This document shows, piece by piece, positions 1 to 57,671 of a DNA stretch of 57,671 nucleotides (within the stretch, counting starts at the first letter, position 1; each line of letters opens with the position of its first letter). The notes beneath the pieces were generated by a model that saw only the letters and a list, made by a program, of their open reading frames with translations, had not been told where the DNA came from and searched no databases. The position numbers and the translations under genes are program-made. Where the stretch lies: positions 1 through 57,671 of the IMG/VR virus record IMGVR_UViG_3300037861_000188. One strand, written 5' to 3'. This DNA is from a virus. Lineage: Duplodnaviria > Caudoviricetes.

Positions 1-127
1 TAAAGCTGTAATTATTCGAAATACTTAAATCAGTTTCAAATATCTTCGCAAACTGCCCCGTACTGTTTGGGGTAACGGCAGTTGTCATCCTGATTACGCT
101 AAAATCATTTTGTAAAGGAGTTATTAC
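1..127. repeat. Terminal direct repeat (circular assembly overlap), left copy
   Basis: Bases 1-127 are identical to 57545-57671; 127 is a common assembler k-mer size; an ORF reads through the join in frame. Confidence 0.95.
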
Positions 128-574
128 TACAGGTGGAGTTACTTCCACTACGCCATCCTCAGCCCAAAGTACAACCGACAATACCAGGTTGTTGGCATCC
201 GCTGAAGGAATAACCGCACCTATCGCCAAAGCTTCAATTCCTTGCTTGACCGATACTGCTCCTGCATTGTTTCCTTGGACGATATCAAACCGAAGATTGC
301 CGACTGCCGGTAGTCCCGTTCCATTAAAGGTTAAGGCGAAATTAGTCACGCTCTCCGACTGAGACTGAAAATCAATCCATTGAGCAGTTATTGTTCCTGT
401 GGTGCTACTCGTAATTATGAGTTCCGTAGGTCCCGATAAACCCGGACCGGTTGAAGAACCCGTTCCCTGATTCCCTTCGTCTTTAATAAGCAGGAAATCT
501 GCTTCTTCAAACGGAGTACCTCCAAGTCCATAATCTCCAGCAGGTTTGTTTATAAACTCGTAGATTTTAGTCAT
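1..574 (-). CDS. 5' part of tail fibre gene that wraps the origin (continues 57544 to 56451; about 555 aa in total)
   Basis: ATG at 574 gives MTKIYEFINKPAGDYG...VITPLQNDFSVIRMTTAVTP, open to base 1 and in frame with ORF 56451..57632; missed by the ORF track. Confidence 0.85.
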   Translation of the reverse strand, partial: MTKIYEFINKPAGDYGLGGTPFEEADFLLIKDEGNQGTGSSTGPGLSGPTELIITSSTTGTITAQWIDFQSQSESVTNFALTFNGTGLPAVGNLRFDIVQGNNAGAVSVKQGIEALAIGAVIPSADANNLVLSVVLWAEDGVVEVTPPVVITPLQNDFSVIRMTTAVTPNSTGQFAKIFETDLSISNNYSF

Positions 575-586
575 TAGGCGTTTGAT

Positions 587-1687
587 TTAAACTGGATCAC
601 TATTTAAAGGTGCAATTCCACTTATTGTAAGTGCGAATACTCCTTGAGTAACTACTATCGGGGTATTTCCACTAACGGGAGGAGTCGCTAATGTAGTAAA
701 GTTTGAAAGTGTTGACCAAGCACCTGATCCAAAACTGTTCGTTGCCCTGATTTGAATGTTATATGTTGTTGATGCTGTCAAGCCATTTAAAGATATAGAT
801 GTATTTGTGTTAGCAATAATAGTACCTCCGTTAATTCTATACTGGAATCCTGTTGAATCACCCAAACTGTATGTAAAATTAACAGTCGCTGTGGTAACTT
901 GAGGAATAATATTTGTTATGGTTGGAGTTCCTGCTGGTGGAGCATTTGGAGAGGGATTTCCTGATACAGGCAAATTAATAGATGCACTATCCATAAACAA
1001 TGTTCTGGATGCAGGAACGTGACCCTGACCGTAGTTATTACATGACCACATTATCTCAACATAGGAGCCACCATTAGGAACGCTGTTTGTTAATGGCTTA
1101 GTTAATACATTGTTAATGTCATAGATAACTACATCATTCAATTCTACGATGACCCTGCCTGTGTTATTTGTAGCCTGAATATACCTTGCTTGTAACTTAA
1201 ACCACTGTTGAATGGGCACATTAACCTGATTAATTTCAGGGACATTATAAGAAGTCCCACCAAACCACTCCATAGCATGTCTTAATTCGATATAGTTAGG
1301 CCCTCCCGAACCTTTACCGCCCCTAACGTTGAACCCAAGCGTAAAGACTGGATAAGATCTATTTGTGCTATACTTAGTTTTCCATTGCATAATATTATCC
1401 CAAGATGCTCCTGACATATCAAAGGATTCATTAGCCCAATACCAACACGTATAAATTGCATCTGAATTATTTCTAGTTGCTCCCTCATACTCGAAATACT
1501 GTGTAGATGCTAATTGATTAATGCCCATATTGCATACAGTCTTAATACTGTGAGTTCCTGCTTGAGGTCTTTCCGTAGAAACTTGATTAATTATAACGTT
1601 AGCTGCACTCATCAAAAAGTTTCCTGACCACTGATTTGCATTGCCAGCATCCATATTTGCGCTGAATAATTGAGTTCCTAAGATCAT
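587..1687 (-). CDS. Putative polysaccharide lyase-like/lectin receptor-binding protein with C-terminal fibronectin type III domain
   Basis: Beta-rich N-domain (NIMQWK, VPIQQWFKL, GRVIVELND, LFMDS); FN3 signature GLTASTTYNIQIRATNSFGSGAWS; lies in the tail module. Confidence 0.65.
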   Translation of the reverse strand: MILGTQLFSANMDAGNANQWSGNFLMSAANVIINQVSTERPQAGTHSIKTVCNMGINQLASTQYFEYEGATRNNSDAIYTCWYWANESFDMSGASWDNIMQWKTKYSTNRSYPVFTLGFNVRGGKGSGGPNYIELRHAMEWFGGTSYNVPEINQVNVPIQQWFKLQARYIQATNNTGRVIVELNDVVIYDINNVLTKPLTNSVPNGGSYVEIMWSCNNYGQGHVPASRTLFMDSASINLPVSGNPSPNAPPAGTPTITNIIPQVTTATVNFTYSLGDSTGFQYRINGGTIIANTNTSISLNGLTASTTYNIQIRATNSFGSGAWSTLSNFTTLATPPVSGNTPIVVTQGVFALTISGIAPLNSDPV

Positions 1688-3180
1688 GATCTTATAGCGA
1701 TTAATATTCCTCCATTTTGATCTTCGATTGGAACTGTATAAATAAAGTTCTCTGTAGTTCCCGCTTCTCGAATAACGCTAAAAACCTTGATTGATCTAAA
1801 AGGAGAGAAATTATCAAACTTTACATCAACTGTTGTGGCATCTGTTGGTAATTCTAAGGTTGCTTGATTATTATTTCCACCACTTGCTATAAGACATAAA
1901 ACCAATCTATTTTGAGGTAAAGTAATTCCAGTAATTGTTTTTCCCGTATTACCAGTGTTAGGTGTCGGAGTTCCAATGACTAAAGAAGCTAATCCTGCAT
2001 ATACAGTATTTTCAAAGTACACTACAGAAACTCCCTTTGTCTCACCAACTACTGTTGTAAATGTGAAAGTATTTGGGTCAGCTACCTGTTTTACCCGTGT
2101 AAATATCGCTACAGGAGAACTTGCAACAGTATCCCACCCTGCTGGTGGGGTTATAACATCGGCTACATTTGCATTAAATAGTGATACCAACATTAATTCC
2201 CCTACGCTTGCTTCTGTTAGGTCTACTGAGTATGTACGTGCCCCCACTGGACCAACAGTAGCAAACGACCCAAGCCCTTTAACTGTTGGTAACAAAGCTG
2301 AAAGAAATACTTCATTTTCACAAAGAACTCTACTTGCTGAAATAAATGTAAAAGTAAGTACGTTTAAAGCACCTGCTACTGTTGAATAGGCATCACCTTT
2401 AAATTTTACTTTACTATCGGATACCGCTGATGGGATTGCAGAAGCGTTAGAATATACTATACACTTGTTTCCTGCCTTTCCTCCAGCCATATTAAGAGTC
2501 AATCCAGTTGTAAGATTTGAAAATCCTGTTGCACCTCCAATAACATAGTTTAAGTTGAATGCTACAACGGCAGAAGTGGGAGCGAGTGGAAAGCTTATTG
2601 TTGTTAAGAGAAGTTGATTTGCAGGAGATAAACCAAATTGATCTATATTACTTTCAATTAATCCTGAGACTGTTGCCTTGTCTTGAGTTCCTATGTGATT
2701 TGATCTAGTCCTATCTGTTATGCTGTTCAACTCCAATGCTTCATTTGATGCCTTACCAGCAAGCGCATTAACAAGGCCTGCAATACTGGGAATCGATAAA
2801 GCCTCAAGATTTGCCCTGTTTAGCTCTATATAATCCACAACCTCCTGAAGACTGTCTAAAGTTGTAGTATCACTTAACAATAAAGTGTTGATAGCATCAA
2901 TCAAGTTCTTGAGTATTCTTCCTTGATTTGCTGTTAGAGGAGCTGTAGTCGAAGTGCTGTTCAGGTTATTTACTAAAGAGGAAATGTTTAATTTTAAGTC
3001 GTCTAAAGCTGTAACCTCAGTAAGAGTTGGTTTAGCAGTGTTTGCCTCAACAGACGCAAGCGTTGGCACCTGGCCTATGTCAGGCTTGGTAGCAAAGTGA
3101 TTTACTAAAAGATTTATCTCTTGGTGTGTAACTAAATCACCAACGGATTTTGTTGCTATGTTTGGTTTTGATGAGGCCAT
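1684..3180 (-). CDS. Tail fibre protein
   Basis: Fibre motifs VNNLNSTSTTAPLTANQGRILK, TLDSLQEVVDYI, SIAGLVNALAGK, DRTRSNHIGTQ; lectin-like C-terminus. Confidence 0.75.
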   Translation of the reverse strand: MASSKPNIATKSVGDLVTHQEINLLVNHFATKPDIGQVPTLASVEANTAKPTLTEVTALDDLKLNISSLVNNLNSTSTTAPLTANQGRILKNLIDAINTLLLSDTTTLDSLQEVVDYIELNRANLEALSIPSIAGLVNALAGKASNEALELNSITDRTRSNHIGTQDKATVSGLIESNIDQFGLSPANQLLLTTISFPLAPTSAVVAFNLNYVIGGATGFSNLTTGLTLNMAGGKAGNKCIVYSNASAIPSAVSDSKVKFKGDAYSTVAGALNVLTFTFISASRVLCENEVFLSALLPTVKGLGSFATVGPVGARTYSVDLTEASVGELMLVSLFNANVADVITPPAGWDTVASSPVAIFTRVKQVADPNTFTFTTVVGETKGVSVVYFENTVYAGLASLVIGTPTPNTGNTGKTITGITLPQNRLVLCLIASGGNNNQATLELPTDATTVDVKFDNFSPFRSIKVFSVIREAGTTENFIYTVPIEDQNGGILIAIRS

Positions 3181-3181
3181 A

Positions 3182-3553
3182 TTATGTTAGTGTAAATGGT
3201 AGAACGTATCGTAATCCAATGTTTATATTTGGGCGAATTACAATATTTAATTTTGAGTTCCGCTTTGAATAAATAACACTTATTGTACTGTTTAAATATG
3301 TTTTGATCTGATTTTCAACTGTTCCGGAACCTGACAAATCCGCTGAATTTATATAAATCACTTTCACCTCATTGTCTGCCTGATACCGACCATCGTTGTA
3401 TTGCCTGTTTCCTACCTGCTGATCTCCTGTCTCGCCAAGGATTGGAACGTCCTCCAGTCGAATCCGCTCTCCCTCTCCCAAATGAATAGATTCAGTGGGG
3501 TTTCCTGTGGCGTTATGCCCCTCTCTGCCGTGCCTGTTTCGTTTATTCTCCAT
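3182..3553 (-). CDS. Hypothetical virion/tail protein
   Basis: Start coupled to the nozzle gene stop; C-terminal GLRYVLPFTL; tail context. Confidence 0.6.
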   Translation of the reverse strand: MENKRNRHGREGHNATGNPTESIHLGEGERIRLEDVPILGETGDQQVGNRQYNDGRYQADNEVKVIYINSADLSGSGTVENQIKTYLNSTISVIYSKRNSKLNIVIRPNINIGLRYVLPFTLT

Positions 3554-6500
3554 TAGGTCAGTAGAACTCGGTATGGTGTCGCTGGATTGACCAGTATGGT
3601 AATATCAAAAGTGTCTTTATTCACCCGAACAGGTGCCTCAAAGGTGTAGCCGTCTGCGTCCCGTAATGTCACGTCAGGTTCACGGTTAAGGCCATGTATT
3701 GAGGCTGGAAGTGTAAATAGTTCCGTTGTGATGATGTCTGGATGCACGTAGTAATTTTTAAAATCGCCTGAAGGGTAATTGACAATGGAAATTCCCAATT
3801 GTCCCATTGTGAACAGGTATTGTGATGATCCATTGAACCTTCTCCTGGTAGTCTCATATCGGAATTCAACATCGGTGTCCAATCCCTGAATTTGGGCCTG
3901 TCTGTGATAATTGGTGCCTGATAAAATCACCCGATAAGCATACATGCTCCCATTTTGGTTGTATATCCTTGGATCGTAGAGGTTATTGGTTTTAATACTC
4001 TGATCATATAGGGTGTAGATCATGTTCTGATCATCCCGATACCCCATTAAAGTGACCCGTAAAGGTAGATAGCTTTCTGCGTTTTCCTGCAAAGGCTGCT
4101 TCAATGCCATACGGACTATGCTTGGAAACAGTCGCTTGAATACATAGGGCTGCTGATACTGGATCACTCGGCTGATTAATGACCATGCTACCGGACTGAG
4201 CTCATTCTTGCTGCTGAAATCCTTCAATACATTGTCTGTGGTTAATCCCAAGAGTTCAGGATAGTCGTTGAAGAAGAACTTGAATCGCTCGGTGGCTTTG
4301 TACCATACTTTGTATTTCAAATTGTAGCAAAGGGAATAGTCAAAGAACGGATTGGAGAAAATCAATTCCTCGTAATCACTCGCCCGGTGAAATCCTATGC
4401 GTATTTGTTTCAAATAGTCCTTGTAGTCCGGATCATTGGCAATCTGATCATCTATTCGGGTAGATTCCAATCCTGCAAGTGCATAGATGTATTTATTGTC
4501 GCAAGCAATGATTAAACTACCTGCATTCGTGATGGCGTAAGGGTTGTTTATCCCGTTAAAGTTGCTCACTGGGGATATTCTGCCAAAGGCTATGTTTGGA
4601 TCTCCGGTTTGCTCAAGTGCTGAAACTCCTTTGTCAGTGAACACATACAAAGGGTACTGACCTGCCTGACCTTCGGATGTTGGATTTAAGTTAAGCGCAA
4701 AACCTAAAACTATCTCCTGCTCACTGTTCCCCACCCGGTAGGTTGCTGCCGGATCAAAAATAAATCCATTGCCTGAAATGCTAGCCCTGATTCGGTTCGG
4801 CACATACTGGACTTGATTGTTTACTGTCAAATCCAAAGTGGGGACTATTGGTTTGACCGTTGCTATTGTTAGGGACTGCTCCAAGGCACTCAAGAAAATG
4901 TATGAGTAATTGCTTTCTGGGTGCTGGATGAGATCCTTGTCTAAGAATAACTCGAATGTCGCTCCCTTTTGGACAATCAGTTCGTATTTGGTAGCCCTTC
5001 GATCTGGGTACCATATCTGAGACGGAAGATTCAGCACCGCTTCAGTATCGGCCATCTGGGAGGTTAGCACTCGGTAAAATATTCCTGAATCGGTCTTGAT
5101 GGTGATTCGGTGATAGATGTTGAAGGTTCCTGTAGTGGCTCCTGGCAAGAGTTGAAATCCTGAAAACCCCATAATAGGGGGCACATTTCCTAACGGGAAT
5201 ACTCGAAAGTTTAAGATTTGATCTGCCGCACTTCCGATTGGACCTACTGTAAGCTCAATGTCCAGCCATGGGTTTTGACCAGTGAACTGCCCTGATGGGG
5301 ATTGGAATGTTGTCTGATTGGTTTGAATGTAAAAGTCAAGTTTCCCCGCTGCAATCCCTACCAGTTGGGTGTATCTTGGATATAACGTAGGTTGTGCCGG
5401 AGGCTGTGTTGCGCCCTGTGCTAAAGAAGAGGCAAGAACTACAACCGTTTTAAAGTCTCTTCCTGCCAAGGGAATAAATGATGCGTTATACGTAGTGTTG
5501 AAAACATCATAGCTATACTCTGGATCATCGGTGGTGGTCTGAACTCCTGCTGCGGTCCAATAAGATCTGGCTACGGTTGCTGTTCCTCCTTGAACATAGC
5601 TCATATAATCGATATACGTTCCTTCGGGAATAGTCCCTGTAAAAGCAGTGCTCTGAACTTTTGGTAAAGCGAAATCAACGGCACTACCTCCAAGAAGAAT
5701 CCGCTTGTTATAGGTGAATGCTGTCCGTGACGGAATCCTGTGGTGGGTAAAGTTGTCTATACCTATTTTTCTACCTGTAGGCCAATCATCGGACTTTCGA
5801 TTTACAGTAATGATATTTGGGTCATCGGCTGTAGGCCATTCATTCTGAGCAAGACGATCTATGCGTGAAAAATAACCTACCTCAAAAAAGGCCCCATCAT
5901 TCAATGCTTCCTGCTCGTTGTTTCTCGGAATGGTAACAGAAAGGGATATCCCTGCAATCAGTGCTTTCCAAAATGGAAGATTCAAGATCGTTTTTTCACT
6001 CTCCGTATAGCCGACTAGCGTAAATATAGGCTTGTAGGCAAATGAGAAATTAGGAGTTGCTGTAACTATTTGAGGAACCTTGACTAATATAGGTGCCTGA
6101 TGCTTTACATGGCCTCCGTCAAATAATCTAAATGCCCATGACGCTAAAAACCATTGATCTGTGGATTCTCGTATCACTCCTTGGGTGTCACCTGCTTCAA
6201 CTTGCACTGTGGTTAAAGCGACTTCTTCGGTAGTAAAGGTGATTTTTGGGGTGTCAATCCATCCTGAATTGACAAATACATCATCCAGCAAATAGTAAAG
6301 TAAATAAGGAACTTTGTCTTTTGAGATTGAAATAACCGTCACCTCATCCAATATAGTGCAGCTCCAGGTATAACTTCCGTCATTTGGAAGGGCTTGAGTT
6401 TTTACCACTGCCCAGGTAATAGGATCGATTATATCAATAACCTTTCTGGTTGTGCTTTGAGAAAGCACCAAAAGTCTTTTTAAACTGCCTCCTACTGGGT

Positions 6501-6759
6501 CTATGGAAAATTGACCTCTGTGGTTCCTGACTTGGTAAAATGCGTCAGTAATAGAAGGAATACCAAACGCATAAGTAAAGTCTGTTCCTGCGCTGTTTTT
6601 TAATCGATTAATTTTTTCGAAAGGTGCCCAATAAGGTCTTTCAAGCGTGCCTTTAGGCTTTAGGTTGATGATTGAATCGCATAGTCCGTCCACACTCTGA
6701 TCGTTCAGAAGTTGGTTGTTCATCCCTAAAAATGGAATAGGTACTACGGTTCCTCTCAT
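3553..6759 (-). CDS. Tail nozzle/stabilisation protein (podovirus-like tail tube)
   Basis: 1068 aa, beta-rich; QAGQYPLYVFTDKGVSAL motif typical of Bacteroidota phage stabilisation proteins; follows adaptor genes. Confidence 0.65.
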   Translation of the reverse strand: MRGTVVPIPFLGMNNQLLNDQSVDGLCDSIINLKPKGTLERPYWAPFEKINRLKNSAGTDFTYAFGIPSITDAFYQVRNHRGQFSIDPVGGSLKRLLVLSQSTTRKVIDIIDPITWAVVKTQALPNDGSYTWSCTILDEVTVISISKDKVPYLLYYLLDDVFVNSGWIDTPKITFTTEEVALTTVQVEAGDTQGVIRESTDQWFLASWAFRLFDGGHVKHQAPILVKVPQIVTATPNFSFAYKPIFTLVGYTESEKTILNLPFWKALIAGISLSVTIPRNNEQEALNDGAFFEVGYFSRIDRLAQNEWPTADDPNIITVNRKSDDWPTGRKIGIDNFTHHRIPSRTAFTYNKRILLGGSAVDFALPKVQSTAFTGTIPEGTYIDYMSYVQGGTATVARSYWTAAGVQTTTDDPEYSYDVFNTTYNASFIPLAGRDFKTVVVLASSLAQGATQPPAQPTLYPRYTQLVGIAAGKLDFYIQTNQTTFQSPSGQFTGQNPWLDIELTVGPIGSAADQILNFRVFPLGNVPPIMGFSGFQLLPGATTGTFNIYHRITIKTDSGIFYRVLTSQMADTEAVLNLPSQIWYPDRRATKYELIVQKGATFELFLDKDLIQHPESNYSYIFLSALEQSLTIATVKPIVPTLDLTVNNQVQYVPNRIRASISGNGFIFDPAATYRVGNSEQEIVLGFALNLNPTSEGQAGQYPLYVFTDKGVSALEQTGDPNIAFGRISPVSNFNGINNPYAITNAGSLIIACDNKYIYALAGLESTRIDDQIANDPDYKDYLKQIRIGFHRASDYEELIFSNPFFDYSLCYNLKYKVWYKATERFKFFFNDYPELLGLTTDNVLKDFSSKNELSPVAWSLISRVIQYQQPYVFKRLFPSIVRMALKQPLQENAESYLPLRVTLMGYRDDQNMIYTLYDQSIKTNNLYDPRIYNQNGSMYAYRVILSGTNYHRQAQIQGLDTDVEFRYETTRRRFNGSSQYLFTMGQLGISIVNYPSGDFKNYYVHPDIITTELFTLPASIHGLNREPDVTLRDADGYTFEAPVRVNKDTFDITILVNPATPYRVLLT

Positions 6760-6772
6760 GGTTACTCATTAT

Positions 6773-7363
6773 TTAAAAAGGTCTGTAAGATTTTCTGGTA
6801 TTGATGGTCTTTTGACTGTTCAGGCTGTTGGTCTTGATCAAGTATTTGAATTTTTCAAACTCTGAAAAATTAAGCATCATCGCATCGGTGATTTTATTGA
6901 GCTGAAACCACTTGTAAAGGATGTAGTGGATCAATGCAGATCGTATGTAGGTTTGGGTAATGGTGTATTTCAAAGGGTTGATACCTTCCATTTCAGTGAC
7001 ATTGAAGTCCATAATATCCATCTCTCCTTTATCCAAAAGCTCCCCGGTCTGCTTTTCGTTGTTCATAAGGTCACGGACATTTTTTGCATCGTGTGGGTTT
7101 GGGCTTTCTGCGGTATAAGCTGCTGTCAATGCTTCAAATCCTGTCTGACTAGCCACGGAAATGTAATTGGCATTGTCTGCAATCTGTACGGCTCCCTCAT
7201 TGGCAAATGAAAATATTACCCCGAAATCATCCGGGCAGATTACTATTTTCTCGGATAGCATATCATCTTCAACCATCCGTGAATGAAACTTGCTTAATGC
7301 AATCGTTTCATTAAAAATGTCTTGAAGATCAACCCGAATGCTGTTAAAATTATCTGTTTCCAT
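6773..7363 (-). CDS. Head-tail adaptor-like protein
   Basis: Helical; YIRSALIHYILYKWF motif; position after capsid genes. Confidence 0.55.
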   Translation of the reverse strand: METDNFNSIRVDLQDIFNETIALSKFHSRMVEDDMLSEKIVICPDDFGVIFSFANEGAVQIADNANYISVASQTGFEALTAAYTAESPNPHDAKNVRDLMNNEKQTGELLDKGEMDIMDFNVTEMEGINPLKYTITQTYIRSALIHYILYKWFQLNKITDAMMLNFSEFEKFKYLIKTNSLNSQKTINTRKSYRPF

Positions 7364-8451
7364 TATCCGCCTCCGACTAGTCCGTACATATTTTCAAAAT
7401 ACTTCAATGCCTGTCCTCTGGCGATTTCTGCCCGTTGTGGCTGATTCATCATGTGAAGCGTTCTTGCTGCCGCTTCCCAACAAGTAGCATCAATCAAATC
7501 ATTTGGCATCTGTTCTGCCGGGATGATTGGCACATAAAGGAATTGCAATAGTGATGGCTGCACTTTGCTTGAAAAGCACTCAATGGCCAGTCGTGTATTG
7601 GAATAGGTTTGTGATATCTCTGCGTTTGTGTAGTCTATAAAGCTGATCAATGCGGCCTTTGGTTTGGTTTCCGACCCGGAGTGCATTGAATTGTTTTTCA
7701 TAAATCGATACTTTGGATCTTCTTCAGGAATCAATTCGGTAGCCTGAACCTTCCAAGAACTGAGCTTAATGCTGATAAATCGTGCAAAATCGGCAGGACA
7801 AGGAATGATGGAGGTTTTTTCCGTTGCGGAATAGATCAACCGCACCGGAGGATTACTCGGAGACGCAACCAAAGGACCTGATAAGTAGGTCTTGTCAAAA
7901 CCCCCGGCTCCATCGTCAAGAATCAAAACTTTCAGGACCAGTACCGTTCCTGCAGGTGTGTTTGGAAAATCCAAGGATGCTGCATTTGTGTTCTGACTTC
8001 CTGTAATGTATTGTAATTGCCCAAGATTATTTCCTACAATTATATCCCTACGGTTGTTTCCTGCGGCTGGATTACTACCCGCTGTTACCATCATGGGGTT
8101 TCCAGTATAGTTTACTCCGTTGATGTTGTAGGAGACTGCATTGATGCATGTCAGGATTTGGGTAATGGATGTCAGGATTTGGTTAACCACATTGGTGCCT
8201 CCTACTGTGAGTAAACCCGTAAATGCCGATGGAGTACTTGGAAAGTGATTTACCGCCTTCTTTAAAGTTTGCTTCACCATCACAATAGGCGCATTCCTGA
8301 GAATGAACTTTGCCGATTCGTCAAGTACCTCTTCAATGTACTTCACCGAAGCCTCTCTATACGCTTGGCCCTGTACGCCTTCTACCGGAGGAAGAACCTC
8401 GTCAATTTTGGCAGAAACTCGGTCAATAAGATCGTTTTTCGTATAAACCAT
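7363..8451 (-). CDS. Head-tail connector/adaptor protein with internal beta insertion
   Basis: IPCPADFARFISIKLSSWK, GSETKPKA and LIDATCWEAAARTL motifs of connector proteins. Confidence 0.6.
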   Translation of the reverse strand: MVYTKNDLIDRVSAKIDEVLPPVEGVQGQAYREASVKYIEEVLDESAKFILRNAPIVMVKQTLKKAVNHFPSTPSAFTGLLTVGGTNVVNQILTSITQILTCINAVSYNINGVNYTGNPMMVTAGSNPAAGNNRRDIIVGNNLGQLQYITGSQNTNAASLDFPNTPAGTVLVLKVLILDDGAGGFDKTYLSGPLVASPSNPPVRLIYSATEKTSIIPCPADFARFISIKLSSWKVQATELIPEEDPKYRFMKNNSMHSGSETKPKAALISFIDYTNAEISQTYSNTRLAIECFSSKVQPSLLQFLYVPIIPAEQMPNDLIDATCWEAAARTLHMMNQPQRAEIARGQALKYFENMYGLVGGG

Positions 8452-8466
8452 TGTAGCTGAGAAAGA

Positions 8467-9021
8467 TTAAAGGTTCGGAAATGAAATATTCAGTGTTTCG
8501 GCTTTCTTGTGAACATCTGCTCTTGTTCTTACAGTGCCCGTGTTTACTGTGTTGTCTAGTCCTTTTAAGATCATAAATGCCTGTTGGACGATTGTGGCTT
8601 CTGGGTACTCTTTAATATTGGATTCTTTAGGTGCTTTTTCAGTAATCGATTCAGTTTCATCATCAGAAGGATCAGCTACAGTGAAAACTGTTACCAATTC
8701 GGTTTCTGGCTCTGGTGTTGGCTCTGGTGCTGCTGCCTTCTTTTCAGGTTTTGCAGTAGGGATTACCGCTTTTTCCTTTGGTTCTTTCACTTCTTCGAAA
8801 AGCTGTCCACCGTTGGCTGAATTGCCCGGATAGTCTCTGAGGAATTTTACCAAATCAGGGCTTTCGGAATATAGATAAGCAGGAACATGCCCTGTTCGGG
8901 TGTTGAGCCCATTGTTAAAAGTGATGCCCTGATCTTTGGTGATTGCGCCAGTTTCAGGATTTCGCTCAATCCACGGGATGTAAAGTGATCGAACGCCCCA
9001 GAGTGCTTGGAATTTTGACAT
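8467..9021 (-). CDS. Hypothetical capsid-associated protein
   Basis: Directly downstream of the MCP gene; P/E/K-rich linker; C-terminal ISFPNL. Confidence 0.55.
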   Translation of the reverse strand: MSKFQALWGVRSLYIPWIERNPETGAITKDQGITFNNGLNTRTGHVPAYLYSESPDLVKFLRDYPGNSANGGQLFEEVKEPKEKAVIPTAKPEKKAAAPEPTPEPETELVTVFTVADPSDDETESITEKAPKESNIKEYPEATIVQQAFMILKGLDNTVNTGTVRTRADVHKKAETLNISFPNL

Positions 9022-9045
9022 TACTGTATGAGTTGAATTGGATGG

Positions 9046-9072
9046 AAAAGAAAGGGCAGGATTAACCTGCCC
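9046..9072 (-). terminator. Intrinsic terminator after the major capsid gene
   Basis: GGGCAGG-5 nt loop-CCTGCCC followed by TTTCTTTT on the minus strand. Confidence 0.75.
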
Positions 9073-9081
9073 CTTTTAGAC

Positions 9082-10473
9082 TTAAGGTGCTGTATTTACA
9101 ATTCTTGCGTGTGAAGCAAGATATCTTGTCTCCACGCATCCAATTTCCTCAATCAAAGTGGCATTCGTGTTGGATTGACCTGAACTTCTCAAAGTCAACT
9201 CACGGCTGTTCAAGGCAAGGAATGGTCTTTTCTTGATGTTGGTCAAGTCAACGACCATCCCGTCATTTGCGTGATCCATGATGTCAAACAATTTGTGATA
9301 CTTCAGGTATAGCATACCGAAGCTAGTTTCTACCTTCATCACTTTGACGCCTGGTACTACCTCTACTCTTTCAGCTTCAAGCTGCTTTTCGATAGCGGCA
9401 ATTTTTAGGATGTTCGCCATCAATTCTTTTCCTGCAAACAACATTCTATCCTCTGCCCCGGAGTTATCCGCAAAAATCTGCTTAGTCCAGTCAATCCAAG
9501 TATTCGTAGTGATTCCTCCCGCTGTGGTGTATGGAAGCACTTTCTCCAACTGGTGAAAGATACCGTCCGCATAAAGCACGTTTGCTTTTTCCTTCTTGGA
9601 ATAAACCTTTCCCCGAACTCCGAAAATGGATGCTTTCTCAATCTCAGTTCTGAAATCATACATCCGGATAAAGTTTTGATCTTTATCGCTGAATCCTGAT
9701 TTAGAGTCAATCATGGAACGGATATACCCCTCGTCAATCTGCGCTAAGTGTCTCTGGCAATTGTTGAATCGGTTGCCCGGAATCATCGTTTTGTTTTCTG
9801 CTTTAGCCCGATCTTCACCGTATGCAGTAGCCGAACGCCTGATTGCTGTGTTGATTGGGATAGCAGGTACTACGTTGTCTGCCGTGTTAATTCCTGTTAC
9901 CTGAAGGGTGCCGTTCTCATTGATTGTATCTACACGCAATTGAAGCGGCTTGCCATTAAGACCAGTAAGACTTTTCACATAAATGGACTCTCCAATAACC
10001 CAAAGGTCCGGATTGCCTACCGTGATGTTTCTAAACTTGTCCGCATCGGCAGTTCCAGCTGGAGCACCAAGCGCAATGGTCACCTGATCGGCATGACCTC
10101 TAAAATCCACTTCTTCGAAATTCACTACCAAGTCGGTTGCTTTCTCGCTCGAATTCATTTCTCTCAATAATGTGTCGAGTGAGAAATCATCGGGCTTGAT
10201 CATGGTGACGAACTTGGACACATCATCGGCAATGTGACCTGGATCATCTGCCGATCTTGGTCTGGCATTATCGGTGGATTCTCTAGTATTGGATGCTAAA
10301 ATGGTCGTTGCCGCCACTGTGAATCCAGTACCGCCCCCTGTGAAGCCCAACAAGGCTACAAAGGAATCAGCCATGTCCGGTGCAATCATGGACACCACTG
10401 ATAAAGCTGCAATCGCTACCAAGAACATATAAAATGCCCCCTTCACGAAATTTAAAATTGATTGCTTTTTCAT
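9082..10473 (-). CDS. Major capsid protein (DUF5309/SU10-like, HK97 fold)
   Basis: Follows scaffold and has its own terminator; motifs RFNNCQRH, RTEIEKASIFG, GIFHQL, VETSFGMLYLKYHKLF, GMVVDL. Confidence 0.8.
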   Translation of the reverse strand: MKKQSILNFVKGAFYMFLVAIAALSVVSMIAPDMADSFVALLGFTGGGTGFTVAATTILASNTRESTDNARPRSADDPGHIADDVSKFVTMIKPDDFSLDTLLREMNSSEKATDLVVNFEEVDFRGHADQVTIALGAPAGTADADKFRNITVGNPDLWVIGESIYVKSLTGLNGKPLQLRVDTINENGTLQVTGINTADNVVPAIPINTAIRRSATAYGEDRAKAENKTMIPGNRFNNCQRHLAQIDEGYIRSMIDSKSGFSDKDQNFIRMYDFRTEIEKASIFGVRGKVYSKKEKANVLYADGIFHQLEKVLPYTTAGGITTNTWIDWTKQIFADNSGAEDRMLFAGKELMANILKIAAIEKQLEAERVEVVPGVKVMKVETSFGMLYLKYHKLFDIMDHANDGMVVDLTNIKKRPFLALNSRELTLRSSGQSNTNATLIEEIGCVETRYLASHARIVNTAP

Positions 10474-10504
10474 TATGGTATTAAGGTTTGGTTTAGTTGG
10501 TTTT

Positions 10505-11566
10505 TTATCTTCTGTTTATGTTGATCATGTCAATCATGCTACTTGGAGGCATGTTTACTAATTCACTCAATCTGGACTTTCTGACTGGTTCTGCTTTTGC
10601 CTCTACCCCTCTTCCAAGCTGTGGCATAGCATCGCCTTTTCGCTTCTGCCGTTCAATGGCGATCTTCTCGTTTCTGCCTTTTACTTCACCCTGCTCTGCT
10701 GCTTTCTTTACAGCCCCCTCATAGGTCAATGCTTTGGAAAACAGGGATAGGAATTCAGTGGAAATGACACCGTTCATGGCATCGTCATAGAACTTTGACA
10801 TTTTGGTCACAAGCTGCTCTTTGATTTTATCGTCAAATCCCTCCTGTGCCTGGAAGTCAGTCAATGTTTTGTTGGATAAATCCATATTGCTTTGAAGCTT
10901 TTCATCCTGCTTTTTCTGATTGGCTACTGCTTGCTTTCGCTCAATCTTGGATCGTACCAATGATTCTGCATCTTCGTCCTCTGCTTCCACTGTGAAGATT
11001 GACTCATCAATTCCTGCTTTCATCATTGCTACCCGGAAGGAGTACCCTTTAGCCACATAGCCAAGAATGTCCAGTATTTCAGGATCAGATACCTTTTCTA
11101 CAAAGCCTCTGATATCATCCACTTCCTGCTGAAGGGCTGTGAACTCTTCCTCTCTGGCTTGTAAATGGGTATTCACCGCTTCAATGCTTTCAAATTCCTG
11201 CTCTCCAAGTTTGAAGGATTGCTTTACGGGTTTTTCTTTTTCGGATTCTGCTTCTTCTTGTTCCAATTCTGATTGCTCTGCTGCTAGGATCTTCGCATCT
11301 TCGGCTTCCTGTGCTGCGAGTGCCTCGGCTTCCTTTTTATTTTTGGCCTCTTGAATGGTTTTGGTAAAGGATTCTTTGCCTGATAACTTCTTGATTACTT
11401 CATCGGAGATGTCAGATTTGGCTTGTATTTCCTCTTCCTGACCCTCTTCGGCACCTTCCGCATCTTCTGTGGCTGCTTCAGCCGACACCACTTCGGGTTT
11501 TACCGATTTAGCCGCTTCTCGTGCTTCTAAGTTGTACTTGATGGCATTGACAAATGAATTATTCAT
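10505..11566 (-). CDS. Capsid scaffolding protein
   Basis: Acidic coiled coil upstream of MCP; AAEQGEVKGRNEKI motif; start placed at MNNSF (11566) because 11567-11710 holds structured leader repeats. Confidence 0.75.
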   Translation of the reverse strand: MNNSFVNAIKYNLEAREAAKSVKPEVVSAEAATEDAEGAEEGQEEEIQAKSDISDEVIKKLSGKESFTKTIQEAKNKKEAEALAAQEAEDAKILAAEQSELEQEEAESEKEKPVKQSFKLGEQEFESIEAVNTHLQAREEEFTALQQEVDDIRGFVEKVSDPEILDILGYVAKGYSFRVAMMKAGIDESIFTVEAEDEDAESLVRSKIERKQAVANQKKQDEKLQSNMDLSNKTLTDFQAQEGFDDKIKEQLVTKMSKFYDDAMNGVISTEFLSLFSKALTYEGAVKKAAEQGEVKGRNEKIAIERQKRKGDAMPQLGRGVEAKAEPVRKSRLSELVNMPPSSMIDMININRR

Positions 11567-11588
11567 ATCCTGAATGGTGTAAATGCGG

Positions 11589-11635
11589 AAAGGCCATGAC
11601 TTCCGATATGGAAAACATGGCCTTTGGGCTGTTAT
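11589..11635 (-). promoter_or_regulatory. Conserved late-operon leader element, copy 1
   Basis: Minus strand ATAACAGCCC then hairpin AAAGGCCATG...CATGGCCTTT; 21 nt identical to 34245-34265. Confidence 0.7.
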
Positions 11636-11656
11636 TTTTACTGATTTCGTTAAAAT

Positions 11657-11710
11657 ATAAAAGGGCCATGCTTCCGTATTTTTGGAGGCATGGCCCAATT
11701 GGGGTGTTAT
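11657..11710 (-). promoter_or_regulatory. Conserved late-operon leader element, copy 2
   Basis: Minus strand ATAACACCCC then 13-bp hairpin GGGCCATGCCTCC...GGAAGCATGGCCC and TTTTAT tail. Confidence 0.65.
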
Positions 11711-11788
11711 TTCAGCACTAATATTACTCGAAATTACAAATTTTTCAAATTAATTCGTAATTATTTTTTTAAAAAAAACTATTTATCG

Positions 11789-12091
11789 TTAGTTTGTGGG
11801 TTTTTTTAGTCCCATCCTTTTATCATGTTCGCTTTTAACCACTTCGTAGATGCCCGTTTCTCCGGACTTCACTGCCTGTCTTTTCAATTCCTTCTCAGGA
11901 GAATAGCTGTGGATCACGGGAACCTTGATCTCGTAGGACTTATCTTTTTCGATTACCCGTCCTTGGGTAAGTTCTTTGCCGCATAGCAATAATTCCCATC
12001 CAAGTATAGGCACCCATTCCCATGACTGCTTTTTGATTGGCCCTAATTGCTCGGCTATGTCCTTAATTCGGTTGGCTACTTTCTTTTTCAT
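11789..12091 (-). CDS. Hypothetical protein
   Basis: 100-aa ORF with ATG, co-oriented in operon. Confidence 0.65.
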   Translation of the reverse strand: MKKKVANRIKDIAEQLGPIKKQSWEWVPILGWELLLCGKELTQGRVIEKDKSYEIKVPVIHSYSPEKELKRQAVKSGETGIYEVVKSEHDKRMGLKKPTN

Positions 12092-12093
12092 GA

Positions 12094-12142
12094 ATTCCTA
12101 TAAATGTACCACGATTTGATTCCTATAAATGTACCACGATTT
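12094..12142. repeat. 24-bp direct repeat, 25-bp period
   Basis: ATTCCTATAAATGTACCACGATTT at 12094-12117 and 12119-12142. Confidence 0.95.
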
Positions 12143-12274
12143 CCATAATTCTTTAAGCTTCTCAATATGCGCTTCTGCCTGTTTTTGAACATCATCATCG
12201 GATAGGTATCGATCAGGACTGTAATTAATAACCTTCTCTTTCCTATGTAACCGGATTATCTTAGGTCTTTTCAT
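12098..12274 (-). CDS. Small hypothetical protein (58 aa)
   Basis: MKRPKIIRLH...IVVHL; ATGA overlap with upstream gene; fills the gap. Confidence 0.6.
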   Translation of the reverse strand: MKRPKIIRLHRKEKVINYSPDRYLSDDDVQKQAEAHIEKLKELWKSWYIYRNQIVVHL

Positions 12275-12936
12275 GGGGTTTCTATTTCTTCGTTTAGGTA
12301 CTTTTCGAGTTGCTTGTTTAAAAAAGCATGGTGTTCATAGGATAATTTGACATCAGAATTAAATGTGAATGACATACCATAGGTATGTTGTATTTGAGGT
12401 ATTCTTATCATTGCGCCAGTCTGAACCTCAATCCTTTTCGGTAGCTTCTTAGCCCATTGGCCGTTAAGGTAGATTAACCATCGGCCAACGTATAAAGCAT
12501 TCTTTTCATTTTTGTATTTAAAAACAGTATCAGATATTTCGAATTTAATACCGCCCCAATCCTCAAACCTATCTCCATCCTTAATCTCACCGTACAATTC
12601 AAAAGCCTTAGCCTTTAGCTGGTTTACGTAGGATTCTTCTGTGGATGGTTTGAACCATTTCTTGTTAATCGACAATTCTACTAGCTTATTATCGACTATT
12701 CTAATGTTGATACTTGGTTCACCGGGCAAGTTGTTTAACACCTTGTAAATTTTCCTAGGCGATATCAATGATCCATCACCATCTACACAATCAACAAACT
12801 CCACCCCTTCCCAAATATCCTTTTTCTTATTGACCACCAAAAAGAAATTACTAAATTCCCCTGACTCATTGATAACATCAAATCCGTTCTGGTCACAAAA
12901 TGTTTTTAGTTTCTCGTACTCGCTATCGTTGCTCAT
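12271..12936 (-). CDS. Hypothetical protein
   Basis: 221-aa ORF; AACAGGAC immediately before ATG. Confidence 0.75.
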   Translation of the reverse strand: MSNDSEYEKLKTFCDQNGFDVINESGEFSNFFLVVNKKKDIWEGVEFVDCVDGDGSLISPRKIYKVLNNLPGEPSINIRIVDNKLVELSINKKWFKPSTEESYVNQLKAKAFELYGEIKDGDRFEDWGGIKFEISDTVFKYKNEKNALYVGRWLIYLNGQWAKKLPKRIEVQTGAMIRIPQIQHTYGMSFTFNSDVKLSYEHHAFLNKQLEKYLNEEIETP

Positions 12937-12985
12937 GTCCTGTTTTGGTTAAATTATACTTCTGTTTATTGACTTTTAAAAGGTT

Positions 12986-13019
12986 AAAAAAACCCATCCT
13001 CCAATGAAGGATAGGTTTT
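12986..13019 (-). terminator. Intrinsic terminator
   Basis: Minus strand AAAACCTATCCTTC-ATT-GGAGGATGGGTTTTTTT (G.U pairs fit this strand). Confidence 0.7.
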
Positions 13020-13022
13020 GGA

Positions 13023-13136
13023 TTAGTACATCTTACCCTTGCCTCCCTTCTTCATGGGCATTTTCATACCTGAGCTCTTGGATGGTGTTTTTGTGGCCTT
13101 TGATGCTGAAGGCATAGACTTCTTTGAACATTTCAT
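13023..13136 (-). CDS. Lys/Met-rich basic peptide (37 aa)
   Basis: MKCSKKSMPSASKATKTPSKSSGMKMPMKKGGKGKMY; A-rich start; followed by a terminator. Confidence 0.65.
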   Translation of the reverse strand: MKCSKKSMPSASKATKTPSKSSGMKMPMKKGGKGKMY

Positions 13137-13170
13137 GGTATTGGTATTTAGGTTGGAAATAATTTAGCAC

Positions 13171-13470
13171 TTACCTACACTTAGGCCCTTTGCCTCCTGT
13201 TTTCATCGCTTGCTTCATCCCGGTCTGCCTCGAGGATGGCGATTTGAATTTGGACTTGGTGGCCTTAACTGCTTTTACGGGTGCCTTGGCTGCGGCTGTT
13301 GGCTTGGGCACATAGACTCCGTTGTTTACCATAGTGGATGATCTGCCTACGGTCAGATTCTTCTTGGCTGATTCACCCGGCTTGGGCTGCATCACCATTC
13401 TCTTGCCTGACTTGGCGTAGTCGGATGCTACATCGCTGGTCATTCCTTTCTTGTCTGGTTTCATTTTCAT
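13171..13470 (-). CDS. Lys-rich basic protein, putative DNA-binding/condensing
   Basis: Very basic, histone-H1-like composition, ends MKTGGKGPKCR. Confidence 0.65.
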   Translation of the reverse strand: MKMKPDKKGMTSDVASDYAKSGKRMVMQPKPGESAKKNLTVGRSSTMVNNGVYVPKPTAAAKAPVKAVKATKSKFKSPSSRQTGMKQAMKTGGKGPKCR

Positions 13471-13487
13471 GGTTTGGTTGATTAAGG

Positions 13488-13733
13488 TTAAGGTTTAAGC
13501 CAATTCCACTTGGCTGTTTTTTGGCTGATTTTATAATCCCTCCGCTTCTGGTTATTTTTTAGGGACTTTTGAAGCAGACTGTAATTAAATCTTGACTTTT
13601 GACCTTTACTGCCTTCTTCAAATTTAGCCCACGCCAAGGTATCGTAGTGCTTGCAGATTTCACTTTCCTTTTTTACCGTGGACTTGGTGGCTAGATTGTA
13701 TAGGAACTGTCTGATTTTGGTGAGTAGGGTCAT
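13488..13733 (-). CDS. Hypothetical protein
   Basis: 81-aa basic ORF in operon. Confidence 0.55.
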   Translation of the reverse strand: MTLLTKIRQFLYNLATKSTVKKESEICKHYDTLAWAKFEEGSKGQKSRFNYSLLQKSLKNNQKRRDYKISQKTAKWNWLKP

Positions 13734-13855
13734 ATAAACAAATTTTCGTCCGTGTCTGAATCTTTCTGATTCTCACGGATGGTTTTAGGTGGATGAATAG
13801 TCAATGCCTCCAAAAGGAGTAAACAGGCTCGGAGGATTAACAGGATGCGGATCAT
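13730..13855 (-). CDS. Small hypothetical protein (41 aa)
   Basis: MIRILLILRACLLLLEAL...; ATGA overlaps at both ends. Confidence 0.45.
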   Translation of the reverse strand: MIRILLILRACLLLLEALTIHPPKTIRENQKDSDTDENLFI

Positions 13856-14316
13856 AGCAGTATGGATTCTAGGTTTCTGCATATCTCCTTGATCACCTTT
13901 ACAGTAATGGTATTCCCTGCTTGCTTATAACCCTGCGTGTCTGATACTTTTGAGATATCGAAGCTGTCTGGGAAGCCTTGTAAACGGAAGCACTCACGGG
14001 GAGTAAGTCTGCGGATGCGTTTTTCTGTCCTTAGTAGATTGTTTTGCTCAAATGAATTGGACGTTATAGGTGGGCAAATCGAGTGAGACCCTCCTTTATT
14101 GAATCCTCTGGCTCTTTGTTCTATTACTAAATTATCCTTCTGAACAGTCGTAATTGTACCACATATACCCTCTTCATACGCTTCAATAGTCTGTTCTCTA
14201 TACTCACCCGTTTTTCTGCTTTTCGGGTTTTCGGGATTTCGGCCTACCATTCGAACTGGAATCGGATCTTCCTGATCCTCTAGGGTTGGTCCATTGCTCT
14301 GATCGAAATCCGTCAT
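13852..14316 (-). CDS. C5-cytosine DNA methyltransferase, C-terminal portion only
   Basis: Motifs IX/X: RRLTPRECFRLQGFPDSF and YKQAGNTITV; no FxGxG or PCQ motifs. Confidence 0.8.
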   Translation of the reverse strand: MTDFDQSNGPTLEDQEDPIPVRMVGRNPENPKSRKTGEYREQTIEAYEEGICGTITTVQKDNLVIEQRARGFNKGGSHSICPPITSNSFEQNNLLRTEKRIRRLTPRECFRLQGFPDSFDISKVSDTQGYKQAGNTITVKVIKEICRNLESILL

Positions 14317-14714
14317 AATTTGTCCTGTTCGTTTGTTGTTGAAAATTGTTTGCTCGAAAAAATCTCTGTGATTCCGTCACATCCCCGGTTGAGCTGGAAT
14401 TGAACTGCTTCAATCTTGCCTTTCAAAACATCATCCACCATTACTAGAATCTGCTGCTGCTGAAGAGGTGTAAGCCTTCCCAATGGGGGCTTGGTATCAT
14501 CGTAGGCAAGGATTGTCTTCTGGTAGGCAAGCAGGTAGTTCTTTGAGTTCTGGTATCGCTCCTTACTCATCCGCATTGCCTTCCCGTGATAAATGGTGTC
14601 GGTAATCTCCAAAAGATCCAGTACCATCTTCCTAAAATTCCCCACTACATAGCCTGGATTATACCCTTCTTCTGTGCTGTGAAATCGTGTTTTATCCGGA
14701 TCGTAATCGCTCAT
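14313..14714 (-). CDS. Hypothetical protein
   Basis: 133-aa ORF, first gene of a leftward operon from the AT-rich divergent region. Confidence 0.65.
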   Translation of the reverse strand: MSDYDPDKTRFHSTEEGYNPGYVVGNFRKMVLDLLEITDTIYHGKAMRMSKERYQNSKNYLLAYQKTILAYDDTKPPLGRLTPLQQQQILVMVDDVLKGKIEAVQFQLNRGCDGITEIFSSKQFSTTNEQDKL

Positions 14715-14810
14715 TCATTTTTTCGTTTCACTAAAGTAATGAAAAAATAAATATTTGCTATAATTTGTAATTCTTTTTACGATTTATGTTTTTTTTGTTC
14801 GGCTAATTGC

Positions 14811-14818
14811 TACATTTG
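14811..14818 (+). promoter_or_regulatory. Bacteroidota -7 promoter box
   Basis: TACATTTG (TAnnTTTG) 5 nt before ATG 14824, implying a near-leaderless mRNA. Confidence 0.6.
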
Positions 14819-14823
14819 AAACT

Positions 14824-15417
14824 ATGAGCAGGACAAACCCATACGAAAAATACCTCACCAAAGAAGATATTATGCACGCTGAAATAGTGCGTGTTATAGA
14901 ACTCAGGTTTCCGGACCTGTTCTGGTGGCATACTCCCAACGAAGGCAAGCGAAGTGCATTTGAGCAGTACAAGTTCAAGACGCTCGGAGGTAAAAAAGGA
15001 GTTTCTGATTTCGTTATTCTCGAAGATTCAAATTTCTCCAAAGGATTGATGATGGAAATCAAATACGGAGGAAATGGCTGTTCAAAGGCTCAAGTGGATT
15101 TCCTGATTGACTCGATTAACAAAGGCTACACGAGTGCAGTGGTGTACAACCATGCTTCGGATGCAATTGCCCTGCTTGAAAGGCATATGGGTCCCGGTGC
15201 TTGTTTCCCCCTAGATGGAATTCTACTTATAAAGGAGGGGAAGGAGTCCATTATTCAGATTGAACAAGCGCATAAAGTGTTGATGAAAAAATCAACTCCT
15301 GTTTCAGACAAGCAGCAAGCTAAGAAGCTGTTTGAAGCTGAGGCAAAGAAGAAGTTTGGCAGTGTCTCGGTGCAGGTTAAAAAAGCCCTGTTTCAGGGAA
15401 AGGATATTAAAGTTTGA
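14824..15417 (+). CDS. VRR-NUC (PD-(D/E)XK) nuclease / resolvase
   Basis: WWHTPNEGKR, GGKKGVSDFVIL, LMMEIKYG, SKAQVDF. Confidence 0.85.
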   Translation: MSRTNPYEKYLTKEDIMHAEIVRVIELRFPDLFWWHTPNEGKRSAFEQYKFKTLGGKKGVSDFVILEDSNFSKGLMMEIKYGGNGCSKAQVDFLIDSINKGYTSAVVYNHASDAIALLERHMGPGACFPLDGILLIKEGKESIIQIEQAHKVLMKKSTPVSDKQQAKKLFEAEAKKKFGSVSVQVKKALFQGKDIKV

Positions 15418-15420
15418 GTC

Positions 15421-15463
15421 ATAGTTGTTTAAATCACCTTTTAAACGGTTATTTTGGGTTTTT
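15421..15463 (+). terminator. Probable terminator after the VRR-NUC gene
   Basis: ATAGTTGTTTAAA-loop-TTTAAACGGTTAT (G.U pairs fit + strand) then a T-rich run. Confidence 0.45.
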
Positions 15464-15547
15464 TGATTTGAGGTTTGGTATTGCCTTTCAGTACCCGGTC
15501 TATGACCGATTGATTTTTATTTTACGAACAGGACAAACAACACTACA

Positions 15548-15835
15548 ATGAAAAAATCACTATCAATCGCACTTCTGCTTATCGGGCTATCCGCTTGCGC
15601 TGTGCTGGATCCCTCCAAGATGGATATCCCAAAGGAGCCTACGCTATGGGTCGTATCACAACTCGACTCCATCAATCACAAAAACGGGCAGGGATTTATC
15701 TTCTACAAACTTTCTCCGGTCAATGCTGGTGGCTTAAATGTCAAACCTGTCTGGATCATGGACTATTCCGGAGCCTTTCAGGTCGGTGATATTGTCAGCT
15801 TCCGCCTGTTTACCGATTACTCACAAGCGAGGTAG
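15548..15835 (+). CDS. Small lipoprotein
   Basis: Signal peptide with lipobox MKKSLSIALLLIGLSA-C. Confidence 0.7.
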   Translation: MKKSLSIALLLIGLSACAVLDPSKMDIPKEPTLWVVSQLDSINHKNGQGFIFYKLSPVNAGGLNVKPVWIMDYSGAFQVGDIVSFRLFTDYSQAR

Positions 15836-15836
15836 T

Positions 15837-16247
15837 ATGCTGCTGGACCTTTCCAACTCCCTAGATGCAAAGAGGGCACAAGCTTATCTGGACAAGCTAT
15901 TGGAGAAAGGAGAACAAATTGAGATCCGCAAGATCATCAAGCAACGGACTGTACGGCAAAACAGCTATCTGCACGTTTGCTTGACCATGTTCTGTAATGA
16001 AACGGGTTATACGATAGACGAAGCCAAGGAACTGTTTTCTATGCAACTGCCGGACATCATGCGTTATGAGAAGAACGGAATCAACTTCCGTAAGTCCACT
16101 GCCGATATGGACACAAAGGATATGGGAACTCTGATTGATAAAATACGGGAAATGGCCTTGGATAATCTTGGTCTTTACATTCCCGATTCAGAAGAGTATT
16201 TGATTAACAAGTTTCAGATTGAAAAAGAGTTGAGCTGGGTGAAATAA
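15837..16247 (+). CDS. NinB/Orf-like recombination accessory protein
   Basis: KQRTVRQNSYLH and KSTADMDTKDMGTLIDKI motifs; start placed at MLLDL. Confidence 0.65.
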   Translation: MLLDLSNSLDAKRAQAYLDKLLEKGEQIEIRKIIKQRTVRQNSYLHVCLTMFCNETGYTIDEAKELFSMQLPDIMRYEKNGINFRKSTADMDTKDMGTLIDKIREMALDNLGLYIPDSEEYLINKFQIEKELSWVK

Positions 16248-16253
16248 ACTACT

Positions 16254-16457
16254 ATGAAAGACAAAAAAGTAGCCAATATTCTAGCATGTCACAAAGCTGG
16301 AAGAATCGAGTCCAAAGAGGCAATTGATCAGATTGCTACCGTGTACGGTGAAGTAGCCTATGCAAAGCAAATCAAAGATCCGCACGGGTGCTTAGATTAT
16401 AGTCAAGGATATCTCCGATGTGATTGGCAGTGTGTGACGTGTAGGGAGATTGAGTAA
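16254..16457 (+). CDS. Hypothetical Cys-containing protein
   Basis: 67 aa, C-terminal C-x8-C-x3-C-x2-C; in operon. Confidence 0.55.
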   Translation: MKDKKVANILACHKAGRIESKEAIDQIATVYGEVAYAKQIKDPHGCLDYSQGYLRCDWQCVTCREIE

Positions 16458-16496
16458 CACCTTTTAAAATCATAGATCACAACTAAAACTATTATA

Positions 16497-16778
16497 ATGG
16501 TATCACAAACACAACTAAAAGAAGTCAAGCGGCTATTCGATCACAATGTAAGCTACAACAAGATAAGTGAAAAGACTGGGCTTACGCTTGCTCAGATTTG
16601 GCATCTCATTAAAAAAAGGCTCAGAACTGGGAGATACGATTGCAGCAAGTTCACGTCGGCTGAATTAGCTACGATTAAGCAGCTAAAATCGGAGGGTAAA
16701 AACTCAGCGGAGATTGGGATCAAAATGGGGTATAGCTCTAGTAAAGTTAAGTATCAATTGTTGAAAATGGGGGTGTAA
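16497..16778 (+). CDS. Tandem HTH DNA-binding protein
   Basis: SYNKISEKTGLTLAQIW and NSAEIGIKMGYSSSKVK. Confidence 0.7.
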   Translation: MVSQTQLKEVKRLFDHNVSYNKISEKTGLTLAQIWHLIKKRLRTGRYDCSKFTSAELATIKQLKSEGKNSAEIGIKMGYSSSKVKYQLLKMGV

Positions 16779-17017
16779 TGAAAGAATACAGAAAAACAGC
16801 AACAGTAAAAGCGAAGTTATTTGAACAAGGTGATGAGGATGGCTTTACAAATACTCCCGAGCATTATTTTGAAAAAGAAAAATTCCCATACATATCTACT
16901 CTTGAAAATCAAAAACATCATGGAGAATTTGGAAAACATTATCTTTGTGTAGGAATTAAAGGAGAAAAATGGCTTGTTGAAAAGTCAATTTTTGAGGCTA
17001 CCTATGAGGCTGTTTAG
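16778..17017 (+). CDS. Conserved small phage protein (PGDYG-like)
   Basis: YRKTATVKA...YISTLEN...GIKGEKWLVEKSIFEATYE. Confidence 0.65.
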   Translation: MKEYRKTATVKAKLFEQGDEDGFTNTPEHYFEKEKFPYISTLENQKHHGEFGKHYLCVGIKGEKWLVEKSIFEATYEAV

Positions 17018-17156
17018 CCTTACCGAATATGAAATACCGTTGTCCTCACTGTAATAAAACCGTAGAAAGAGAATCCGATAAGCATTGGATTGGATCATAC
17101 TGCTCTGAAAAAGGAATTAAAACTAGGATTATGAAGGTGGATAAACTAAAAAAAAT

Positions 17157-17363
17157 ATGAAAGTCAATGTTTCGATTAGAGATGTAGAGAATACTGTTCA
17201 AAAAAATATGGATGGAATTTATTTTACCTTCAATTTTGCTATTGGGCTACAACAAAGATTTTATAAAAAGTTTGGGCGTGCTGAAGTATTTTTTTTTGAG
17301 GATGATAAATCTGTTGAATTAACTCCCTATAAATGGGAAGGGGTTGAAATTTATCGAATGTAA
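17157..17363 (+). CDS. Hypothetical protein
   Basis: A-rich start; followed by a terminator. Confidence 0.55.
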   Translation: MKVNVSIRDVENTVQKNMDGIYFTFNFAIGLQQRFYKKFGRAEVFFFEDDKSVELTPYKWEGVEIYRM

Positions 17364-17397
17364 AACCCGACCAGCCTTAAACTGATCGGGTTTTTTT
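17362..17397. terminator. Bidirectional terminator between convergent operons
   Basis: AAAACCCGACCAG-loop-CTGATCGGGTTTTTTT. Confidence 0.8.
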
Positions 17398-17399
17398 GG

Positions 17400-19457
17400 T
17401 TAATTCAACTGCAATCCCTGTGCTTTTCCTCCCGGCATACCCATCTGTTGCTGAAGGGCTGCCATCGCTTGAGGGTTGGCCTCGGTAGGCATTCCCTGTG
17501 CTGCTGCCATTTGCTGCGCCTGTTCCAATTCCTGCTGCTTGCGATTGATCGTCTCACTGAGCTTGTCTGCAAACGGCATAGAGGTCAATTCGGTGAATAT
17601 ACCTAAATCAATCAATCCCTGATCAAGAAACTTCAATAGCACATCATCCTGAATCTGTCTCATTACCGGAGTGTTGGTAGCCCGGCCCATGCTGATCATT
17701 ACATCCAGGTCACGGCCTTTCGCTGCTTCGTAATATTGTATATCATCGCTGTAGTCCTTACCTATGACCTGAATATTTCGATCATCGGTGTAAAACTGCT
17801 GAATAGTCTTTACTACTTTCAAGTCTCGCTTGCTTCTGCGCTGAAAGAAGAATTCAAAATACACTCGGTTGTTAATTTGGGCATTACTGGTCTGTAGCTG
17901 ATACATTCCCAATGGAGTACCCGAACTTGCTTTCTGTCCCTGTATCGCACTAGTGACCCCTGAAATCTGCTCCAATAGGCTCATTTGTGTCTGCAAGAGT
18001 TCAATTACCCCAATGTTTATGTTTTTGGCTGACATCTCCTCCGGCTTCAGTCCCCTTGGGTTTTTCTGAGCATTTGCACTGTATGGTACAACTCCGTCTG
18101 ACTTGCTTATTTCATTGGCATAATCATCATTGGTCCATCCGTCTGCCCGTGCTTCTTCAGGTAGCAACAAGGCCCCTTTAGAACTGGATCCGATAATCTT
18201 ATCCAAGGAAGTGAGCAATCGATTAATCTGAATTTGCTGATCAAGGATGTCATAGGCAAACCCCCAGATATTGCCATCCACCAAAGGATATAGCCCCAAC
18301 GTGTACGGACTCTGCTCATGCTCGTATGGTGTCTCTCCGTGCATCAGGATATCGCCATTGTCTGTCAAGAACCAGAAATGAAACACATCCTCGTATCTCA
18401 TTTCGTAATCCAAATAAGGAATGTTTTCTTCCGGTACCCCTTGCGCTGAAAATTGCTCGTATCGCTGATTGTTGATTTCTTCTAGTTCCTCTGCTTCCAT
18501 TTCGGATTGATAGGCTCTGCCTGACATGGGATCTGTTACAATCATCAAATACGTGCTAATCTCCTGCCATACCTCAATGACTCGGCACATATCATTGTCT
18601 CTGGGGACATAGAAGTCCACGTTGTCAATCATATCTGAATCCTGGCTCTGTGATTGATAGTGATTGCCTCTTTTACTTTGACTTGCCTTGCCGTACCATT
18701 GCTCAATAAGCTGCTTGTCGGCTTCATTTTTGGCAAAAGTTCCAACAACCTTGCTCAGAGGCACATCGTGAATCTCTCCTATGAAATTCAGTTCCTTCAA
18801 TCGTACATCTTTAAGACCTGTATTAAAAAACATCAATGCAGGATGCACGGAATCTATGATTAAATCGTCCCTGTTTTTATCCTTATGGTAGCCATAGTGG
18901 GTTTTCCAGCCAAAGGCACCTGAAATAAAGAACTCTTCAATCACGCTCACGTCAAGCATGTGTGTGTCGTTGAGCTGAAGTGCTGCCTCTAGCGTCTTGG
19001 ACATCATTTCTGATATCTTCTGATCTTCCCTGTTCCGTGCTACTACAATGGATTTAAAATCATTCTCAATGAACTGGCCTAACAGGTTCTTAATATGCTG
19101 CCGAATCATGTTCTGTTTGATTGGAATCATGTTCTGCTTGCGGATATAGGCATCCATGGTGATAGTCCCACCCGTGTCAGGATCTATCATGGTGTCATTC
19201 CAGTGATCGCCAATGTAAAAGTCACGGCACTTTTTACGCCTGTCTCTGAACGGCCTGAGCTTATCATAATATAATCGGGCTTGTTCCAGAACATCATCTG
19301 CCCTGCGCTTCATTTCAGGCTCATTATAGATCAGGGTGGTTGAATTCTTGATCTGATCCTGCGATAAACGCTTTTCCATGTACTGCGAAAAATCAATGTC
19401 CTTAGACTTGTTTCTCAGCAATTCATCGGGGTTAAAATCAACGTTGGTTTTTTTCAT
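17400..19457 (-). CDS. Portal protein (P22 gp1-like)
   Basis: DFYIGDHW, NMIRQHIKNLLG, DILDQQIQINR, LEQISGVTSAIQG, Q-rich C-terminal barrel. Confidence 0.9.
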   Translation of the reverse strand: MKKTNVDFNPDELLRNKSKDIDFSQYMEKRLSQDQIKNSTTLIYNEPEMKRRADDVLEQARLYYDKLRPFRDRRKKCRDFYIGDHWNDTMIDPDTGGTITMDAYIRKQNMIPIKQNMIRQHIKNLLGQFIENDFKSIVVARNREDQKISEMMSKTLEAALQLNDTHMLDVSVIEEFFISGAFGWKTHYGYHKDKNRDDLIIDSVHPALMFFNTGLKDVRLKELNFIGEIHDVPLSKVVGTFAKNEADKQLIEQWYGKASQSKRGNHYQSQSQDSDMIDNVDFYVPRDNDMCRVIEVWQEISTYLMIVTDPMSGRAYQSEMEAEELEEINNQRYEQFSAQGVPEENIPYLDYEMRYEDVFHFWFLTDNGDILMHGETPYEHEQSPYTLGLYPLVDGNIWGFAYDILDQQIQINRLLTSLDKIIGSSSKGALLLPEEARADGWTNDDYANEISKSDGVVPYSANAQKNPRGLKPEEMSAKNINIGVIELLQTQMSLLEQISGVTSAIQGQKASSGTPLGMYQLQTSNAQINNRVYFEFFFQRRSKRDLKVVKTIQQFYTDDRNIQVIGKDYSDDIQYYEAAKGRDLDVMISMGRATNTPVMRQIQDDVLLKFLDQGLIDLGIFTELTSMPFADKLSETINRKQQELEQAQQMAAAQGMPTEANPQAMAALQQQMGMPGGKAQGLQLN

Positions 19458-19588
19458 CTGCTTTGGCTTTATGGCTTTTGGTCTTTTATTTCAATGGCTG
19501 TTTTTTCTTGTGTTGCCTGATCACTACCCTGATTGCTTGGACTGTTTTTGGTTTATTGCTGTATCTAAGGCATAAGGATTAAAACAAA

Positions 19589-22500
19589 CTACTTCATGTT
19601 CAGGATTTCTTTGATTGGGTTGGGTCTGTTTTTGTACATCACCTCTCCGTATTCCCTGTTAAATCCTCTCATTATTTTGGTTCGATCTTCATAGAGTTTT
19701 TCAATATCATCTTTATAAAGCTCCTTATCTGCGGATTTCATCTCCCCAATAATCTTGTTTAGATCCTTTACCAGCCTCTCATAGCCTTTGTATGTTTCCG
19801 ACAATCCAATCAATCCTTTGTTTTTATCATAGAATTTGGCTGCATCTTCGCTCAATCCTGCTTCCTGCATCTTTTCAAATGCTTCCACTGCGGTAATAGC
19901 CTTGTCTCTGTTTTCGTAGAAACTTGCTCGTGCTTCAAAGTCTGAACCTGTTTTTTGCACAAACGAACGGACAAAAGGAACCTTTCTGATAAATGGGTCT
20001 TCGAGAATATTCTCTCCGGAGATCACCTCAGCTACGGTGGTAGCGATGTTCTTGGTAAACTGAACAGGGCCGCCCAAATACTGCTCCATGCCATATTCCA
20101 GCCATTCAGGATTTATATCAATTTTCCCTGATACCACTTCATTTCCTCCACTTATCTTGTTCATGAACGTAGTGGACTCCTTGATAAATGGATTCACCCC
20201 TTCAAAATACATTTGACTGTCCGGTAGCTTAAACTGATTAGTGGTGAAGTTCTCTCGGTAGATTGGACTTCCTGCAAAGTTTCTGTTAAATCCAAGGTCT
20301 GCCAGTGGCTGAATTACGGAAGGTGAAGCAAGCATCATCGCCTGTTGGAATCCGTTTTGGTCGGAAGTAAAGTCATATCCTCCGATAGGTGAAAACACGT
20401 TTGTCGATGCGCCTAACATTCCCATAGCCTCCTTTTCAATATCGGATTTACCCATCATTGTTCTGCCTATGGACTCTCCAAAAGCATAAAATATGTTCAG
20501 TCCATAGGGCAAAGGAATCTTGATATAGTCTCCAGGAGTATCACTGAATAGATTTGGAAGGATTACATGGTTTTTCCGCACGTAGTCAGGAATCTTCTCG
20601 TAGTAGCTTCTTCCATCTTCATCCTCCTCATCCAGCATTCCCAACAAAAGAGACTGCATCATTCCTGCCGCCATTATTCCTCCGGCATATCCCAAGGCTT
20701 TTTTGGCTGTCTTTGGATTGGTGAAGCTTCTGGCCAATCGCTCTGTACCCTGAACCGAAGCATTGAAGAAAATAAAGATTGTACCCATCACTCCGGATGA
20801 TCGGCCTTTCCGGTTGAAGTTTACCGTCAGGTCCTTGGCTTTCGCTGCGGATTGCTGCTTACTCATTCCCTCATCTCGTAGGGTTTTGTAGTAGCTGAAT
20901 CGCATTGAGTTTTCCATGGTCTTGTTGTAAATCTCCAATCCCTGCCCGAATAGCTGTATTGGCTTGATTGCTGCGTTTCCTCCTCTTCTCCAAATCCCTT
21001 CCTTATCTGCCTTGTCAATCTCTTTTTTGGTCTGTGCAAAAACTTCTGCTGCGGTTTGAAGGTCAGTATATCCTGTCAATGCGCCCTCTTCCATAAATTC
21101 CCTGAGCATTTGCCCGTCTTTTCCTGCCGGGTACTCATCGTTTTTCAGAAATTTACCCAAGGTGATAGCGGACTTGCCCATTTTGCCAATGGTTTTTCTG
21201 GCTATGGTGGCATCCTGCTCTACCAAGATATTGAACGTACCAAAACCCACGTCACGAATTAAGTTTCTGATTCCGAATTCGGGGTTATACTGCGTGTACA
21301 TGGAGGATAGCCATCGGGTGTATGGGCGAAGCTTTTCGAAGAATCCCGGTACCTGATCCTGATTCATGTTCTTGATTGTAGGAACAATGCCGTATTTGGC
21401 TGCTTTAGGGTCGTTGTAGTTCACATCCTTGAACTCGATGAATACTTTCTTACCTTTTACCATTACGTCCAATACCGCAACCTGATCACCCTGCTGCTGC
21501 ACATGGCGATGAACTGCCGGGTCAAAACTTCGTATGGCATCACCATTGGCCAACTGTCCGGCTGTGGGCTTATTCATGGTTTCAATCCAAATATCATTTC
21601 CGTTTTCGTCTTGCATTTTGGTGTTTAAATAAAAGGCATTTCGAATAAAGTAATTGCCTGGAGAAACATTTTCCTTGACAAATTCCAGTACGGATTGTTT
21701 GGTTCGGTTCTTTTCCCCTCGCATGATTGATTCTTGCGCTGCTGTAAACAGGAACGGCAATGGATCTGCAGACTCGGAGGTTCTGCCCTTGGCACTCATC
21801 AGCAAAGTGTAAACCTTGTCATTGGTGCTTTCCATGCCACTCCAATCGGTCAACGGAACGTAATTCTCATATCGGGTCATCAGATCATCAAAGGTTTCCT
21901 TGGTGATCATTCCTGACTCATAGCGTTCCATGCTGGTGAAGTGGGAAATCGCCCGTACCTGCTGATTGAGCTGATCGATCATAGCCTTGTCCACGGAGGT
22001 TTCAAATGCTGCGATTCCGTCTGCGGCTTCTTCATCGGTCATTCCTGTAGGCCATCTGTCGTCTATTGGTACCGCTTTGCCTAATTGGGCATATTCATCC
22101 ATGAAATAAGCTTTTCGCTCGGCATGGTGCTTAAATTTGATATAATTGGAGATATCCTCTGAAGCTAATCCTGTGTCGTTATGGATCTTGTTGGCTGTTT
22201 TTATCAATGGCTTCCAGAGGTCTTTTATGAAAACCCGTGCCTTTTCCAGAGTTTTTCCTGAAGCAAGGTTTTCTTTGGTGTAGAAATCCGCTGCGTCTGA
22301 TACGTTTCCTCCTGTCTTTGATTGAATAAGCTTCTTGGATCGGATCATCCGGTCCTGAAGTGGCTCGATTACCTTTCGCTCAAACCAAGATAGCTTGGCC
22401 TCATTGAAGTTTCTGACATTGATTGCGGTGAAATCCGGTTCGGTAGATCCTACTCTCATAAACCGGATATCGCTGTTCTCCCCGTCAAAGGCTCCGGAGT

Positions 22501-25500
22501 TGTCGGTTGCGGATTTTATTTGAGTGGGGGAGAATACTGCGTAAACCACTGCTGGTTTTGAATTTTCATTGTTATTGTAATTGTCCCTTACATTTTTAAC
22601 AATAAGTGAGTCATACCCGTTTTTTTGCGCATATTCTACGAGATTTCTAGTCCCTTTTATTTTTTCTCCATTTATTTCTGTTTCAAATTTCCTCCATTCG
22701 GCTCCTCTAGCGTTAATTTCTAGTGGGTTTACAGCAGAAATGTATGTTGAAACGACTTCTTCTGTTGCTCCTTGATAGTCAAATGCTCTTTTAGGATCGG
22801 CATACGATTTGGCTTTAGATATTGAGTCAGTGAAGAAATAAGCTGGACTTTCATCGCTGCCAAAAAACGATTCATTCCTAGTTTTGAAGGTGTATGATTC
22901 CTTAAATTCTCTTGAATCTGGCATACCATGATAAACCACCAAAGGTTCTCCGTTGCTGTCCACTACCTTGCTGTCTCCAAACCATTTCTTGAATGCTGCG
23001 GACTGCGTTTGGGGTTGGGTCATGCTCATAGCCGGACCGCTTGCATTCTCCAGGAATATCTGATCTTCTCGGGAAACATCCTCGGTGGATTGAAGGGTTT
23101 GAGTTCTTCGCTCTTCTAGGGATAGGTTCGCTCTTGATTCTACGTTACGGGATTCGACTTCTCCGGCTATCCTCTGGTATAATCTAAATGCCTTTTGAAA
23201 ATCGTAAGTATTGCTTTCAAGGTCTTTAATTTGATTATTAATTCCTTGCCATTCTCTCAAAAGGTTTCTGCTTTCTTCCGTTTGGCCTTTGTACCTCTTG
23301 GCAAATGCTCTATCCTCCCATCTATTATAGATAATTTTATATTCTGATTTTAATGTTTTTATTTTTTCATTTAGCTCTTCACGGGTTTTAACTCCTGCTG
23401 CGCTTAATTTTTCTCTAAGTGCCACATCATTAATATTTCCACCGCTAGCAAATCCTTCTTTTTGCTGAATAGCGTGCTGAATCTCATGAAGCAGAGTGCT
23501 CAATATCTGCTTGTCGTTTTGGTGTTTGTCAGGATTAATTGTTATCTGTCCAAAACCTCCGTCACCTTTTAGTTTATTAAAACTTCCATACGACCCTGAT
23601 TTAGTGTCCATAACAACCTTTATCCACCTTAGTGCTGGGTACGCCTTGAACAGCTTGTTGTCATTTACAAATTCAACTAAATCAACACCGTTTTTCGTTC
23701 TTGCTTTTTCCGATGCTTTTAGTCTGTTGTCAATATTTTCAACAAAATCAATATCCTCAACCTCATACCTCCATTTTCCGTCTGCGCCTTTTTCCCATCC
23801 TGTCGCTATTTTAATTTGTGCTTCAGGACTGACACTAACAGTATGAAATTTATCCGCTTTGGCTTTTTGCCCGTTTTGCTCTATGATTTTATTTTCAGGC
23901 AAGGCCATGTAGTCATAAGCCTCATTTTGACTTGGAAATTCTATTCTTATATCTGTAACAGTAGTAAAATCTTCAATAAACCACTTTTCTTTTAATCCTG
24001 CTGCTTCCATTTCCCTTGCCACTCCAAGGTTATCTATTCGGATGGTGGCTTCTTCCTGCTTATCAAGTTTTCTGGCTCCCTGCTCTCCGATAATCATCTC
24101 TCTTGGAAGATTGGTCTGATCTATCCCCTCCCGAACCATCATACTGCCGTTTGGCCCCATCACAATCCTTCTGGAATTCCCTAGCATAGCTCTGATCTCT
24201 GAATCGGATAAACCTAATGTAATGCCCAAGTCACGTAGTATCTGTCGGAACTTTGTGATAGCTCGGTCTATCCACTGGTCCTGAACTCCGTCTTCTGCTA
24301 ATTTCGCTAGGTATTCATCACCAATGATTGTCTGCTCATTGGCCGATAGCTCCGAAGGTTTCTTTCCAAAGTATCGCTGTGAGATATCCGCAAGCACTGG
24401 ATCCGCTTTTTTGGCATCAAATACCTGCTGCATGAATGCTACATAGGAATCCACATACTTCTTTCGGTCTCCCTTGGCTTGCTGCTTGAGGAATTCACGG
24501 ACTCCGTAATGACCAATCACCTCATGGAGGATGGCTTTTTCTACGGCTCCCTTGCCTGATAGGTAGGAATGCGAAGCGATCAACACGGCTTTTGGTTCGC
24601 CTGTGGTCGCATCCTTGATAAATAGTGCCGGAACTTGGTTTATATCTTCCTCGCTGTACTGCTGCTCAAGCTCTGGGAATCTCTCCATGGCTTCTTTGCT
24701 GTTATTCAATACCACAATCTCGGGTGCATTGTTCCAGTTCTCGGTGAACTTGGCTGCTTTGTCGGTGATATCCTGCGCTTTCTTGGTGGGCTTCTGTTCT
24801 CCGTCTAGGATTCTGTTGAGGTCGGAGGCTGTGGAAGGTTTGGAGAATCGAACATCGTCCGGGTTGGCTTGGCCTTGCGAACCTTTCTGGATAAACTTGT
24901 CAGCTCCTTCTTTGCTCTTGAATCTGAATGCTTTGGAGTATCTATCGTAGAACCCGTCCATGGATTCAGCCAATACCTTTAATTCTTGGTAGTTCCCAAG
25001 ACTTTTAGTCATTTCGACCAAATGGAGTGGTGCGCCTGTTTTAGTGTGCTTTCCCTCCTTGTAGAGTAAATCTCCTATTTCTGCTTTTTCAGTAATTTCT
25101 TTGACTGCCTTCTCCTTCTTTGGTGCATCCTCTTCTTCAGTGATTCCTGCGAGCTGGTCAATGATCTGCTTTTTGTCCTGCACCTCTATTCGGGAAGGCA
25201 TTTCAACAAATTCAATCGCCTCAAATAATTCCTCTATGGTCTTTGCTCTGCGAAGATCAATAGACTCAGTGCCCATGTTTTCAACTTCTCTAGGATCTGA
25301 TGGCTTCTCAATCTTGTCAAAGATCAATATTCGGGTGTTTACCTTAGTTCCTGCCTGTTCAAAAGTTGATCCAGGAAGTAATATCTCTCCTCTTAGGTAG
25401 ATATTCTTAGCCTCTTTGGATTCCATAAACGCCTCTACTCGCTTGTCCATTGCTCCAACGGGAACCAAGGCCACCACTCGTCCACCATCATACAAATGTT

Positions 25501-28500
25501 TGATGGCTTTTTCTACGTGATCCATGGCTGTTTTTCCTGCAGAACCAAACGGAGGATTCATTGCTACTCCATGAAACTTGTTGATGATGTTGAAATCCTC
25601 AAACCTCATGTTCATTGAATTTGCTCCCGAAGCAACAATGGAAGCTTTGGTAAATAGCTTCATGCTCTCTTCAATGATCGTCCGGTTACTGCTTCCTGGG
25701 AACCACATGGCGATTGCTCCTTTTCCTACTGAAGGCTCCAATACTTTTTCCATTGGCTCCAATCCTAGAAACTCAACCATTTTCTGACCTACTGGCTCCG
25801 GGGTAGCGTAGAAATCCACGCCTTCTCGCTCGTCTCTCCGTCCTCTGGTCTTTTGGTTGGACTGATAGTATAGGATTGCTTTTCTGTACTGGCTTCGTTC
25901 CTCGGATATACGCTTGTCCAATTCCTTGCCTCCAATACCCTGCTCTTGGTTTGGCGCATCGTCTGTGGCTGCCTGTACTCCTGCGATAAATGAATTGATC
26001 AAGTCTCTTGATCCGTCACCCATGGCAAGATTTTCCGTAGTGGAAAGTTTTGTATTGATATTGCTTGCAAAGTGCATGATCTCGAAATCAAGACCCATAA
26101 CAGGGTATTCATAGACTGCATTGGAAGAAACACCTATACGATATATCCTACCTTCGATTTGCAGGGCTGTGGTACTGCTTCTGGGCATGGATAGGGACAC
26201 AAGAACCCGTTGCTCTGTTCCGCTTGTGTCGTGTAAAGAAATACCTTCCTTTCCTGATTCTTCTTGAACCATGATGATCTTTACCGGACCGCCTACTTCA
26301 TTGAAATCTGTTACATTTACACCTGACTCCTTGTCTTTTTTAGAAGTTTTCCCGTTTTGGAATCTGATCTGTTCTCCAAATGCTTCTGCAAACTGCTCTA
26401 CTGCTGAACGGTAGTCCAATCCCTTTTCCCATTGAAATAAGTCGTCATACTGTTCTCTGAAATCCGCTACCTGTTGTAAAGCTAATTTAGCTTTCTCTAT
26501 TGTTTTATCATCGTTTCCTTCCTGACTTAAAATAGCTATCGCATTAAGCATCGTTTCATTGGCAATCTTAAAAAACGGTGGTTCAATGTTGGCTTGTTGC
26601 CTTCTGTGGAACATCACTATTTTTCTGCCCATTTTGATATGTTCCTTCATTCTAGGAATCATCAAAGTGGCTTTCATACTCTCAAGTAGCTGTGTAGTGT
26701 AGTTGGTATTGAAAAATGTGTTTGTGGCTGCCTTGCTCAATGCTTCAAATCCTGAATCCTTTGTTCGGATTGCTTCAAGTGCTTCATTGAATCGTTCGCT
26801 TTTTTCTCCAGTAAGGATTGGGAAATCCCTTCTGTAATCCATATCAGATTCAATCGCACGGCCTGACATTACACCATCTTGTACTAGCTTGGCATTGAAT
26901 GCAATTTCCTGCATGGATATGGCATCCAAATTAGGCTTCCCTTTTAATTGAAGCTGATTCGTTTTCCATTCGTATTTACTGCCAAAATTATCCAGAAAGA
27001 ATTGGCCTTCTGGATCAACACGGCTCATGCCTTGTGATTTAGGGATGAATGTGGTTTCTGTTCCCCAATCGAATAAGACTCCGTTGGCATAGCGTAGGTT
27101 CATGATAGTCTTAAACGGTGTAGCGGAAAGGAATACTATTTTGGTTTTTCCTACTACCTCGGCTGCTCTTTTTTCTAAAACAGGGGTAATCCTCTTAATT
27201 TCCTGTTCTACCTCTTTTTGCTCTTTTCTTGCCTCTTCAAGTCGTACTGCAACATCTAAATTATTTGGGCTGTCAGTAAGCCATTTTTCAGAAGAATTAA
27301 TTTGATCATATAAAGCTTTGCTCTTAGCCCATAAACCCGTAGCATCCTTTAACCTTTTAAGCGCATTGTTTTTAGAGGTGTTGGAATTCATGTAATGCGA
27401 ACGGGTGGTGCTGGACTCTTTGGCGTTCTTGTCCTCCATCAGTCTATGAGACTCGTCATAGACAATCAAATCAAAGTCTCGCTCATACAAGGCTTTGTTT
27501 GCCCTGAATGTGGCAAAAGTGGTTACGCTAACGCCCTTACCTGCATCTTTGGTGTTTTTGATTTTGGTTGCATTCATGCCAAGATTTTTTGCATCTTTTA
27601 CCCAGTCCGATACTTTGGTTTGGGATGGCGTGATAATCAAAATATTTTTCTTGCCTTCCTTTAGGAATCGCTTTACAATACCAAGTCCGGTGTAGGTTTT
27701 ACCCGTTCCTGTTCCGTTGGTGAATAAATATCCTTTTCCGTTGGCTTTCTTGGGATCGGATGAATCAGGGCCAAAGAATCTGTTTTCTGCCTTAAATACA
27801 TCTTCCTGCTGCTCTGGTAATAGGAAAGGCAATGTCTCTCGAATGTTGTCAAGATCCCCAACTTTGCCGGGAATAGATTCTGCCGCCTGTTGAAGTTTTA
27901 GCCTTTTTGCTGTCTTATTTGCAAAAGATTCAATTTGCTTCTGAGTGTCCTGATCAATGTCATTGTCTCCTGTTTGTCCAGCATCATTTCCCGTTGGGCT
28001 GTCAAGGCTGTTTCCTCTGCCGTCAACAAGTCCGGTACTTGGTTTCTTTCCGTCTGATCTGGATTCGTTTGGAAATAAGTCGATAATGCCTCCCTTTCCG
28101 CTAGGATTGGAAGATAAGCCACTATTGCCCTTGCTACCTGGTCGCTTCCTGTTTCCTTTTTTACCTCCGCCCTCATTTTTCGTTCCAGTATCTCGTTCAT
28201 TTCCTCTGTCGCTTGGAATAGACTCGTTGTCTCCTTGTACTGGAGCTTCACCGTCTTGCTGATCTTGTTCGCTAGTTCCTGGTCTATCAGATACATCTTC
28301 TTGATTGTTTGTAAGTTGTTTGACAAAATTATCAATATCAAAGTCATCCACCTCATCAGTTGGGGTCATTTCTTTTGAAATGCCTTCTCGCTTGAAGTCT
28401 GGATCTCTTTTTAGCTGCTCATAGAATCCGGATAGATAAGGAGCAATCCCTTGTCCGAAGTCCTCAACCATTACCCTGACGAAATCAGCGAACTTCCTAG

Positions 28501-31500
28501 AACCTGCTTCAAGGTGATAGGCACTGTATTTAAGTGCTGCTGCTGAAATCTCTGAATCAAGACCAATGTAAAGTTTCCCTCCCTTGCCTTTGAAGAAGTC
28601 TTGAAGCTTTTTCTTTGCATCCTCTACTTCTTTTTCAGTTACAAGCTTATTGGACTTTCCGTAATTGGAAGGTCTTTCAATTGGTTTTCTTGGGGCTTTT
28701 GGAGGTGCCTGATTGGATTTTTTAAAATTTATGGCATCTTCTTTAAATTTAATGAAATCTTCTGCCGTCTGAAATGATTTGGGTAATACTATGTCAGGGT
28801 TGTCAGAATAAACTACTTTAGTCTCTATGCCTATGTTTGTTTCTTGCCTAAACTTATACTCTGTTCCAATTTCAGTCTCCTTTTTGGAAATAAGTTTTAC
28901 ATTTGAAGCATACGGCAATTTGCCTGTTTTATTTGGTTTGGCAGGTTCCTGTACTGGTGGTTCATTTGGTTGGGGTTGGTTTTTCCTATTTGATATAATT
29001 AAATCAATAGCGGTAATAGCGTCTTTTAGTTCTTCAAACACTCCTTGATCTTCTTCCTTGTATTTACCCAAATCAGATTCAAGTTCTTTTTTAACTTTTT
29101 CTAGTTTTTCAGTAGAATCTTCTTTTTTAACTCCTATTAGGAAAGGATTATCATTTAAAATAGATTCTATTGGATCGGACTTTTCAACATTCAGAAAATC
29201 ACCTGTCTTTTTCTGTACTTCATTTGCAAAATCAATAGCTTCTTTTTCACTATTGAAATAAACAAACCCGTTTTTATCAACATTTTCATTGTTGATTAGA
29301 TTTTGCCCTACATTTACTTTGTGTGTCGGGAATCTTACCTGAACCGCTCCATCAGCTCCTTGACCAACGGGTTTTTCTGGTACATTTTTAGGAGTAGGCT
29401 GTTGCGCTGATCCAGTGACAGGCTTGGCTGGTTGTAGTGGCGCATCTGGGGATTGAGGTGTAATCGCTCCGGTAGCTGGTTCATTCTGGCTGTTTTCAAA
29501 TCTATCTAGTCTTGACTCAATTTGGTTGCCTATTCTCTGAGGCATTCCAGTAGGGAATTTAAGAACTTCATCTAATATACTCTGAATCTCTTCACTTCCA
29601 TTGTAATCTTGGCCTATAACCTCCCTGATCTCACTAATCATCCGATTATAAGTCTCAGTACCGATTAAGTTTTTAATGTCTACTAGGTTTTTTTCAGCTA
29701 ACTCTTTAGCATATCTGTTTCGGATCTCTGTTATCTTTTTGTCTGCTTTTGAGAAAACTCCTGATATTCCTTTTAGTAAATAATCTGTACTTAAAATTGT
29801 GCCTATTCCTCCGGTCAATAAGTAGTCTGCCGCAATAGTATTATCAACGGTGCTTTCCTGAGCTCCGGTAGGTGGGTTATTCTGGATTACTTCTTCTTTG
29901 TTCCCTTCTTGGGTACGCAATTCGGCACCTTCCTGCCCCCTTTGTCCTTCATCCCTATTGCCTGGTAGCCCTTCCAGCACGGGTCTTTCTTCGCTGATTT
30001 TTTCATCTTGTTGTGGTTTAGGTGTTATATCCTCTTTCGGAGTAAACATACCCCGAAGCTTTTCTGCTCCTTCATTAGCCTGTGGTGCTGCCTCGGCTTG
30101 CTGTGGCTGTCTGAACTGTTGGAAGTCTGCAACGGGAATCGTTTCAAAAATAGTCCCGTCCTCATTCTCCAACTGAACGATTCCTTCCTCTAGGTTTACG
30201 CTTGAAACTGAAAACTCTTGACCATCTATGGGGATTTTCTCCCCTATCTGAATAGGGTTTGCAGGATCGAATACCTGAGTTTGTTCTGGAACAGGGCCGA
30301 AAGTCTCGATAAACTGATCAAATGGCATTGTCTCCTGCTCGGAAAGTCCTAGGCTTGATACCACTTTCTTTTCCTCTCCGGGCTTCTGTATGACTGCGTT
30401 TCCGTCAGGGAACATTGCTGTGACAAATACCTTTTCTCCGTTGAATTGAGCTGCTGAGATCATTTGAACTCCGTCCTGACCTTGGAAGGTCATCGCCTGA
30501 TATTCACCTCTGATCGTGTCGCTCTCCTGATTGGCTGATTGTGTCGCTGCTTCGTTGGCTCTATTCTCCTGAAGTGCTTGTCCCTGATACTTGCCTTTCA
30601 AAAGCTCTGTAAATGTTTCAGGCTTGATTTGGAAAACCCTATTAATGTCATTTTCTGAGACGGTTGTCGTTGTCCCGTTTGCCCGAATAGCATTATAGAA
30701 CATTTCTTGCCCGATTGTTCCTTCAACAGATCCGGAAGGTGTTGCCTGTTGTCCTGTTTTAGGTTTTGATTTTGCGGGGCCAACGATTTCTACTGCCCCG
30801 CTGTTGTCTGCCATCTCCGCAAATACAAGAGTTTCTGCAGCACTTCTTCGCTGTTGGTTTTCAATTCTGTTTGCAGCGAAAGAAACAGGACCAATCGCAA
30901 CTCCCATTACTCCTCCCAATACAAAAGCTTCTCCTGATTCTTTCAGGATTTCAATCGGCTTTTTCCAATCCTTTCTTTCCTGAAACAAGTAATTCGAAAA
31001 TTCCTGTCCAAAAGTGGTTGCTCCTTCGGTAGATCCTTCAATGACAAATCCCCTCCCTGCTGATTTCAGCACTCCCTCAACCAATGTGGCTCTGGATTGA
31101 CTTGAATTGGCAAAATCTGTAATTAGGTCTTTGGCTGTTTTTTCAACTACGGGACCAGCACCCATGACGTCTATTACTGATTTAGAAAGTTTCGCCTGTA
31201 CTGACGCTGGTATGAATTTGGATAATGCAAATCTTTCCATTCCAAATTCAAGACTTCCATACAATGCGCCCATTCCAAGTCTTGCGAGTGGGTCAGACTC
31301 TTGGCCCTTATCTTTCTTGTACTCGTCATAAGTTTCAATTCCAGAACCGAACGATACGGCTGATAATCCTACAACATTTGCCAAGCCTATTGCCCCTGCT
31401 ACCGGTGCGGATATAGGCTTTGTCACTACTGCTGCCAAAATACCTGCTGTATAGGGGACAACGGATCCTATTTTATATCCCCAAGATTCTGTGTCTCTGG

Positions 31501-32350
31501 TTTCGTTCAGCTCGTCTGCCTCCTTGTCTCGGTCTGCTGCGTACTCCCTTAATCCTGCTCCTATGCCATTATCTATTCCCGATGCTTGCAGCCTTTTTTG
31601 TTCTAGGTAATTCATCGCCTTAGCTAGGTAAGGCGTCACCCCACCAGACCCCGAATTCGCTGCAAGCGTAAGATCTGCTGCTTCTGATATGCCTTTTGCC
31701 CCTAATGATTTAACCTTTTCCCATGACGGATGAATACCGTCAACAAAATCCTCGTACCAAGCTTTGTCAATCTTTGGTTTTTGGGCTTGAGCTGCTGGTT
31801 TTGGGGCGTTGTAAGCCTCTAAAATCTTTGAATTTTTAATCCGCTCCAATTCAGGATCGTTCATCACGCCTAGATTTCCTAGGTTTTTTGTGCTTTCAGA
31901 CTGCTTAATAGTCTGAGCTGTCTGTTCCCGTGTTAAGGATTGACCATTGGCTGAATAGCTGGGGGTTTCTGTAGGATTGATGCCTTTGGGCAGTTCTGGC
32001 ATGAACTGATCCAAGGTGCCTCCAACTGTTCCGGGCATAGGCACCGGAGAAGGAGGAGTTGGCATATCCTTTAATAATGGGGAAAAGCCCTGTCTGCCTG
32101 TTTGTGGCGTTGGTATTTGACTAGGGTTTGAAAAAATTGGGGGTTGGTTAATAGGTTGTTCCGGTGTCTGTTGTTTGCTTGGGTTATAATATTTCAGTAA
32201 AGGGTTTTCAGGTTCAGATGAAGGCTGTACTGCTTCCGGTTGATTTTTTTTGCTCTGAAGTCTCTCTCTAGCTGCCTTGATCTTAGCGAATACGTCGGTT
32301 TCTTTCTGCATTTCAGGGGGAATATTATTGTTTTGGGCGTAAAAGTTCAA
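19589..32350 (-). CDS. Giant polyvalent DarB-like injected protein (SF2 helicase, N6-adenine MTase, zincin-like, LPD23-like, ART-like, LPD38-like)
   Basis: GTGTGKT, DESH, LSATP, QIEGRIYR; DFYATP, EPSVGKG, MNPPF; HEVIGH; GWEKGADGKWRYE and HEIQH; FKKWFGDSKVVD..PLVVYHG; IKIPLPYG and NRNFAGSPIY. Confidence 0.85.
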   Translation of the reverse strand: MNFYAQNNNIPPEMQKETDVFAKIKAARERLQSKKNQPEAVQPSSEPENPLLKYYNPSKQQTPEQPINQPPIFSNPSQIPTPQTGRQGFSPLLKDMPTPPSPVPMPGTVGGTLDQFMPELPKGINPTETPSYSANGQSLTREQTAQTIKQSESTKNLGNLGVMNDPELERIKNSKILEAYNAPKPAAQAQKPKIDKAWYEDFVDGIHPSWEKVKSLGAKGISEAADLTLAANSGSGGVTPYLAKAMNYLEQKRLQASGIDNGIGAGLREYAADRDKEADELNETRDTESWGYKIGSVVPYTAGILAAVVTKPISAPVAGAIGLANVVGLSAVSFGSGIETYDEYKKDKGQESDPLARLGMGALYGSLEFGMERFALSKFIPASVQAKLSKSVIDVMGAGPVVEKTAKDLITDFANSSQSRATLVEGVLKSAGRGFVIEGSTEGATTFGQEFSNYLFQERKDWKKPIEILKESGEAFVLGGVMGVAIGPVSFAANRIENQQRRSAAETLVFAEMADNSGAVEIVGPAKSKPKTGQQATPSGSVEGTIGQEMFYNAIRANGTTTTVSENDINRVFQIKPETFTELLKGKYQGQALQENRANEAATQSANQESDTIRGEYQAMTFQGQDGVQMISAAQFNGEKVFVTAMFPDGNAVIQKPGEEKKVVSSLGLSEQETMPFDQFIETFGPVPEQTQVFDPANPIQIGEKIPIDGQEFSVSSVNLEEGIVQLENEDGTIFETIPVADFQQFRQPQQAEAAPQANEGAEKLRGMFTPKEDITPKPQQDEKISEERPVLEGLPGNRDEGQRGQEGAELRTQEGNKEEVIQNNPPTGAQESTVDNTIAADYLLTGGIGTILSTDYLLKGISGVFSKADKKITEIRNRYAKELAEKNLVDIKNLIGTETYNRMISEIREVIGQDYNGSEEIQSILDEVLKFPTGMPQRIGNQIESRLDRFENSQNEPATGAITPQSPDAPLQPAKPVTGSAQQPTPKNVPEKPVGQGADGAVQVRFPTHKVNVGQNLINNENVDKNGFVYFNSEKEAIDFANEVQKKTGDFLNVEKSDPIESILNDNPFLIGVKKEDSTEKLEKVKKELESDLGKYKEEDQGVFEELKDAITAIDLIISNRKNQPQPNEPPVQEPAKPNKTGKLPYASNVKLISKKETEIGTEYKFRQETNIGIETKVVYSDNPDIVLPKSFQTAEDFIKFKEDAINFKKSNQAPPKAPRKPIERPSNYGKSNKLVTEKEVEDAKKKLQDFFKGKGGKLYIGLDSEISAAALKYSAYHLEAGSRKFADFVRVMVEDFGQGIAPYLSGFYEQLKRDPDFKREGISKEMTPTDEVDDFDIDNFVKQLTNNQEDVSDRPGTSEQDQQDGEAPVQGDNESIPSDRGNERDTGTKNEGGGKKGNRKRPGSKGNSGLSSNPSGKGGIIDLFPNESRSDGKKPSTGLVDGRGNSLDSPTGNDAGQTGDNDIDQDTQKQIESFANKTAKRLKLQQAAESIPGKVGDLDNIRETLPFLLPEQQEDVFKAENRFFGPDSSDPKKANGKGYLFTNGTGTGKTYTGLGIVKRFLKEGKKNILIITPSQTKVSDWVKDAKNLGMNATKIKNTKDAGKGVSVTTFATFRANKALYERDFDLIVYDESHRLMEDKNAKESSTTRSHYMNSNTSKNNALKRLKDATGLWAKSKALYDQINSSEKWLTDSPNNLDVAVRLEEARKEQKEVEQEIKRITPVLEKRAAEVVGKTKIVFLSATPFKTIMNLRYANGVLFDWGTETTFIPKSQGMSRVDPEGQFFLDNFGSKYEWKTNQLQLKGKPNLDAISMQEIAFNAKLVQDGVMSGRAIESDMDYRRDFPILTGEKSERFNEALEAIRTKDSGFEALSKAATNTFFNTNYTTQLLESMKATLMIPRMKEHIKMGRKIVMFHRRQQANIEPPFFKIANETMLNAIAILSQEGNDDKTIEKAKLALQQVADFREQYDDLFQWEKGLDYRSAVEQFAEAFGEQIRFQNGKTSKKDKESGVNVTDFNEVGGPVKIIMVQEESGKEGISLHDTSGTEQRVLVSLSMPRSSTTALQIEGRIYRIGVSSNAVYEYPVMGLDFEIMHFASNINTKLSTTENLAMGDGSRDLINSFIAGVQAATDDAPNQEQGIGGKELDKRISEERSQYRKAILYYQSNQKTRGRRDEREGVDFYATPEPVGQKMVEFLGLEPMEKVLEPSVGKGAIAMWFPGSSNRTIIEESMKLFTKASIVASGANSMNMRFEDFNIINKFHGVAMNPPFGSAGKTAMDHVEKAIKHLYDGGRVVALVPVGAMDKRVEAFMESKEAKNIYLRGEILLPGSTFEQAGTKVNTRILIFDKIEKPSDPREVENMGTESIDLRRAKTIEELFEAIEFVEMPSRIEVQDKKQIIDQLAGITEEEDAPKKEKAVKEITEKAEIGDLLYKEGKHTKTGAPLHLVEMTKSLGNYQELKVLAESMDGFYDRYSKAFRFKSKEGADKFIQKGSQGQANPDDVRFSKPSTASDLNRILDGEQKPTKKAQDITDKAAKFTENWNNAPEIVVLNNSKEAMERFPELEQQYSEEDINQVPALFIKDATTGEPKAVLIASHSYLSGKGAVEKAILHEVIGHYGVREFLKQQAKGDRKKYVDSYVAFMQQVFDAKKADPVLADISQRYFGKKPSELSANEQTIIGDEYLAKLAEDGVQDQWIDRAITKFRQILRDLGITLGLSDSEIRAMLGNSRRIVMGPNGSMMVREGIDQTNLPREMIIGEQGARKLDKQEEATIRIDNLGVAREMEAAGLKEKWFIEDFTTVTDIRIEFPSQNEAYDYMALPENKIIEQNGQKAKADKFHTVSVSPEAQIKIATGWEKGADGKWRYEVEDIDFVENIDNRLKASEKARTKNGVDLVEFVNDNKLFKAYPALRWIKVVMDTKSGSYGSFNKLKGDGGFGQITINPDKHQNDKQILSTLLHEIQHAIQQKEGFASGGNINDVALREKLSAAGVKTREELNEKIKTLKSEYKIIYNRWEDRAFAKRYKGQTEESRNLLREWQGINNQIKDLESNTYDFQKAFRLYQRIAGEVESRNVESRANLSLEERRTQTLQSTEDVSREDQIFLENASGPAMSMTQPQTQSAAFKKWFGDSKVVDSNGEPLVVYHGMPDSREFKESYTFKTRNESFFGSDESPAYFFTDSISKAKSYADPKRAFDYQGATEEVVSTYISAVNPLEINARGAEWRKFETEINGEKIKGTRNLVEYAQKNGYDSLIVKNVRDNYNNNENSKPAVVYAVFSPTQIKSATDNSGAFDGENSDIRFMRVGSTEPDFTAINVRNFNEAKLSWFERKVIEPLQDRMIRSKKLIQSKTGGNVSDAADFYTKENLASGKTLEKARVFIKDLWKPLIKTANKIHNDTGLASEDISNYIKFKHHAERKAYFMDEYAQLGKAVPIDDRWPTGMTDEEAADGIAAFETSVDKAMIDQLNQQVRAISHFTSMERYESGMITKETFDDLMTRYENYVPLTDWSGMESTNDKVYTLLMSAKGRTSESADPLPFLFTAAQESIMRGEKNRTKQSVLEFVKENVSPGNYFIRNAFYLNTKMQDENGNDIWIETMNKPTAGQLANGDAIRSFDPAVHRHVQQQGDQVAVLDVMVKGKKVFIEFKDVNYNDPKAAKYGIVPTIKNMNQDQVPGFFEKLRPYTRWLSSMYTQYNPEFGIRNLIRDVGFGTFNILVEQDATIARKTIGKMGKSAITLGKFLKNDEYPAGKDGQMLREFMEEGALTGYTDLQTAAEVFAQTKKEIDKADKEGIWRRGGNAAIKPIQLFGQGLEIYNKTMENSMRFSYYKTLRDEGMSKQQSAAKAKDLTVNFNRKGRSSGVMGTIFIFFNASVQGTERLARSFTNPKTAKKALGYAGGIMAAGMMQSLLLGMLDEEDEDGRSYYEKIPDYVRKNHVILPNLFSDTPGDYIKIPLPYGLNIFYAFGESIGRTMMGKSDIEKEAMGMLGASTNVFSPIGGYDFTSDQNGFQQAMMLASPSVIQPLADLGFNRNFAGSPIYRENFTTNQFKLPDSQMYFEGVNPFIKESTTFMNKISGGNEVVSGKIDINPEWLEYGMEQYLGGPVQFTKNIATTVAEVISGENILEDPFIRKVPFVRSFVQKTGSDFEARASFYENRDKAITAVEAFEKMQEAGLSEDAAKFYDKNKGLIGLSETYKGYERLVKDLNKIIGEMKSADKELYKDDIEKLYEDRTKIMRGFNREYGEVMYKNRPNPIKEILNMK
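27898..28296 (-). CDS. Gene nested in the +1 frame of the giant gene (132 aa, helical)
   Basis: MYLIDQELANKISK...; A-rich start AACAATCAAGAAG-ATG; host frame here is G/D/R/S-rich disordered linker. Confidence 0.55.
   Translation of the reverse strand: MYLIDQELANKISKTVKLQYKETTSLFQATEEMNEILERKMRAEVKKETGSDQVARAIVAYLPILAEREALSTYFQTNPDQTERNQVPDLLTAEETALTAQREMMLDKQETMTLIRTLRSKLNLLQIRQQKG
29887..30006 (-). CDS. Nested 39-aa basic peptide with CWKGY...VPNCVP motif (+1 frame of the giant gene)
   Basis: MKKSAKKDPCWKGYQAIGMKDKGGRKVPNCVPKKGTKKK; A-rich start AAACCACAACAAG-ATG. Confidence 0.7.
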   Translation of the reverse strand: MKKSAKKDPCWKGYQAIGMKDKGGRKVPNCVPKKGTKKK

Positions 32351-33554
32351 CTAATAGGTCTTCTGCTTCCTGTAAATCAGCGGCTTCCCCTGCGTCTACA
32401 ATGCTTTGAAGTAGTGTTTCAAAATCTTCGTCTGTTGCTTCACCACTGACTATTTTTTGAATTCCTAACTTAATTTGTGTTTTGATAACCGGGTCGGCTT
32501 CCTTTTTCAAGTTGGTAAATCCCTTTTCAGCATCAAAAGGAAAAGACGGACTTCTTGCTCCCTGTCCCTGCTCATCCTGAACACCTCCTTGATCGATGTT
32601 CATTCCCATATTCATAACCTCTGCGTCCATCAATTCGTTTTTGCCCGGATTATACTCTCGGACCTGCTTGAGCTGTGCATCTATTGCCTCTAATTGTCCT
32701 TTGTCTCGGAAAGAATCTAATCCCTTCTTTTGAGATTCCAACTGATCAATCATTGCTTTTTTTCCTCTTTGAAGTGTTGGTATATCGAATTTCAGTTTTT
32801 CTGGACCTGTTCTTCCATTCCTACTGCCAATATTCTTTTTCCTGTTGATTTCAGTTTTGAACTGCAATCCTTTTGCCTTCAGGTAGTCATCATACGCATT
32901 TTCCCCGTATGGATTAATACCAACGGATTCCATCTCCTTAATTTGATCGGATTCTGACTTGGCTAACAATTGATTAAGCGCATCACTGGCTCTTTGCTGC
33001 TGGACGGCAATTCTATTTTCCTGATCAATAGTCTGGTCAACTTCACGGTTTTGTAATCCAGTGTTCGCTTGATCGACCTGAAAACCTCGATTGGTCCAGT
33101 CCTGCAACCTGTTGCGGTAATCATTGTCCATAACTTGAAGCTGATTCATGTTGAATGGCGTGACTCCGTCTGGCACAAATGGCGCATCGCCACCTGCTGC
33201 GACTCCTGCAAGTCCTGCCAATCCTGAAAATCCCTTCGAAAAGGCATTCATTTTTGCTCTGCGCTGGATAATTCCTTCCTGCTCTGTGTCTCGGCCTGGT
33301 TTAGGCTGCATCATTTCGTACATGGCAAACCTGCTTTGCCCTGTCTGTGCTGGTTGTCCACCCTGCTGCGGTTGACCCTGCATTAATGGGTTTCCTCCCT
33401 GCGGCTGAAGCTCTGGAATGGGTTGGTTCTGGAACTGAGGGAAAGTCCTCATTCCTGCGGCTGCCTGATTGTTTTCAGTGCTGATCTTCCGCCCGAAGTT
33501 GTCCTTGCCAAGTAGCCGGGCAAAGAAATTATTTTTTGTGTTTGTGATTGCCAT
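32325..33554 (-). CDS. Internal virion/ejection protein
   Basis: Q/N-rich helical protein with GFSGLAGLAGVAAGG segment; directly upstream of the giant gene. Confidence 0.6.
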   Translation of the reverse strand: MAITNTKNNFFARLLGKDNFGRKISTENNQAAAGMRTFPQFQNQPIPELQPQGGNPLMQGQPQQGGQPAQTGQSRFAMYEMMQPKPGRDTEQEGIIQRRAKMNAFSKGFSGLAGLAGVAAGGDAPFVPDGVTPFNMNQLQVMDNDYRNRLQDWTNRGFQVDQANTGLQNREVDQTIDQENRIAVQQQRASDALNQLLAKSESDQIKEMESVGINPYGENAYDDYLKAKGLQFKTEINRKKNIGSRNGRTGPEKLKFDIPTLQRGKKAMIDQLESQKKGLDSFRDKGQLEAIDAQLKQVREYNPGKNELMDAEVMNMGMNIDQGGVQDEQGQGARSPSFPFDAEKGFTNLKKEADPVIKTQIKLGIQKIVSGEATDEDFETLLQSIVDAGEAADLQEAEDLLVELLRPKQ

Positions 33555-34198
33555 TACCTGTTTGCGAAAAATGGTTGGTTAGGGTTCGTGAAGTTCAGTT
33601 TATTGTTTCCTGCTCCTGAATTAACTCTCATTCCTGCCGCTGGACTTGCCATTCCTGCTCCTGATTTACCCATACCTCCTAGCATCTTGTCGAATACCCC
33701 TGCGTTCATGGCTCCGTCAATCCCTCCCTGCATACCTCCAACAATGTTGTTCATGGAATTTTGCTGGTTCTGTCTGTTGGCAAAACCTACGGAAAACAGT
33801 TGTCCTAGCGCACCCTGATACATCTGTTGATTTCGTTGCCTCCAAAGACTTGCCTGACCTGCCATGCCTGAATATGCCCCCTGCTTAGCCTTCATGTTCT
33901 GACCCATCATTGCGATACGTGCCTCATCTGTCAGTCCGTTCATGTTTGCGCTGGCATTGATATCGTCCATGTTTGAGCTGGAGTTCTCGTCAATCTGGCG
34001 CATGGTGCTTAATCCTTCGCTTGAATCGAAGTAATCTTGACCCATCTGGCTCTTGTAGATGTCTGTAAGTCCCGAAATACCTTTGGAAGCTTTTTCTTCT
34101 TCTCGCTTTCTTCGCTTGCCTCCCAACAGATTTCCGATTAGTCCGGTTACGGCTGGTATAGCTTGAATTCCTGCTGCTGCTAATAGTGGTAATGGCAT
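33554..34198 (-). CDS. Internal virion/ejection (pilot-like) protein
   Basis: MPLPLLAAAGIQAIPAVTGLIGNLLGG N-terminus, G/M/N/Q-rich; typical first gene of an ejection cassette. Confidence 0.65.
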   Translation of the reverse strand: MPLPLLAAAGIQAIPAVTGLIGNLLGGKRRKREEEKASKGISGLTDIYKSQMGQDYFDSSEGLSTMRQIDENSSSNMDDINASANMNGLTDEARIAMMGQNMKAKQGAYSGMAGQASLWRQRNQQMYQGALGQLFSVGFANRQNQQNSMNNIVGGMQGGIDGAMNAGVFDKMLGGMGKSGAGMASPAAGMRVNSGAGNNKLNFTNPNQPFFANR

Positions 34199-34218
34199 GG
34201 CTGGTGTGGTTTAAACGC

Positions 34219-34286
34219 AAAAAAGGCCATGTAGAATTTATCTTCATGGCCTTTGGGCTGTTATTGGCAAGCAAAATACTAATTTA
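34219..34286 (-). promoter_or_regulatory. Promoter-like TAAATTAG box plus conserved leader element, copy 3
   Basis: Minus strand TAAATTAG (34279-34286), ATAACAGCCC, hairpin AAAGGCCATG...CATGGCCTTT-TT. Confidence 0.7.
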
Positions 34287-34331
34287 TGGCGAATTAATAA
34301 AGAAGATTGGTTATTAATTTAGGAAATGGAT

Positions 34332-34398
34332 TATATTTGGGTTCTATGATAGTTTTTTGTTTGTGATTAATCCCCTGCCTTTGGTTGGGGATTTTTTT
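34332..34398 (+). ncRNA. Candidate small RNA 2 (about 55 nt) with own promoter and terminator
   Basis: TATATTTG at 34332-34339, U-rich body, AATCCCC...GGGGATT hairpin with T-tail on +; all flanking genes are on -. Confidence 0.5.
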
Positions 34399-34401
34399 AT
34401 C

Positions 34402-35304
34402 CTAATCATGGCAATTACCTGCGTTACATACAAATCCAACATCAAATAAGCCTAATTGCTCAGGCATACTCATTATCTGATTTACACTCAAATCCGAATG
34501 AAAGGTGTGTCCGTATTGTAATTCTTTGGCAGAAGTCCAGTCTCGAAGTGCTTTTCTTTTGATATAAAGCTGCTGTAATCTTTCCCAAGGCTTCCAAAAA
34601 CAGTTGTTACAGTTCGATTCAACGGCAAATTCAACATCTTTGTCTTTCCAGAATTTTTGAATATGAAATACTGTTTTCTTATCCTGAACCAATACGAAAT
34701 TCCCCTCTCTCCAATTCCTGAAAATAGCGTTTCTCATTTTCTTTTCACCATAGTTAGCGCATTGAGTGGCTATTTCAAAATCAGTGCTGAATGTATTACA
34801 CCTTTCTTTTTCATCATACCTATACCCAATTTTCATTTCTATCGGGTTATTGCATAAAAATGGTCTTTCCTTACTGAATTTTGGGGTTTCAATGGGAGAC
34901 GGATCTAAATTATGTCTCAAAAAGAAGTACTCAAATATTGGCTTGAGCTTCATCTCTTGAGTACAGAACCTTGTGAACTTGTTTGGAATCATGGATTTGC
35001 GGTCTATCAAATCATCAAATGATTCTCCCCTTACCCATGTTATTTCCCTACCTATAAGTTGTTCAAGATCAAAAATGGTTTTAATTATTGTAGAATCTTC
35101 AGTTGTCCCTATAAATTCGCCCCAATGAGAAGAATTCATCTGTAGTCGATCATTAGCCATTTGCATTAACTTCTTATCTGGGTGGGATAACTTCGGGTCA
35201 TCGCAACAAACCAATGAGAATATTTCAATATCACTTGGGTAGTTTGCAGCTATGTAAGCGGATGATTTTCCGCCTGATACACTATTTGCTGTAAGTTTTT
35301 TCAT
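34402..35304 (-). CDS. PAPS-reductase-family (PP-loop) protein with Cys cluster
   Basis: SVSGGKSSAY, RFCTQEMKLKPI, IGYRYDE, SNCNNCFWK, CNAGNC; start placed at MKKLT preceded by AACAGGACAA. Confidence 0.8.
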   Translation of the reverse strand: MKKLTANSVSGGKSSAYIAANYPSDIEIFSLVCCDDPKLSHPDKKLMQMANDRLQMNSSHWGEFIGTTEDSTIIKTIFDLEQLIGREITWVRGESFDDLIDRKSMIPNKFTRFCTQEMKLKPIFEYFFLRHNLDPSPIETPKFSKERPFLCNNPIEMKIGYRYDEKERCNTFSTDFEIATQCANYGEKKMRNAIFRNWREGNFVLVQDKKTVFHIQKFWKDKDVEFAVESNCNNCFWKPWERLQQLYIKRKALRDWTSAKELQYGHTFHSDLSVNQIMSMPEQLGLFDVGFVCNAGNCHD

Positions 35305-35339
35305 TTGTCCTGTTATTACTTTTTTCGTAAGCCAAGTTA

Positions 35340-37325
35340 CTAAAAACTCGCAATATTCCCTGCGGACTTCCTGCGAACAATCGGTTTTAATTCGATCATT
35401 TTTACCGGAGGCATGTAGTCCAGGCATCCCCATGCGCCAAGACCGTCTACAATGACGTGATCATCGTGCGCTCCCTCTACTGCTCCTGTCTTTCCGTTGC
35501 CTTTGTTCTCGAAGCTGTCTGCCTGATCCATAGACCTTTCATCGTAATTCATAATCGCATCATCCCGATAGGCTGCATTGAGTGAATTCAGGATCATTGG
35601 CTTGGTCTGTGCATTCATGTGGAACCCGTACAAAGCTGGCATACCTTTTATGATCTGTTCTGGGTTGGTTCTGCAGAATATATTCCCGTAATGCCCGATA
35701 ATTTCATCCACCAAGGTATAAAACTGATCTCCTTCATCGAATGTGCTGGTGTCCTCTCGCATTTTGTTGATCTCTGGAATGAAGAAGGCATTGTCATAGG
35801 TTTTACATAGCTGCACCGCTTTCCATGCCAAGTGATCAAAGTCAATATGTCCAGCCCATGTTGCCACAAGCTCAGGAAGTCCGGCTTCCATCATCCAGAA
35901 TCTATCCCAAACCTTGATTACCGATTCATCTGACTCCTTGCTTCGCCCTCCAATATCCAGGGTGACTAGGTAGCGGTTCTCATACTTCACATCGGGAAAC
36001 GTCTCAGGCATGGCCCATACTGATAGATTACCCTCGTTTGCTTTCTCTATTCGAATGTTGTTGAGCGATTCAGGACCTTTGTTTGAATCTCCGTAGATAT
36101 CACCTCTAAACAATGGAGGTTTGCAGAATCTTCTGGCCTGTGCAATGACTCGCATCGGAAAGAATCTCGCTCCGGAAGATTGAAAGGCTTCAATGTCGTT
36201 GGATGGAAACTCCGAACACATACTTACCCGATCCCCTTTGTATTCGCCTAACTTCTTGCGGTACCATTTGATCCCTTCCAGCGTTGCGCCCTGCTCCCAT
36301 AGATCAAATTCATCTGTACTCAGGGTTTTAATCAGCTCAATTCGCTCGATTTCGTCTGCAAATGGGATGTGGTACTTCTCAATCTCATACCACGCCACAA
36401 AAACGGGAGTGTAGCTTCCTGTTCGCTTGGCTTCGGTCCAGCTTTGGTGAAAGAAATTTCCTACTCCTTTGGCTGTGGATTCCATCACCACCATGGTCAT
36501 CGGCTTCATGTCGATCGTTCCCAAGATGGACTGAATCAAGTCCTCCGGCTTCTTTCCTTCGGTCTTGCGCCATAGTCCTACCTCAGACAGGTGCGCCATG
36601 GCAATATCGTCAGATCGTATGGATTCAGGAGTCTGCATTGAACCAATCGTGATCTTGTTGGCTCGTTCGGATATGATCTTGATGTTCTGGGTGCCTTCAA
36701 ATGGTGTCAGGCTTAACGGCTCCCATGGATAATTTGTGACTGCTTTTCGAAGCATCGCCCGGATGTTTGTGGATGCTTGATTCTGGTGTGCAGCAATTAG
36801 GCTGTTCCAGTTCTTCATGTGCCTTGCCTGAATCCAAAACATAAATACCTGCGTGAGAGTAGATCCGCCCCATTGTCTTGCTTTCAGGAGAATGATCCGG
36901 ATAGGTAGCTTCTTGTCAAACATTCGCATCAATTCCTTGAGCAGCTTCCGTTGTCCGTTGTTGAGTTTGAATCGTATATCATTCCCTCCGTCCTTGTTTT
37001 TGATCAAAATGGAGACAAACGCCCAATACTCGAAGTCAAAATCCAATCTTCCTTCGTGAATGGTCTGGAGTAGCTTAGTGATCTCAATTCCTTCGGCTTC
37101 TGCGTAGGCTTCTGCGCTTTTGTGCTTGCTGTTGGCGATATATTGAATCTCAGGTATGCCCAACATGGTTGTTGGCAGTCTTACGGGTGCCTTTTGAGTC
37201 TTATAGTAGAAAAAATCAAATCGATCAATAGGGGATCCTTCGCCCATAATCGGGTCGTAGTGCGCAAACATGGCTGCAAACCTGCGCTGGTTCTCCTGGA
37301 TGATGTAGGGGATGGATCGGTTCAA
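35340..37325 (-). CDS. terL: Terminase large subunit
   Basis: Walker A LKARQWGGST, Walker B AHLSEVG, MESTA coupling motif, RNase H TLDIGG and HDDHVI; TTG start coupled to upstream stop. Confidence 0.95.
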   Translation of the reverse strand: MNRSIPYIIQENQRRFAAMFAHYDPIMGEGSPIDRFDFFYYKTQKAPVRLPTTMLGIPEIQYIANSKHKSAEAYAEAEGIEITKLLQTIHEGRLDFDFEYWAFVSILIKNKDGGNDIRFKLNNGQRKLLKELMRMFDKKLPIRIILLKARQWGGSTLTQVFMFWIQARHMKNWNSLIAAHQNQASTNIRAMLRKAVTNYPWEPLSLTPFEGTQNIKIISERANKITIGSMQTPESIRSDDIAMAHLSEVGLWRKTEGKKPEDLIQSILGTIDMKPMTMVVMESTAKGVGNFFHQSWTEAKRTGSYTPVFVAWYEIEKYHIPFADEIERIELIKTLSTDEFDLWEQGATLEGIKWYRKKLGEYKGDRVSMCSEFPSNDIEAFQSSGARFFPMRVIAQARRFCKPPLFRGDIYGDSNKGPESLNNIRIEKANEGNLSVWAMPETFPDVKYENRYLVTLDIGGRSKESDESVIKVWDRFWMMEAGLPELVATWAGHIDFDHLAWKAVQLCKTYDNAFFIPEINKMREDTSTFDEGDQFYTLVDEIIGHYGNIFCRTNPEQIIKGMPALYGFHMNAQTKPMILNSLNAAYRDDAIMNYDERSMDQADSFENKGNGKTGAVEGAHDDHVIVDGLGAWGCLDYMPPVKMIELKPIVRRKSAGNIASF

Positions 37326-37468
37326 TATTCAAATATAGGTATGTATTTTGGATTATAATCCCAGAAGAACCCCCACCCGGTATAAGCGAATATGATTGGT
37401 TCAATTGCTGTGTAGGCAAATATTAGCAGTATAATTGCCAGAATATTCCAAATTGTTTTTGCTTTCAT
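37322..37468 (-). CDS. Small membrane protein (48 aa)
   Basis: MKAKTIWNILAIILLIFAYTAI...; its TGA overlaps the terL TTG. Confidence 0.55.
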   Translation of the reverse strand: MKAKTIWNILAIILLIFAYTAIEPIIFAYTGWGFFWDYNPKYIPIFEY

Positions 37469-37471
37469 GAA

Positions 37472-37780
37472 CTAGTTATTAACCGCCAAATTCCTAAGCA
37501 AATCATCTTCATCTTCAATTTCGTTAAGAGCTTCAAGAAAACAGGAAAGAAACACTTTTCCCGATAAGCTGCGCTGTATTCTTAATTCTGTTACAACAAA
37601 AATACAGGTACTTTGAATATACTCCCTCACATATTCTTCGATTGCATCTTCTGGGTCAATAAAATCGGTCAAAAAGACCTGATCTCCGAAAAGTGGTCTG
37701 AAATTCATAAGTGTATCAAAATAATGAGCCTCTATTTCTCCTTCTGGTGTAATCGTTTCGATTTCAAATTGTACTTTCAT
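37472..37780 (-). CDS. Acidic hypothetical protein
   Basis: 102 aa, D/E-rich; AACAGGACA directly before ATG. Confidence 0.7.
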   Translation of the reverse strand: MKVQFEIETITPEGEIEAHYFDTLMNFRPLFGDQVFLTDFIDPEDAIEEYVREYIQSTCIFVVTELRIQRSLSGKVFLSCFLEALNEIEDEDDLLRNLAVNN

Positions 37781-37826
37781 TGTCCTGTTTTTTAGTGGTT
37801 AGCAAAAGGGCCGAAGACCTGTTGAT

Positions 37827-38189
37827 TTAAATTCCAAAAATCCCTCTTTTCACTTCGTTGTCTACGATTGGTCCAATTACACTGATTTTCAAAGCCTCTT
37901 CCGGATGTATGGTTGAGCTCGGATTACGTAATTCGTACTCTTTTTTTAGCTTCAATTTTTCTTGAAGCAAATAACCTTCAAGCATCCATATCTTGTCAAA
38001 GGCATTCTTGTAAGCGATACGCTGTCCAAGAACCGGATCGTAGTTAGCAGGATCAACGCAAGCTGATTCCCCTGTTATCTCAAAGCCATTCTCCATTGTC
38101 AAAATGCAATGAGTCAGCTTTGAAGAAAGCTTCATATAATTTTCATTTGCAATCTTACTTTCAATTAATTCTTGAGTTACCTTGTTCAT
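37827..38189 (-). CDS. N4 Gp49/Sf6 gp66 family protein
   Basis: LTHCILTMENGFEITGESACVDPANYD...AFDKIWMLEGYLL; start placed at MNKVT. Confidence 0.85.
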   Translation of the reverse strand: MNKVTQELIESKIANENYMKLSSKLTHCILTMENGFEITGESACVDPANYDPVLGQRIAYKNAFDKIWMLEGYLLQEKLKLKKEYELRNPSSTIHPEEALKISVIGPIVDNEVKRGIFGI

Positions 38190-38263
38190 AATATCCTTTT
38201 TTTTACTGTTAAAATTATAATTTACCGATTTACCCACGGGTAAACACTTTTATAAATTTCACT

Positions 38264-38851
38264 TTACTTATTATTAATGTAATTATTTATATCTCCAAAG
38301 AAGTTATTTTGGACCGGTCCGGCTCCTTCCAATGGCTTCGGCTTGGTTAGTCCCGTCATTTCCTCCAACACGGATAGAGACTTGTCTTTGTCGGCTATTT
38401 TATAGCTGATCTCCCGGCTAAGGACTATTCCTCCGCCCTCTTCATCTCCCTGCTGCATCAATACCTTCTCCTTGATTGTCACCTGGTTGAGTGCTGCGTA
38501 GTGCTTTGGGTCAATCTGGTCCTTGTTCTTCAACCGCCATTCGTTATCAACTAAATCAGTAAGGTTAGTGAAGGCCATGTTCGCTCTCTCCCTCAATACT
38601 CGCTCTTGGGTGATTCCAAGTGCTTCGAGTAGCGGTGCGGCATGGTTGTCAAGGTATTTCTTAATGTTAGCATTTGATAGGAGTTTAGAAGCTGTAATCC
38701 TTGCCGTTTTTTCCGCATATCCCGTTGAAATGGCTGCCTGTGTCGCATTCTTATTGGCAGACCCTAGGTAATACTCACAAAACATTTTTTCACGCTCAGA
38801 AAGCCTTATTTCTTCCCCGTTCCTAAGTGTGATGACCTCCTGTTTTGCCAT
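38264..38851 (-). CDS. terS: Terminase small subunit
   Basis: FCEYYL...NATQAAISTGYAEKTARITASKLL; start placed at MAKQE. Confidence 0.9.
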   Translation of the reverse strand: MAKQEVITLRNGEEIRLSEREKMFCEYYLGSANKNATQAAISTGYAEKTARITASKLLSNANIKKYLDNHAAPLLEALGITQERVLRERANMAFTNLTDLVDNEWRLKNKDQIDPKHYAALNQVTIKEKVLMQQGDEEGGGIVLSREISYKIADKDKSLSVLEEMTGLTKPKPLEGAGPVQNNFFGDINNYINNK

Positions 38852-38980
38852 GTTGTAAATATAATAACTCTTTTCGTAAAAAAAATTACATTTTGCTTTG
38901 ATCTTATTATTACTTGTAGTAATATTACTCAACGAACAGGACAAACCGAGGAATAGCGGACAAACTAAACGATAAGGATT

Positions 38981-39379
38981 ATGGAAAATTACAATTTAAC
39001 TCTTAAGCAGCTTGAGGACTTTATGGTAACAGTTTGGGAAGGTGGATCAGACTATTGGATGGATCTTTCAGGATCTGAGCTAAGAAGAATTAAAAAAGTT
39101 TGGAACGAGGAACTAAGCCCAAGTCCAGAAGCCAATGATTCTACTTCAATTGCTGAAAAAATAGCAGGGTATTTATGGGCTGGACATTCTGTTCAAATAG
39201 TTGATGCTGAGGACCCGGAAGAGATACTTGGGGACTTAACTCTAGCCAAGATCAATCTAGCTTTCAACCGCCCTGAAATGGCTGATCAGGCAGCTTCATT
39301 CATGGAAGAGCAATACGATGTGGAGACTACGGATGTTCTCATTCAATATGCAATCTTCAACGAAATAGTTTACAGTTAA
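38981..39379 (+). CDS. Acidic early protein
   Basis: First gene of a rightward early operon; EGGSDYW and DVLIQYAIFNEIVYS; strongly acidic. Confidence 0.75.
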   Translation: MENYNLTLKQLEDFMVTVWEGGSDYWMDLSGSELRRIKKVWNEELSPSPEANDSTSIAEKIAGYLWAGHSVQIVDAEDPEEILGDLTLAKINLAFNRPEMADQAASFMEEQYDVETTDVLIQYAIFNEIVYS

Positions 39380-39424
39380 TCATTCACGGGGGAGCAATCC
39401 CCCACTAACCAAACAGGACAAAAC

Positions 39425-39520
39425 ATGAAAAATTCATCATTTGTGGCTCTAATGGCAGTCACCACATTAATCATCGGGTTCGGGATTTATTTCGTCTCCC
39501 AAAACAACTTTATCTACTAA
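39425..39520 (+). CDS. Single-TM peptide (31 aa)
   Basis: MKNSSFVALMAVTTLIIGFGIYFVSQNNFIY; AACAGGACAA 3 nt upstream. Confidence 0.55.
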   Translation: MKNSSFVALMAVTTLIIGFGIYFVSQNNFIY

Positions 39521-39522
39521 CT

Positions 39523-39750
39523 ATGAAAAAGCTACTAATCAAAATATCAATACTCTCACTATTCGGAATATTCGGAGTAGTTGGGCTTGCTCAAATGAAC
39601 TATCAGCAAGCAGTTGCCAAGGCCCGTGAAGTTGATACGGAAAGCGAAATTAAGTCTGTGTTTGAAGATCACGGATTTGATTCAGGGATCTATGACAAGA
39701 TCACCGTATCTGAAAAAGTAAAGGCATTCTTCACTGTAATAATCTTATAA
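39523..39750 (+). CDS. Small membrane/secreted protein
   Basis: Hydrophobic N-terminus; in operon. Confidence 0.6.
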   Translation: MKKLLIKISILSLFGIFGVVGLAQMNYQQAVAKAREVDTESEIKSVFEDHGFDSGIYDKITVSEKVKAFFTVIIL

Positions 39751-39752
39751 TT

Positions 39753-40394
39753 ATGAACACTTACGCCAAGTACACCGCAAACGTATTCTGTGCAAAATGC
39801 ACTGAAGAACATGAAAAAGGATCTATCATTCAGGTAGAGACGAAATACGGAAAAGAAAATGATTCAATTGTTTTCAACCTGCTATTGAAGAAAGACGGAT
39901 TTTTCTATTACTCGATCGTCCGTGCAGATGGTTATAACATTCAGGAGCGTGCCAAGGCGAAGGCTGAAAGATTGTTAGGATGGTCCGCAAGTGCTTCAAA
40001 AAAATCAGATGCTTATCATGAGGCTTCCAATGAAGGCCGTGATTTCCTTTCTCTGGCTGAACCAGTCAAAGTTGGGCATCATAGCGAGAAAAAGCATAGG
40101 GCATTGATAGACCGAAATTGGAATAGGATGGGTAAATCAGTAGAGTTTTCTGATAAAGCCGGAGAATACGAGTCTAGGGCTGACTATTGGGCTTCAAAGG
40201 TTAATGATATAAATCTTTCAATGCCTGAATCATTGGAATACTATGAATTCAAGCTCGAAGAAGCAAAGGAAAAGCATGAAGGCTTAAAGTCCGGGAAATA
40301 CGAAAGAAGGCATTCCTATTCGCTTACCTACGCAAAGAAGGCTGTTAATGATGCTGCAAAGAATCTTGAAACAGCTAAAAAACTCTGGGAATGA
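39753..40394 (+). CDS. DUF3560 family protein
   Basis: LSLAEPVKVGHHSEKKHRALIDRNWNRMGK. Confidence 0.85.
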   Translation: MNTYAKYTANVFCAKCTEEHEKGSIIQVETKYGKENDSIVFNLLLKKDGFFYYSIVRADGYNIQERAKAKAERLLGWSASASKKSDAYHEASNEGRDFLSLAEPVKVGHHSEKKHRALIDRNWNRMGKSVEFSDKAGEYESRADYWASKVNDINLSMPESLEYYEFKLEEAKEKHEGLKSGKYERRHSYSLTYAKKAVNDAAKNLETAKKLWE

Positions 40395-40555
40395 AAAACT
40401 CTGACCTCAGCAACCTAGATCGAATCGCTCTCAAAAAAGCAATCAAAGAAACTCCTAGCCTTCGGGTTGGGAGTTCAGTTCCCAAATCAATGAACAAGGG
40501 GTTTAGCGATACTCCTTTGTTCTCCAACGAAAAAAATCAGACGAACCTATGGTAG
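40391..40555 (+). CDS. Small hypothetical protein (54 aa)
   Basis: MKNSDLSNLDR...DTPLFSNEKNQTNLW; ATGA-coupled to the DUF3560 gene. Confidence 0.5.
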   Translation: MKNSDLSNLDRIALKKAIKETPSLRVGSSVPKSMNKGFSDTPLFSNEKNQTNLW

Positions 40556-40773
40556 TTATTGACATTAGAAACTTACAAGTGCTTGCGAGCACAATCAAAT
40601 CACGCAGACAAATTATGATGCTGACTCAAGAACAGCTATCAGATAAGTCGGGAGTAGGCCAAGCAATGATCGCTATGGTAGAATCCGGTAAGAGACTCCC
40701 ATCGCTGATCAGCATGGTAAACATCCTAAGTGCGCTGGATCTGGTGCTGAAGGTGGATGAAACGGAAGATTAA
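40549..40773 (+). CDS. XRE-family HTH regulator
   Basis: LTQEQLSDKSGVGQAMIAMVESGKRLPSL. Confidence 0.85.
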   Translation: MVVIDIRNLQVLASTIKSRRQIMMLTQEQLSDKSGVGQAMIAMVESGKRLPSLISMVNILSALDLVLKVDETED

Positions 40774-40780
40774 GAATAAT

Positions 40781-40832
40781 TAATAATATTATTAGAAATA
40801 TGTTGCAATCTAATAATATTGTTATAAATTAG
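40781..40832 (+). promoter_or_regulatory. Two palindromic operator-like sites and TAAATTAG promoter-like box
   Basis: TAATAATATTATTA (40781-40794) and TAATAATATTGTTA (40811-40824), 30 bp apart, abutting TAAATTAG (40825-40832). Confidence 0.55.
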
Positions 40833-40876
40833 CATAAGCGAAAGGGAAACGGTTCTCTTTCAAACCAAAAAACATC

Positions 40877-41665
40877 ATGAAAAAGCAAGAACTGATTACT
40901 CGATTAATTGAAAAAGGAACTAAAAGCACTAATTTGAAAACAGCTTCAAACGCTGAGGAGAAAAGAGCTATTGAATCCCATGGGTTTGAAAAGGTCAAAG
41001 GTTGGCTAAGTCTGATCGAAAGAAAAGAATCAAACGCAAGGATGGCTATTGAATATGCCAAAAAAGCAAAGTCTTTCGGACTGTCATCAAGGAAGGAATA
41101 TTTGGCATTGTCAGAAAAAGCGAGTGATATACTTTCGGATTTTCAAACAGGACATTCTATGGGTTGTTATAGAACACTATTGTTGAATAACACCGCTTTT
41201 CAATGGAACCACAACCTCGATAATTATGCTAAATCTTACAAATTTAGTGCAACTTATGGCAGCTTGAAAATCTCCCTGAATAAAAAAGAGCTGAGACAAG
41301 TAAAGAACATTCAAGGTGTTTGGACAATTGAAAGTGAAGATGGGTCTGCTAAATGGCTTGAGTCTAGCGGAAGAAAATCAACGTTCTCCGTTGAATGGGT
41401 TGAAGGATATCTTTTCAAAGATTCTCACAGTAATGAAAGTCTCGATGCAGCAAAAGCACTACAAGAGCTTAAAGATATTCAAAAAGCTGCTCAAAAATCG
41501 AGAGATGGCCAGTTTGTAGGGGCTGTTCACATGAGGGCGAAAGGGGCGTGTATGCCAGGTATAATAGCTTTCTGCAATCGCCATGGATTAAACGTGAACC
41601 GTGGGTATAGTGTAGGGTTCTTAAAGTCTTTCAACGATCTTTATTCAGTACCTTTCCTGAAATAA
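40877..41665 (+). CDS. Hypothetical protein
   Basis: 262 aa; C-terminal GACMPGIIAFCNRHGL motif. Confidence 0.75.
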   Translation: MKKQELITRLIEKGTKSTNLKTASNAEEKRAIESHGFEKVKGWLSLIERKESNARMAIEYAKKAKSFGLSSRKEYLALSEKASDILSDFQTGHSMGCYRTLLLNNTAFQWNHNLDNYAKSYKFSATYGSLKISLNKKELRQVKNIQGVWTIESEDGSAKWLESSGRKSTFSVEWVEGYLFKDSHSNESLDAAKALQELKDIQKAAQKSRDGQFVGAVHMRAKGACMPGIIAFCNRHGLNVNRGYSVGFLKSFNDLYSVPFLK

Positions 41666-41671
41666 AAAATA

Positions 41672-41893
41672 ATGACTGACCACGAAAAATTCAAAGCCCT
41701 AATTGAAAAGTTAGGGCTTTCAAGACAAGATCTTGCAGACATGCTAGGCATGAAGTTCACAAGTGTAACCAATCAGCTTGCTCCTTCGAAGGAACTGCCT
41801 AAATGGGCCAAAAGTATGCTAATAGTAGCTGATCGTAATCCATTCAATTTTTTCGATAAAGAACTGATTTGGGAAAAAATGAAACAGGGGTGA
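41672..41893 (+). CDS. Small HTH protein
   Basis: LGLSRQDLADMLGMKFTSVTNQL...LPKWAK. Confidence 0.75.
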   Translation: MTDHEKFKALIEKLGLSRQDLADMLGMKFTSVTNQLAPSKELPKWAKSMLIVADRNPFNFFDKELIWEKMKQG

Positions 41894-41941
41894 GCTCCTA
41901 TTTCTAGGGAGGAATTCTTATACAGATTCGATTTAAAAAGG

Positions 41942-41972
41942 AAAAACCCGGCTTCTTAGACCGGGTTTTTTT
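41942..41972. terminator. Bidirectional terminator
   Basis: AAAAACCCGG-loop-CCGGGTTTTTTT between convergent operons. Confidence 0.8.
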
Positions 41973-41975
41973 GTG

Positions 41976-42236
41976 CTATGCGGTTAATTCTTCCTCCAAC
42001 ACTTCTTCAATATCCTTTGCCTCTACTGGCACTGCGAATCTCCAAGCGGCGAAGCATCGGTAAGGATCGCATCCGGTCATATCGATTTCCTCCAGTACAA
42101 ATCCCTGACCTCCTTGGATCCTTAGATTCAGAACATTGATCACCGTGTAAGGCTCTCCCTTCTTGATCCACTTGGATGATGGAAATTCTGCTGGTCGGTG
42201 CTGGTCGTTTAGGCAGATTACTTGGAAGGGGTTCAT
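41976..42236 (-). CDS. Hypothetical protein
   Basis: 86 aa, VICLND...WIKKGEPYTV...FAAWRF. Confidence 0.7.
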   Translation of the reverse strand: MNPFQVICLNDQHRPAEFPSSKWIKKGEPYTVINVLNLRIQGGQGFVLEEIDMTGCDPYRCFAAWRFAVPVEAKDIEEVLEEELTA

Positions 42237-42249
42237 ATCAATCGTTTAT

Positions 42250-42450
42250 TTAAATATCGCTGTGGTCATACAATTTACCACGAAACAAAATAAAGTCACC
42301 AAATCCTGTTTTTATGACCGTGTTTTTTTTGATTATTTCTTCCCTGGCCTTTGAAAGATCTTCATCCGTCATTGATAGGATTGTTTGATCAACATGGCTC
42401 AATCCTGTTAGATTTAATCGTTTCGATTTCCTATTGTGCTTGCTGCTCAT
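42250..42450 (-). CDS. Hypothetical protein
   Basis: Start placed at MSSKHNRK just after the upstream stop. Confidence 0.5.
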   Translation of the reverse strand: MSSKHNRKSKRLNLTGLSHVDQTILSMTDEDLSKAREEIIKKNTVIKTGFGDFILFRGKLYDHSDI

Positions 42451-42451
42451 A

Positions 42452-42790
42452 TCAAAATGGCTTAGTATCGTATTGTGAGGCTTTGTAGCCAAAATAGAAT
42501 CCCTCGGCAACTGCAATGGCTCTGGACTGGCTAGTGCAGTGATCATCAAGGATGGTTTTGATTATTTCTTGATTTCTGTGCACTTTCCATACCCAGAATC
42601 TGTTTCGCTTTGATTCTACAGTCAGGTGGTACTCGCCAAGTGTTGCGGAAAAACTTTCTTCCGCTTCATCGCAAATCCATGGCATTTGTCTGATTGCTTT
42701 TTTCCAAACTTTAGGCATAATGAACCTCCCTCCAGCATAAAATTTGCCCTTCAAATGGTTTTGGGTATTGGAACCATGACAATAAATCAT
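42452..42790 (-). CDS. Hypothetical protein
   Basis: ORF in operon; true start probably the internal MPKVW. Confidence 0.55.
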   Translation of the reverse strand: MIYCHGSNTQNHLKGKFYAGGRFIMPKVWKKAIRQMPWICDEAEESFSATLGEYHLTVESKRNRFWVWKVHRNQEIIKTILDDHCTSQSRAIAVAEGFYFGYKASQYDTKPF

Positions 42791-43283
42791 CGATACTCAA
42801 TCCATCATTTATTGCTACCGATGGCAGTATTGATAATTCAATCGGACTAGATGCTACATGGAAATACTTTTTACCGATATCAATGTAGAAATCATCCTCA
42901 TACTGTTTCATTTTAAAGCCAATGGCTTGCTTAATCTCCAACTCTGGCGCAAATATGATCTGTGGCGAATTGTAAGGCTTTCCGAACCATACCCGTAGGG
43001 ATGCTTTGTCACCTGCTTTCCATCGGGACCCATTTCGGATTGTATGCTTTTTTTCACCCTCAGCAATATTGTTCAATGAGTGCTGGAAGTGAATTAAATC
43101 GTATGTGGTAAGTTTTTTATCCTCTAATGATTTCAGGTTCCATCGCTGAAGATTGAAGATATATTCCCTATCGCAAGAATTTATCCCTAACGAATTCAAG
43201 ACCTGCTCCACAAAGAAGGTAGGTTGTCCTACTTTCGGGTGATATGTCGGAAACTTACGGCTGAATGTGATTACTTTAGCCAT
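42711..43283 (-). CDS. ASCH/PUA-like hypothetical protein
   Basis: KKHTIR..RWKAGD..RVWFGKPYNSPQ..VAINDGLS pattern. Confidence 0.6.
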   Translation of the reverse strand: MAKVITFSRKFPTYHPKVGQPTFFVEQVLNSLGINSCDREYIFNLQRWNLKSLEDKKLTTYDLIHFQHSLNNIAEGEKKHTIRNGSRWKAGDKASLRVWFGKPYNSPQIIFAPELEIKQAIGFKMKQYEDDFYIDIGKKYFHVASSPIELSILPSVAINDGLSIDDLLSWFQYPKPFEGQILCWREVHYA

Positions 43284-43665
43284 TGTCGGCCTCCTTTCCT
43301 TTCAGCTCAGGGTTATCGAATATGTTCCCGATTACCTCGCAACGCCCTGCGTCTACCGCTTCGCCAAAATAATGATCGTACATCCATCCTTTTGATTGTA
43401 GGGCAAAGGAAGCAAGATGCTTGCTCCAGAGCACTCTGAGTTTGTTTTCTAAGTTTGTCGTTTGTAGGACATCGCCTTCAAAGATTTTTACTTTATTTTT
43501 ACCTATCAGCCCGGTAAACTGGCCTACTGATTCGGGGATTACTTCATGCCCCCACCATTCATCAGGATATGAGGTTTTAACATGAATTTGTCCACCCATC
43601 AACTCCCCTTCTACCCATTTTCCGGTGCCAACTATTTTGCCTCGGAATAAAATTTCTCTAGACAT
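43276..43665 (-). CDS. YopX family protein
   Basis: REILFRGK, VGQFTGL, IFEGDVL, EVIGNIFDNPEL. Confidence 0.9.
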   Translation of the reverse strand: MSREILFRGKIVGTGKWVEGELMGGQIHVKTSYPDEWWGHEVIPESVGQFTGLIGKNKVKIFEGDVLQTTNLENKLRVLWSKHLASFALQSKGWMYDHYFGEAVDAGRCEVIGNIFDNPELKGKEADNG

Positions 43666-43933
43666 CGGAAGGCTCCTTTCCTAATTCGTTTAACAATCCT
43701 TTTGCATATAGGATTGCTATCCTAGCCACCGATTCTGTATATTTAATTGGATCGTTAGCATCTGGGGAAATGATATCAATTGCTTTAGTTATATCTTCCA
43801 TCATGCCCATATTGGAAATAATACCCTGCAATGCTATGCCTGAGAAATGCTCCAGCTTGTTTAAGCCATCGGTTATTGATTCGATGTTAGGGCTTTTAAT
43901 GACCTGCCCGATAGGTTCTGTGTAATTTTTCAT
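43658..43933 (-). CDS. Hypothetical protein
   Basis: GLNKLEHFSGIALQGII...AILYAKGLLNEL, a common small phage protein pattern. Confidence 0.7.
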   Translation of the reverse strand: MKNYTEPIGQVIKSPNIESITDGLNKLEHFSGIALQGIISNMGMMEDITKAIDIISPDANDPIKYTESVARIAILYAKGLLNELGKEPSDV

Positions 43934-43966
43934 CTTAGTTTTTATTTGCCCTGTTCAATTATTTGT

Positions 43967-44176
43967 TTAGTGATTATCAATGCGCCTAAACTTATCGCTT
44001 ATTTTGATTCTGTGCCCTATTTTGGAAACCTCTCCTGTTTTCTTTTTTACTTTGTGCCGCCTTGGTTCCCCCTCCTGATCTGCATGTACCCGAAATAGTG
44101 AGGACCTGATTTCGATCAGTTCTCCTTCGCTGAATGTAAGGAGTTTTATTGTTTTTTCAAATTGAGGCTGGCACAT
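43967..44176 (-). CDS. Hypothetical protein
   Basis: 69-aa ORF filling an operon gap. Confidence 0.45.
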   Translation of the reverse strand: MCQPQFEKTIKLLTFSEGELIEIRSSLFRVHADQEGEPRRHKVKKKTGEVSKIGHRIKISDKFRRIDNH

Positions 44177-44838
44177 TGCTGAATATAGCTAATTTTGAAG
44201 TCTTTATAATTCTTTTCGTTAGATTCTAATTCCTGAAAATTGATAGACTCCTTCAGTGCTTCAATCACTGTTTTGCTTTTTTCGGGTTCTCCCTCTACGG
44301 TTTTAGCTGTGAATTCAATATCCTGTGCCAAATTGATACCCTCCTGAATCTTTTTCATTTTTTGATGCTCTTTCTCCCGATATCCTGCCTTCTCATCCAA
44401 ATATTTTTCCATCCAGGAAAATATGACCTGCCCGTCCAATCGATTGTAAAGCTCTCCGTACTTGCCTGTTTTCGCTCTGTTGAACATGATTACAAAATCC
44501 TCAATCGTTTCGTAAGGGTACTTGTCGAGTAGCAGATATCCGGTCTCAATAGCCTGATCTTCGCTCATAGGCCTGGATAGGTTGAAGAAGTTGGCAGTCC
44601 TGATTATTTGGCTTACCAGTGCGGTTATAACCAAGTCCTCACTTGATTCCCTGCAAGCTGCTTTAAGCGTGATCCCGGTACAGGCATTCAGCATCGTGAT
44701 TGACCTGTCATGTTTTGCAATCTTGATTGAATCCCCGGACTCAGCTACTAGCACTAATTCTTTGATAAAGCTTAGAGATTGAACCTGCTGCGCTGGAAGG
44801 TTTGATTTGTTTTGGTTGATTTGAGGTAATAAGTTCAT
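44146..44838 (-). CDS. Replication accessory protein (possible helicase loader)
   Basis: Downstream of the initiator; AKTGKYGELYNRLDGQVIFSWM motif. Confidence 0.55.
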   Translation of the reverse strand: MNLLPQINQNKSNLPAQQVQSLSFIKELVLVAESGDSIKIAKHDRSITMLNACTGITLKAACRESSEDLVITALVSQIIRTANFFNLSRPMSEDQAIETGYLLLDKYPYETIEDFVIMFNRAKTGKYGELYNRLDGQVIFSWMEKYLDEKAGYREKEHQKMKKIQEGINLAQDIEFTAKTVEGEPEKSKTVIEALKESINFQELESNEKNYKDFKISYIQQCASLNLKKQ

Positions 44839-45700
44839 CGTTCCAAGATTTATTGTTGAGAAATGTGGCTGGGTCTTTCCTGAATTGCTTCTCAGGCTGT
44901 GACTGGATGTAGTACGGAATGAATTCGATAGCAGCTTCTTTTTCCGCTTGCTTCAAGGCTTCCCATTTTTTTTTGATCTTGGCTTGATCCCCTCTTTTCT
45001 TGTCGTAGGTTTCCCAGAAATCTTCAAAAGTAGGCCAAGTCATTAATATTTGATTTTCATCTACTATTTGAGTAGTTGCCGTTTCCCTTTTGGGTAAGAT
45101 TTTTTCTTTTATGAGGCTTGATTGATCAACCAATTCAGGTGTTTTTATTTGGTTGCTGGCACAAGAAAATTCCGAAGGATTTTCGTCTTTTTTTGATATA
45201 GTATTATCTAGTATAGTATAGTCTAGTATAGTATGTTCCTTTTCTCCGCCTTCACTCCGGAACGTTCCGCCTTCACTCCGCCTTATTGGGTCAATACTCC
45301 GCCTTTTTGCATCAATACTCCGGAGTATTTCATCATAATTGACACAAGGGTTACTTCTCTTACGATAGGCATCTTGTATGTTTTCGATGAACTTTTGACA
45401 CCAAATTAATTGATAGTTATCCCAAAGTTTACGGTCAAACTCCCCTAAATTGACTAAATCCTGAATGATTTTAAGCAGCTTTTCTTCACTTACCTTGCAC
45501 TTGGCAGAAAGGAACATTACTTCCATTTTGTCGCCTAAATCCAAATAGTGATAATTGGTAACAGCAAGCTGTCGCAAGATCTTAAACCACGTTGCAAACC
45601 CATCATTTCCATAGGTATTTTCCATGTAAAACATGGCCTTTCCCTCCTTGCATAAGAAGGGAAAGTAATCAACTGTATTTTTCTCTTTGTGATTTGCCAT
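44741..45700 (-). CDS. Replication initiator (DUF4373/Lin1244-like N-terminus)
   Basis: VDYFPF..YGNDGFATWFKIL N-domain; FEDFWETYDKK..KDPATFLNNKSWND C-domain; internal iterons. Confidence 0.8.
   Translation of the reverse strand: MANHKEKNTVDYFPFLCKEGKAMFYMENTYGNDGFATWFKILRQLAVTNYHYLDLGDKMEVMFLSAKCKVSEEKLLKIIQDLVNLGEFDRKLWDNYQLIWCQKFIENIQDAYRKRSNPCVNYDEILRSIDAKRRSIDPIRRSEGGTFRSEGGEKEHTILDYTILDNTISKKDENPSEFSCASNQIKTPELVDQSSLIKEKILPKRETATTQIVDENQILMTWPTFEDFWETYDKKRGDQAKIKKKWEALKQAEKEAAIEFIPYYIQSQPEKQFRKDPATFLNNKSWNDELITSNQPKQIKPSSAAGSISKLYQRISASS
45198..45329. repeat. Iterons / putative replication origin
   Basis: ACTCCG at 45254, 45275, 45296 and 45317 (exact 21-bp period), palindrome AATACTCCGGAGTATT, adjacent TAGTA repeats. 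Confidence 0.75.
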
Positions 45701-45715
45701 TGTTTGATAGGGGTT

Positions 45716-46186
45716 TTAAAATGGTAGCGTGTCCTCATAGTTGTCAGGACCATCCATAGGTGGACTGCTCTGAGGGGACTGATTAATACTGGCGTGCGTT
45801 GTGCTGTTATCGCCTTTGCTTTGGTAGGATTGTCTGCTGTCCTCGGTTTGGTCGCTCTGTTTGCTTCCCAGCATAGTGAAGGAGGTGACCCGGATCTTTA
45901 CCCTGCTGAACTTATGCCCGTCCTTTTCCCATTTTTCAGTTTTGATCTTTCCTTCTACATAGAGTTGGCTTCCTTTCTTGAGGTACTGCAATGCGATTCG
46001 TGCTTGCTGTCCCCATATCTCCAGGTCATGCCACTCGGTATTCTCAACCTTGTTGCCTTGCTTGTCTTTATAGGACTCGGTAGTAGCTAATGTGATGTTG
46101 GCTACTACATTATCTCCTTCAAATTGCTTGAGCTCCGGGTCTTTGCCCAAATTGCCTAATAGGATTACCTTATTTACTGCTGCCAT
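45716..46186 (-). CDS. ssb: Single-stranded DNA-binding protein
   Basis: VNKVILLGNLGKDPE, TEWH, LKKGSQLYVEGKI, acidic tail EDTLPF; alternative in-frame ATG at 46294. Confidence 0.95.
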   Translation of the reverse strand: MAAVNKVILLGNLGKDPELKQFEGDNVVANITLATTESYKDKQGNKVENTEWHDLEIWGQQARIALQYLKKGSQLYVEGKIKTEKWEKDGHKFSRVKIRVTSFTMLGSKQSDQTEDSRQSYQSKGDNSTTHASINQSPQSSPPMDGPDNYEDTLPF

Positions 46187-46334
46187 ATTATTTTTTAGTC
46201 TTTGATTTTCTGGTTTTATTTCGATTCTTGTTTGCGCCAATGCCCGTGCCTCAATGGTCATGGTTTCTGTTGTTTCTAATGCGTGATGCAGCATTGCCCT
46301 GTTTTTGTTTAAGTGTGAAATATTAATTTTGATT

Positions 46335-46961
46335 TTATCCTTCTCTTGACATTTGCTCGTTTCCGGCACATACTCCCGAACAGAATTCGAGACTTGTTGT
46401 GGTGACACAAGCCTTATCTTCGTATCTGTTTTTCCACGAATTCCATACTTGCTTTCTTCCTCGTCCAATTATATTTGAGGTGACTTTTTGCTCATTGGGA
46501 GTCTGCTTCATACAATAGCTACACGCGAAATGGTTTTCTCTCGGGGCGTATTTAGCCATCATTTCAGCTAATATTGGCTCAAGCAACTCTTTATTAAATG
46601 AAATATTGGGCTTATCTCCTACCCCTATCTCGTTGTAGCTTACCGCTGAGGTGGATGTGTATTCGCCATCAGTCGTAAACTTGTATTCGACTAGGACTTC
46701 GTTTGGGATATATGCATCAATAAATCTTTTCAGTTCAGCCACATCTGTTTTCTTGGCAATCTTATCGATCCAAGGTCTATTTTTCATTTTTTCCCTCGTT
46801 CGGAATTTTACTACTTCAATCTGAATAATCCCTATCACCCATCCATATAGCCTGAATAATTGAGTAGGCTTTACATTTTCCTTGAAGAACTCAGTCAGGT
46901 AATCCTCTTCCTTTTTCTCCAAAATGAGCTGTAGTTCATTCCATTGGTCTATTAGTTTCAT
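46335..46961 (-). CDS. Hypothetical protein with Zn-finger-like C-terminus
   Basis: CSYC ... FCSGVC. Confidence 0.7.
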   Translation of the reverse strand: MKLIDQWNELQLILEKKEEDYLTEFFKENVKPTQLFRLYGWVIGIIQIEVVKFRTREKMKNRPWIDKIAKKTDVAELKRFIDAYIPNEVLVEYKFTTDGEYTSTSAVSYNEIGVGDKPNISFNKELLEPILAEMMAKYAPRENHFACSYCMKQTPNEQKVTSNIIGRGRKQVWNSWKNRYEDKACVTTTSLEFCSGVCAGNEQMSREG

Positions 46962-47686
46962 AAGAATGGTGTTTTGTTAAGTTGAATTTCTGTTCCCGGA
47001 CTTGCGATGGCTACGGTTTTGCCCGTTGCTGCCAAGGTTCGTTGCAGGAATGATTCTGGATCCGCATTTCCGCTGCTTAGGTGAATGAGAATGATATTGT
47101 TTACCTCCGATAAATCATTTGCTTTCAGGAAGTCTAGCGTGGTCTGAAGGCTCATGTGGCTCTTCATGGTCCGTGCCCGTACTACTGCGTTCAAGCTGCC
47201 GTCCAGGAATCGCTTGGTCATTATTTCCTCGCAATAGTTTGCCTCGATGATGATATTGTTCATTCCTTTGAAAGTGTATGGGCAATAATGCGTATCGGTG
47301 ATGAAGCAGGTCTTTCCGCTTTCGGGATGGTCCAGTAGAAAACCAAACGTGGGCACATCGTGGATCACTGAAAATGGCTTAATCTTCCATGGACCAATAG
47401 TCAACTGCTTGCCGGACTCCATCTGGATAAATCGATGCCCTTCTAGCCCGTTGGTTGCATCTGTGTACACGTCAATCCCTGCTTTCATGTAATCGCTGGC
47501 GTACTTGATATGATCCCCGTGCCTGTGGCTGATAAGGCACCCTTGGACTCCGGATAAATCGAAGTCCAAGGCTTTCTTAACTTCCTTGAGTCGGACTCCT
47601 GCTTCCAGGATCAGGCAGTTCCCTCCGCTGTCCTGAAGGAGATAGCCATTTCCTGCACTCGATGAGCCAAGGACGATCAGTCTCAT
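46958..47686 (-). CDS. MBL-fold metallo-hydrolase (exonuclease partner of RecT)
   Basis: LGSSSAGN, SHRHGDH, HDV, ITDT, IEANY, IHLS. Confidence 0.9.
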   Translation of the reverse strand: MRLIVLGSSSAGNGYLLQDSGGNCLILEAGVRLKEVKKALDFDLSGVQGCLISHRHGDHIKYASDYMKAGIDVYTDATNGLEGHRFIQMESGKQLTIGPWKIKPFSVIHDVPTFGFLLDHPESGKTCFITDTHYCPYTFKGMNNIIIEANYCEEIMTKRFLDGSLNAVVRARTMKSHMSLQTTLDFLKANDLSEVNNIILIHLSSGNADPESFLQRTLAATGKTVAIASPGTEIQLNKTPFL

Positions 47687-48585
47687 GCGAATGATGGAGA
47701 TTCTGCCTGTACTGCTTCTGCTGCCACTGCTTTTGGTTCTGCAGTTGGCTTTGACGAAATTTCCTCGTGTTCATCAAAATCCATGGACACTGAATTCGCT
47801 TTATACTTTGCCTCGGAATTCTGCCCGGCCTTTGCTGTAGTTTCAGAATCATCATTATCATCATCAAACAGGTGCGCATCGTCACTGGTACTGGCTGCGT
47901 GTTTCAGGGCACGGTTTCGGACGGTCTTACATGCCATTTCATCAGGAAATTTGGTGTGAGCTGGCGTTAAACCATTTCCTTTTCGCTGGTTCCATGCGGC
48001 ATGAATTTGAGGCTTGGTCATGATGGTGAGTTCTCTTCTTCCGTCATTGTAATCAACAGTGCAATAAGCCCCTTTAATTTTGGTGCCGTCACCGATGGAC
48101 TCCAAAGTCTGCTTGTGCTGCGTGATTCGCTTATTCCCAGTCTCGGCATCTACTTCAAAGGAGAATTCATCCCCTTCATAGATTGCGCTGGCTGATACGT
48201 TTTTCACCCCCCCGGCACGCTTTGCAATCAGTTCCTTACCATGGTAGCTGATTGAACATTCCAGTTTCCCACCGTATGCGATGAAGTAACACTGGTCTTT
48301 GATCACCGACAAACCATTGGTAAGCATTTTCAACAATGCCTGTCCTACAGATGCTGGCGTACATACCGTCAATACAGGATGACTATCCTTATCAACTGCC
48401 TCCGATAAATAAAGCCATGCAGAATTTAGGGCATTTACCGGGCTGTAGTTCTTTGGAAATTGACCTTCCCCTCCCTCTTGTGTTTGCTTGATGATGGAAA
48501 GGACTTTTTCCTTTACCTTCTCTTGCCTTACCGCTAATTCCTTTTTAGCGTCTTTTACTGGTGCTTGATTGTTGTCCTGTGACAT
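47683..48585 (-). CDS. recT: RecT-family single-strand annealing recombinase
   Basis: QCYFIAYG, IYEGDEF, IKGAY, FPDEMACKTVRNRALK. Confidence 0.9.
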   Translation of the reverse strand: MSQDNNQAPVKDAKKELAVRQEKVKEKVLSIIKQTQEGGEGQFPKNYSPVNALNSAWLYLSEAVDKDSHPVLTVCTPASVGQALLKMLTNGLSVIKDQCYFIAYGGKLECSISYHGKELIAKRAGGVKNVSASAIYEGDEFSFEVDAETGNKRITQHKQTLESIGDGTKIKGAYCTVDYNDGRRELTIMTKPQIHAAWNQRKGNGLTPAHTKFPDEMACKTVRNRALKHAASTSDDAHLFDDDNDDSETTAKAGQNSEAKYKANSVSMDFDEHEEISSKPTAEPKAVAAEAVQAESPSFA

Positions 48586-48623
48586 TTTTGTTTTTGATTA
48601 TATAAAGTGAATGATTGATTTGT

Positions 48624-50669
48624 CTACTGCCAATGTAGGGTTAGCTTCTCTTGGGAAGGGTCCACCACTAGGTTGATCAGTTGGCTCTTTGTTTCGGGAA
48701 TCCACGTTACAGACTCTCGGTTGTCGATGAAAATCGGGAGATACAGCTTGTAATGATCCGATAAGGTGTTGATGATGTCAAGCCCTGCCTGAATCCTTCC
48801 TGCGTTGTTCAGGTCGCTGAATGGGACTCCCTTGAACAGGGTTTCACATACCTCTTTTTCAGCGCCGTTTAGCGGCATGTAGAAAAGCTTGAAGCTGACC
48901 AATGAGAACTTGGCGTTGATCTCTGACTCGATCATTTCAACCCTTGCTTTGGAATAAGTGAAGCAAGCATCCTCCATACCCTCCGCCTCGGAAATTTTCT
49001 GACCGATTATTTTTTCAGAATCTTTGAGTTCCTGAATCCGGATATCTATCTTTTCAATGGTTTCCTTGTTGCCAAGGGCCTTTTGAAGTCCTTCCAGGCT
49101 GGTTTGAATAGCAATCTTAGTTGTCTTCAATTCTGACGTGTTCACTTCCTGAGACTTAATAGGCTTGTTGGATTCCAGTTTTGCGATATCCTGAATTAGG
49201 AATGTTGCTGTTTGGGATTGAAAATCATCTACTGTCTTTTTATCCTGTGGATTGGCGTACCACTCCTTTAAGGAGGCTTCAAGCGTGATTAAATCTTCTT
49301 TTTTTACGGAAAGGAAAGCCTCGGAATCAGACTTGCTTTTTGAGGTAGCCCGGATTGCGTTATTTGAAGATTCAATATCCTTCTGGGAACCTTCAATCTG
49401 ATTTTTCAGCCTCATGCCCTTCTGGGTGATTTCAGCCTTTCGGTCTGTTTTATCTTTGTTGAACCGCCCTCTTGCTGCTTCCTCAGCATTGAATAACATA
49501 TCACCTTCCAATGGACGTTCGCAAGACGGGCAGGATGAACCGTTCCACATGAATTCCTTGGCGTTCTCTTTCTGCCATTCTGCTACAAGTGCCGCTTTCT
49601 CCGTTTCTTTGGAAGGAATTGATAATCCGGATGTTTCGATATCAGATTTATGTCGCTGTATCTGACCAACATAGGTCTTTATTGAGTTCTCAGCATTTAG
49701 CGCATACTCATTCAGCTCCTTGATTTTAGCCTGAATCTCCCTTGGAGACTTCTCGCTATCATTCTTCCACTTTTCAAAATCCTGCTGCGCTAGGAATTTA
49801 AGCTTCTGAAGCTTTGATTTTGCCTCATAGATTTTATTTTCCCACTCCTGAATAGATTTGTTGTAGACCGAATCTGAATTACTCAAAGTTCGAATCGATA
49901 ACTCTACCTCTTCGAGCTCATTTTTTTTGCCTGCAATGATTTCCTGAAGCTCGCTGAACTCATAAGCCTCTTCTGGCTTCGACCTTTCGGCCTCGCTAAT
50001 TTTTACGGGAATATCTGCTTTTTCCTCTTTGAGGTTCTTTTTTTCCATTGCGGCCTTCGCACGGATCTGATCGAGATTCCTACCTATGGTCAACAGTTCC
50101 TCCAACTCTTTAATGTGAGGGGACTTCTTTGACTTTGAAGTAAGTCCCTCAAAAATCTGTGCCGTGCTGATTTCCGATGCCATGGAAATAAGGGCTTCTC
50201 TTCGGTCTGCTGGCTTCATGGAGTTGAAGAATAGCGGATTGGTCAGGAGTTTGAAAAGCTCCTCTTTGAAAAACTCCTCTACCTGCTTGCGGTAGTTGGA
50301 TTCCAGTGTTACAGGGAATCCATCGATTTGATAAGCGGTAGTATGGCCTTTCAATACTCCCTCTTTGCTCCACAATTGCTTGTAGGTTCTTTGGAAGGTC
50401 TTAGACTCGCTATCAATCTGGAAGGCTGCAAAGACCTCATGGTCCACTTTCTCAATTGGATTGTTGTTAGCATCCAATGTCTTGATACCGAAGTCTGATC
50501 TTCCTAGACTGTCTTTTCCGAAGAAAAGGAACCAAACGCTGTCGAATACGGTGGTCTTACCGCTTGCGTTTTTGCCGTGAAGGAAGTTCTCACCTTCCTG
50601 AAAATCCATTTCTAAGGACTTAATGCCTTTGAAGTGGGATAGTTTTAACTTTTTGAGTTCTACTTTCAT
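48624..50669 (-). CDS. SMC/Rad50-like coiled-coil ATPase
   Basis: GKNASGKTT, CPSC hook, LNNAGRIQAGLDII, PIFIDNRES. Confidence 0.9.
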   Translation of the reverse strand: MKVELKKLKLSHFKGIKSLEMDFQEGENFLHGKNASGKTTVFDSVWFLFFGKDSLGRSDFGIKTLDANNNPIEKVDHEVFAAFQIDSESKTFQRTYKQLWSKEGVLKGHTTAYQIDGFPVTLESNYRKQVEEFFKEELFKLLTNPLFFNSMKPADRREALISMASEISTAQIFEGLTSKSKKSPHIKELEELLTIGRNLDQIRAKAAMEKKNLKEEKADIPVKISEAERSKPEEAYEFSELQEIIAGKKNELEEVELSIRTLSNSDSVYNKSIQEWENKIYEAKSKLQKLKFLAQQDFEKWKNDSEKSPREIQAKIKELNEYALNAENSIKTYVGQIQRHKSDIETSGLSIPSKETEKAALVAEWQKENAKEFMWNGSSCPSCERPLEGDMLFNAEEAARGRFNKDKTDRKAEITQKGMRLKNQIEGSQKDIESSNNAIRATSKSKSDSEAFLSVKKEDLITLEASLKEWYANPQDKKTVDDFQSQTATFLIQDIAKLESNKPIKSQEVNTSELKTTKIAIQTSLEGLQKALGNKETIEKIDIRIQELKDSEKIIGQKISEAEGMEDACFTYSKARVEMIESEINAKFSLVSFKLFYMPLNGAEKEVCETLFKGVPFSDLNNAGRIQAGLDIINTLSDHYKLYLPIFIDNRESVTWIPETKSQLINLVVDPSQEKLTLHWQ

Positions 50670-50742
50670 TGTCCTGTTCGTTTATTTAAATTGTCTGATT
50701 TCCTTTTTTACCTGCGATTGGCTTTTCTGCCGTTTCAGGTAG

Positions 50743-51036
50743 TTATTCCCTCTCAGAGGTGGTTGGATCTTGTAATTTCCTAGCATCTGATGTTGCGATC
50801 TGAAGCTTTGCCCTCAGCTCGTTTCGGTTTTCCACAACCGCAACGAGTACGGTTAAAATTTTGTCATTTTCGCATACCCCGTTTAGTACTGCGTAGACGT
50901 TTTGCCTTTTAGGAAGCTCAGTTTCCGGTTGAGTTGATTCCCATATCTTGTCAAAGGCCCTTTTGTAGTGTCCAGGAAGAGCATTTTTCAGCTCCTCTAG
51001 GTCTTTAGCAGTAAATAGCTTTTTGTTATTTTCCAT
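50743..51036 (-). CDS. Small putative DNA-binding protein, first gene of the early operon
   Basis: RQNVYAVLNG helix typical of Cro-like proteins; preceded by a promoter. Confidence 0.6.
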   Translation of the reverse strand: MENNKKLFTAKDLEELKNALPGHYKRAFDKIWESTQPETELPKRQNVYAVLNGVCENDKILTVLVAVVENRNELRAKLQIATSDARKLQDPTTSERE

Positions 51037-51065
51037 ACGTTTATATTTTCTACCTTAGTGTTTAC

Positions 51066-51073
51066 CAAATGTA
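51066..51073 (-). promoter_or_regulatory. -7 promoter box of the early replication/recombination operon
   Basis: TACATTTG on the minus strand in an AT-rich gap. Confidence 0.65.
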
Positions 51074-51194
51074 TATAAATAATTAGAAACGTAACATAAA
51101 AGAATTAAAAATAATTAAGAAAATATATAAATATCTGATAATTAAGGATAAAAATTATGGTGCAGGGGAATAAAAGTTGATTGAAAAAAATGCC

Positions 51195-51287
51195 TACAAA
51201 CCAGAAGACCCAGCCAAAAGGCCGGGTCTGTTGAAAAGTTCGAACAGGACAATTCTAACTTAGCATTGTTAGCTTTCGCTAACGACT
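51195..51287 (-). ncRNA. Candidate multi-target antisense small RNA (sRNA-1)
   Basis: 5' hairpin GUUAGC-GAAA-GCUAAC, unpaired seed AUUGUCCUGUUCG (51241-51253), terminator AGACCCGGCC-UUUU-GGCUGGGUCU; seed complementary to about 12 gene starts. Confidence 0.75.
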
Positions 51288-51295
51288 CAAATATA
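51288..51295 (-). promoter_or_regulatory. -7 promoter box of sRNA-1
   Basis: TATATTTG on the minus strand directly upstream of the 5' hairpin. Confidence 0.65.
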
Positions 51296-51314
51296 ACTCA
51301 TTTTTATGAAACGC

Positions 51315-51818
51315 TTACACTTTTTTTCGGAATGCCCTGATAATCCTAAACACAATATAGGAAAGGATGACTAGGCCAAATAATACCAAGCCTGTTTTGA
51401 CAAACTTCCAAGCCCGTTGAAAAAGATTCTCTCTCTCCCTAATTACAATTCTTTCAAATTCCGTCCTTAGCAATTCCCTTTCCTCAATCATGACGGTGAT
51501 CATTCTTTCCTGTTGATCGCATACAGCCATCAAATTGCCCAGGCTGTCAATCAAGATACCGACCCTCATCTTTGTGTCCGGATCTTCCCTATATAAAGTT
51601 CGCTCGATTATTTTTGGATCCACACCTGAGCGGATCATTTTTGCCAAACTGTCTATATTTATTTTAAAGCTCTCTCCGGAAGTTCCAGGCACTAGCACCT
51701 CTTTTTCAACTGTTCGGAAAATAACAGAATCCCTGACTATCCTTTCGCTCTGCAGAACTTTTGGGGCACTGCAACCAGCCATTAAAACTGCGAGTATTAT
51801 TATCTTGAGGTAATCCAT
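51315..51818 (-). CDS. Unimolecular spanin-like lipoprotein
   Basis: Lipobox LMAG-C plus C-terminal TM helix; follows the endolysin. Confidence 0.7.
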   Translation of the reverse strand: MDYLKIIILAVLMAGCSAPKVLQSERIVRDSVIFRTVEKEVLVPGTSGESFKINIDSLAKMIRSGVDPKIIERTLYREDPDTKMRVGILIDSLGNLMAVCDQQERMITVMIEERELLRTEFERIVIRERENLFQRAWKFVKTGLVLFGLVILSYIVFRIIRAFRKKV

Positions 51819-52465
51819 CGAAGAGCTTTTAGAGTTTGCTCAATCCTATCGTCCAGCCCATTCCTGCCACCATTAATAAGAATACTAACCCTTTCTATGG
51901 TTTGCTCCTTCATGTCAACACAAGCCTTAAAAATGTTATTTTCGTCAAAGAAAAATTTAGCACTTTCTAAGGCATACTTTGCAGCAACCAAATCCGGATT
52001 GGATAATATTAAAGGATCTCCAATTCTTTTAGAAAGGCTCGAATAATTATTTCTGCCTGTCAACTGAATAACTCCCCTACCCCTGAATCTGTAGCCATCT
52101 CCAGACTGTGTTGAGCCATTGCCCATCCTGTTTGCATAAACCACATTTGCAATTTCTTTGGGCTTATTAGCATACTCACTAGCCAACATTTTTAAGTTAG
52201 CTTTCCCCTGACTTCTGTCAACAATTTTTTGTTCCTTGGTTGTGAAATACTTCCCAAAGATTTTTAGTAGACCATCTTGGCTATAATTTAGATTTTCTTC
52301 CACTATTGAAAACCCTGCGCTTTCATGCCAGCATTGTCCTATAAAATGAGATCCTGCCACTGGACTAAGTTTTAAAAAAACCACCAATGCTTTGGCTGAT
52401 TTTGGGCCAAAATCTCCATCTGGCACAACTCCTATTTTTGATTGTATTCTTTTTATAGATTCCAT
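51800..52465 (-). CDS. Endolysin, glycoside hydrolase family 19
   Basis: HFIGQCWHESAGF, ENLNYS, YANRMGNG, DGYRFRGRGVIQLTGRNNY, INGGRNGLDDR; N-terminal peptidoglycan-binding DGDFG. Confidence 0.95.
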   Translation of the reverse strand: MESIKRIQSKIGVVPDGDFGPKSAKALVVFLKLSPVAGSHFIGQCWHESAGFSIVEENLNYSQDGLLKIFGKYFTTKEQKIVDRSQGKANLKMLASEYANKPKEIANVVYANRMGNGSTQSGDGYRFRGRGVIQLTGRNNYSSLSKRIGDPLILSNPDLVAAKYALESAKFFFDENNIFKACVDMKEQTIERVSILINGGRNGLDDRIEQTLKALRWITSR

Positions 52466-52472
52466 TCTATTT

Positions 52473-53021
52473 CTAATCTAGGTTATTGTTTTCATTTTCT
52501 TTGTTTTTCTTAAAAAATCTTAACACAAACTTTTTTGGATTCACGAAACTGTCAATCATCTCAAACTGCTCTTTGGTAATAAAGTTAAGATCTCTCGCAT
52601 TTTCGACACTAGAGTATATTATTGACAAACTAAAAACCAAAAAAAGACCTTCAATAAATACTTTTTGAATAATTATAGGCGACACTAGGTGCAAATTATA
52701 CGTAATTCCAATAAACCAAGTCATTACAATAAACCGAATTGCTGACCTGTTTAGATTTGCCCATATGATCGGCTCCCCTTTATTTATAATTGAATTTGCT
52801 AATCCTAAAATAAAATCCCCGATTGAAATTATCGCCAGTAACCAGATTCCTGCGCTCGGTGAATAAATATACTTGCTTATCCCAATATCCAACTCTATAA
52901 ATATTGAAGCGATAAAGGAAAAGCTAATCGCATAAATGTGAATCATGCCCATTTTTACCTTTAGCGCAAAAACTGCCTTTATTAAATCCAAGAATGATTC
53001 GTAACCTATTACTTTGAACAT
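52473..53021 (-). CDS. Holin
   Basis: Multiple TM helices, SSVEN motif; directly upstream of the endolysin. Confidence 0.75.
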   Translation of the reverse strand: MFKVIGYESFLDLIKAVFALKVKMGMIHIYAISFSFIASIFIELDIGISKYIYSPSAGIWLLAIISIGDFILGLANSIINKGEPIIWANLNRSAIRFIVMTWFIGITYNLHLVSPIIIQKVFIEGLFLVFSLSIIYSSVENARDLNFITKEQFEMIDSFVNPKKFVLRFFKKNKENENNNLD

Positions 53022-53022
53022 T

Positions 53023-53475
53023 TTATATCTTTTTAGCTTCGATGAAGAAATTATCAGTTTGGTCTTCTGTCATTTCTAGCATACCTGCCATCGCTGCAAT
53101 GTGAATGTTATCCCGATCCCAACTAAGTGCATACTCCCAGAAAATAGTTAGTGCTTCATTGTTAGAATATTCAATAGAGGCTTTTACGGTTGACAATAAT
53201 CCCATTTGTAAGAGCATCATGCGCCCCTGAGCTGGAGTGATTGAGAAGGGAACGCTACTATTTCTAATCTCCAAATCTGTCAAAGCTACTATTTCATAAT
53301 TCTGAACACCGTTTATTACTTCTGTTTTTACAACCCTGCTTAGTAAGTAATCAATTTTTGGCTCGTTGTCAATGTACTCAAACCATCCAGATTCTACGAT
53401 TTGCTCGTGAGTAGGGTTTATCACGTTTGGAACTTCTGGATTTAATAGTATTTGACCTTCTTGATAGTATCTCAT
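53023..53475 (-). CDS. Tail fibre assembly-like protein
   Basis: VPFSITPAQGRMML, FWEYALSWDR, QTDNFFIEA. Confidence 0.65.
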   Translation of the reverse strand: MRYYQEGQILLNPEVPNVINPTHEQIVESGWFEYIDNEPKIDYLLSRVVKTEVINGVQNYEIVALTDLEIRNSSVPFSITPAQGRMMLLQMGLLSTVKASIEYSNNEALTIFWEYALSWDRDNIHIAAMAGMLEMTEDQTDNFFIEAKKI

Positions 53476-53479
53476 AGTT

Positions 53480-54277
53480 TTAGAATATTTCGTAACGTTG
53501 ATTTATATTTGCCTCAATAGCTAATCTGTTGGCAGTTTGATTGAAATTATACATTATTATTTCGCTTATTTTGCCGTTAAAATGCAGTCCTCCTTGAGGT
53601 CTTGAAATGGTGTTTACTGAAAACTGATTAAAGGACTGCAAATTAAAACTGTTGCTAGAATTTATATTTACCTGAAAATTTAAAGTATTGTTAAAATAAG
53701 AAACTAACTGCTGGTTAAATGAAATAAATTGAGACCCTACTGACCTAAGATTTGCTCCATCAATCCCACCTGGGCCATTCCCTTGTTGACCATACCAAAA
53801 ACCTCTTGCGGGGCTGTTTGCAAATAAGATATAATTGAGATTTCCTATTGTATCAATTTTCGCCACTGTAAATATTGATAAAGGAGTAATGCTTTGAAAG
53901 TTTAAAACTTTACTTTCATTATTAAAAAGTATTGAGGGCTTCCCGTTTGATAAAATCAAATCCCCATTCTCAACTATTTGGGGTTGATTAATCAATACTG
54001 TTTGTGTAGCCTTTATACTATTTCCGCTTTGGTCATACAGGATTGAAACAAAACCGTTATTTCCAGCTCCTACAAACTGAGTCAATAGCCCTGATAATAT
54101 ATCCTTTTCGCTAAAATCTTGCTCTGCGTTGTCCGAAGACCTCCGAACTCTGACAACTGCATTTATGAATTTTGATAAGGATTGCAAAGAAAAAGCCGCA
54201 GAAGCGTTTGGAAACAAATCTAAAAGACCTAATTTTTGAAATGACTGAATCCTACTTTGTAAATCGCTAAGTCTCAT
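53480..54277 (-). CDS. LamG/concanavalin-like receptor-binding protein
   Basis: AAFSL..VRVRRSSDNAEQDF, LYDQSGN, FNGKISEIIMYN. Confidence 0.75.
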   Translation of the reverse strand: MRLSDLQSRIQSFQKLGLLDLFPNASAAFSLQSLSKFINAVVRVRRSSDNAEQDFSEKDILSGLLTQFVGAGNNGFVSILYDQSGNSIKATQTVLINQPQIVENGDLILSNGKPSILFNNESKVLNFQSITPLSIFTVAKIDTIGNLNYILFANSPARGFWYGQQGNGPGGIDGANLRSVGSQFISFNQQLVSYFNNTLNFQVNINSSNSFNLQSFNQFSVNTISRPQGGLHFNGKISEIIMYNFNQTANRLAIEANINQRYEIF

Positions 54278-54279
54278 GA

Positions 54280-54897
54280 TTAAATATTATTAATTGAGCC
54301 GTAAACTATAATATTACCTACCGAATTAATTGTGCACGGCAGTTCAAACCTTGGTCCTATAATACTAGGGGATGCACCACCTGCAAACTTTGTCCCTAAA
54401 GGAAAAGTAATTGACTGAACATTAGTAAATCGCAAAGAAAACGCTGTTTCCCTGCTTGCTATTGGAAGTCCTGTAAAGGATAAAGTAACTGTACCCGTTA
54501 AGGTTGCAAGTATCAAGGTTCCCAAAGTAAGGTTTATACCAACTGACCCTACTATATTGCCTAAATTCTGAATAGAGGACTGAATTGATAATGCAGCACT
54601 TTCAGCATCTACTTTTGAAGCAAGTGCCGACGCTGCATCCTCCACCGTTTGCGCTGCTTTTTGGGTAGCTACCTGCTCAGATGCTCCTGCATCGAGAGCC
54701 GATGCAGCTGCGGCTTGGGCGGCGGCAAGTACCTCGCCGGTGATGGGTGATTGAATGAATTTCAAGGTCTGTAGCCACTCGGATTCAGCCCCTACAAAAC
54801 CATTTTTCACGGCAATATCATAGGCAGATATCACCGCTTTCTGACCTGTAATCCCTAGAACAATAGGGTTTTGAATGGTTAATTGACTGCTGCTCAT
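54280..54897 (-). CDS. Short tail fibre/adapter protein
   Basis: SAYDIAVKNGFVGAESEWLQTL motif, Ala-rich coil, beta C-domain. Confidence 0.7.
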   Translation of the reverse strand: MSSSQLTIQNPIVLGITGQKAVISAYDIAVKNGFVGAESEWLQTLKFIQSPITGEVLAAAQAAAASALDAGASEQVATQKAAQTVEDAASALASKVDAESAALSIQSSIQNLGNIVGSVGINLTLGTLILATLTGTVTLSFTGLPIASRETAFSLRFTNVQSITFPLGTKFAGGASPSIIGPRFELPCTINSVGNIIVYGSINNI

Positions 54898-54899
54898 GG

Positions 54900-55244
54900 T
54901 TATGGTATTAAGATTACATGCATGATTAATTCCTTTATTAAGTAAAATGGCCCCCTGCCAAGTGTGTTCACAAGTCCATTGGAAGAAGTAATCTCAAGTT
55001 CCCAATTGAAGGGTCCTGATTTCCCTGTTGTGTCGGCAGGCTGAAAGTTTATAGTCAGTTCTTGCCCGTTAACCGTACAGTCTTCAAGTGTTTTCAAGAC
55101 AAAAACCATATTCCTGAGCGCAATGGCAAATTTGATCGTTGCCCCTATCATCGGATGAGTGTTGGGAATTGTAATGACGATATCAAAGCTATCCCCTGCC
55201 TGTCGGGTGATTAGGATTTCCTCTTGTACAATGTATGATGGCAT
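54900..55244 (-). CDS. BppU-like N-terminal domain tail protein
   Basis: QAGDSFDIVI, INFQPADT, NWELEIT, TLGRG. Confidence 0.6.
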   Translation of the reverse strand: MPSYIVQEEILITRQAGDSFDIVITIPNTHPMIGATIKFAIALRNMVFVLKTLEDCTVNGQELTINFQPADTTGKSGPFNWELEITSSNGLVNTLGRGPFYLIKELIMHVILIP

Positions 55245-55275
55245 ACTGATATTAGGTTATAGCTGACTGGAAATG

Positions 55276-55355
55276 AAAAAAGACATACCTCCTAGATGGA
55301 AGTATGGCCTGAATGGGCTATTATGTGTTGATTTTTAATCGATTCGACTAATTTA
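55276..55355 (-). promoter_or_regulatory. Promoter-like TAAATTAG box plus conserved leader element, copy 4
   Basis: Minus strand TAAATTAG (55348-55355), ATAATAGCCC, hairpin AGGCCATACTTCC...GGAGGTATGTCT-TTTTT. Confidence 0.6.
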
Positions 55356-55390
55356 GTGATTTTTTAGGTTGTTGGTGCTATTAGACGTAA

Positions 55391-56458
55391 TTATAGCGTC
55401 TGTTGAAATTTATTCCAATCTGAAGCCGCTATTGTTGATAAATCACTAGGAAACGTAGTATATTCTGATTTATGAAGTCCAATATTGGTGATCAATTTTA
55501 TACGAGATGCAGTTCTTGGAACTCCTAATATACCCTGTGGTGAATAGGAATTGCCGTGATAAATATTATTTCCATTTAGATAAAAGGATCTAGCAATTCC
55601 TCTACCTGGGATTACTTCAAGAAATCTATTTGCAGAAAATGAAAGCGCATAAAGATTTCCATTAGGAGCTAACTGTAAATTCCCATAAAAAGCAGAACCG
55701 CCTAGCCCGCTTATATTTAATTGAACGCTGGTTTGATTTACTGGATCAAGAATTAAAACTGTATTTGCTATTAATGGAGCATAATATATTTTATTGTCTA
55801 ATCCGTTACATCCGTTAATCCACCTAACTGAGCTATTACCAAAATTTCCAAACGTGGTTATTGCCTCTGTCGTTAGGTCAATCTTCCTAAATGCAAAATG
55901 AGCGGTTGGTGGTTGATAAATACAGTTGTCAGAAAACAAAACGCCCCCAAGATTTCTATTTGCCACAATTTCACCAAAAGTAGTTATTGTGTTTAATGCT
56001 GTATCTATTCTTGTAATATTTGTGGCTTGCCAAGGAATCATATAAAGAAAACCATCACTTGCAATTACCCCACCATTAAACTTACCCTCTGATCCCCCAC
56101 TAAAACCAGCAATGTATTGAAATGTGAAATTTATCACATCGTAAACTATTATATGACTAGCATTATATGGAATGAAATACATCTTATTATTTGGGGCATA
56201 GACAACCCCCTGACAATATTGTCTGTTTCCTGCTCCTGTAATAGACCCAACGACTGCCGTATCAAATGGTATATCTGTAATTAATTTTGTTGACGGGTCA
56301 TATTCTCCAATATACCCTGCTGCTTGATATGGTGCGAAATAGGTTTTACCGTTTTGTGGACAATAAGCTCCACCAACAAATTCATTAGCAACCTGAGTTT
56401 GAGAAAAGGATAATATTCTTTTCTGATTAGCCGATCCCCCAAGTATATTATTATACAT
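55391..56458 (-). CDS. Beta-propeller receptor-binding protein
   Basis: About 40-45-aa repeats of GV.APNGK.YF.PY.A..I...D. Confidence 0.75.
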   Translation of the reverse strand: MYNNILGGSANQKRILSFSQTQVANEFVGGAYCPQNGKTYFAPYQAAGYIGEYDPSTKLITDIPFDTAVVGSITGAGNRQYCQGVVYAPNNKMYFIPYNASHIIVYDVINFTFQYIAGFSGGSEGKFNGGVIASDGFLYMIPWQATNITRIDTALNTITTFGEIVANRNLGGVLFSDNCIYQPPTAHFAFRKIDLTTEAITTFGNFGNSSVRWINGCNGLDNKIYYAPLIANTVLILDPVNQTSVQLNISGLGGSAFYGNLQLAPNGNLYALSFSANRFLEVIPGRGIARSFYLNGNNIYHGNSYSPQGILGVPRTASRIKLITNIGLHKSEYTTFPSDLSTIAASDWNKFQQTL

Positions 56459-57671
56459 TTTGACTAATTGTTACAAGAATTACCTCTGTACCACTATCTT
56501 TTTTTATTAGTTCAAAAAATATGTAATTGTCCACATTTGGCGAGTAATACCCTGCTACCAAAACTGATCTTGTGGGAGGCGTAAACGATGCTGCTCTATG
56601 CTTTACAATAACAACAACTCCTCTAATTGCGCCAGTAAAATCATAAGTCATTGCACCAGTAATTACGAATGTATTTCCGTGAATATATCCGCCAAAGCTG
56701 TCAAACTTAATTACTGTTGACTGGGTTTCTATTAGCTCTATTATCCCCCCACCCTCTACAACCGAACCATACCTAGCCAAAAAACCAATCTCAACCTCAT
56801 AAGGTGAATTGTTAAAAAAATCAGTCAAAGGCACTTGGCTGTTTTGAAAGACAATTCGAAATTGAATGCGTCCCCAATAGTGGTTTGACCTGTGGTAAAC
56901 CGCAAATCTATTCCCGGCTAATTGGTAAAGCACGAATTCCCCTGCACTCGATCCTGGACTTGTTACAATCTGAACAGTTTCAGGAATTATAACCCTTGAA
57001 GTGTCAGCGGTAAAGCTAAGCCTGAGTTCCTGCGCTCCGCTGCCATCAAAATTAACACCATTCTTTGGCTCTGCATAATGTAAGATAAAGCTGTAATTAT
57101 TCGAAATACTTAAATCAGTTTCAAATATCTTCGCAAACTGCCCCGTACTGTTTGGGGTAACGGCAGTTGTCATCCTGATTACGCTAAAATCATTTTGTAA
57201 AGGAGTTATTACCTCTACAACCGAACCATACCTAGCCAAAAAACCAATCTCAACCTCATAAGGTGAATTGTTAAAAAAATCAGTCAAAGGCACTTGGCTG
57301 TTTTGAAAGACAATTCGAAATTGAATGCGTCCCCAATAGTGGTTTGACCTGTGGTAAACCGCAAATCTATTCCCGGCTAATTGGTAAAGCACGAATTCCC
57401 CTGCACTCGATCCTGGACTTGTTACAATCTGAACAGTTTCAGGAATTATAACCCTTGAAGTGTCAGCGGTAAAGCTAAGCCTGAGTTCCTGCGCTCCGCT
57501 GCCATCAAAATTAACACCATTCTTTGGCTCTGCATAATGTAAGATAAAGCTGTAATTATTCGAAATACTTAAATCAGTTTCAAATATCTTCGCAAACTGC
57601 CCCGTACTGTTTGGGGTAACGGCAGTTGTCATCCTGATTACGCTAAAATCATTTTGTAAAGGAGTTATTAC
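56451..57671 (-). CDS. 3' part of the origin-spanning tail fibre gene with exact 153-aa duplication
   Basis: Open frame continuing from ATG 574 across the join; two identical 153-aa units. Confidence 0.85.
   Translation of the reverse strand, partial: VITPLQNDFSVIRMTTAVTPNSTGQFAKIFETDLSISNNYSFILHYAEPKNGVNFDGSGAQELRLSFTADTSRVIIPETVQIVTSPGSSAGEFVLYQLAGNRFAVYHRSNHYWGRIQFRIVFQNSQVPLTDFFNNSPYEVEIGFLARYGSVVEVITPLQNDFSVIRMTTAVTPNSTGQFAKIFETDLSISNNYSFILHYAEPKNGVNFDGSGAQELRLSFTADTSRVIIPETVQIVTSPGSSAGEFVLYQLAGNRFAVYHRSNHYWGRIQFRIVFQNSQVPLTDFFNNSPYEVEIGFLARYGSVVEGGGIIELIETQSTVIKFDSFGGYIHGNTFVITGAMTYDFTGAIRGVVVIVKHRAASFTPPTRSVLVAGYYSPNVDNYIFFELIKKDSGTEVILVTISQNV
56753..57670. repeat. Exact in-frame 459-bp tandem duplication
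   Basis: 56753-57211 equals 57212-57670. Confidence 0.95.
57545..57671. repeat. Terminal direct repeat (circular overlap), right copy
   Basis: Identical to 1-127. Confidence 0.95.

What the first reader, a model, noticed from the sequence alone, without database searches (positions are those of the whole stretch)
12936..50680. CGAACAGGACAA motif at start codons, always in mRNA sense, with variants that are G.U-compatible
Perfect matches: 12936-12944(-, 9 nt, abuts ATG); 14320-14331(-, 12 nt, Dcm fragment); 15525-15536(+, 12 nt, lipoprotein); 35305-35314(-, 10 nt, PAPS-reductase-like); 37779-37789(-, 11 nt); 38933-38944(+, 12 nt, first early gene leader); 39412-39421(+, 10 nt); 48572-48580(-, 9 nt, codons 2-5 of recT); 50668-50680(-, 13 nt, SMC ATPase). 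Variants: 14825-14836(+, UGAGCAGGACAA over the VRR-NUC AUG), 43946-43957(-, UGAACAGGGCAA) and 46293-46303(-, AACAGGGCAAU at an ATG in frame with ssb). Within the paired segments the substitutions are A>G or C>U, which keep pairing to UUGUCCUGUUCG by wobble. That is expected of an RNA-RNA target, not of a protein operator. Spacing to AUG varies (overlapping to 36 nt upstream), so it is not a Shine-Dalgarno. No structural or lysis gene start has it. A given 12-mer is expected far less than once in 115 kb of both strands, yet four perfect sense copies occur.
Basis: seen in the sequence. Interest (0 to 1): 0.9.

Follow-up and report, generated by a model that had tools for sequence, protein, structure and literature searches.

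The report
Start-codon motif with antisense small RNA
A phage of Bacteroidota bacteria marks the start of about a dozen early and accessory genes with one short sequence, and carries a single reverse copy in what looks like a small RNA gene that could switch them all off together.

Summary
CGAACAGGACAA occurs 5 times (0.01 expected). Its core ACAGGRCA occurs 17 times: 16 in mRNA sense, 11 of them within -45..+15 of a start codon (P about 7e-13). It marks 11 of 39 non-late genes and 0 of 26 late genes.

The motif is a lineage trait. Four related genomes have genome-specific versions at starts, sharing only the core CAGGA. It also marks gene-cassette junctions.

The closest known thing is the start-associated sequence (SAS) of Cluster K mycobacteriophages. 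Its function is still unknown, and it also has one reverse copy per genome.

The sRNA reading is plausible but unproven. The only antisense copy (51241-51252) lies in an intergenic unit with a Bacteroidota -7 box, three hairpins (z -5.35) and a terminator-like hairpin. The anti-motif core UGUCCU sits in an apical loop.

Against it:
- The G.U argument is not significant (3 of 5 changes, P 0.21).
- Relatives G003 and G004 keep the motif but have an integrase and repressor at that place.
- Neither covariation nor expression could be tested.

Earlier scan notes concern this same genome only.

The parts
12935..12946 (-). motif copy AAAACAGGACAT; its last A is the A of the ATG of gene 12271-12936 (221 aa, no family hit)
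14320..14331 (-). perfect 12-mer, 3 nt before the ATG of 13852-14316 (C-terminal part of a C5 cytosine DNA methylase)
14825..14836 (+). variant TGAGCAGGACAA over codons 1-5 of the VRR-NUC-like gene 14824-15417. A TACATTTG -7 box ends 5 nt before the ATG, so the mRNA is probably leaderless. The motif is kept in G002 and lost in G004.
15525..15536 (+). perfect 12-mer, 11 nt before the ATG of the putative lipoprotein gene 15548-15835
35305..35316 (-). ATAACAGGACAA abutting the ATG of the PAPS-reductase-like accessory gene 34402-35304. Gene and motif are together absent from G001.
37780..37791 (-). AAAACAGGACAA overlapping the ATG of 37472-37780 (102 aa). It is the junction of a 411-nt deletion seen in G001 and in contigs of 3 of 4 runs.
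38933..38944 (+). perfect 12-mer at the 5' end of the leader of the first plus-strand early gene (38981-39379), 36 nt before the ATG. It is followed by a leader hairpin conserved in G001, G002 and G003.
39410..39421 (+). CAAACAGGACAA, 3 nt before the ATG of a 31-aa ORF (39425-39520)
43946..43957 (-). variant TGAACAGGGCAA, 12 nt before the ATG of 43658-43933 (G001 has GGACAA here)
46294..46305 (-). variant AAAACAGGGCAA overlapping the ATG of the ssb gene (45716-46294). The same start, carrying the G004-type motif, is present in G004.
48572..48583 (-). GTCACAGGACAA inside codons 1-5 of recT (47683-48585). The homology break with G001 lies at 48553.
50669..50680 (-). perfect 12-mer overlapping the ATG of the SMC/SbcC-like ATPase gene (48624-50669). 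G001 has an extra 264-nt gene inserted here, flanked by two motif copies.
51241..51252 (-). anti-motif: the minus strand reads TTGTCCTGTTCG, the only antisense copy. UGUCCU forms the apical loop of the middle hairpin.
51195..51295 (-). candidate sRNA unit: a TATATTTG -7 box (51288-51295), three hairpins (51283-51200) and a terminator-like hairpin (51229-51206) with a U-rich tail. It lies between the last late gene (stop at 51315) and the early promoter region.
30749..30760 (-). sense copy AAAACAGGACAA inside the 4240-aa gene, not at a start
41144..41155 (+). sense copy CAAACAGGACAT inside gene 40877-41665, followed 4 nt later by an out-of-frame ATG (41158) that opens 30 aa or more

Best explanation
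The motif is a start-associated sequence. It is an RNA-level element built into the translation initiation region of early, DNA-metabolism and accessory genes of a Bacteroidota phage lineage.

In this phage and its near-twin G001, the factor that reads it is most likely an RNA of about 85-90 nt made from the minus strand at about 51283-51195. This RNA could come from its own -7 box, or it could be the 3' end of the late lysis operon, which runs into it with no earlier terminator. Its middle hairpin shows UGUCCU in the loop. That loop can pair with AGGACA at the starts and extend to 9-13 bp. This would cover positions -12 to +1 of the mRNAs and block 30S binding, shutting down a dozen early or accessory genes together once late transcription is on.

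The shared motif also serves as microhomology at which gene cassettes are gained and lost.

Shown here: the motif, its position and strand, its class of genes, its conservation across relatives, the antisense copy, the predicted fold, and the junctions.

Inferred: transcription of the unit, pairing in vivo, and the repressive direction of the effect.
For: - Statistics of the motif.
- Independent replication in G002 with the same 8-mer: 5 of 7 hits precede an ORF start, background 0.10.
- Position varies from -42 to +9 but stays inside a ribosome footprint in 12 of 13 sites. It lies downstream of the ATG in two genes. That fits occlusion of a binding site better than ribosome positioning.
- There is a single perfect reverse copy. 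A given 12-mer is expected about 0.003 times per strand of 57.7 kb (my arithmetic).
- That copy sits in an intergenic unit with TATATTTG. 7 of 57 such boxes are intergenic against about 3 expected, and two others mark expected promoters.
- Fold z is -5.35 for the 84-nt unit and -4.30 for 116 nt. There is a terminator-like hairpin, and the anti-motif core is in a 6-nt apical loop.
- Duplex energies are -12.6 to -20.9 kcal/mol against 4.6 to open the hairpin.
- No RNA-binding family was found in the 40 phage proteins scanned against Pfam.
- Parallel in the closest known system: Cluster K phages have one reverse SAS copy not at a gene start (passages of PMC3203893). In Anaya and 6 relatives it lies in an apical loop of a conserved intergenic hairpin on the transcribed strand.
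Against: - No expression data. No RNA run was on record for this stretch, so nothing was learnt either way.
- The unit was found only in G000 and G001, which are identical across the 84 nt. The whole 50900-51700 stretch is equally conserved (about 1% diverged), so there is no specific conservation signal.
- G003 (complete) and G004 carry the motif family at 10 of 22 and 9 of 14 hits. They have an integrase and a repressor at the syntenic place and no clear anti-motif. The motif therefore does not need this RNA.
- Two motif genes lie inside the late packaging operon, which sits oddly with a late-acting repressor of early genes.
- The reverse copy could be an orphaned start motif left by a rearrangement, since the motif is a recombination hotspot.
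- The wobble argument is not significant.
- The terminator's U tract is imperfect.
Confidence: 0.4

Rival explanations
1. The motif is a start-associated translation element read by a protein or by the ribosome itself. Candidates are a phage- or host-encoded translational activator or repressor, or an endoribonuclease, in the manner of T4 RegA/RegB or a CsrA-type GGA binder (those names are recalled, not tested). On this view the single reverse copy is incidental.
For: - The core CAGGA is conserved across genomes that lack the sRNA unit.
- The motif changes as a block between genomes (GGACAA, GGAAAA, TCAGGAAT), as expected if a genome-specific reader co-evolves with it.
- It hugs the ATG even where the intergenic gap is 35-234 nt long.
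- Most phage proteins have no known function, so a reader could be hidden among them.
Against: - No RNA-binding family was found in the 40 proteins scanned against Pfam.
- Canonical SD pairing is limited to AGGA and the spacing is too short (GGA at -5).
- Bacteroidia ribosomes are reported to be SD-blind (abstract).
- A Bacteroidota 16S rRNA has no GTCCTG (this is not the true host).
- The 11-mer ACAGGACAATG is at near-control frequency in 151 Bacteroidota genomes: 92 of 151 have any copy, mostly 0-7 each. It is therefore not a general host signal.
- This view leaves the perfect antisense copy in a structured unit unexplained.
Confidence: 0.3
2. The motif is a DNA-level asymmetric operator of the stoperator type. 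A monomeric phage repressor binds the many co-oriented sites and blocks transcription initiation and elongation. Genome-specific variants would then be immunity specificities.
For: - It is asymmetric, present in many copies, and co-oriented with transcription.
- Two copies lie right at promoters (14825 and 38933).
- The variants differ between the temperate relatives G003 and G004, whose repressors are only 37.6% identical.
- The features of stoperators are taken from passages of PMC9283540.
Against: - The complete genome G000 has no homologue of that repressor and no integrase, yet it keeps 5 perfect copies.
- 0 of 26 late genes have a site.
- Sites hug the ATG rather than lying anywhere in the gaps.
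- In G003 the repressor gene itself has the motif in sense before its ATG.
Confidence: 0.12
3. The motif has no regulatory role of its own. It is a boundary sequence that travels with mobile gene cassettes and persists because recombination at it shuffles genes.
For: - G000 versus G001: an extra gene flanked by two motif copies (50666-50684), a precise 411-nt deletion between two similar start regions (37801/38194), and breaks at 35334, 39378 and 48553, each within 35 nt of a site.
- The same joints and loose ends appear in contigs of other runs: 37787 to 38199 in 3 of 4 runs, 38928 to 39378 in 2 of 4 runs, and loose ends at 50666 and 50684 in one run (X3).
Against: - Core genes that do not move (ssb, recT, SMC ATPase) carry it at orthologous starts in G004.
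- The exact distance to the ATG and the strand are kept.
- Recombination use and a regulatory role do not exclude each other.
Confidence: 0.1

Closest known systems
Start-associated sequences (SAS) of Cluster K mycobacteriophages (Pope et al. 2011, PMC3203893; passages read)
   Same: - A short asymmetric repeat with about a dozen or more copies per genome.
- Restricted to the non-structural part of the genome.
- A few nt upstream of start codons, mostly ATG.
- One orientation, plus a single reverse copy that is not at a gene start.
- Contains an AGGA-type core, but conservation extends beyond anything 16S rRNA could pair with.
- Rare in host genomes.
- Function unknown. The authors left open an RNA or protein reader. 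Papers from 2024 and 2025 still call the role undefined (passages).
   Different: - The sequence is unrelated: GGGATAGGAGCCC against (CG)AACAGGACAA.
- The host phylum is unrelated, and its ribosomes are reported to ignore SD sequences.
- No ESAS-like 17-bp inverted repeats were seen.
- The motif sits closer to the ATG, often overlapping it.
- The flanks differ between related genomes.
- The link to cassette junctions is documented here.
Stoperators of Cluster A mycobacteriophages (passages of PMC9283540)
   Same: Asymmetric sites of about 13 bp, many per genome, in promoters and short intergenic gaps, with orientation tied to the direction of transcription.
   Different: - Stoperators are DNA sites of the immunity repressor. 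G000 has no such repressor.
- The sites here avoid late genes and are anchored to start codons.
Trans-acting sRNAs whose seed lies in a hairpin loop and pairs with the initiation regions of many mRNAs (general class; recalled, no call)
   Same: A short structured RNA with a terminator, a seed shown in a loop, and targets at -12..+1 of several mRNAs.
   Different: Here the targets share an identical, dedicated sequence tag, rather than the sRNA exploiting the ordinary SD. Nothing is known about expression. No Rfam family matches the window.
Boundary sequences and mobile regulatory cassettes of phage mosaicism (lambdoid boundary sequences, T4-type promoter/stem-loop cassettes; recalled, no call)
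   Same: Short conserved sequences at gene borders that coincide with recombination junctions.
   Different: Those are promoter/terminator or intergenic elements. This one is a start-codon tag of 9-12 nt.

Membership tests
Start-associated sequences (SAS type) | Short asymmetric sequence repeated about ten times or more in one genome | tested here: met
   5 perfect 12-mers, 11 copies of the 9-mer, and 17 copies of the core ACAGGRCA
Start-associated sequences (SAS type) | Lies within a few nt upstream of start codons, mostly ATG | tested here: met
   8 of 12 ACAGGACA hits are followed within 15 nt by an ATG-led ORF, against a background of 0.09. Offsets are -1 to 12. There are three exceptions: 36 nt upstream (38933) and two downstream of the ATG (14825, 48572).
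Start-associated sequences (SAS type) | One orientation relative to transcription, with at most a rare reverse copy | tested here: met
   16 of 17 hits are in sense and 1 is reverse (51241)
Start-associated sequences (SAS type) | Confined to non-structural genes | tested here: met
   0 of 26 late genes against 11 of 39 others, P 0.002. The late class was assigned and from gene order.
Start-associated sequences (SAS type) | Sequence related to GGGATAGGAGCCC, i.e. homology with the Cluster K element | tested here: not met
   The sequence, phage lineage and host phylum are all different. This is an analogue, not a homologue.
Start-associated sequences (SAS type) | Not a general signal of host genomes | tested here: inconclusive
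   In 151 sampled Bacteroidota genomes the 11-mer occurs at a low frequency close to the control. The true host is unknown and was not searched.
Trans-acting base-pairing sRNA | Own transcription unit (promoter and terminator) or a processed 3' UTR | tested here: inconclusive
   There is a -7 box TATATTTG at the right distance and a terminator-like hairpin. These are consensus matches only.
Trans-acting base-pairing sRNA | Seed complementary to its targets and accessible | tested here: met
   9-13 nt of perfect or wobble pairing at 12 starts. 6 of the 12 seed bases lie in an apical loop. This is a prediction only.
Trans-acting base-pairing sRNA | Seed and targets co-vary in relatives | not testable with these tools
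   The unit was found only in G000 and G001, where it is identical.
Trans-acting base-pairing sRNA | The RNA is expressed | not testable with these tools
   No run on record as RNA holds the stretch
Stoperator / repressor operator | A cognate repressor is encoded by the phage | tested here: not met
   tblastn with the G003 and G004 repressors finds nothing in G000. Two small HTH proteins do exist.
Stoperator / repressor operator | Sites spread over the whole genome, including late operons | tested here: not met
   0 of 26 late gene starts have a site
Shine-Dalgarno sequence | Pairs with the 3' tail of 16S rRNA at a spacing of about 5-9 nt from the start codon | tested here: not met
   Only AGGA can pair. 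GGA sits at -5 in 5 sites and the range is -42 to +9. The 16S tail was read in a Dysgonomonas genome. Bacteroidia ribosomes are reported to be SD-blind (abstract).
CsrA/Rsm-type GGA binding site | GGA shown in a hairpin loop, and a CsrA-family protein present | tested here: inconclusive
   GGA is invariant. No CsrA family was found in the 40 phage proteins scanned. The host was not examined, and the structure around the sites was not tested.

The most novel reading that the evidence does not exclude
Start-associated sequences are the target tags of a phage 'anti-SAS' RNA. Each such phage carries one reverse copy of its tag in the apical loop of a structured non-coding RNA. That RNA pairs with every tagged start region and switches a whole class of early and accessory genes off (or on) together.

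The same design would then have arisen independently in a Bacteroidota phage lineage (this window) and in Cluster K mycobacteriophages. In the latter, the lone reverse SAS sits in the loop of a conserved intergenic hairpin. That would answer what SAS are for.
Probability: 0.25. Interest if true: 0.85.

Novelty: new variant of a known kind. Interest (0 to 1): 0.72.

Why it matters
Start-associated sequences have been known in Cluster K mycobacteriophages since 2011 without a mechanism. Here an unrelated sequence with the same behaviour turns up in phages of a phylum whose ribosomes are reported to ignore Shine-Dalgarno sequences. The element therefore cannot simply be a strong ribosome-binding site.

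The single antisense copy, shown in a hairpin loop of a compact RNA-like unit, and the matching arrangement I found in Anaya and six relatives, give a concrete and cheap hypothesis: mutate the loop, then mutate the tag to compensate. The mycobacteriophage side can be tested with existing tools in Mycobacterium smegmatis.

The link between the tag and cassette junctions also shows how a shared start tag lets newly acquired genes plug straight into the phage's expression programme.

Tried and rejected
- **RNA evidence.** The look-up of sequencing runs listed no RNA holder, so nothing can be said about expression.
- **Population variation.** Read laying on four DNA runs gave joints and loose ends. 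Its list of variant letters was cut (1139 rows not shown), so variation inside the sRNA unit and the motif sites could not be read.
- **Covariation.**
  - IMG/VR and JGI scans with the alignment gave only G001, G004 and short pieces.
  - An 18-mer scan for the sRNA seed region found only G001.
  - A 16-mer scan for hairpin 1 gave 34 loci, all unrelated hairpins apart from G001.
  - A 14-mer scan for motif plus ATG gave 116 or more loci. None beyond G001 had a credible multi-copy start pattern.
- **Rfam and tRNA.** No Rfam family matches the window and there is no tRNA or tmRNA.
- **Whole-sRNA duplex scoring.** Scoring the sRNA against all 65 start regions did not discriminate, because GC-rich terminator pairings dominate. 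I dropped it.
- **Conservation island.** There is none: 50900-51700 is uniformly about 1% diverged between G000 and G001.
- **Anti-motif in G003 and G004.** I found only a 7-nt UUUCCUG in the loop of one late-leader hairpin of G004, and a cis hairpin in its early leader. Both are within chance.
- **rRNA pairing outside the anti-SD.** No GTCCTG in one Bacteroidota 16S.
- **Control.** The reversed-pattern control is void for ACAGGACA, which reads the same backwards. The automatic ORF calls there miss several true starts, so one search replaces it.
- **Supplements.** Supplementary files of the papers were not opened. The SAS site tables of Pope et al. and the 2025 survey may hold details on the reverse copies.
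- **Not in print, as far as searched.** Searches, and the passages read, gave no mention of an RNA at the reverse SAS copy. The library lacks many subscription papers.

Full report
**What the window is.** The window is a complete 57,671-bp virus record with direct terminal repeats.
- The large terminase has thousands of relatives. The few that carry names are from Bacteroidota (Algoriphagus sp., 'Bacteroidota bacterium').
- 27 of the 28 prophage-like matches in reference genomes carry Bacteroidota-type names. One is labelled Acutalibacteraceae.
- DNA runs that hold the sequence are labelled salt-lake metagenomes.
- Most genes have no Shine-Dalgarno sequence upstream (visible). TAnnTTTG boxes, the Bacteroidota -7 promoter element (named from memory), sit where promoters are expected.
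- Gene content: tail genes, the portal, a 4240-aa protein, TerS and TerL, an endolysin, and a block for an SMC/SbcC-like ATPase, RecT, a metallo-beta-lactamase-fold protein, SSB, YopX and HTH proteins.

- CGAACAGGACAA occurs 5 times where 0.01 is expected. AACAGGACA occurs 11 times where 0.6 is expected.
- I curated a list of 65 genes. The core ACAGGRCA has 17 hits. 11 of them lie in the -45..+15 windows of gene starts, which make up 3.4% of strand positions (P 6.8e-13).
- A test that does not use my gene list agrees. 8 of 12 ACAGGACA hits are followed within 15 nt by an ATG that opens at least 30 codons, against a background of 0.09. One of the 8 is a nested out-of-frame ATG at 41158.
- 16 of 17 hits are in mRNA sense. 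The exception is 51241-51252.
- None of 26 late genes (virion, lysis, packaging) has the motif, against 11 of 39 others (P 0.002). Two motif genes are accessory genes sitting inside the packaging operon.

**It is a lineage trait with genome-specific spelling.** I fetched four related records whole.

| Genome | TerL identity to the window | Motif at starts | Hits followed by an ORF start |
|---|---|---|---|
| G001 | 98% | same as the window | 6 of 9 |
| G002 | 74% | (A/C)AACAGGACAA | 5 of 7 |
| G004 | 73% | (CG)AACAGGAAA(A) | 9 of 14 |
| G003 | 65% | AATCAATCAGGAA(TC) | 10 of 22 |

- G002 uses the same 8-mer as the window, so it is an independent replication.
- The 8-mers for G003 and G004 were chosen after I had looked at the sequences, so their P values are optimistic.
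- Two short metagenome pieces with SMC-ATPase relatives (L183, L200) also show CAGGACAA just before start codons.
- Orthologous starts keep the tag in the local spelling. This holds for the SMC ATPase and ssb in G004.
- The only part shared by all is CAGGA, 1-6 nt before the ATG.

**It is not an ordinary ribosome-binding site.**
- GGA lies at -5 in five sites, at -6, -9 (twice), -17, -18 and -42 in others, and at +8 and +9 in two genes where the motif follows the ATG.
- One of those two, the VRR-NUC-like gene, has a TACATTTG box ending 5 nt before the ATG. It is probably leaderless. G002 keeps that arrangement.
- Only AGGA could pair with the 16S tail, which I read in a Dysgonomonas genome.
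- Bacteroidia ribosomes are described as blind to SD sequences (abstract of PMC13000453).
- That 16S gene contains no GTCCTG.
- In 151 sampled Bacteroidota genomes ACAGGACAATG occurs 0-7 times per genome, close to the control. One genome has 16 copies, and its control count is equally high (14). The phage has 3 copies in 57.7 kb.

**The antisense copy.**
- Read on the minus strand, 51252-51241 is TTGTCCTGTTCG. It lies in the 278-nt gap between the last late gene (stop at 51315) and the AT-rich region that holds the early promoter box TACATTTG at 51066.
- A TATATTTG box lies at 51288-51295.
- The 84 nt downstream fold into three hairpins with z -5.35. None of 200 shuffles folded as well. The 116-nt version gives z -4.30.
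  - Hairpin 1 is GUUAGC-GAAA-GCUAAC.
  - Hairpin 2 has the 6-nt apical loop UGUCCU, the complement of AGGACA.
  - Hairpin 3 is the terminator-like stem 51229-51206 with a U-rich tail.
- No terminator precedes the unit, so late-operon transcripts would carry it as well.
- Opening hairpin 2 costs 4.6 kcal/mol. Duplexes with the tags give -12.6 to -20.9.
They are all predictions.

**What weakens the sRNA idea.**
- The unit exists only in G000 and G001 among what I could reach. It is identical in both across the 84 nt, and so is the whole 50900-51700 stretch, give or take 1%.
- G004 has an integrase and a 143-aa repressor-like gene exactly where G000 has the unit. G003 has the homologous pair (37.6% identical). 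G000 has neither.
- Neither G003 (rated complete) nor G004 has a convincing anti-motif.
In positions 3-12, 3 of 5 departures are wobble-compatible (P 0.21). Positions 1-2 are mostly incompatible.
- The tag therefore predates and outlives this RNA. If the RNA works, it is an add-on that exploits a shared tag.

**The tag marks recombination junctions.** Between G000 and G001:
- G001 has an extra 264-nt gene inserted at the start of the SMC-ATPase gene, with the tag on both sides.
- The N4-gp49-like gene 37827-38189 is precisely deleted between two similar start regions.
- Three further homology breaks lie within 35 nt of a tag (35334, 39378, 48553).

Contigs from other runs show the same 37787-to-38199 joint in 3 of 4 runs, a 38928-to-39378 replacement in 2 of 4 runs, and loose ends at 50666 and 50684 in one run.

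**Comparison with what is known.**
- The behaviour matches the start-associated sequences of Cluster K mycobacteriophages almost point for point. These are a 13-bp asymmetric repeat with 11-19 copies, confined to the non-structural half, 3-7 bp before mostly ATG starts, and absent from the host.
- The authors could not tell whether an RNA or a protein reads it (passages of PMC3203893). Papers of 2024 and 2025 still call the role undefined (passages).
- Four K1 phages were reported to have one copy in the opposite orientation, not at a gene start.
- I located it in Anaya: 17 sites within 2 mismatches, 16 forward and 1 reverse, against 0.58 expected. The reverse copy lies in the 385-nt gap between genes 96 and 97.
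- On the transcribed strand the anti-SAS lies in the loop of a GC hairpin. The single-sequence z is only -1.08.
- The region is present in 135 records.
- In an alignment of 7 phages at 75-100% identity, the CCTCCT loop core is invariant. The consensus fold puts it in an apical loop. 5 of 51 predicted pairs show double changes that keep the pair.
- I found no mention of this in the passages I read or in three searches.
- This parallel is suggestive, not proof. It is what lifts the sRNA reading above the protein reading.

**The stoperator rival.** Stoperators are asymmetric repressor sites co-oriented with transcription (passages of PMC9283540). This rival fits the block-wise change of the tag between the temperate relatives. 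It fails on three points: the missing repressor in G000, the absence of sites from late genes, and the anchoring to start codons.

**Verdict.**
- The tag is real, non-random and of the SAS kind. It is new for this phylum and in sequence.
- I put 0.4 on the tag being targeted by the antisense RNA in this phage, 0.3 on a protein or ribosomal reader with an incidental reverse copy, 0.12 on a DNA operator, and 0.1 on a pure recombination boundary.

Noticed in passing
L231:34835-34915 (Mycobacterium phage Anaya, record 59834-59914) and alignment A3: The single reverse-orientation SAS of Cluster K phages lies in a long intergenic gap. On the transcribed strand it forms the apical loop (CCUCCUAUCC) of a hairpin conserved in 7 aligned phages. 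Some compensatory pairs are present, and two further conserved hairpins flank it.
   Followed up: partly
window 51037-51314, compared with G004 59300-60771 and G003 1-1700: The temperate relatives carry a tyrosine-integrase-like gene and a 143-148-aa repressor-like gene where this phage has the sRNA-like unit. This phage has neither, so it looks like a lytic relative of temperate phages.
   Followed up: partly
window 43284-43305 and 43666-43685; G002 46204-46225 and 43840-43860: A few early genes have a strong canonical Shine-Dalgarno (AAAGGAGG or GGAAAGGAG) at normal spacing. That is odd for phages of a phylum whose ribosomes are reported not to use SD.
   Followed up: no
window 14715-14745, and the orthologous places in G002, G003 and G004: The leader of gene 14313-14714 (ttagtgNaacgaaaaNNtgaATG) is conserved in all four genomes, although the proteins are only 38-68% identical.
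   Followed up: no
window 14811-14826: A TACATTTG box ends 5 nt before the ATG of the VRR-NUC-like gene, also in G002 and G004. The mRNA is probably leaderless or nearly so.
   Followed up: partly
window 38945-38980; G001 26979-27010; G003 18690-18727; G002 43180-43207: The leader of the first plus-strand early gene holds a small conserved hairpin followed by taaactaaac. In G003 it is flanked by two copies of that genome's tag.
   Followed up: no
G004 39950-39989 (minus strand): One GGCCATG...TGGCC late-leader or terminator hairpin has UUUCCUG in its loop, the complement of G004's own tag core. This is a 7-nt match, within chance, but in the right kind of place.
   Followed up: partly
G004 59300-59345 (minus strand): In the leader of the first early gene, the tag ACAGGAA is paired in cis with UUCCUGU 7 nt upstream. 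This 7-bp hairpin would hide the tag.
   Followed up: no
window 41144-41160: An interior sense copy of the tag is followed after 4 nt by an out-of-frame ATG that opens at least 30 codons inside gene 40877-41665. It could be a nested gene or chance.
   Followed up: no
window 45010-45543: In run X7 the summed contig depth jumps to 282 (about 8 elsewhere), with loose ends made of TATAG-type tandem repeats at 45196-45237. This is probably a repeat shared with other DNA in that sample.
   Followed up: no
window 13852-14316: This ORF matches only the last 77 positions of the C5 cytosine methylase family (246-322 of 324). It is a separate tagged gene in G002 and G003 too, so it is a conserved stand-alone fragment rather than a fresh break.
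   Followed up: no

What the first reader, a model, noticed from the sequence alone, without database searches (positions are those of the whole stretch)
29887..30006. Hidden 39-aa CWKGY...VPNCVP peptide gene overprinted inside the giant protein gene
The +1 frame encodes MKKSAKKDPCWKGYQAIGMKDKGGRKVPNCVPKKGTKKK, with an A-rich Bacteroidota-style start and a TAA stop; it is below the ORF-track cutoff. From memory, the CW.GY...G.K.K.G+.VPNCVP motif recurs in small or repeat proteins of aquatic phages (not verified here). The giant protein's frame over this stretch is a featureless E/G/R linker, as expected if the nested frame is under selection. Possibly a DNA-binding internal capsid peptide.
Basis: partly seen in the sequence, partly recalled or inferred. 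Interest (0 to 1): 0.7.

Follow-up and report, generated by a model that had tools for sequence, protein, structure and literature searches.

The report
Small conserved gene nested in giant phage gene
A complete 39-residue, very basic mini-protein gene of a huge but unnamed phage family lies out of frame inside a 4253-residue phage gene and still looks selected in its own frame, a rare case of an old small gene swallowed by a giant one.

Summary
Window 29887..30006 (-) is a 39-codon ATG..TAA frame, +1 relative to the 4253-aa polyvalent-protein gene 19589..32350 (-) of a complete 57.7-kb phage genome.

It is not a chance frame. The peptide is a full-length member of a very large, unnamed family of Lys-rich CWKGY...VPNCVP mini-proteins and modules. 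I found 125 free-standing proteins of 24-79 aa, and 6819 cluster representatives by profile search. Pfam, NCBIfam and PDB have no entry.

In 74 resolved IMG/VR loci the module is either a free-standing small gene (25) or in frame within a larger protein (49). It is never out of frame inside a long gene.

The nested copy keeps the family's start, stop and every invariant residue:
- All 3 substitutions against a 96%-identical relative are synonymous in the nested frame and non-synonymous in the giant frame.
- A second relative has an insertion at the ORF's tail yet keeps the ORF.
- None of the 25 free-standing genes is open in the frame the giant gene uses.

Best reading (about 0.6): a captured small gene, still translated from its own SD-less start, while the giant frame reads it as a linker. 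Expression and function (probably a cationic, nucleic-acid-binding beta-hairpin) are untested.

A second conserved +1 ORF lies at the next module junction.

The parts
29887..30006 (-). Nested ORF1: ATG (30006..30004) to TAA (29889..29887), 39 aa, net charge about +12 (14 K+R, 2 D+E). Full-length member of the CWKGY...VPNCVP mini-protein family.
   Evidence: ORF; homology; all 10 invariant and 6 nearly invariant family columns kept; 3 of 3 substitutions synonymous in this frame; charge; third codon positions A10 C8 G20 T1.
29914..29979 (-). Conserved core CWKGYQAIGMKDKGGRKVPNCV. Predicted beta-hairpin (strands at residues 14-22 and 25-32), with the two invariant Cys at residues 10 and 30.
   Evidence: coordinates; invariant columns; AlphaFold2 on alignment A1, mean pLDDT 77.9, about 90 over residues 11-30.
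30007..30027 (-). Leader of the nested ORF: in-frame TAA (30025..30027) followed by an A/C-rich, G-poor, Shine-Dalgarno-less stretch before the ATG.
   Evidence: sequence; only 5 of 44 ATG genes of this genome have an SD-like tetramer; start-context score 1.41, rank 19 of 253 internal ATGs of the giant gene, at the 45th percentile of leave-one-out true starts.
29840..30043 (-). Inter-module linker of the giant protein (giant frame). It lies between the N-side module ending ...GAEKLRGMF and the module starting TIAADYLLTGG, and contains ORF1.
   Evidence: the N-side module is shared with P0125-P0127 and the C-side module with P0128-P0133. The linker is not homologous in P0126, nor in L086.
19589..32350 (-). 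Host gene: 4253-aa polyvalent protein (frame 0), between a terminase-side block and the portal gene 17400..19457.
   Evidence: ORF; precomputed Pfam PF13872, PF18760, PF18838, PF18857, PF04851 on P0122; portal phrog_156 for 17400..19457; small terminase phrog_51 for 38264..38944.

Best explanation
ORF1 is a genuine small gene that was carried into an inter-module linker of the giant polyvalent-protein gene and is still used.

Shown:
- It is a complete, typical member of a very large family of ~35-50-aa Lys-rich mini-proteins. The family has the same M + basic N-tail, PCWKGY..G.K.K.G.K.VPNCVP core and basic C-tail, and is elsewhere encoded by free-standing, translationally coupled genes.
- The giant frame reads the same DNA one base out of register as a poorly constrained E/G/R linker.

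Inferred:
- Ribosomes start independently at ATG 30006 on the giant gene's mRNA, using the SD-less, A/C-rich leader typical of this phage's genes. This would yield a free 39-aa peptide.
- The peptide folds as a Cys-flanked cationic beta-hairpin and most likely binds nucleic acid (phage DNA during or after packaging, or host nucleic acid). It could act beside the giant protein, which is encoded between the terminase and portal genes and is presumably delivered with the DNA.
- The nested copy's synonymous sites have been shaped to keep the giant frame free of stops. Both frames are therefore maintained.
For: (1) Homology and completeness. 125 of 126 candidate proteins of 24-79 aa match at E <= 0.01, best 3.4e-12. 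In the 44-sequence alignment A1 the nested peptide has every invariant residue (C10 W11 Y14 G18 K20 K22 P28 N29 C30 V31), and the same length, start and stop layout as, for example, P0084 (39 aa). The profile search found 6819 representatives at E <= 1e-3 and 2294 at E <= 1e-10.

(2) Free-standing relatives are real genes. 25 of 74 resolved IMG/VR loci have it as a small ORF. 17 of those 25 abut a co-directional neighbour with a gap of -4 to +2 nt. In six loci with a closely similar core, the small gene keeps the same place: it is followed by a ~90-aa gene and then, in five of the six, by a ~590-aa ORF. All six match window 35340..37325.

(3) Frame-specific selection. Against L001 (96% identical, 70 substitutions in 1815 nt), the 3 substitutions inside ORF1 are all synonymous in the nested frame and all non-synonymous in the giant frame. 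Among the other 58 substitutions (those outside ORF1 and the ORF2 region), 39 are synonymous in the giant frame and 3 in the +1 frame. Fisher p = 5.6e-4. The neutral chance of 3 of 3 is 0.0066.

(4) L004 has a ~207-nt net insertion in the giant gene at the ORF's 3' tail, yet the nested frame stays intact (36 aa...PKKKK*). The same junction appears in contigs of two further runs.

(5) Dual-frame shaping. 0 of 25 free-standing genes are open in the giant-equivalent frame (2-12 stops each), and the 28-codon core is open in only 2 of 74 loci. The window copy has none, and only 1 T among 39 third positions.

(6) The start context resembles this genome's real starts.
Against: - There is no evidence of translation of any kind.
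- The selection signal rests on 3 substitutions, and L004 adds no independent one.
- All genomes with the nested arrangement are close kin. Two sequences were compared at about 96-97% nt identity (L001, L004). One metagenome contig is about 93.5% identical but its letters were not available to me. The arrangement may therefore be young.
- More distant relatives of the giant gene lack ORF1: L086 at 44% aa and P0126 at 33% aa.
- The start-context score is ordinary rather than outstanding: rank 19 of 253 internal ATGs.
- The nested position is unique among the 74 resolved loci and the 7 exact-core stretches, so there is no precedent within the family.
- The function is guessed from charge, a hairpin model of moderate confidence (pTM 0.41) and neighbourhoods that vary.
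Confidence: 0.6

Rival explanations
1. Silent fossil. A free-standing CWKGY gene, or a copy of one, was recombined into the linker recently. Only the giant frame is translated, and the nested frame is intact because too little time has passed.
For: The nested arrangement is seen only in close kin: L001 and L004 at 96-97% nt identity, plus salt-lake metagenome contigs. It is absent from L086 and P0126. Only 3 substitutions are informative. The module family is highly mobile: it occurs N-terminal, internal or C-terminal in 49 unrelated larger ORFs, so capture events are common.
Against: All 3 substitutions are synonymous in the nested frame although the giant frame tolerates amino-acid changes there (neutral chance 0.0066). 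Three further changes fall within 10 nt just after the nested stop. An indel at the tail left a proper stop after a family-typical poly-K tail. The giant-equivalent frame carries 2-12 stops in every one of 25 free-standing genes. Opening it without touching any invariant residue suggests that both frames were watched.
Confidence: 0.22
2. Frameshift product. A fraction of ribosomes translating the giant gene slip +1 near the A-run GAAAAAAT at the ORF's start. They make a truncated ~820-aa protein ending in the CWKGY module, which in many relatives is the C-terminal module of larger proteins.
For: The module is C-terminal in several larger proteins, for example P0140 542-577 of 578 and P0186 768-798 of 808, and L017, L042 and L054. 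A run of six A lies at codons 2-3 of ORF1. A second conserved +1 ORF ends at the next module junction, which would fit a scheme of truncated products.
Against: No recognised +1 slippery or pausing signal is evident by eye; the next giant-frame codon is ATC, not a stop. No search for a stimulatory structure was made. The A-run follows simply from Lys codons and is also present in free-standing homologues. The ORF has its own ATG at the family-typical distance from the core, and the shift window is limited to 6 codons by the upstream TAA.
Confidence: 0.07
3. Recombination joint only. The stretch is kept at the DNA level as a conserved joint at which modules of polyvalent genes are exchanged. Its coding look is inherited and irrelevant.
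For: Module breakpoints lie at both ends of ORF1. L004's insertion starts inside the ORF's tail. Short contigs in two runs carry the ORF with other sequence beginning 7 or 21 nt upstream of the ATG. The next junction element is present twice in L004, around an extra module.
Against: A DNA-level element would not restrict change to third positions of one frame. It would also not keep every invariant residue of a protein family together with that family's start and stop. This reading is compatible with the best explanation rather than exclusive of it.
Confidence: 0.08
4. Chance open frame with a chance motif.
For: Short off-frame ORFs are common in long genes (one search lists several).
Against: E-values are 7e-10 to 3.4e-12 against very large databases, and the whole family architecture matches.
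Confidence: 0.01

Closest known systems
Phage lambda Rz1 inside Rz (o-spanin gene wholly embedded in the +1 frame of the i-spanin gene). Seen as search listing and abstract starts of PMC5295617 and PMC6139136; details recalled.
   Same: A small gene lies entirely within a larger phage gene, on the same strand, in the +1 frame, with its own start.
   Different: Rz1 is a lipoprotein functionally paired with its host gene. ORF1 shows no evident hydrophobic signal peptide or lipobox motif in its sequence (read by eye, no prediction tool run), and no link to the giant protein is shown. The embedded gene here belongs to a family that is normally free-standing, so it is older than the frame that covers it.
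Unnamed CWKGY...VPNCVP module. It is present inside PHROG families phrog_9737, phrog_4359, phrog_727, phrog_28131, phrog_22379 and phrog_36547 (all 'unknown function'), and in ESM Atlas clusters of 36-42-aa 'hypothetical proteins'.
   Same: Sequence, length, invariant residues, and basic N- and C-tails.
   Different: Everywhere else examined it is a free-standing small gene (25 of 74) or in frame in a larger ORF (49 of 74). Only here and in close kin is it out of frame inside a long gene.
Polyvalent proteins of phages and conjugative elements (Iyer et al. 2017, PMC5512222). I saw the search listing and abstract start only.
   Same: The host gene is such a protein: many modules in one polypeptide, Pfam 'large polyvalent protein-associated' domains, and modules that differ between near-identical phages.
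   Different: I did not read the paper's text, so I cannot say whether nested genes in linkers are mentioned there. My motif-string search of the paper library found nothing.
Small cationic phage peptides such as phiKT gp28, used for outer-membrane disruption (bioRxiv 10.1101/515445). Search listing and abstract start only.
   Same: Small, strongly cationic, phage-encoded. A subgroup of 63-87-aa CWKGY proteins sits next to endolysin genes (7 of 48 neighbours match phrog_894).
   Different: No sequence relation was tested. ORF1 is not in a lysis cassette. Foldseek rows to alpha-defensins are non-significant (E >= 2).

Membership tests
CWKGY...VPNCVP mini-protein / module family (unnamed) | Core C-W-x-G-Y-x3-G-x-K-x-K-x4-V-P-N-C-V-P with all invariant residues | tested here: met
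   Alignment A1 of 44 sequences: C10 W11 Y14 G18 K20 K22 P28 N29 C30 V31 are invariant, and K12 G13 V27 P32 K33 K34 are at least 90% conserved. All are present in ORF1. Matches: phrog_9737 E 6.5e-10; best small protein E 3.4e-12.
CWKGY...VPNCVP mini-protein / module family (unnamed) | Free-standing form: Met, 5-18 mostly basic residues, core, short basic tail, stop; total about 35-50 aa | tested here: met
   ORF1 is 39 aa, MKKSAKKDP + core + KKGTKKK*. Compare P0084, P0094 and P0052 and the 25 small ORFs.
CWKGY...VPNCVP mini-protein / module family (unnamed) | Encoded as an independent gene (own intergenic position or coupled to neighbours) | tested here: not met
   ORF1 is entirely inside another ORF in a different frame. 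None of the 74 resolved loci shows this.
CWKGY...VPNCVP mini-protein / module family (unnamed) | Protein is made | not testable with these tools
   No proteomic or ribosome-profiling data were available.
Embedded overlapping phage genes (Rz1-in-Rz type) | Small ORF wholly within a larger gene, same strand, +1 frame | tested here: met
   (32350-30006) mod 3 = 1.
Embedded overlapping phage genes (Rz1-in-Rz type) | Purifying selection in the embedded frame | tested here: inconclusive
   3 of 3 substitutions are synonymous in the nested frame, p = 5.6e-4 against the rest. However, n = 3 and the relatives are close.
Embedded overlapping phage genes (Rz1-in-Rz type) | o-spanin features (signal peptide, lipobox Cys) | tested here: not met
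   The sequence shows no hydrophobic N-terminal segment and no lipobox. It is not a spanin.
Programmed +1 frameshift product | Slippery site with a slow or stop codon in the A site, conserved, and no need for an own start | tested here: inconclusive
   There is an A6 run at codons 2-3, but the next giant-frame codon is ATC. An own ATG is present, and a TAA lies 6 codons upstream.
Any named Pfam / NCBIfam family or solved structure | Significant profile or sequence match | tested here: not met
   Pfam gave 0 families at E <= 10. NCBIfam gave 0 at E <= 1. The PDB profile search gave 0 at E <= 1. Foldseek against PDB gave 0 at E <= 0.001.

The most novel reading that the evidence does not exclude
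The junctions between modules of this group's giant polyvalent genes are dual-coding cassettes. Each joint carries a small +1-frame gene: ORF1, the CWKGY hairpin peptide, and ORF2 at 29335..29484. Each small gene is translated in its own right. Because it is conserved, it also supplies the DNA homology at which modules are swapped, inserted and duplicated. The mini-genes would then both ride on and drive the shuffling of the anti-host arsenal.
Probability: 0.2. Interest if true: 0.8.

Novelty: new variant of a known kind. Interest (0 to 1): 0.6.

Why it matters
Overlapping genes in phages are usually thought of as new frames born inside old genes. Here an old, very widespread small gene appears to have been engulfed by a giant modular gene and kept. 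The giant frame uses it as a linker, and both frames have adjusted to each other.

If the peptide is made, three things follow:
- Gene callers miss functional small genes inside giant phage genes.
- One of the largest uncharacterised mini-protein families of environmental phages gains a first handle. The family has 6819 cluster representatives and no Pfam, NCBIfam or PDB entry.
- The inter-module linkers of polyvalent proteins may carry more information than their own frame shows.

If it is only a fossil, it still marks how modules and small genes are stitched into such giant genes.

Tried and rejected
Searches with no result for the peptide:
- Pfam, NCBIfam, PDB sequence profile and Foldseek-PDB gave nothing significant. 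The top Foldseek rows were alpha-defensins at E >= 2, which I do not count.
- The paper library was searched for five motif strings. The single hit was an unrelated oak paper. The motif is therefore not in print as far as that one search shows.

Hypotheses rejected:
- The motif is in frame in relatives of the giant protein and shifted here: 0 of 12 giant relatives carry it in frame.
- A two-gene cassette was captured whole (the small gene plus its usual ~90-aa basic downstream neighbour, phrog_4689). An HMM of 14 short downstream neighbours (a mixed set) found nothing in 51 window ORFs including the giant; best E 0.73.

Attempts to find more, or older, nested copies:
- An IMG/VR scan with the junction protein found 1 locus.
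- A metagenome scan found 2 loci, one of them the same contig as L001.
- An N-module alignment found L086, which has no ORF1.
- A degenerate pattern for the exact core found 7 stretches, 6 free-standing and 1 on the L001 contig. The synonymous/non-synonymous counts are biased by the pattern itself, so I do not use them as evidence of selection.

6 of the 80 were not resolved by my regex/ORF script.

Sequencing runs:
- No RNA holder is listed among the 18 coded runs.
- In read laying, the table of other letters was cut (120 rows hidden). It could not be used to count variants inside ORF1.
- Reading the two 30-letter loose ends by hand, the giant-equivalent frame seems open upstream in both. That is a hand reading of short contigs and I give it little weight.

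ORF2: no PHROG, phage tblastn or small-protein homologue was found, and no locus beyond L001's and L086's contigs.

Tools not used or not available:
- Supplements of papers were not consulted.
Full report
**What is there.** The window is a complete virus record of 57,671 bp with direct terminal repeats. On the minus strand a single 4253-aa ORF (19589..32350) lies between a terminase-side block and the portal gene. The small terminase (phrog_51) is at 38264..38944 and the portal (phrog_156) at 17400..19457. The precomputed Pfam hits on the giant protein are the helicase/methylase and 'large polyvalent protein-associated' domains: PF13872, PF18760, PF18838, PF18857, PF04851.

The nested frame is open for only 45 codons, because a TAA lies six codons before the ATG. 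A six-frame scan finds no second copy in the genome.

**It is not chance.**
- tblastn against 50,697 phage records gave 382 records with a match, best E 7e-10. They are mostly cyanophages, but also haloarchaeal viruses and others.
- Nine PHROG families match at E <= 10. Eight have no known function; the ninth, a large-terminase family, matches only at E 0.36. The module sits at different positions inside them.
- Among called proteins of 24-79 aa, 125 of 126 candidates match at E <= 0.01, best 3.4e-12 in 5.8 billion.
- Aligned, 44 of them show one architecture: Met, a short basic tail, PCWKGY.x.G.K.K.G.K.VPNCVP, and a short basic tail. ORF1 has every invariant and nearly invariant residue and the typical length.
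- A profile search of 1.84 billion cluster representatives found 6819 at E <= 1e-3 and 2294 at E <= 1e-10. The listed proteins are 46 to 961 aa long and carry one to three copies.
- Pfam, NCBIfam and the PDB have nothing. Ten larger carriers gave no Pfam family above threshold, and only 'unknown' PHROGs plus one 'virion structural protein'.
- ESM Atlas neighbours are unnamed clusters of 36-42-aa proteins.
- A search of the paper library for the motif strings found nothing relevant.

**How the family is normally encoded.** In 25 the module is a small ORF under 100 aa. In 49 it is in frame within an ORF of 144-848 aa, at the N-terminus, in the middle or at the C-terminus.

In none is the module covered by a long same-strand ORF in another frame; the longest is 47 codons.

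The small ORFs behave as real genes. 17 of 25 abut a co-directional neighbour with a gap of -4 to +2 nt. Six loci with a core closely similar to ORF1's share one gene order: the small gene is followed by a ~90-aa very basic protein and then, in five of the six, by a ~590-aa ORF. All six loci match the window's 661-aa protein 35340..37325, which lies near the small terminase gene.

Of 48 neighbours of small genes, 12 match phrog_4689 (the ~90-aa basic protein) and 7 match an endolysin family. phrog_4689-type domains are fused to the module in some larger proteins, such as the L006 protein.

**Position in the giant gene.** ORF1 lies in the linker between two conserved modules. The N-side module ends at ...GAEKLRGMF and is shared with P0125-P0127. 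The next module starts at TIAADYLLTGG and is shared with P0128-P0133. Relatives at 33% (P0126) and 44% (L086) identity have an unrelated linker there and no ORF1 in any frame. None of 12 giant relatives has the motif in frame. The small-gene sequence is therefore the old component, and the giant frame's reading of it is the young one.

**Is the nested frame still under selection?** Three lines bear on this.

First, against L001 (96% identical over 1815 nt, 70 substitutions), the three changes inside ORF1 (29986, 29983, 29914) are all synonymous in the nested frame and all change the giant protein. Of the 58 substitutions outside ORF1 and outside a second odd region, 39 are synonymous in the giant frame and 3 in the +1 frame. 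Fisher p = 5.6e-4, and the neutral chance of 3 of 3 is 0.0066.

Second, L004 carries an extra ~69-aa module whose insertion point is inside the ORF's 3' tail. The nested frame nevertheless ends properly (36 aa...PKKKK*). The same junction stands in contigs of two further runs.

Third, every one of the 25 free-standing genes has 2-12 stops in the frame that the giant gene uses, and the 28-codon core is open in only 2 of 74 loci. The window copy has none. It avoids T at nested third positions (1 of 39), for example GGC, CCG and GAC where relatives have GGT, CCT and AGT before A-rich codons. The copy has thus been fitted to carry two open frames without losing one conserved residue.

**Start signal.** Only 5 of 44 ATG genes of this genome have an SD-like tetramer. 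Their leaders are A/C-rich and G-poor. ORF1's leader (13 A, 7 C, 2 G and 3 T in 25 nt) looks the same. A position-weight score puts it at rank 19 of 253 internal ATGs of the giant gene and at the 45th percentile of true starts scored by leave-one-out. This is compatible with a real start but not distinctive.

**Weak points.**
- Nothing shows translation.
- Only three substitutions are informative.
- All carriers of the nested arrangement are close kin.
- The family offers no second nested example.
- The read-laying table of variants was truncated, so population variants inside ORF1 could not be counted.

**What the peptide may do.** It has 14 K+R against 2 D+E. AlphaFold2 on the family alignment gives a beta-hairpin (strands 14-22 and 25-32) with pLDDT about 90 in the core, mean 77.9 and pTM 0.41. 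The two invariant Cys flank it. No fold or sequence match names it.

The module is attached to many kinds of proteins. Among the 49 larger ORFs, 3 match cytidyltransferase families, 2 a polynucleotide kinase family and 2 an ATPase family. One separate larger protein matches a virion structural protein family. In halovirus HSTV-1 the module lies mid-protein in the annotated head maturation protease, next to the capsid gene.

My best guess is a general cationic nucleic-acid-binding clip. This is inference.

**A second +1 ORF.** While checking substitutions I found that 7 of 9 changes in 29346..29419 are synonymous in the same +1 frame and none in the giant frame. That frame is open from ATG 29484 to the stop at 29335 (49 aa).

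The 44% relative L086 has the same ORF with the same start motif and the stop at the same place. Over the last 23 codons the +1 frame keeps 15 residues with 5 synonymous codon differences (including Arg codon-family switches). The giant frame keeps 9 residues with 1 synonymous difference.

Homology between the window, L001 and L004 breaks exactly at this ORF's stop, and three different modules follow. L004 holds the last ~47 nt twice, around an extra module. The four differences between the two copies, read off the two printed copies, are all synonymous in the +1 frame. No homologue was found elsewhere. I followed this up only partly.

**Verdict.** I rate it a new variant of a known kind (embedded phage genes). 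I put about 0.6 on a functional nested gene, about 0.2 on a recent fossil, and the rest on frameshift or DNA-joint readings.

Noticed in passing
window 29335..29484 (-), also 29499 as TTG start; L086:3816-3953; L001:4667-4816: A second ORF in the same +1 frame of the giant gene (49 aa, MNQLPERLHL...NPLVKELMERFR*) at the next module junction. 7 of 9 substitutions against L001 are synonymous in it and 0 in the giant frame. It is conserved in a 44% relative, with the stop at the same place and Arg codon switches. No homologue was found elsewhere.
   Followed up: partly
L004:4977-5023 and L004:5318-5364; window 29336..29382: The last ~47 nt of that second ORF (giant frame PEKPVG.G.DGEVQV) occur twice in L004, flanking an extra ~98-aa module. 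The window, L001 and L004 carry three different modules directly after this element, so it looks like a joint at which modules are exchanged.
   Followed up: partly
L004:4247-4469 (window junction 29888/29905): A near-identical relative has an extra ~69-aa module inserted into the giant gene, exactly at the 3' tail of the nested ORF. The same junction (223 letters between) stands in contigs of coded runs X3 and X4.
   Followed up: yes
L005:1807-2082, L008:2730-3002, L013:6102-6374, L031:2983-3255, L065:2611-2886, L070:2523-2795 and others: Free-standing CWKGY genes are often followed by a ~90-aa, extremely basic protein (…GAGMTKKGV…NPGSKLKTAVTGKVK…RRRWKC; phrog_4689, 12 of 48 neighbours). The same domain is fused behind the module in larger proteins such as L006:3302-4603. 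This is a gene-fusion link between two uncharacterised basic proteins. The window has no copy of it.
   Followed up: partly
L016, L024, L052, L053, L056, L061 (small ORFs of 63-87 aa): A subgroup of CWKGY proteins has a C-terminal extension ending in YY.D(I/L)(I/L). 7 of the 48 neighbours scanned match an endolysin family (phrog_894); which loci they lie in was not checked.
   Followed up: no
L089 (KC117378.1, HSTV-1) 4001-4096 within CDS 3305-4726: In halovirus HSTV-1 the module lies in the middle (about residues 233-264 of 473) of the protein annotated as head maturation protease, directly upstream of the capsid gene.
   Followed up: no
whole window: Only 5 of 44 ATG-start ORFs have an SD-like tetramer upstream. 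Leaders are A/C-rich and G-poor, as in hosts that do not use Shine-Dalgarno pairing. The coded runs that hold the sequence are labelled salt lake metagenome.
   Followed up: partly

What the first reader, a model, noticed from the sequence alone, without database searches (positions are those of the whole stretch)
51195..51295. Phage-encoded small RNA whose seed matches the translation starts of about 12 of the phage's own early/middle genes
Seen: on the minus strand, a Bacteroidota -7 box TATATTTG (51288-51295) is followed by a GNRA hairpin (GUUAGC-GAAA-GCUAAC), an unpaired stretch containing AUUGUCCUGUUCG (51241-51253), and a 10-bp terminator hairpin whose G.U pair only forms on this strand. 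This is standard trans-acting sRNA architecture. It is the only copy I found where the transcribed strand carries the antisense of the CGAACAGGACAA motif; all start-proximal copies are in mRNA sense (next finding). Inference: one RNA acts as a translational master switch over recombination, replication and accessory genes. It sits right after the lysis cassette and right before the early operon, where a CI gene would be expected, and no CI or integrase is visible. It could shut off early genes late in infection or maintain a repressor-less carrier/immunity state. Known phage antisense RNAs (P1 C4, P4 CI, P22 Sar, lambda OOP) control one or a few loci; I do not recall a genome-wide seed regulon like this.
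Basis: partly seen in the sequence, partly recalled or inferred. Interest (0 to 1): 0.95.

Follow-up and report, generated by a model that had tools for sequence, protein, structure and literature searches.

The report
Candidate phage anti-start-site small RNA
A salt-lake phage carries, between its lysis genes and its early genes, one perfect reverse copy of a 12-base motif that sits at about a dozen of its own gene starts; it may encode a small RNA that silences those genes, but expression is untested.

Summary
CGAACAGGACAA and close variants occur 16 times (5.6 expected). Fifteen are in mRNA sense and about 13 lie at or near start codons. The one reverse copy (51241-51252) lies in the 278-nt gap between the lysis cassette and the early operon. 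On the minus strand it sits between a strong GNRA hairpin and a strong terminator. An exact copy on that strand is expected 0.0008 times per genome, so chance is excluded.

The start-site motif (core AACAGGA) is kept at gene starts in two more distant relatives (TerL 73-74%). It is rare in 80 other loci. It is therefore a selected, lineage-specific signal.

Whether an RNA reads it is not shown. I found no RNA data. The promoter-like box is a weak predictor. The terminator is needed by the lysis operon anyway. The seed hairpin is weak. The only relative that holds this junction is 96-98% identical. The two distant relatives break off before the junction, and their recorded parts hold the motif but no reverse copy.

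My best reading is a roughly 90-nt minus-strand RNA, or the lysis-operon 3' end, that blocks ribosome binding (0.4). Rivals are a protein reader plus a deletion scar, stoperator-like DNA sites, and a cis anti-start element.

It would be a new variant of phage antisense control (P1 c4-like) with many targets.

The parts
51288..51295 (-). TATATTTG, a match to the Bacteroidota -7 promoter box TAnnTTTG (consensus recalled, not from a call). It ends 4 nt before the first hairpin.
   Evidence: It is a weak predictor: 57 copies in the window, 7 intergenic, and 4 of those 7 lie opposite to the neighbouring genes.
51308..51313 (-). CGTTTC, 12 nt upstream of the box. The same CGTTTC-N12-TAnnTTTG arrangement heads the early operon at 51066-51091.
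   Evidence: 2 matches in the window, both here, against 0.04 expected; 0 of 100 shuffles give 2. The pattern was noticed post hoc.
51268..51283 (-). Stem-loop 1, GUUAGC-GAAA-GCUAAC (GNRA tetraloop); probable 5' end of the RNA.
   Evidence: -8.1 kcal/mol, z -5.0.
51236..51261 (-). Weak stem-loop 2 that presents UGUCCU in a 6-nt loop. It holds the 12-nt seed UUGUCCUGUUCG (51252-51241).
   Evidence: loop bases are unpaired with P 0.93-0.99.: -5.7 kcal/mol, z -1.7, not significant.
51241..51252 (+). The only antisense-oriented exact copy of CGAACAGGACAA. With the next base (51253) it is complementary to -12..+2 of the SbcC-like gene start.
51206..51229 (-). 10-bp terminator hairpin with one G.U pair and loop UUUU. 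It also terminates the lysis operon.
   Evidence: -20.1 kcal/mol (z -4.9) on the minus strand, -16.0 on the plus strand.
51184..51205 (-). Interrupted U-rich tail, UUCUGGUUUGUAGGCAUUUUUUU.
50669..50680 (-). Target site, exact 12-mer. Its last A is the A of the ATG of the SbcC-like ATPase gene (48624-50669).
   Evidence: Duplex -22.3 kcal/mol.
48572..48583 (-). Target site, 9 nt, in codons 2-5 of the RecT-like gene (47683-48585).
46294..46305 (-). Target site AAAACAGGGCAA overlapping the ATG of the SSB gene (45716-46294). The A-to-G change would form a G.U pair with the seed.
43946..43957 (-). Target site TGAACAGGGCAA, 12 nt before the ATG of a 91-aa gene. Both changes are G.U-compatible. Relative G001 has A at the second of them.
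39410..39421 (+). Target site CAAACAGGACAA, 3 nt before the ATG of a small ORF. G001 has the exact 12-mer here.
38933..38944 (+). Exact 12-mer, 36 nt before the ATG of the first gene of the plus-strand operon (38981).
37780..37791 (-). Target site AAAACAGGACAA overlapping the ATG of a 102-aa gene.
   Evidence: A cassette deletion in other populations joins at this motif (joint 37787 to 38199).
35305..35316 (-). Target site ATAACAGGACAA abutting the ATG at 35304 of the 300-aa gene after terL.
15525..15536 (+). Exact 12-mer, 11 nt before the ATG of a 95-aa gene (15548).
14825..14836 (+). TGAGCAGGACAA at +2..+13 of the 197-aa gene (14824). The -7 box ends 5 nt before its ATG. Both changes are G.U-compatible.
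14320..14331 (-). Exact 12-mer, 3 nt before the ATG of a 154-aa gene. The motif is kept at the orthologous start in G002 and G003.
12935..12946 (-). AAAACAGGACAT overlapping the ATG of a 221-aa gene.

Best explanation
The 278-nt gap between the lysis cassette and the early operon encodes a minus-strand regulatory RNA of about 85-100 nt. It is either started at the TATATTTG box or is the 3' end of the lysis-operon transcript. It ends at the 51229-51206 terminator.

Its middle part presents UGUCCU in a loop within the 12-nt seed UUGUCCUGUUCG. The seed pairs with the shared start-site motif (C/A)(G/A)AACAGG(A/G)CAA of about 13 phage mRNAs. These include the SbcC-like, RecT and SSB genes and several small accessory genes. 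The duplex covers the ribosome landing site or the first codons, so translation is blocked and the mRNA may be destabilised.

What is shown:
- the sequence complementarity;
- that the antisense copy is not chance;
- the flanking structures and their strand preference;
- selection on the target motif in the lineage.

What is inferred:
- that the RNA is made as a discrete species;
- that it pairs in vivo;
- that the effect is repression;
- its timing.
For: 1. One exact antisense 12-mer, against 0.0008 expected on that strand genome-wide and 6e-5 in intergenic DNA. The other 15 copies with up to 2 mismatches are all in mRNA sense.

2. It lies in non-coding DNA between two strong stem-loops that fold better on the minus strand. 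The 95 nt give -36.7 kcal/mol (z -4.6) against -29.3 on the plus strand. The terminator gives -20.1 against -16.0.

3. The centre of the seed is predicted open in a 6-nt loop, P unpaired 0.93-0.99. The review's passage on P1/P7 c4 RNA likewise places the complementary sequences, probably, within RNA loops (PMC12197685, passage read).

4. The target motif is a selected start-site element specific to this lineage. It sits at about 10 starts in G002 (TerL 73%) and at 7 starts in G003 (TerL 74%), including orthologous genes. ACAGGA lies in -20..-1 of only 10 of 2042 starts in 80 other loci, against 4 of 58, 4 of 74 and 5 of 47 in these three phages.

5. Within the 9-nt core, the changes seen at start sites are A-to-G at 43946, 46294 and 14825. 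All three would keep pairing as G.U. Between the window and G001, two target sites differ. Both differences keep or gain pairing, while the seed is unchanged.

6. G004 shares only the lysis cassette (86-91% aa identity). It has neither the motif at its starts nor the element after the 167-aa homologue.

7. CGTTTC-N12-TAnnTTTG occurs only at this locus and at the early promoter (post hoc).
Against: - The -7 box is a weak predictor, and no canonical -33 element stands upstream (spacing rule recalled).
- The lysis operon needs the terminator whether or not an sRNA exists.
- Stem-loop 2 is not better than shuffles: z -1.7, matched by 15 of 200. Half of the seed is paired in it.
- A duplex-energy scan does not separate starts from gene interiors at moderate thresholds. 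14 of 63 starts and 164 of 675 interior windows reach -16 kcal/mol or lower. Only the 8 motif sites, at -19.6 to -22.8, stand out.
- With G.U allowed there are 101 places with at least 9 contiguous pairs, so the G.U argument is weak.
- G002 keeps the motif but has no antisense copy. The pattern scan covered all 60,771 recorded bases. The mismatch scan and the RNA model covered 60,000 of them. G003 also has none in its 50 kb. Both records end before the junction.
- The 98% relative has 0 changes in the element, but only 4 in the other 172 nt of the gap. Conservation is therefore not informative.
- A protein could read the motif instead.
Confidence: 0.4

Rival explanations
1. A protein reads the motif on mRNA: a phage-encoded translational repressor or sequence-specific endoribonuclease, working like T4 RegA or RegB. 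The reverse copy would then be a scar. It would be the start region of a lost plus-strand gene of the lysogeny module, deleted from an ex-temperate ancestor. The hairpins would simply be the lysis-operon terminator region.
For: - T4 RegB cuts an 11-nt consensus, GG*AGRAYARAA, in the translation initiation regions of many early genes. RegA binds many early starts (PMC3014915, passages read). A shared start-site motif therefore needs no RNA reader.
- In provirus G002 the same slot holds an integrase and a 143-aa ORF on the opposite strand to the early genes. That is the orientation of the reverse copy.
- On the plus strand the reverse copy follows a hairpin by 12 nt, as the 39410 site does.
- Gene cassettes come and go at the motif. 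G001 has an extra gene flanked by duplicated motif copies. One search shows the joint 37787 to 38199 in 3 of 4 runs.
Against: - A scar under no selection is a perfect 12 of 12, while only 4 of about 13 working sense sites are perfect.
- No flanking similarity to any other copy extends beyond the 12 nt.
- The 143-aa gene of G002 has no motif at its own start.
- No ORF follows the reverse copy.
- No RNA-binding or RNase domain was found in the 33 window proteins scanned: 10 against PHROGs, 25 against Pfam, 2 of them against both. Most of them are of unknown family.
Confidence: 0.2
2. The 12-bp sites are asymmetric DNA sites for a repressor, working like the stoperators of cluster A mycobacteriophages. 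The repressor would be encoded by temperate relatives or by this phage. The reverse copy is one more binding site near the early control region.
For: [quoted passage not shown] Their orientation correlates strikingly with the direction of transcription (PMC9283540, passages read).
- Here 15 of 15 non-locus copies follow the direction of transcription.
- Some copies sit right after -7 boxes, as at 14811-14836.
- Relative G002 is a provirus with a candidate repressor slot, and its motif variant differs: CGAACAGGAAA.
- HTH proteins are encoded in the window. The first early gene product has weak HTH-like leads, atlas scores 0.79-0.80, which are leads only.
Against: - Six sites abut or overlap the ATG. 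Selection on DNA binding alone does not predict that.
- No start-proximal site lies in the structural or late modules (1-11700, 17400-34200, 51300-57671). A lysogeny-wide silencer would be expected there.
- The window has no integrase and no homologue of the 143-aa ORF of G002.
- For stoperators, reversing a site abolishes repression. The one reversed site would then be inert for minus-strand transcription.
Confidence: 0.12
3. The reverse copy acts in cis. In transcripts that read through the lysis terminator, it pairs with the SbcC start 560 nt downstream (a 13-bp perfect inverted repeat, 51253-51241 with 50680-50668). Late read-through RNA would then not express the early recombination genes, while transcripts from the early promoter at 51066-51073, which lack the anti-sequence, are translated.
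For: - The longest perfect complementarity, 13 nt, is with the nearest downstream target.
- Both lie on the same strand with only a terminator between them. The U-tract of that terminator is interrupted.
Against: - Thirteen base pairs across 560 nt is weak without further structure.
- It does not explain why a dozen distant starts share the motif.
- The terminator is strong, -20.1 kcal/mol.
Confidence: 0.08

Closest known systems
P1/P7 c4 antisense RNA (phage immunity RNA)
   Same: A small phage RNA that binds complementary sequences around a ribosome binding site of a phage mRNA and blocks translation. The complementary sequences are likely placed in RNA loops (PMC12197685, passage read).
   Different: - c4 acts on one operon (ant). 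Here about 13 dispersed starts share the target.
- P1 is temperate, and c4 is part of its immunity. This genome shows no integrase.
- No Rfam family, c4 included if Rfam 15 holds it (recalled), matches the window.
Trans-acting seed sRNAs of bacteria and prophages that occlude ribosome binding sites
   Same: A 5' stem-loop, a short exposed seed and an intrinsic terminator. The seed is complementary to translation initiation regions of several mRNAs.
   Different: The proposed regulon is the phage's own genes, unified by a dedicated 12-nt motif. It is not a set of host mRNAs with partial matches. Phage sRNAs in the papers listed (listings and abstracts only) act mainly on host targets or on single phage loci.
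T4 RegB / RegA post-transcriptional shut-off of early genes
   Same: A phage-specific extended motif embedded in many early translation initiation regions is read by one phage factor to switch a gene class off (PMC3014915).
   Different: The T4 readers are proteins. Here no such protein is identified, and an antisense copy of the motif exists.
Stoperators of cluster A mycobacteriophages (L5 gp71)
   Same: Many copies of a 12-13 bp asymmetric motif lie in short intergenic spaces, oriented with transcription (PMC9283540).
   Different: Those are DNA sites for a lysogeny repressor, spread over the genome. Here the sites hug start codons, are missing from the late modules, and no matching repressor is seen.

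Membership tests
Trans-acting base-pairing sRNA | Discrete transcript with its own 5' and 3' ends | not testable with these tools
   No run listed is on record as RNA. laid contigs only.
Trans-acting base-pairing sRNA | Promoter upstream | tested here: inconclusive
   A TAnnTTTG match stands at 51288-51295. But 4 of the 7 intergenic matches lie opposite to the neighbouring genes. A shared CGTTTC-N12 element links it to the early promoter (post hoc).
Trans-acting base-pairing sRNA | Intrinsic terminator on the RNA strand | tested here: met
   -20.1 kcal/mol, z -4.9, better than the plus strand. The U-tract is interrupted.
Trans-acting base-pairing sRNA | Accessible seed complementary to target start regions, beyond chance | tested here: met
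   An exact 12-mer complement of 4 sites, and 9-12 nt complementarity to about 13 starts. Chance expectation is 0.0008. Six of the 12 seed bases are open.
Trans-acting base-pairing sRNA | Conservation or covariation of the RNA with its targets in relatives | tested here: inconclusive
   Found only in G001 (96-98% identical), where it is unchanged. The G002 and G003 records lack the junction.
P1/P7 c4-type immunity RNA | Sequence and structure homology to the described family | tested here: not met
   0 Rfam matches at gathering score over the window. The best relaxed hits over 51000-51400 are 15 bits against a gathering score of 55.
P1/P7 c4-type immunity RNA | Part of a lysogenic immunity system | tested here: not met
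   No integrase was found among the window ORFs scanned. The relative G002 carries int and a 143-aa ORF in the same slot.
Stoperator system | Asymmetric sites oriented with transcription | tested here: met
   15 of 15 copies outside the locus are oriented with transcription.
Stoperator system | Sites spread through early and late operons | tested here: not met
   No start-proximal site lies in the structural or lysis modules.
Stoperator system | Cognate two-domain HTH repressor gene | tested here: inconclusive
   Only 73-74-aa HTH_3 proteins were found. The 143-aa ORF of G002 has no Pfam family.
RegB/RegA-like protein control | Phage-encoded RNA-binding repressor or RNase | tested here: inconclusive
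   No such domain was found in the 33 window proteins scanned. Many small ORFs have no family.

The most novel reading that the evidence does not exclude
A virulent (ex-temperate) Bacteroidota-type phage carries a single small RNA in the slot where relatives have their integrase and repressor module. A 12-nt seed programmes translation of about a dozen of the phage's own recombination, replication and accessory genes. Each of those genes carries a dedicated, lineage-conserved 'address' motif at its start codon. This would be an RNA counterpart of T4 RegA/RegB, or of a lysogeny repressor. The address motif would also serve as the junction at which gene cassettes are exchanged.
Probability: 0.35. 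Interest if true: 0.8.

Novelty: new variant of a known kind. Interest (0 to 1): 0.6.

Why it matters
Phage antisense RNAs known so far act on one or a few loci. Class-wide post-transcriptional shut-off in phages is known only through proteins such as T4 RegA and RegB.

If this element works as proposed, it would show that a phage can wire a whole gene class to one RNA through a shared start-site address. It would do so in a host group that, by recalled and listed literature, largely lacks Shine-Dalgarno-led initiation, so what marks a start site there is itself an open question.

Even if the RNA proves inert, one finding is solid and unexplained. The start-site motif is conserved and lineage-specific (AACAGGA core, three lineages), and cassette junctions coincide with it.

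Tried and rejected
**RNA evidence.** The look-up of sequencing runs listed 17 DNA holders, mostly salt-lake metagenomes, and no RNA holder. This says nothing about expression.

**Read laying, contigs of 4 runs.**
- Contigs cover the locus: X2 record 11 (46242-51969, 60 other letters), X10 record 5 (47683-51590, 118 other letters) and X3 record 18 (51060-52421, 65 other letters).
- Only 40 of 2008 differences are printed and none falls in 51037-51314, so I could not read the natural variation of the element.
- Loose ends at 51095 and 51134 in X2 show a mosaic junction between the terminator and the early promoter.

**Search for relatives.**
- INPHARED DNA search of 48600-53500: no match.
- TerL protein search: best are Bacteroides phages at 37-39% identity. 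The one checked (BF1-TP2) has no enrichment of AACAGGA: 9+5 copies against control 8+6.
- 14-mer and 16-mer scans of IMG/VR: only G001 is related. The other 16-mer hits are an unrelated gene family or chance.
- The TerL profile found all the kin in IMG/VR: G001, a 7.6-kb fragment, G002 and G003.
- The RecT profile found only G002. The 97-aa profile found G001 and G002. The endolysin search found G004.

**Other tests.**
- A covariance model of the element found only itself and G001, at 130 bits. The next best hit was 15 bits.
- The duplex-energy scan was uninformative at moderate thresholds. Run counting with G.U allowed was noisy, 101 places.
- Protein atlas and PDB searches of the 97-aa first early protein gave only weak HTH-like leads.

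**Readings rejected.**
- Motif as a promoter: at 3-4 sites it overlaps the ATG, so a transcript started after it would lack the start codon.
- Motif as a general Bacteroidota start signal or an extended Shine-Dalgarno sequence: 10 of 2042 starts elsewhere carry it. Only AGGA matches the 16S tail (tail sequence recalled).
- A hidden ORF at the locus: the 36-aa TTG frame at 51142-51252 runs through the terminator. The plus-strand frames after the motif are at most 24 aa.
- The apparent antisense hit in G002 at 1399: it lies inside a holin-like ORF.

Supplementary files of papers were not consulted.

Full report
**What the window is.** The window is a complete IMG/VR virus record of 57,671 bp with direct terminal repeats. 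It comes from salt-lake metagenomes by the labels of the DNA runs that hold it. Its nearest cultured kin are temperate Bacteroides phages, at only 37-39% TerL identity. Promoter-like TAnnTTTG boxes, an integrase with Bacteroidota-type arm-binding domains in a relative and the taxa of look-alike proteins fit a Bacteroidota host. That host assignment is an inference.

**The locus.** Genes on both sides run on the minus strand.
- Upstream lie an endolysin (51800-52465, PHROG 181) and a 167-aa lipobox/TM protein (51315-51818).
- Downstream lie a 97-aa first early gene (50743-51036), an SbcC-like ATPase (48624-50669), RecT, a hydrolase and SSB.

On the minus strand, the 278-nt gap (51037-51314) reads in this order:
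- CGTTTC-N12-TATATTTG;
- a GNRA hairpin;
- AAUGCUAAGUUAGAA-UUGUCCUGUUCG-AACUUUUCAACA;
- a 10-bp terminator with one G.U pair and an interrupted U tail;
- an AT-rich stretch;
- a second CGTTTC-N12-TACATTTG, 30 nt before the ATG of the 97-aa gene.

- The 12-mer with up to 2 mismatches occurs 16 times against 5.6 expected; 0 of 100 shuffles reach 16.
- The 9-mer core occurs 10 times against 0.74 expected.
- Set against the ORF map, 15 of the 16 lie on the coding strand of the local gene. These include the five that lie in plus-strand blocks.
- About 13 lie between -48 and +15 of a plausible start codon, and six of them abut or overlap the ATG.
- The only copy on the non-coding strand is 51241-51252.
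- A first-order Markov model expects 0.0008 exact copies on that strand in the whole genome.

The copy therefore belongs to the motif family, by descent or by selection.

**Structure.**
- The 95-nt minus-strand RNA folds at -36.7 kcal/mol, z -4.6. The plus strand folds at -29.3.
- The signal comes from stem-loop 1 (z -5.0) and the terminator (z -4.9; -20.1 against -16.0 kcal/mol on the other strand).
- The seed lies in a weak hairpin that shows UGUCCU in its loop, P unpaired 0.93-0.99. The hairpin itself is no better than shuffles: z -1.7, matched by 15 of 200.
- No Rfam family matches.

**What the target motif is.** It is not a promoter, because it overlaps the ATG at several genes. It is not a general host signal either. 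In 80 other SbcC-bearing loci, many from Bacteroidota, ACAGGA lies in -20..-1 of 10 of 2042 starts.

It is kept in the phage's kin:
- Provirus G002 (TerL 73%, SbcC 55%, syntenic) has (C/A)GAACAGGAAA at about 10 starts. All 22 copies of AACAGGA are in mRNA sense.
- Fragment G003 (TerL 74%) has AACAGGA(C/T)(A/T)A at 7 starts.
- Orthologous genes keep it while the rest of the leader has diverged. The clearest case is the gene at window 14316, G002 16551 and G003 14002.
- Between the window and G001 (4% mismatches over 29,316 aligned bases), two sites differ. One gains the exact 12-mer. The other swaps G for A at a wobble-compatible position.

The motif is also where cassettes are exchanged:
- G001 has an extra gene flanked by duplicated motif-bearing 25-mers.
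- In 3 of the 4 runs laid, a contig lacks the gene at 37827-38189, with the joint inside the motif.

So the start-site motif is a functional element of this lineage. Something specific must read it.

**Does an RNA read it?**

Evidence in favour:
- the non-chance perfect antisense copy;
- its place on the transcribed strand of a non-coding gap;
- the flanking structures with their strand preference;
- the loop presentation;
- the wobble-compatible variants;
- the absence of both motif and element in G004, which shares only the lysis cassette at 86-91% aa identity;
- the CGTTTC-N12 box shared with the early promoter (post hoc).

Evidence against, or neutral:
- The box is a poor predictor.
- The terminator is required anyway.
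- The seed hairpin is weak.
- Energy scans do not separate starts from gene interiors, except at the exact motif sites.
- The G.U argument is statistically thin.
- The one relative that holds the junction is too close to be informative.

It is half met. Neither the recorded parts of G002 and G003 that I scanned nor a covariance-model search of those loci shows any antisense copy or homologue. Both records end before the lysis-to-early junction. In G002 the prophage is split exactly there: int and a 143-aa ORF sit beside the early operon, and the record stops in the lysis cassette.

**Rivals.**
1. A protein reader of the RNA motif, as in T4 RegB or RegA, with the reverse copy as a scar of the lost lysogeny module. 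The orientation fits the 143-aa ORF of G002. But a perfect 12 of 12 scar with no flanking homology is odd, and that ORF has no motif.
2. Stoperator-like DNA sites. The orientation rule fits. The hugging of start codons, the absence from late modules and the lack of a repressor do not.
3. A cis anti-start element for the SbcC gene in read-through RNA.

I put the trans-acting or 3'-end RNA reading at 0.4, the rivals at 0.2, 0.12 and 0.08, and leave the rest open.

**Comparison with what is known.** It works most like the P1/P7 c4 RNA, which blocks a ribosome binding site through complementary sequences that are likely placed in RNA loops. It also resembles seed sRNAs in general. It is not a member of the c4 family: there is no homology, and there is no immunity context in this genome.

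The distinguishing claim is one RNA for about 13 self-targets unified by a dedicated motif. I did not find this in the listings and abstracts of my two literature searches on phage sRNAs, nor in the passages I read of one review. Those searches are not exhaustive, and subscription papers are not covered.

**Verdict.** If true, it is a new variant of a known kind. Interest 0.6.

Noticed in passing
L002:~2560-2860 (G001) against window 50669-50742: The 98% relative has an extra small gene inserted between the 97-aa gene and the SbcC-like gene. It is flanked on both sides by the same motif-bearing sequence (TTTAAA(T)AACGAACAGGACAATGA). The start-site motif thus doubles as a cassette junction.
   Followed up: partly
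window 37787-38199, 38928-39378, 46328-46965: Contigs of other salt-lake runs skip whole small genes at these places. The first joint lies inside the motif at 37780-37791, with 7 shared letters.
   Followed up: partly
L231:519-2227 (= G002 59474-60771): Provirus relative G002 carries a tyrosine integrase (Phage_integrase, Phage_int_SAM_5, Arm-DNA-bind_5) and a divergent 143-aa ORF of no Pfam family. They sit exactly where the window has the 278-nt gap, so the window phage looks like a derivative that lost its lysogeny module.
   Followed up: partly
window 51066-51091 and 51288-51313 (minus strand): CGTTTC-N12-TAnnTTTG occurs only at these two neighbouring places (0.04 expected). It could be a shared regulator site of the early promoter and the candidate RNA promoter.
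   Followed up: partly
window 14811-14836; G002 ~17040-17064; G003 ~14490-14513: A TAnnTTTG box ends about 5 nt before the ATG of the first gene of the plus-strand block in all three phages. This suggests a leaderless or nearly leaderless mRNA.
   Followed up: no
window 38945-38975; G003 ~43185-43215: A conserved non-coding stretch CCGAGG(A/G)ATAGCGGA(C/T)AAACTAAAC lies between terS and the divergent plus-strand operon. The motif sits before it in the window and after it in G003.
   Followed up: no
G004 (L498) 2040-2080, 3240-3280, 3530-3566, 4870-4913, 12840-12880, 13130-13165: The unrelated phage that shares the lysis cassette has its own repeated leader, (TATATTTGTTC)AATCAGTTAATC, before many genes. 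It is a different promoter or leader repeat family.
   Followed up: no
window 42711-43283 and 43276-43665 starts; G002 47368, 47798, 2849 starts: A few overlapping genes carry canonical GGAGG-type Shine-Dalgarno sequences, in genomes whose other starts are A-rich and lack them.
   Followed up: no
window 40549-40773 and 41672-41893 (plus strand): Two small HTH_3 (Cro/CI-type) proteins are encoded in the plus-strand block (the first 4.9e-11, the second weak at 0.0016).
   Followed up: no
window 53-64, 57138-57149, 57597-57608: The same stretch of at least 32 nt (…CAACTGCCGTTACCCCAAACAGTACGGGGCAG…) occurs three times. Two copies belong to the terminal repeat, and one is internal, about 460 nt before the right end.
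   Followed up: no
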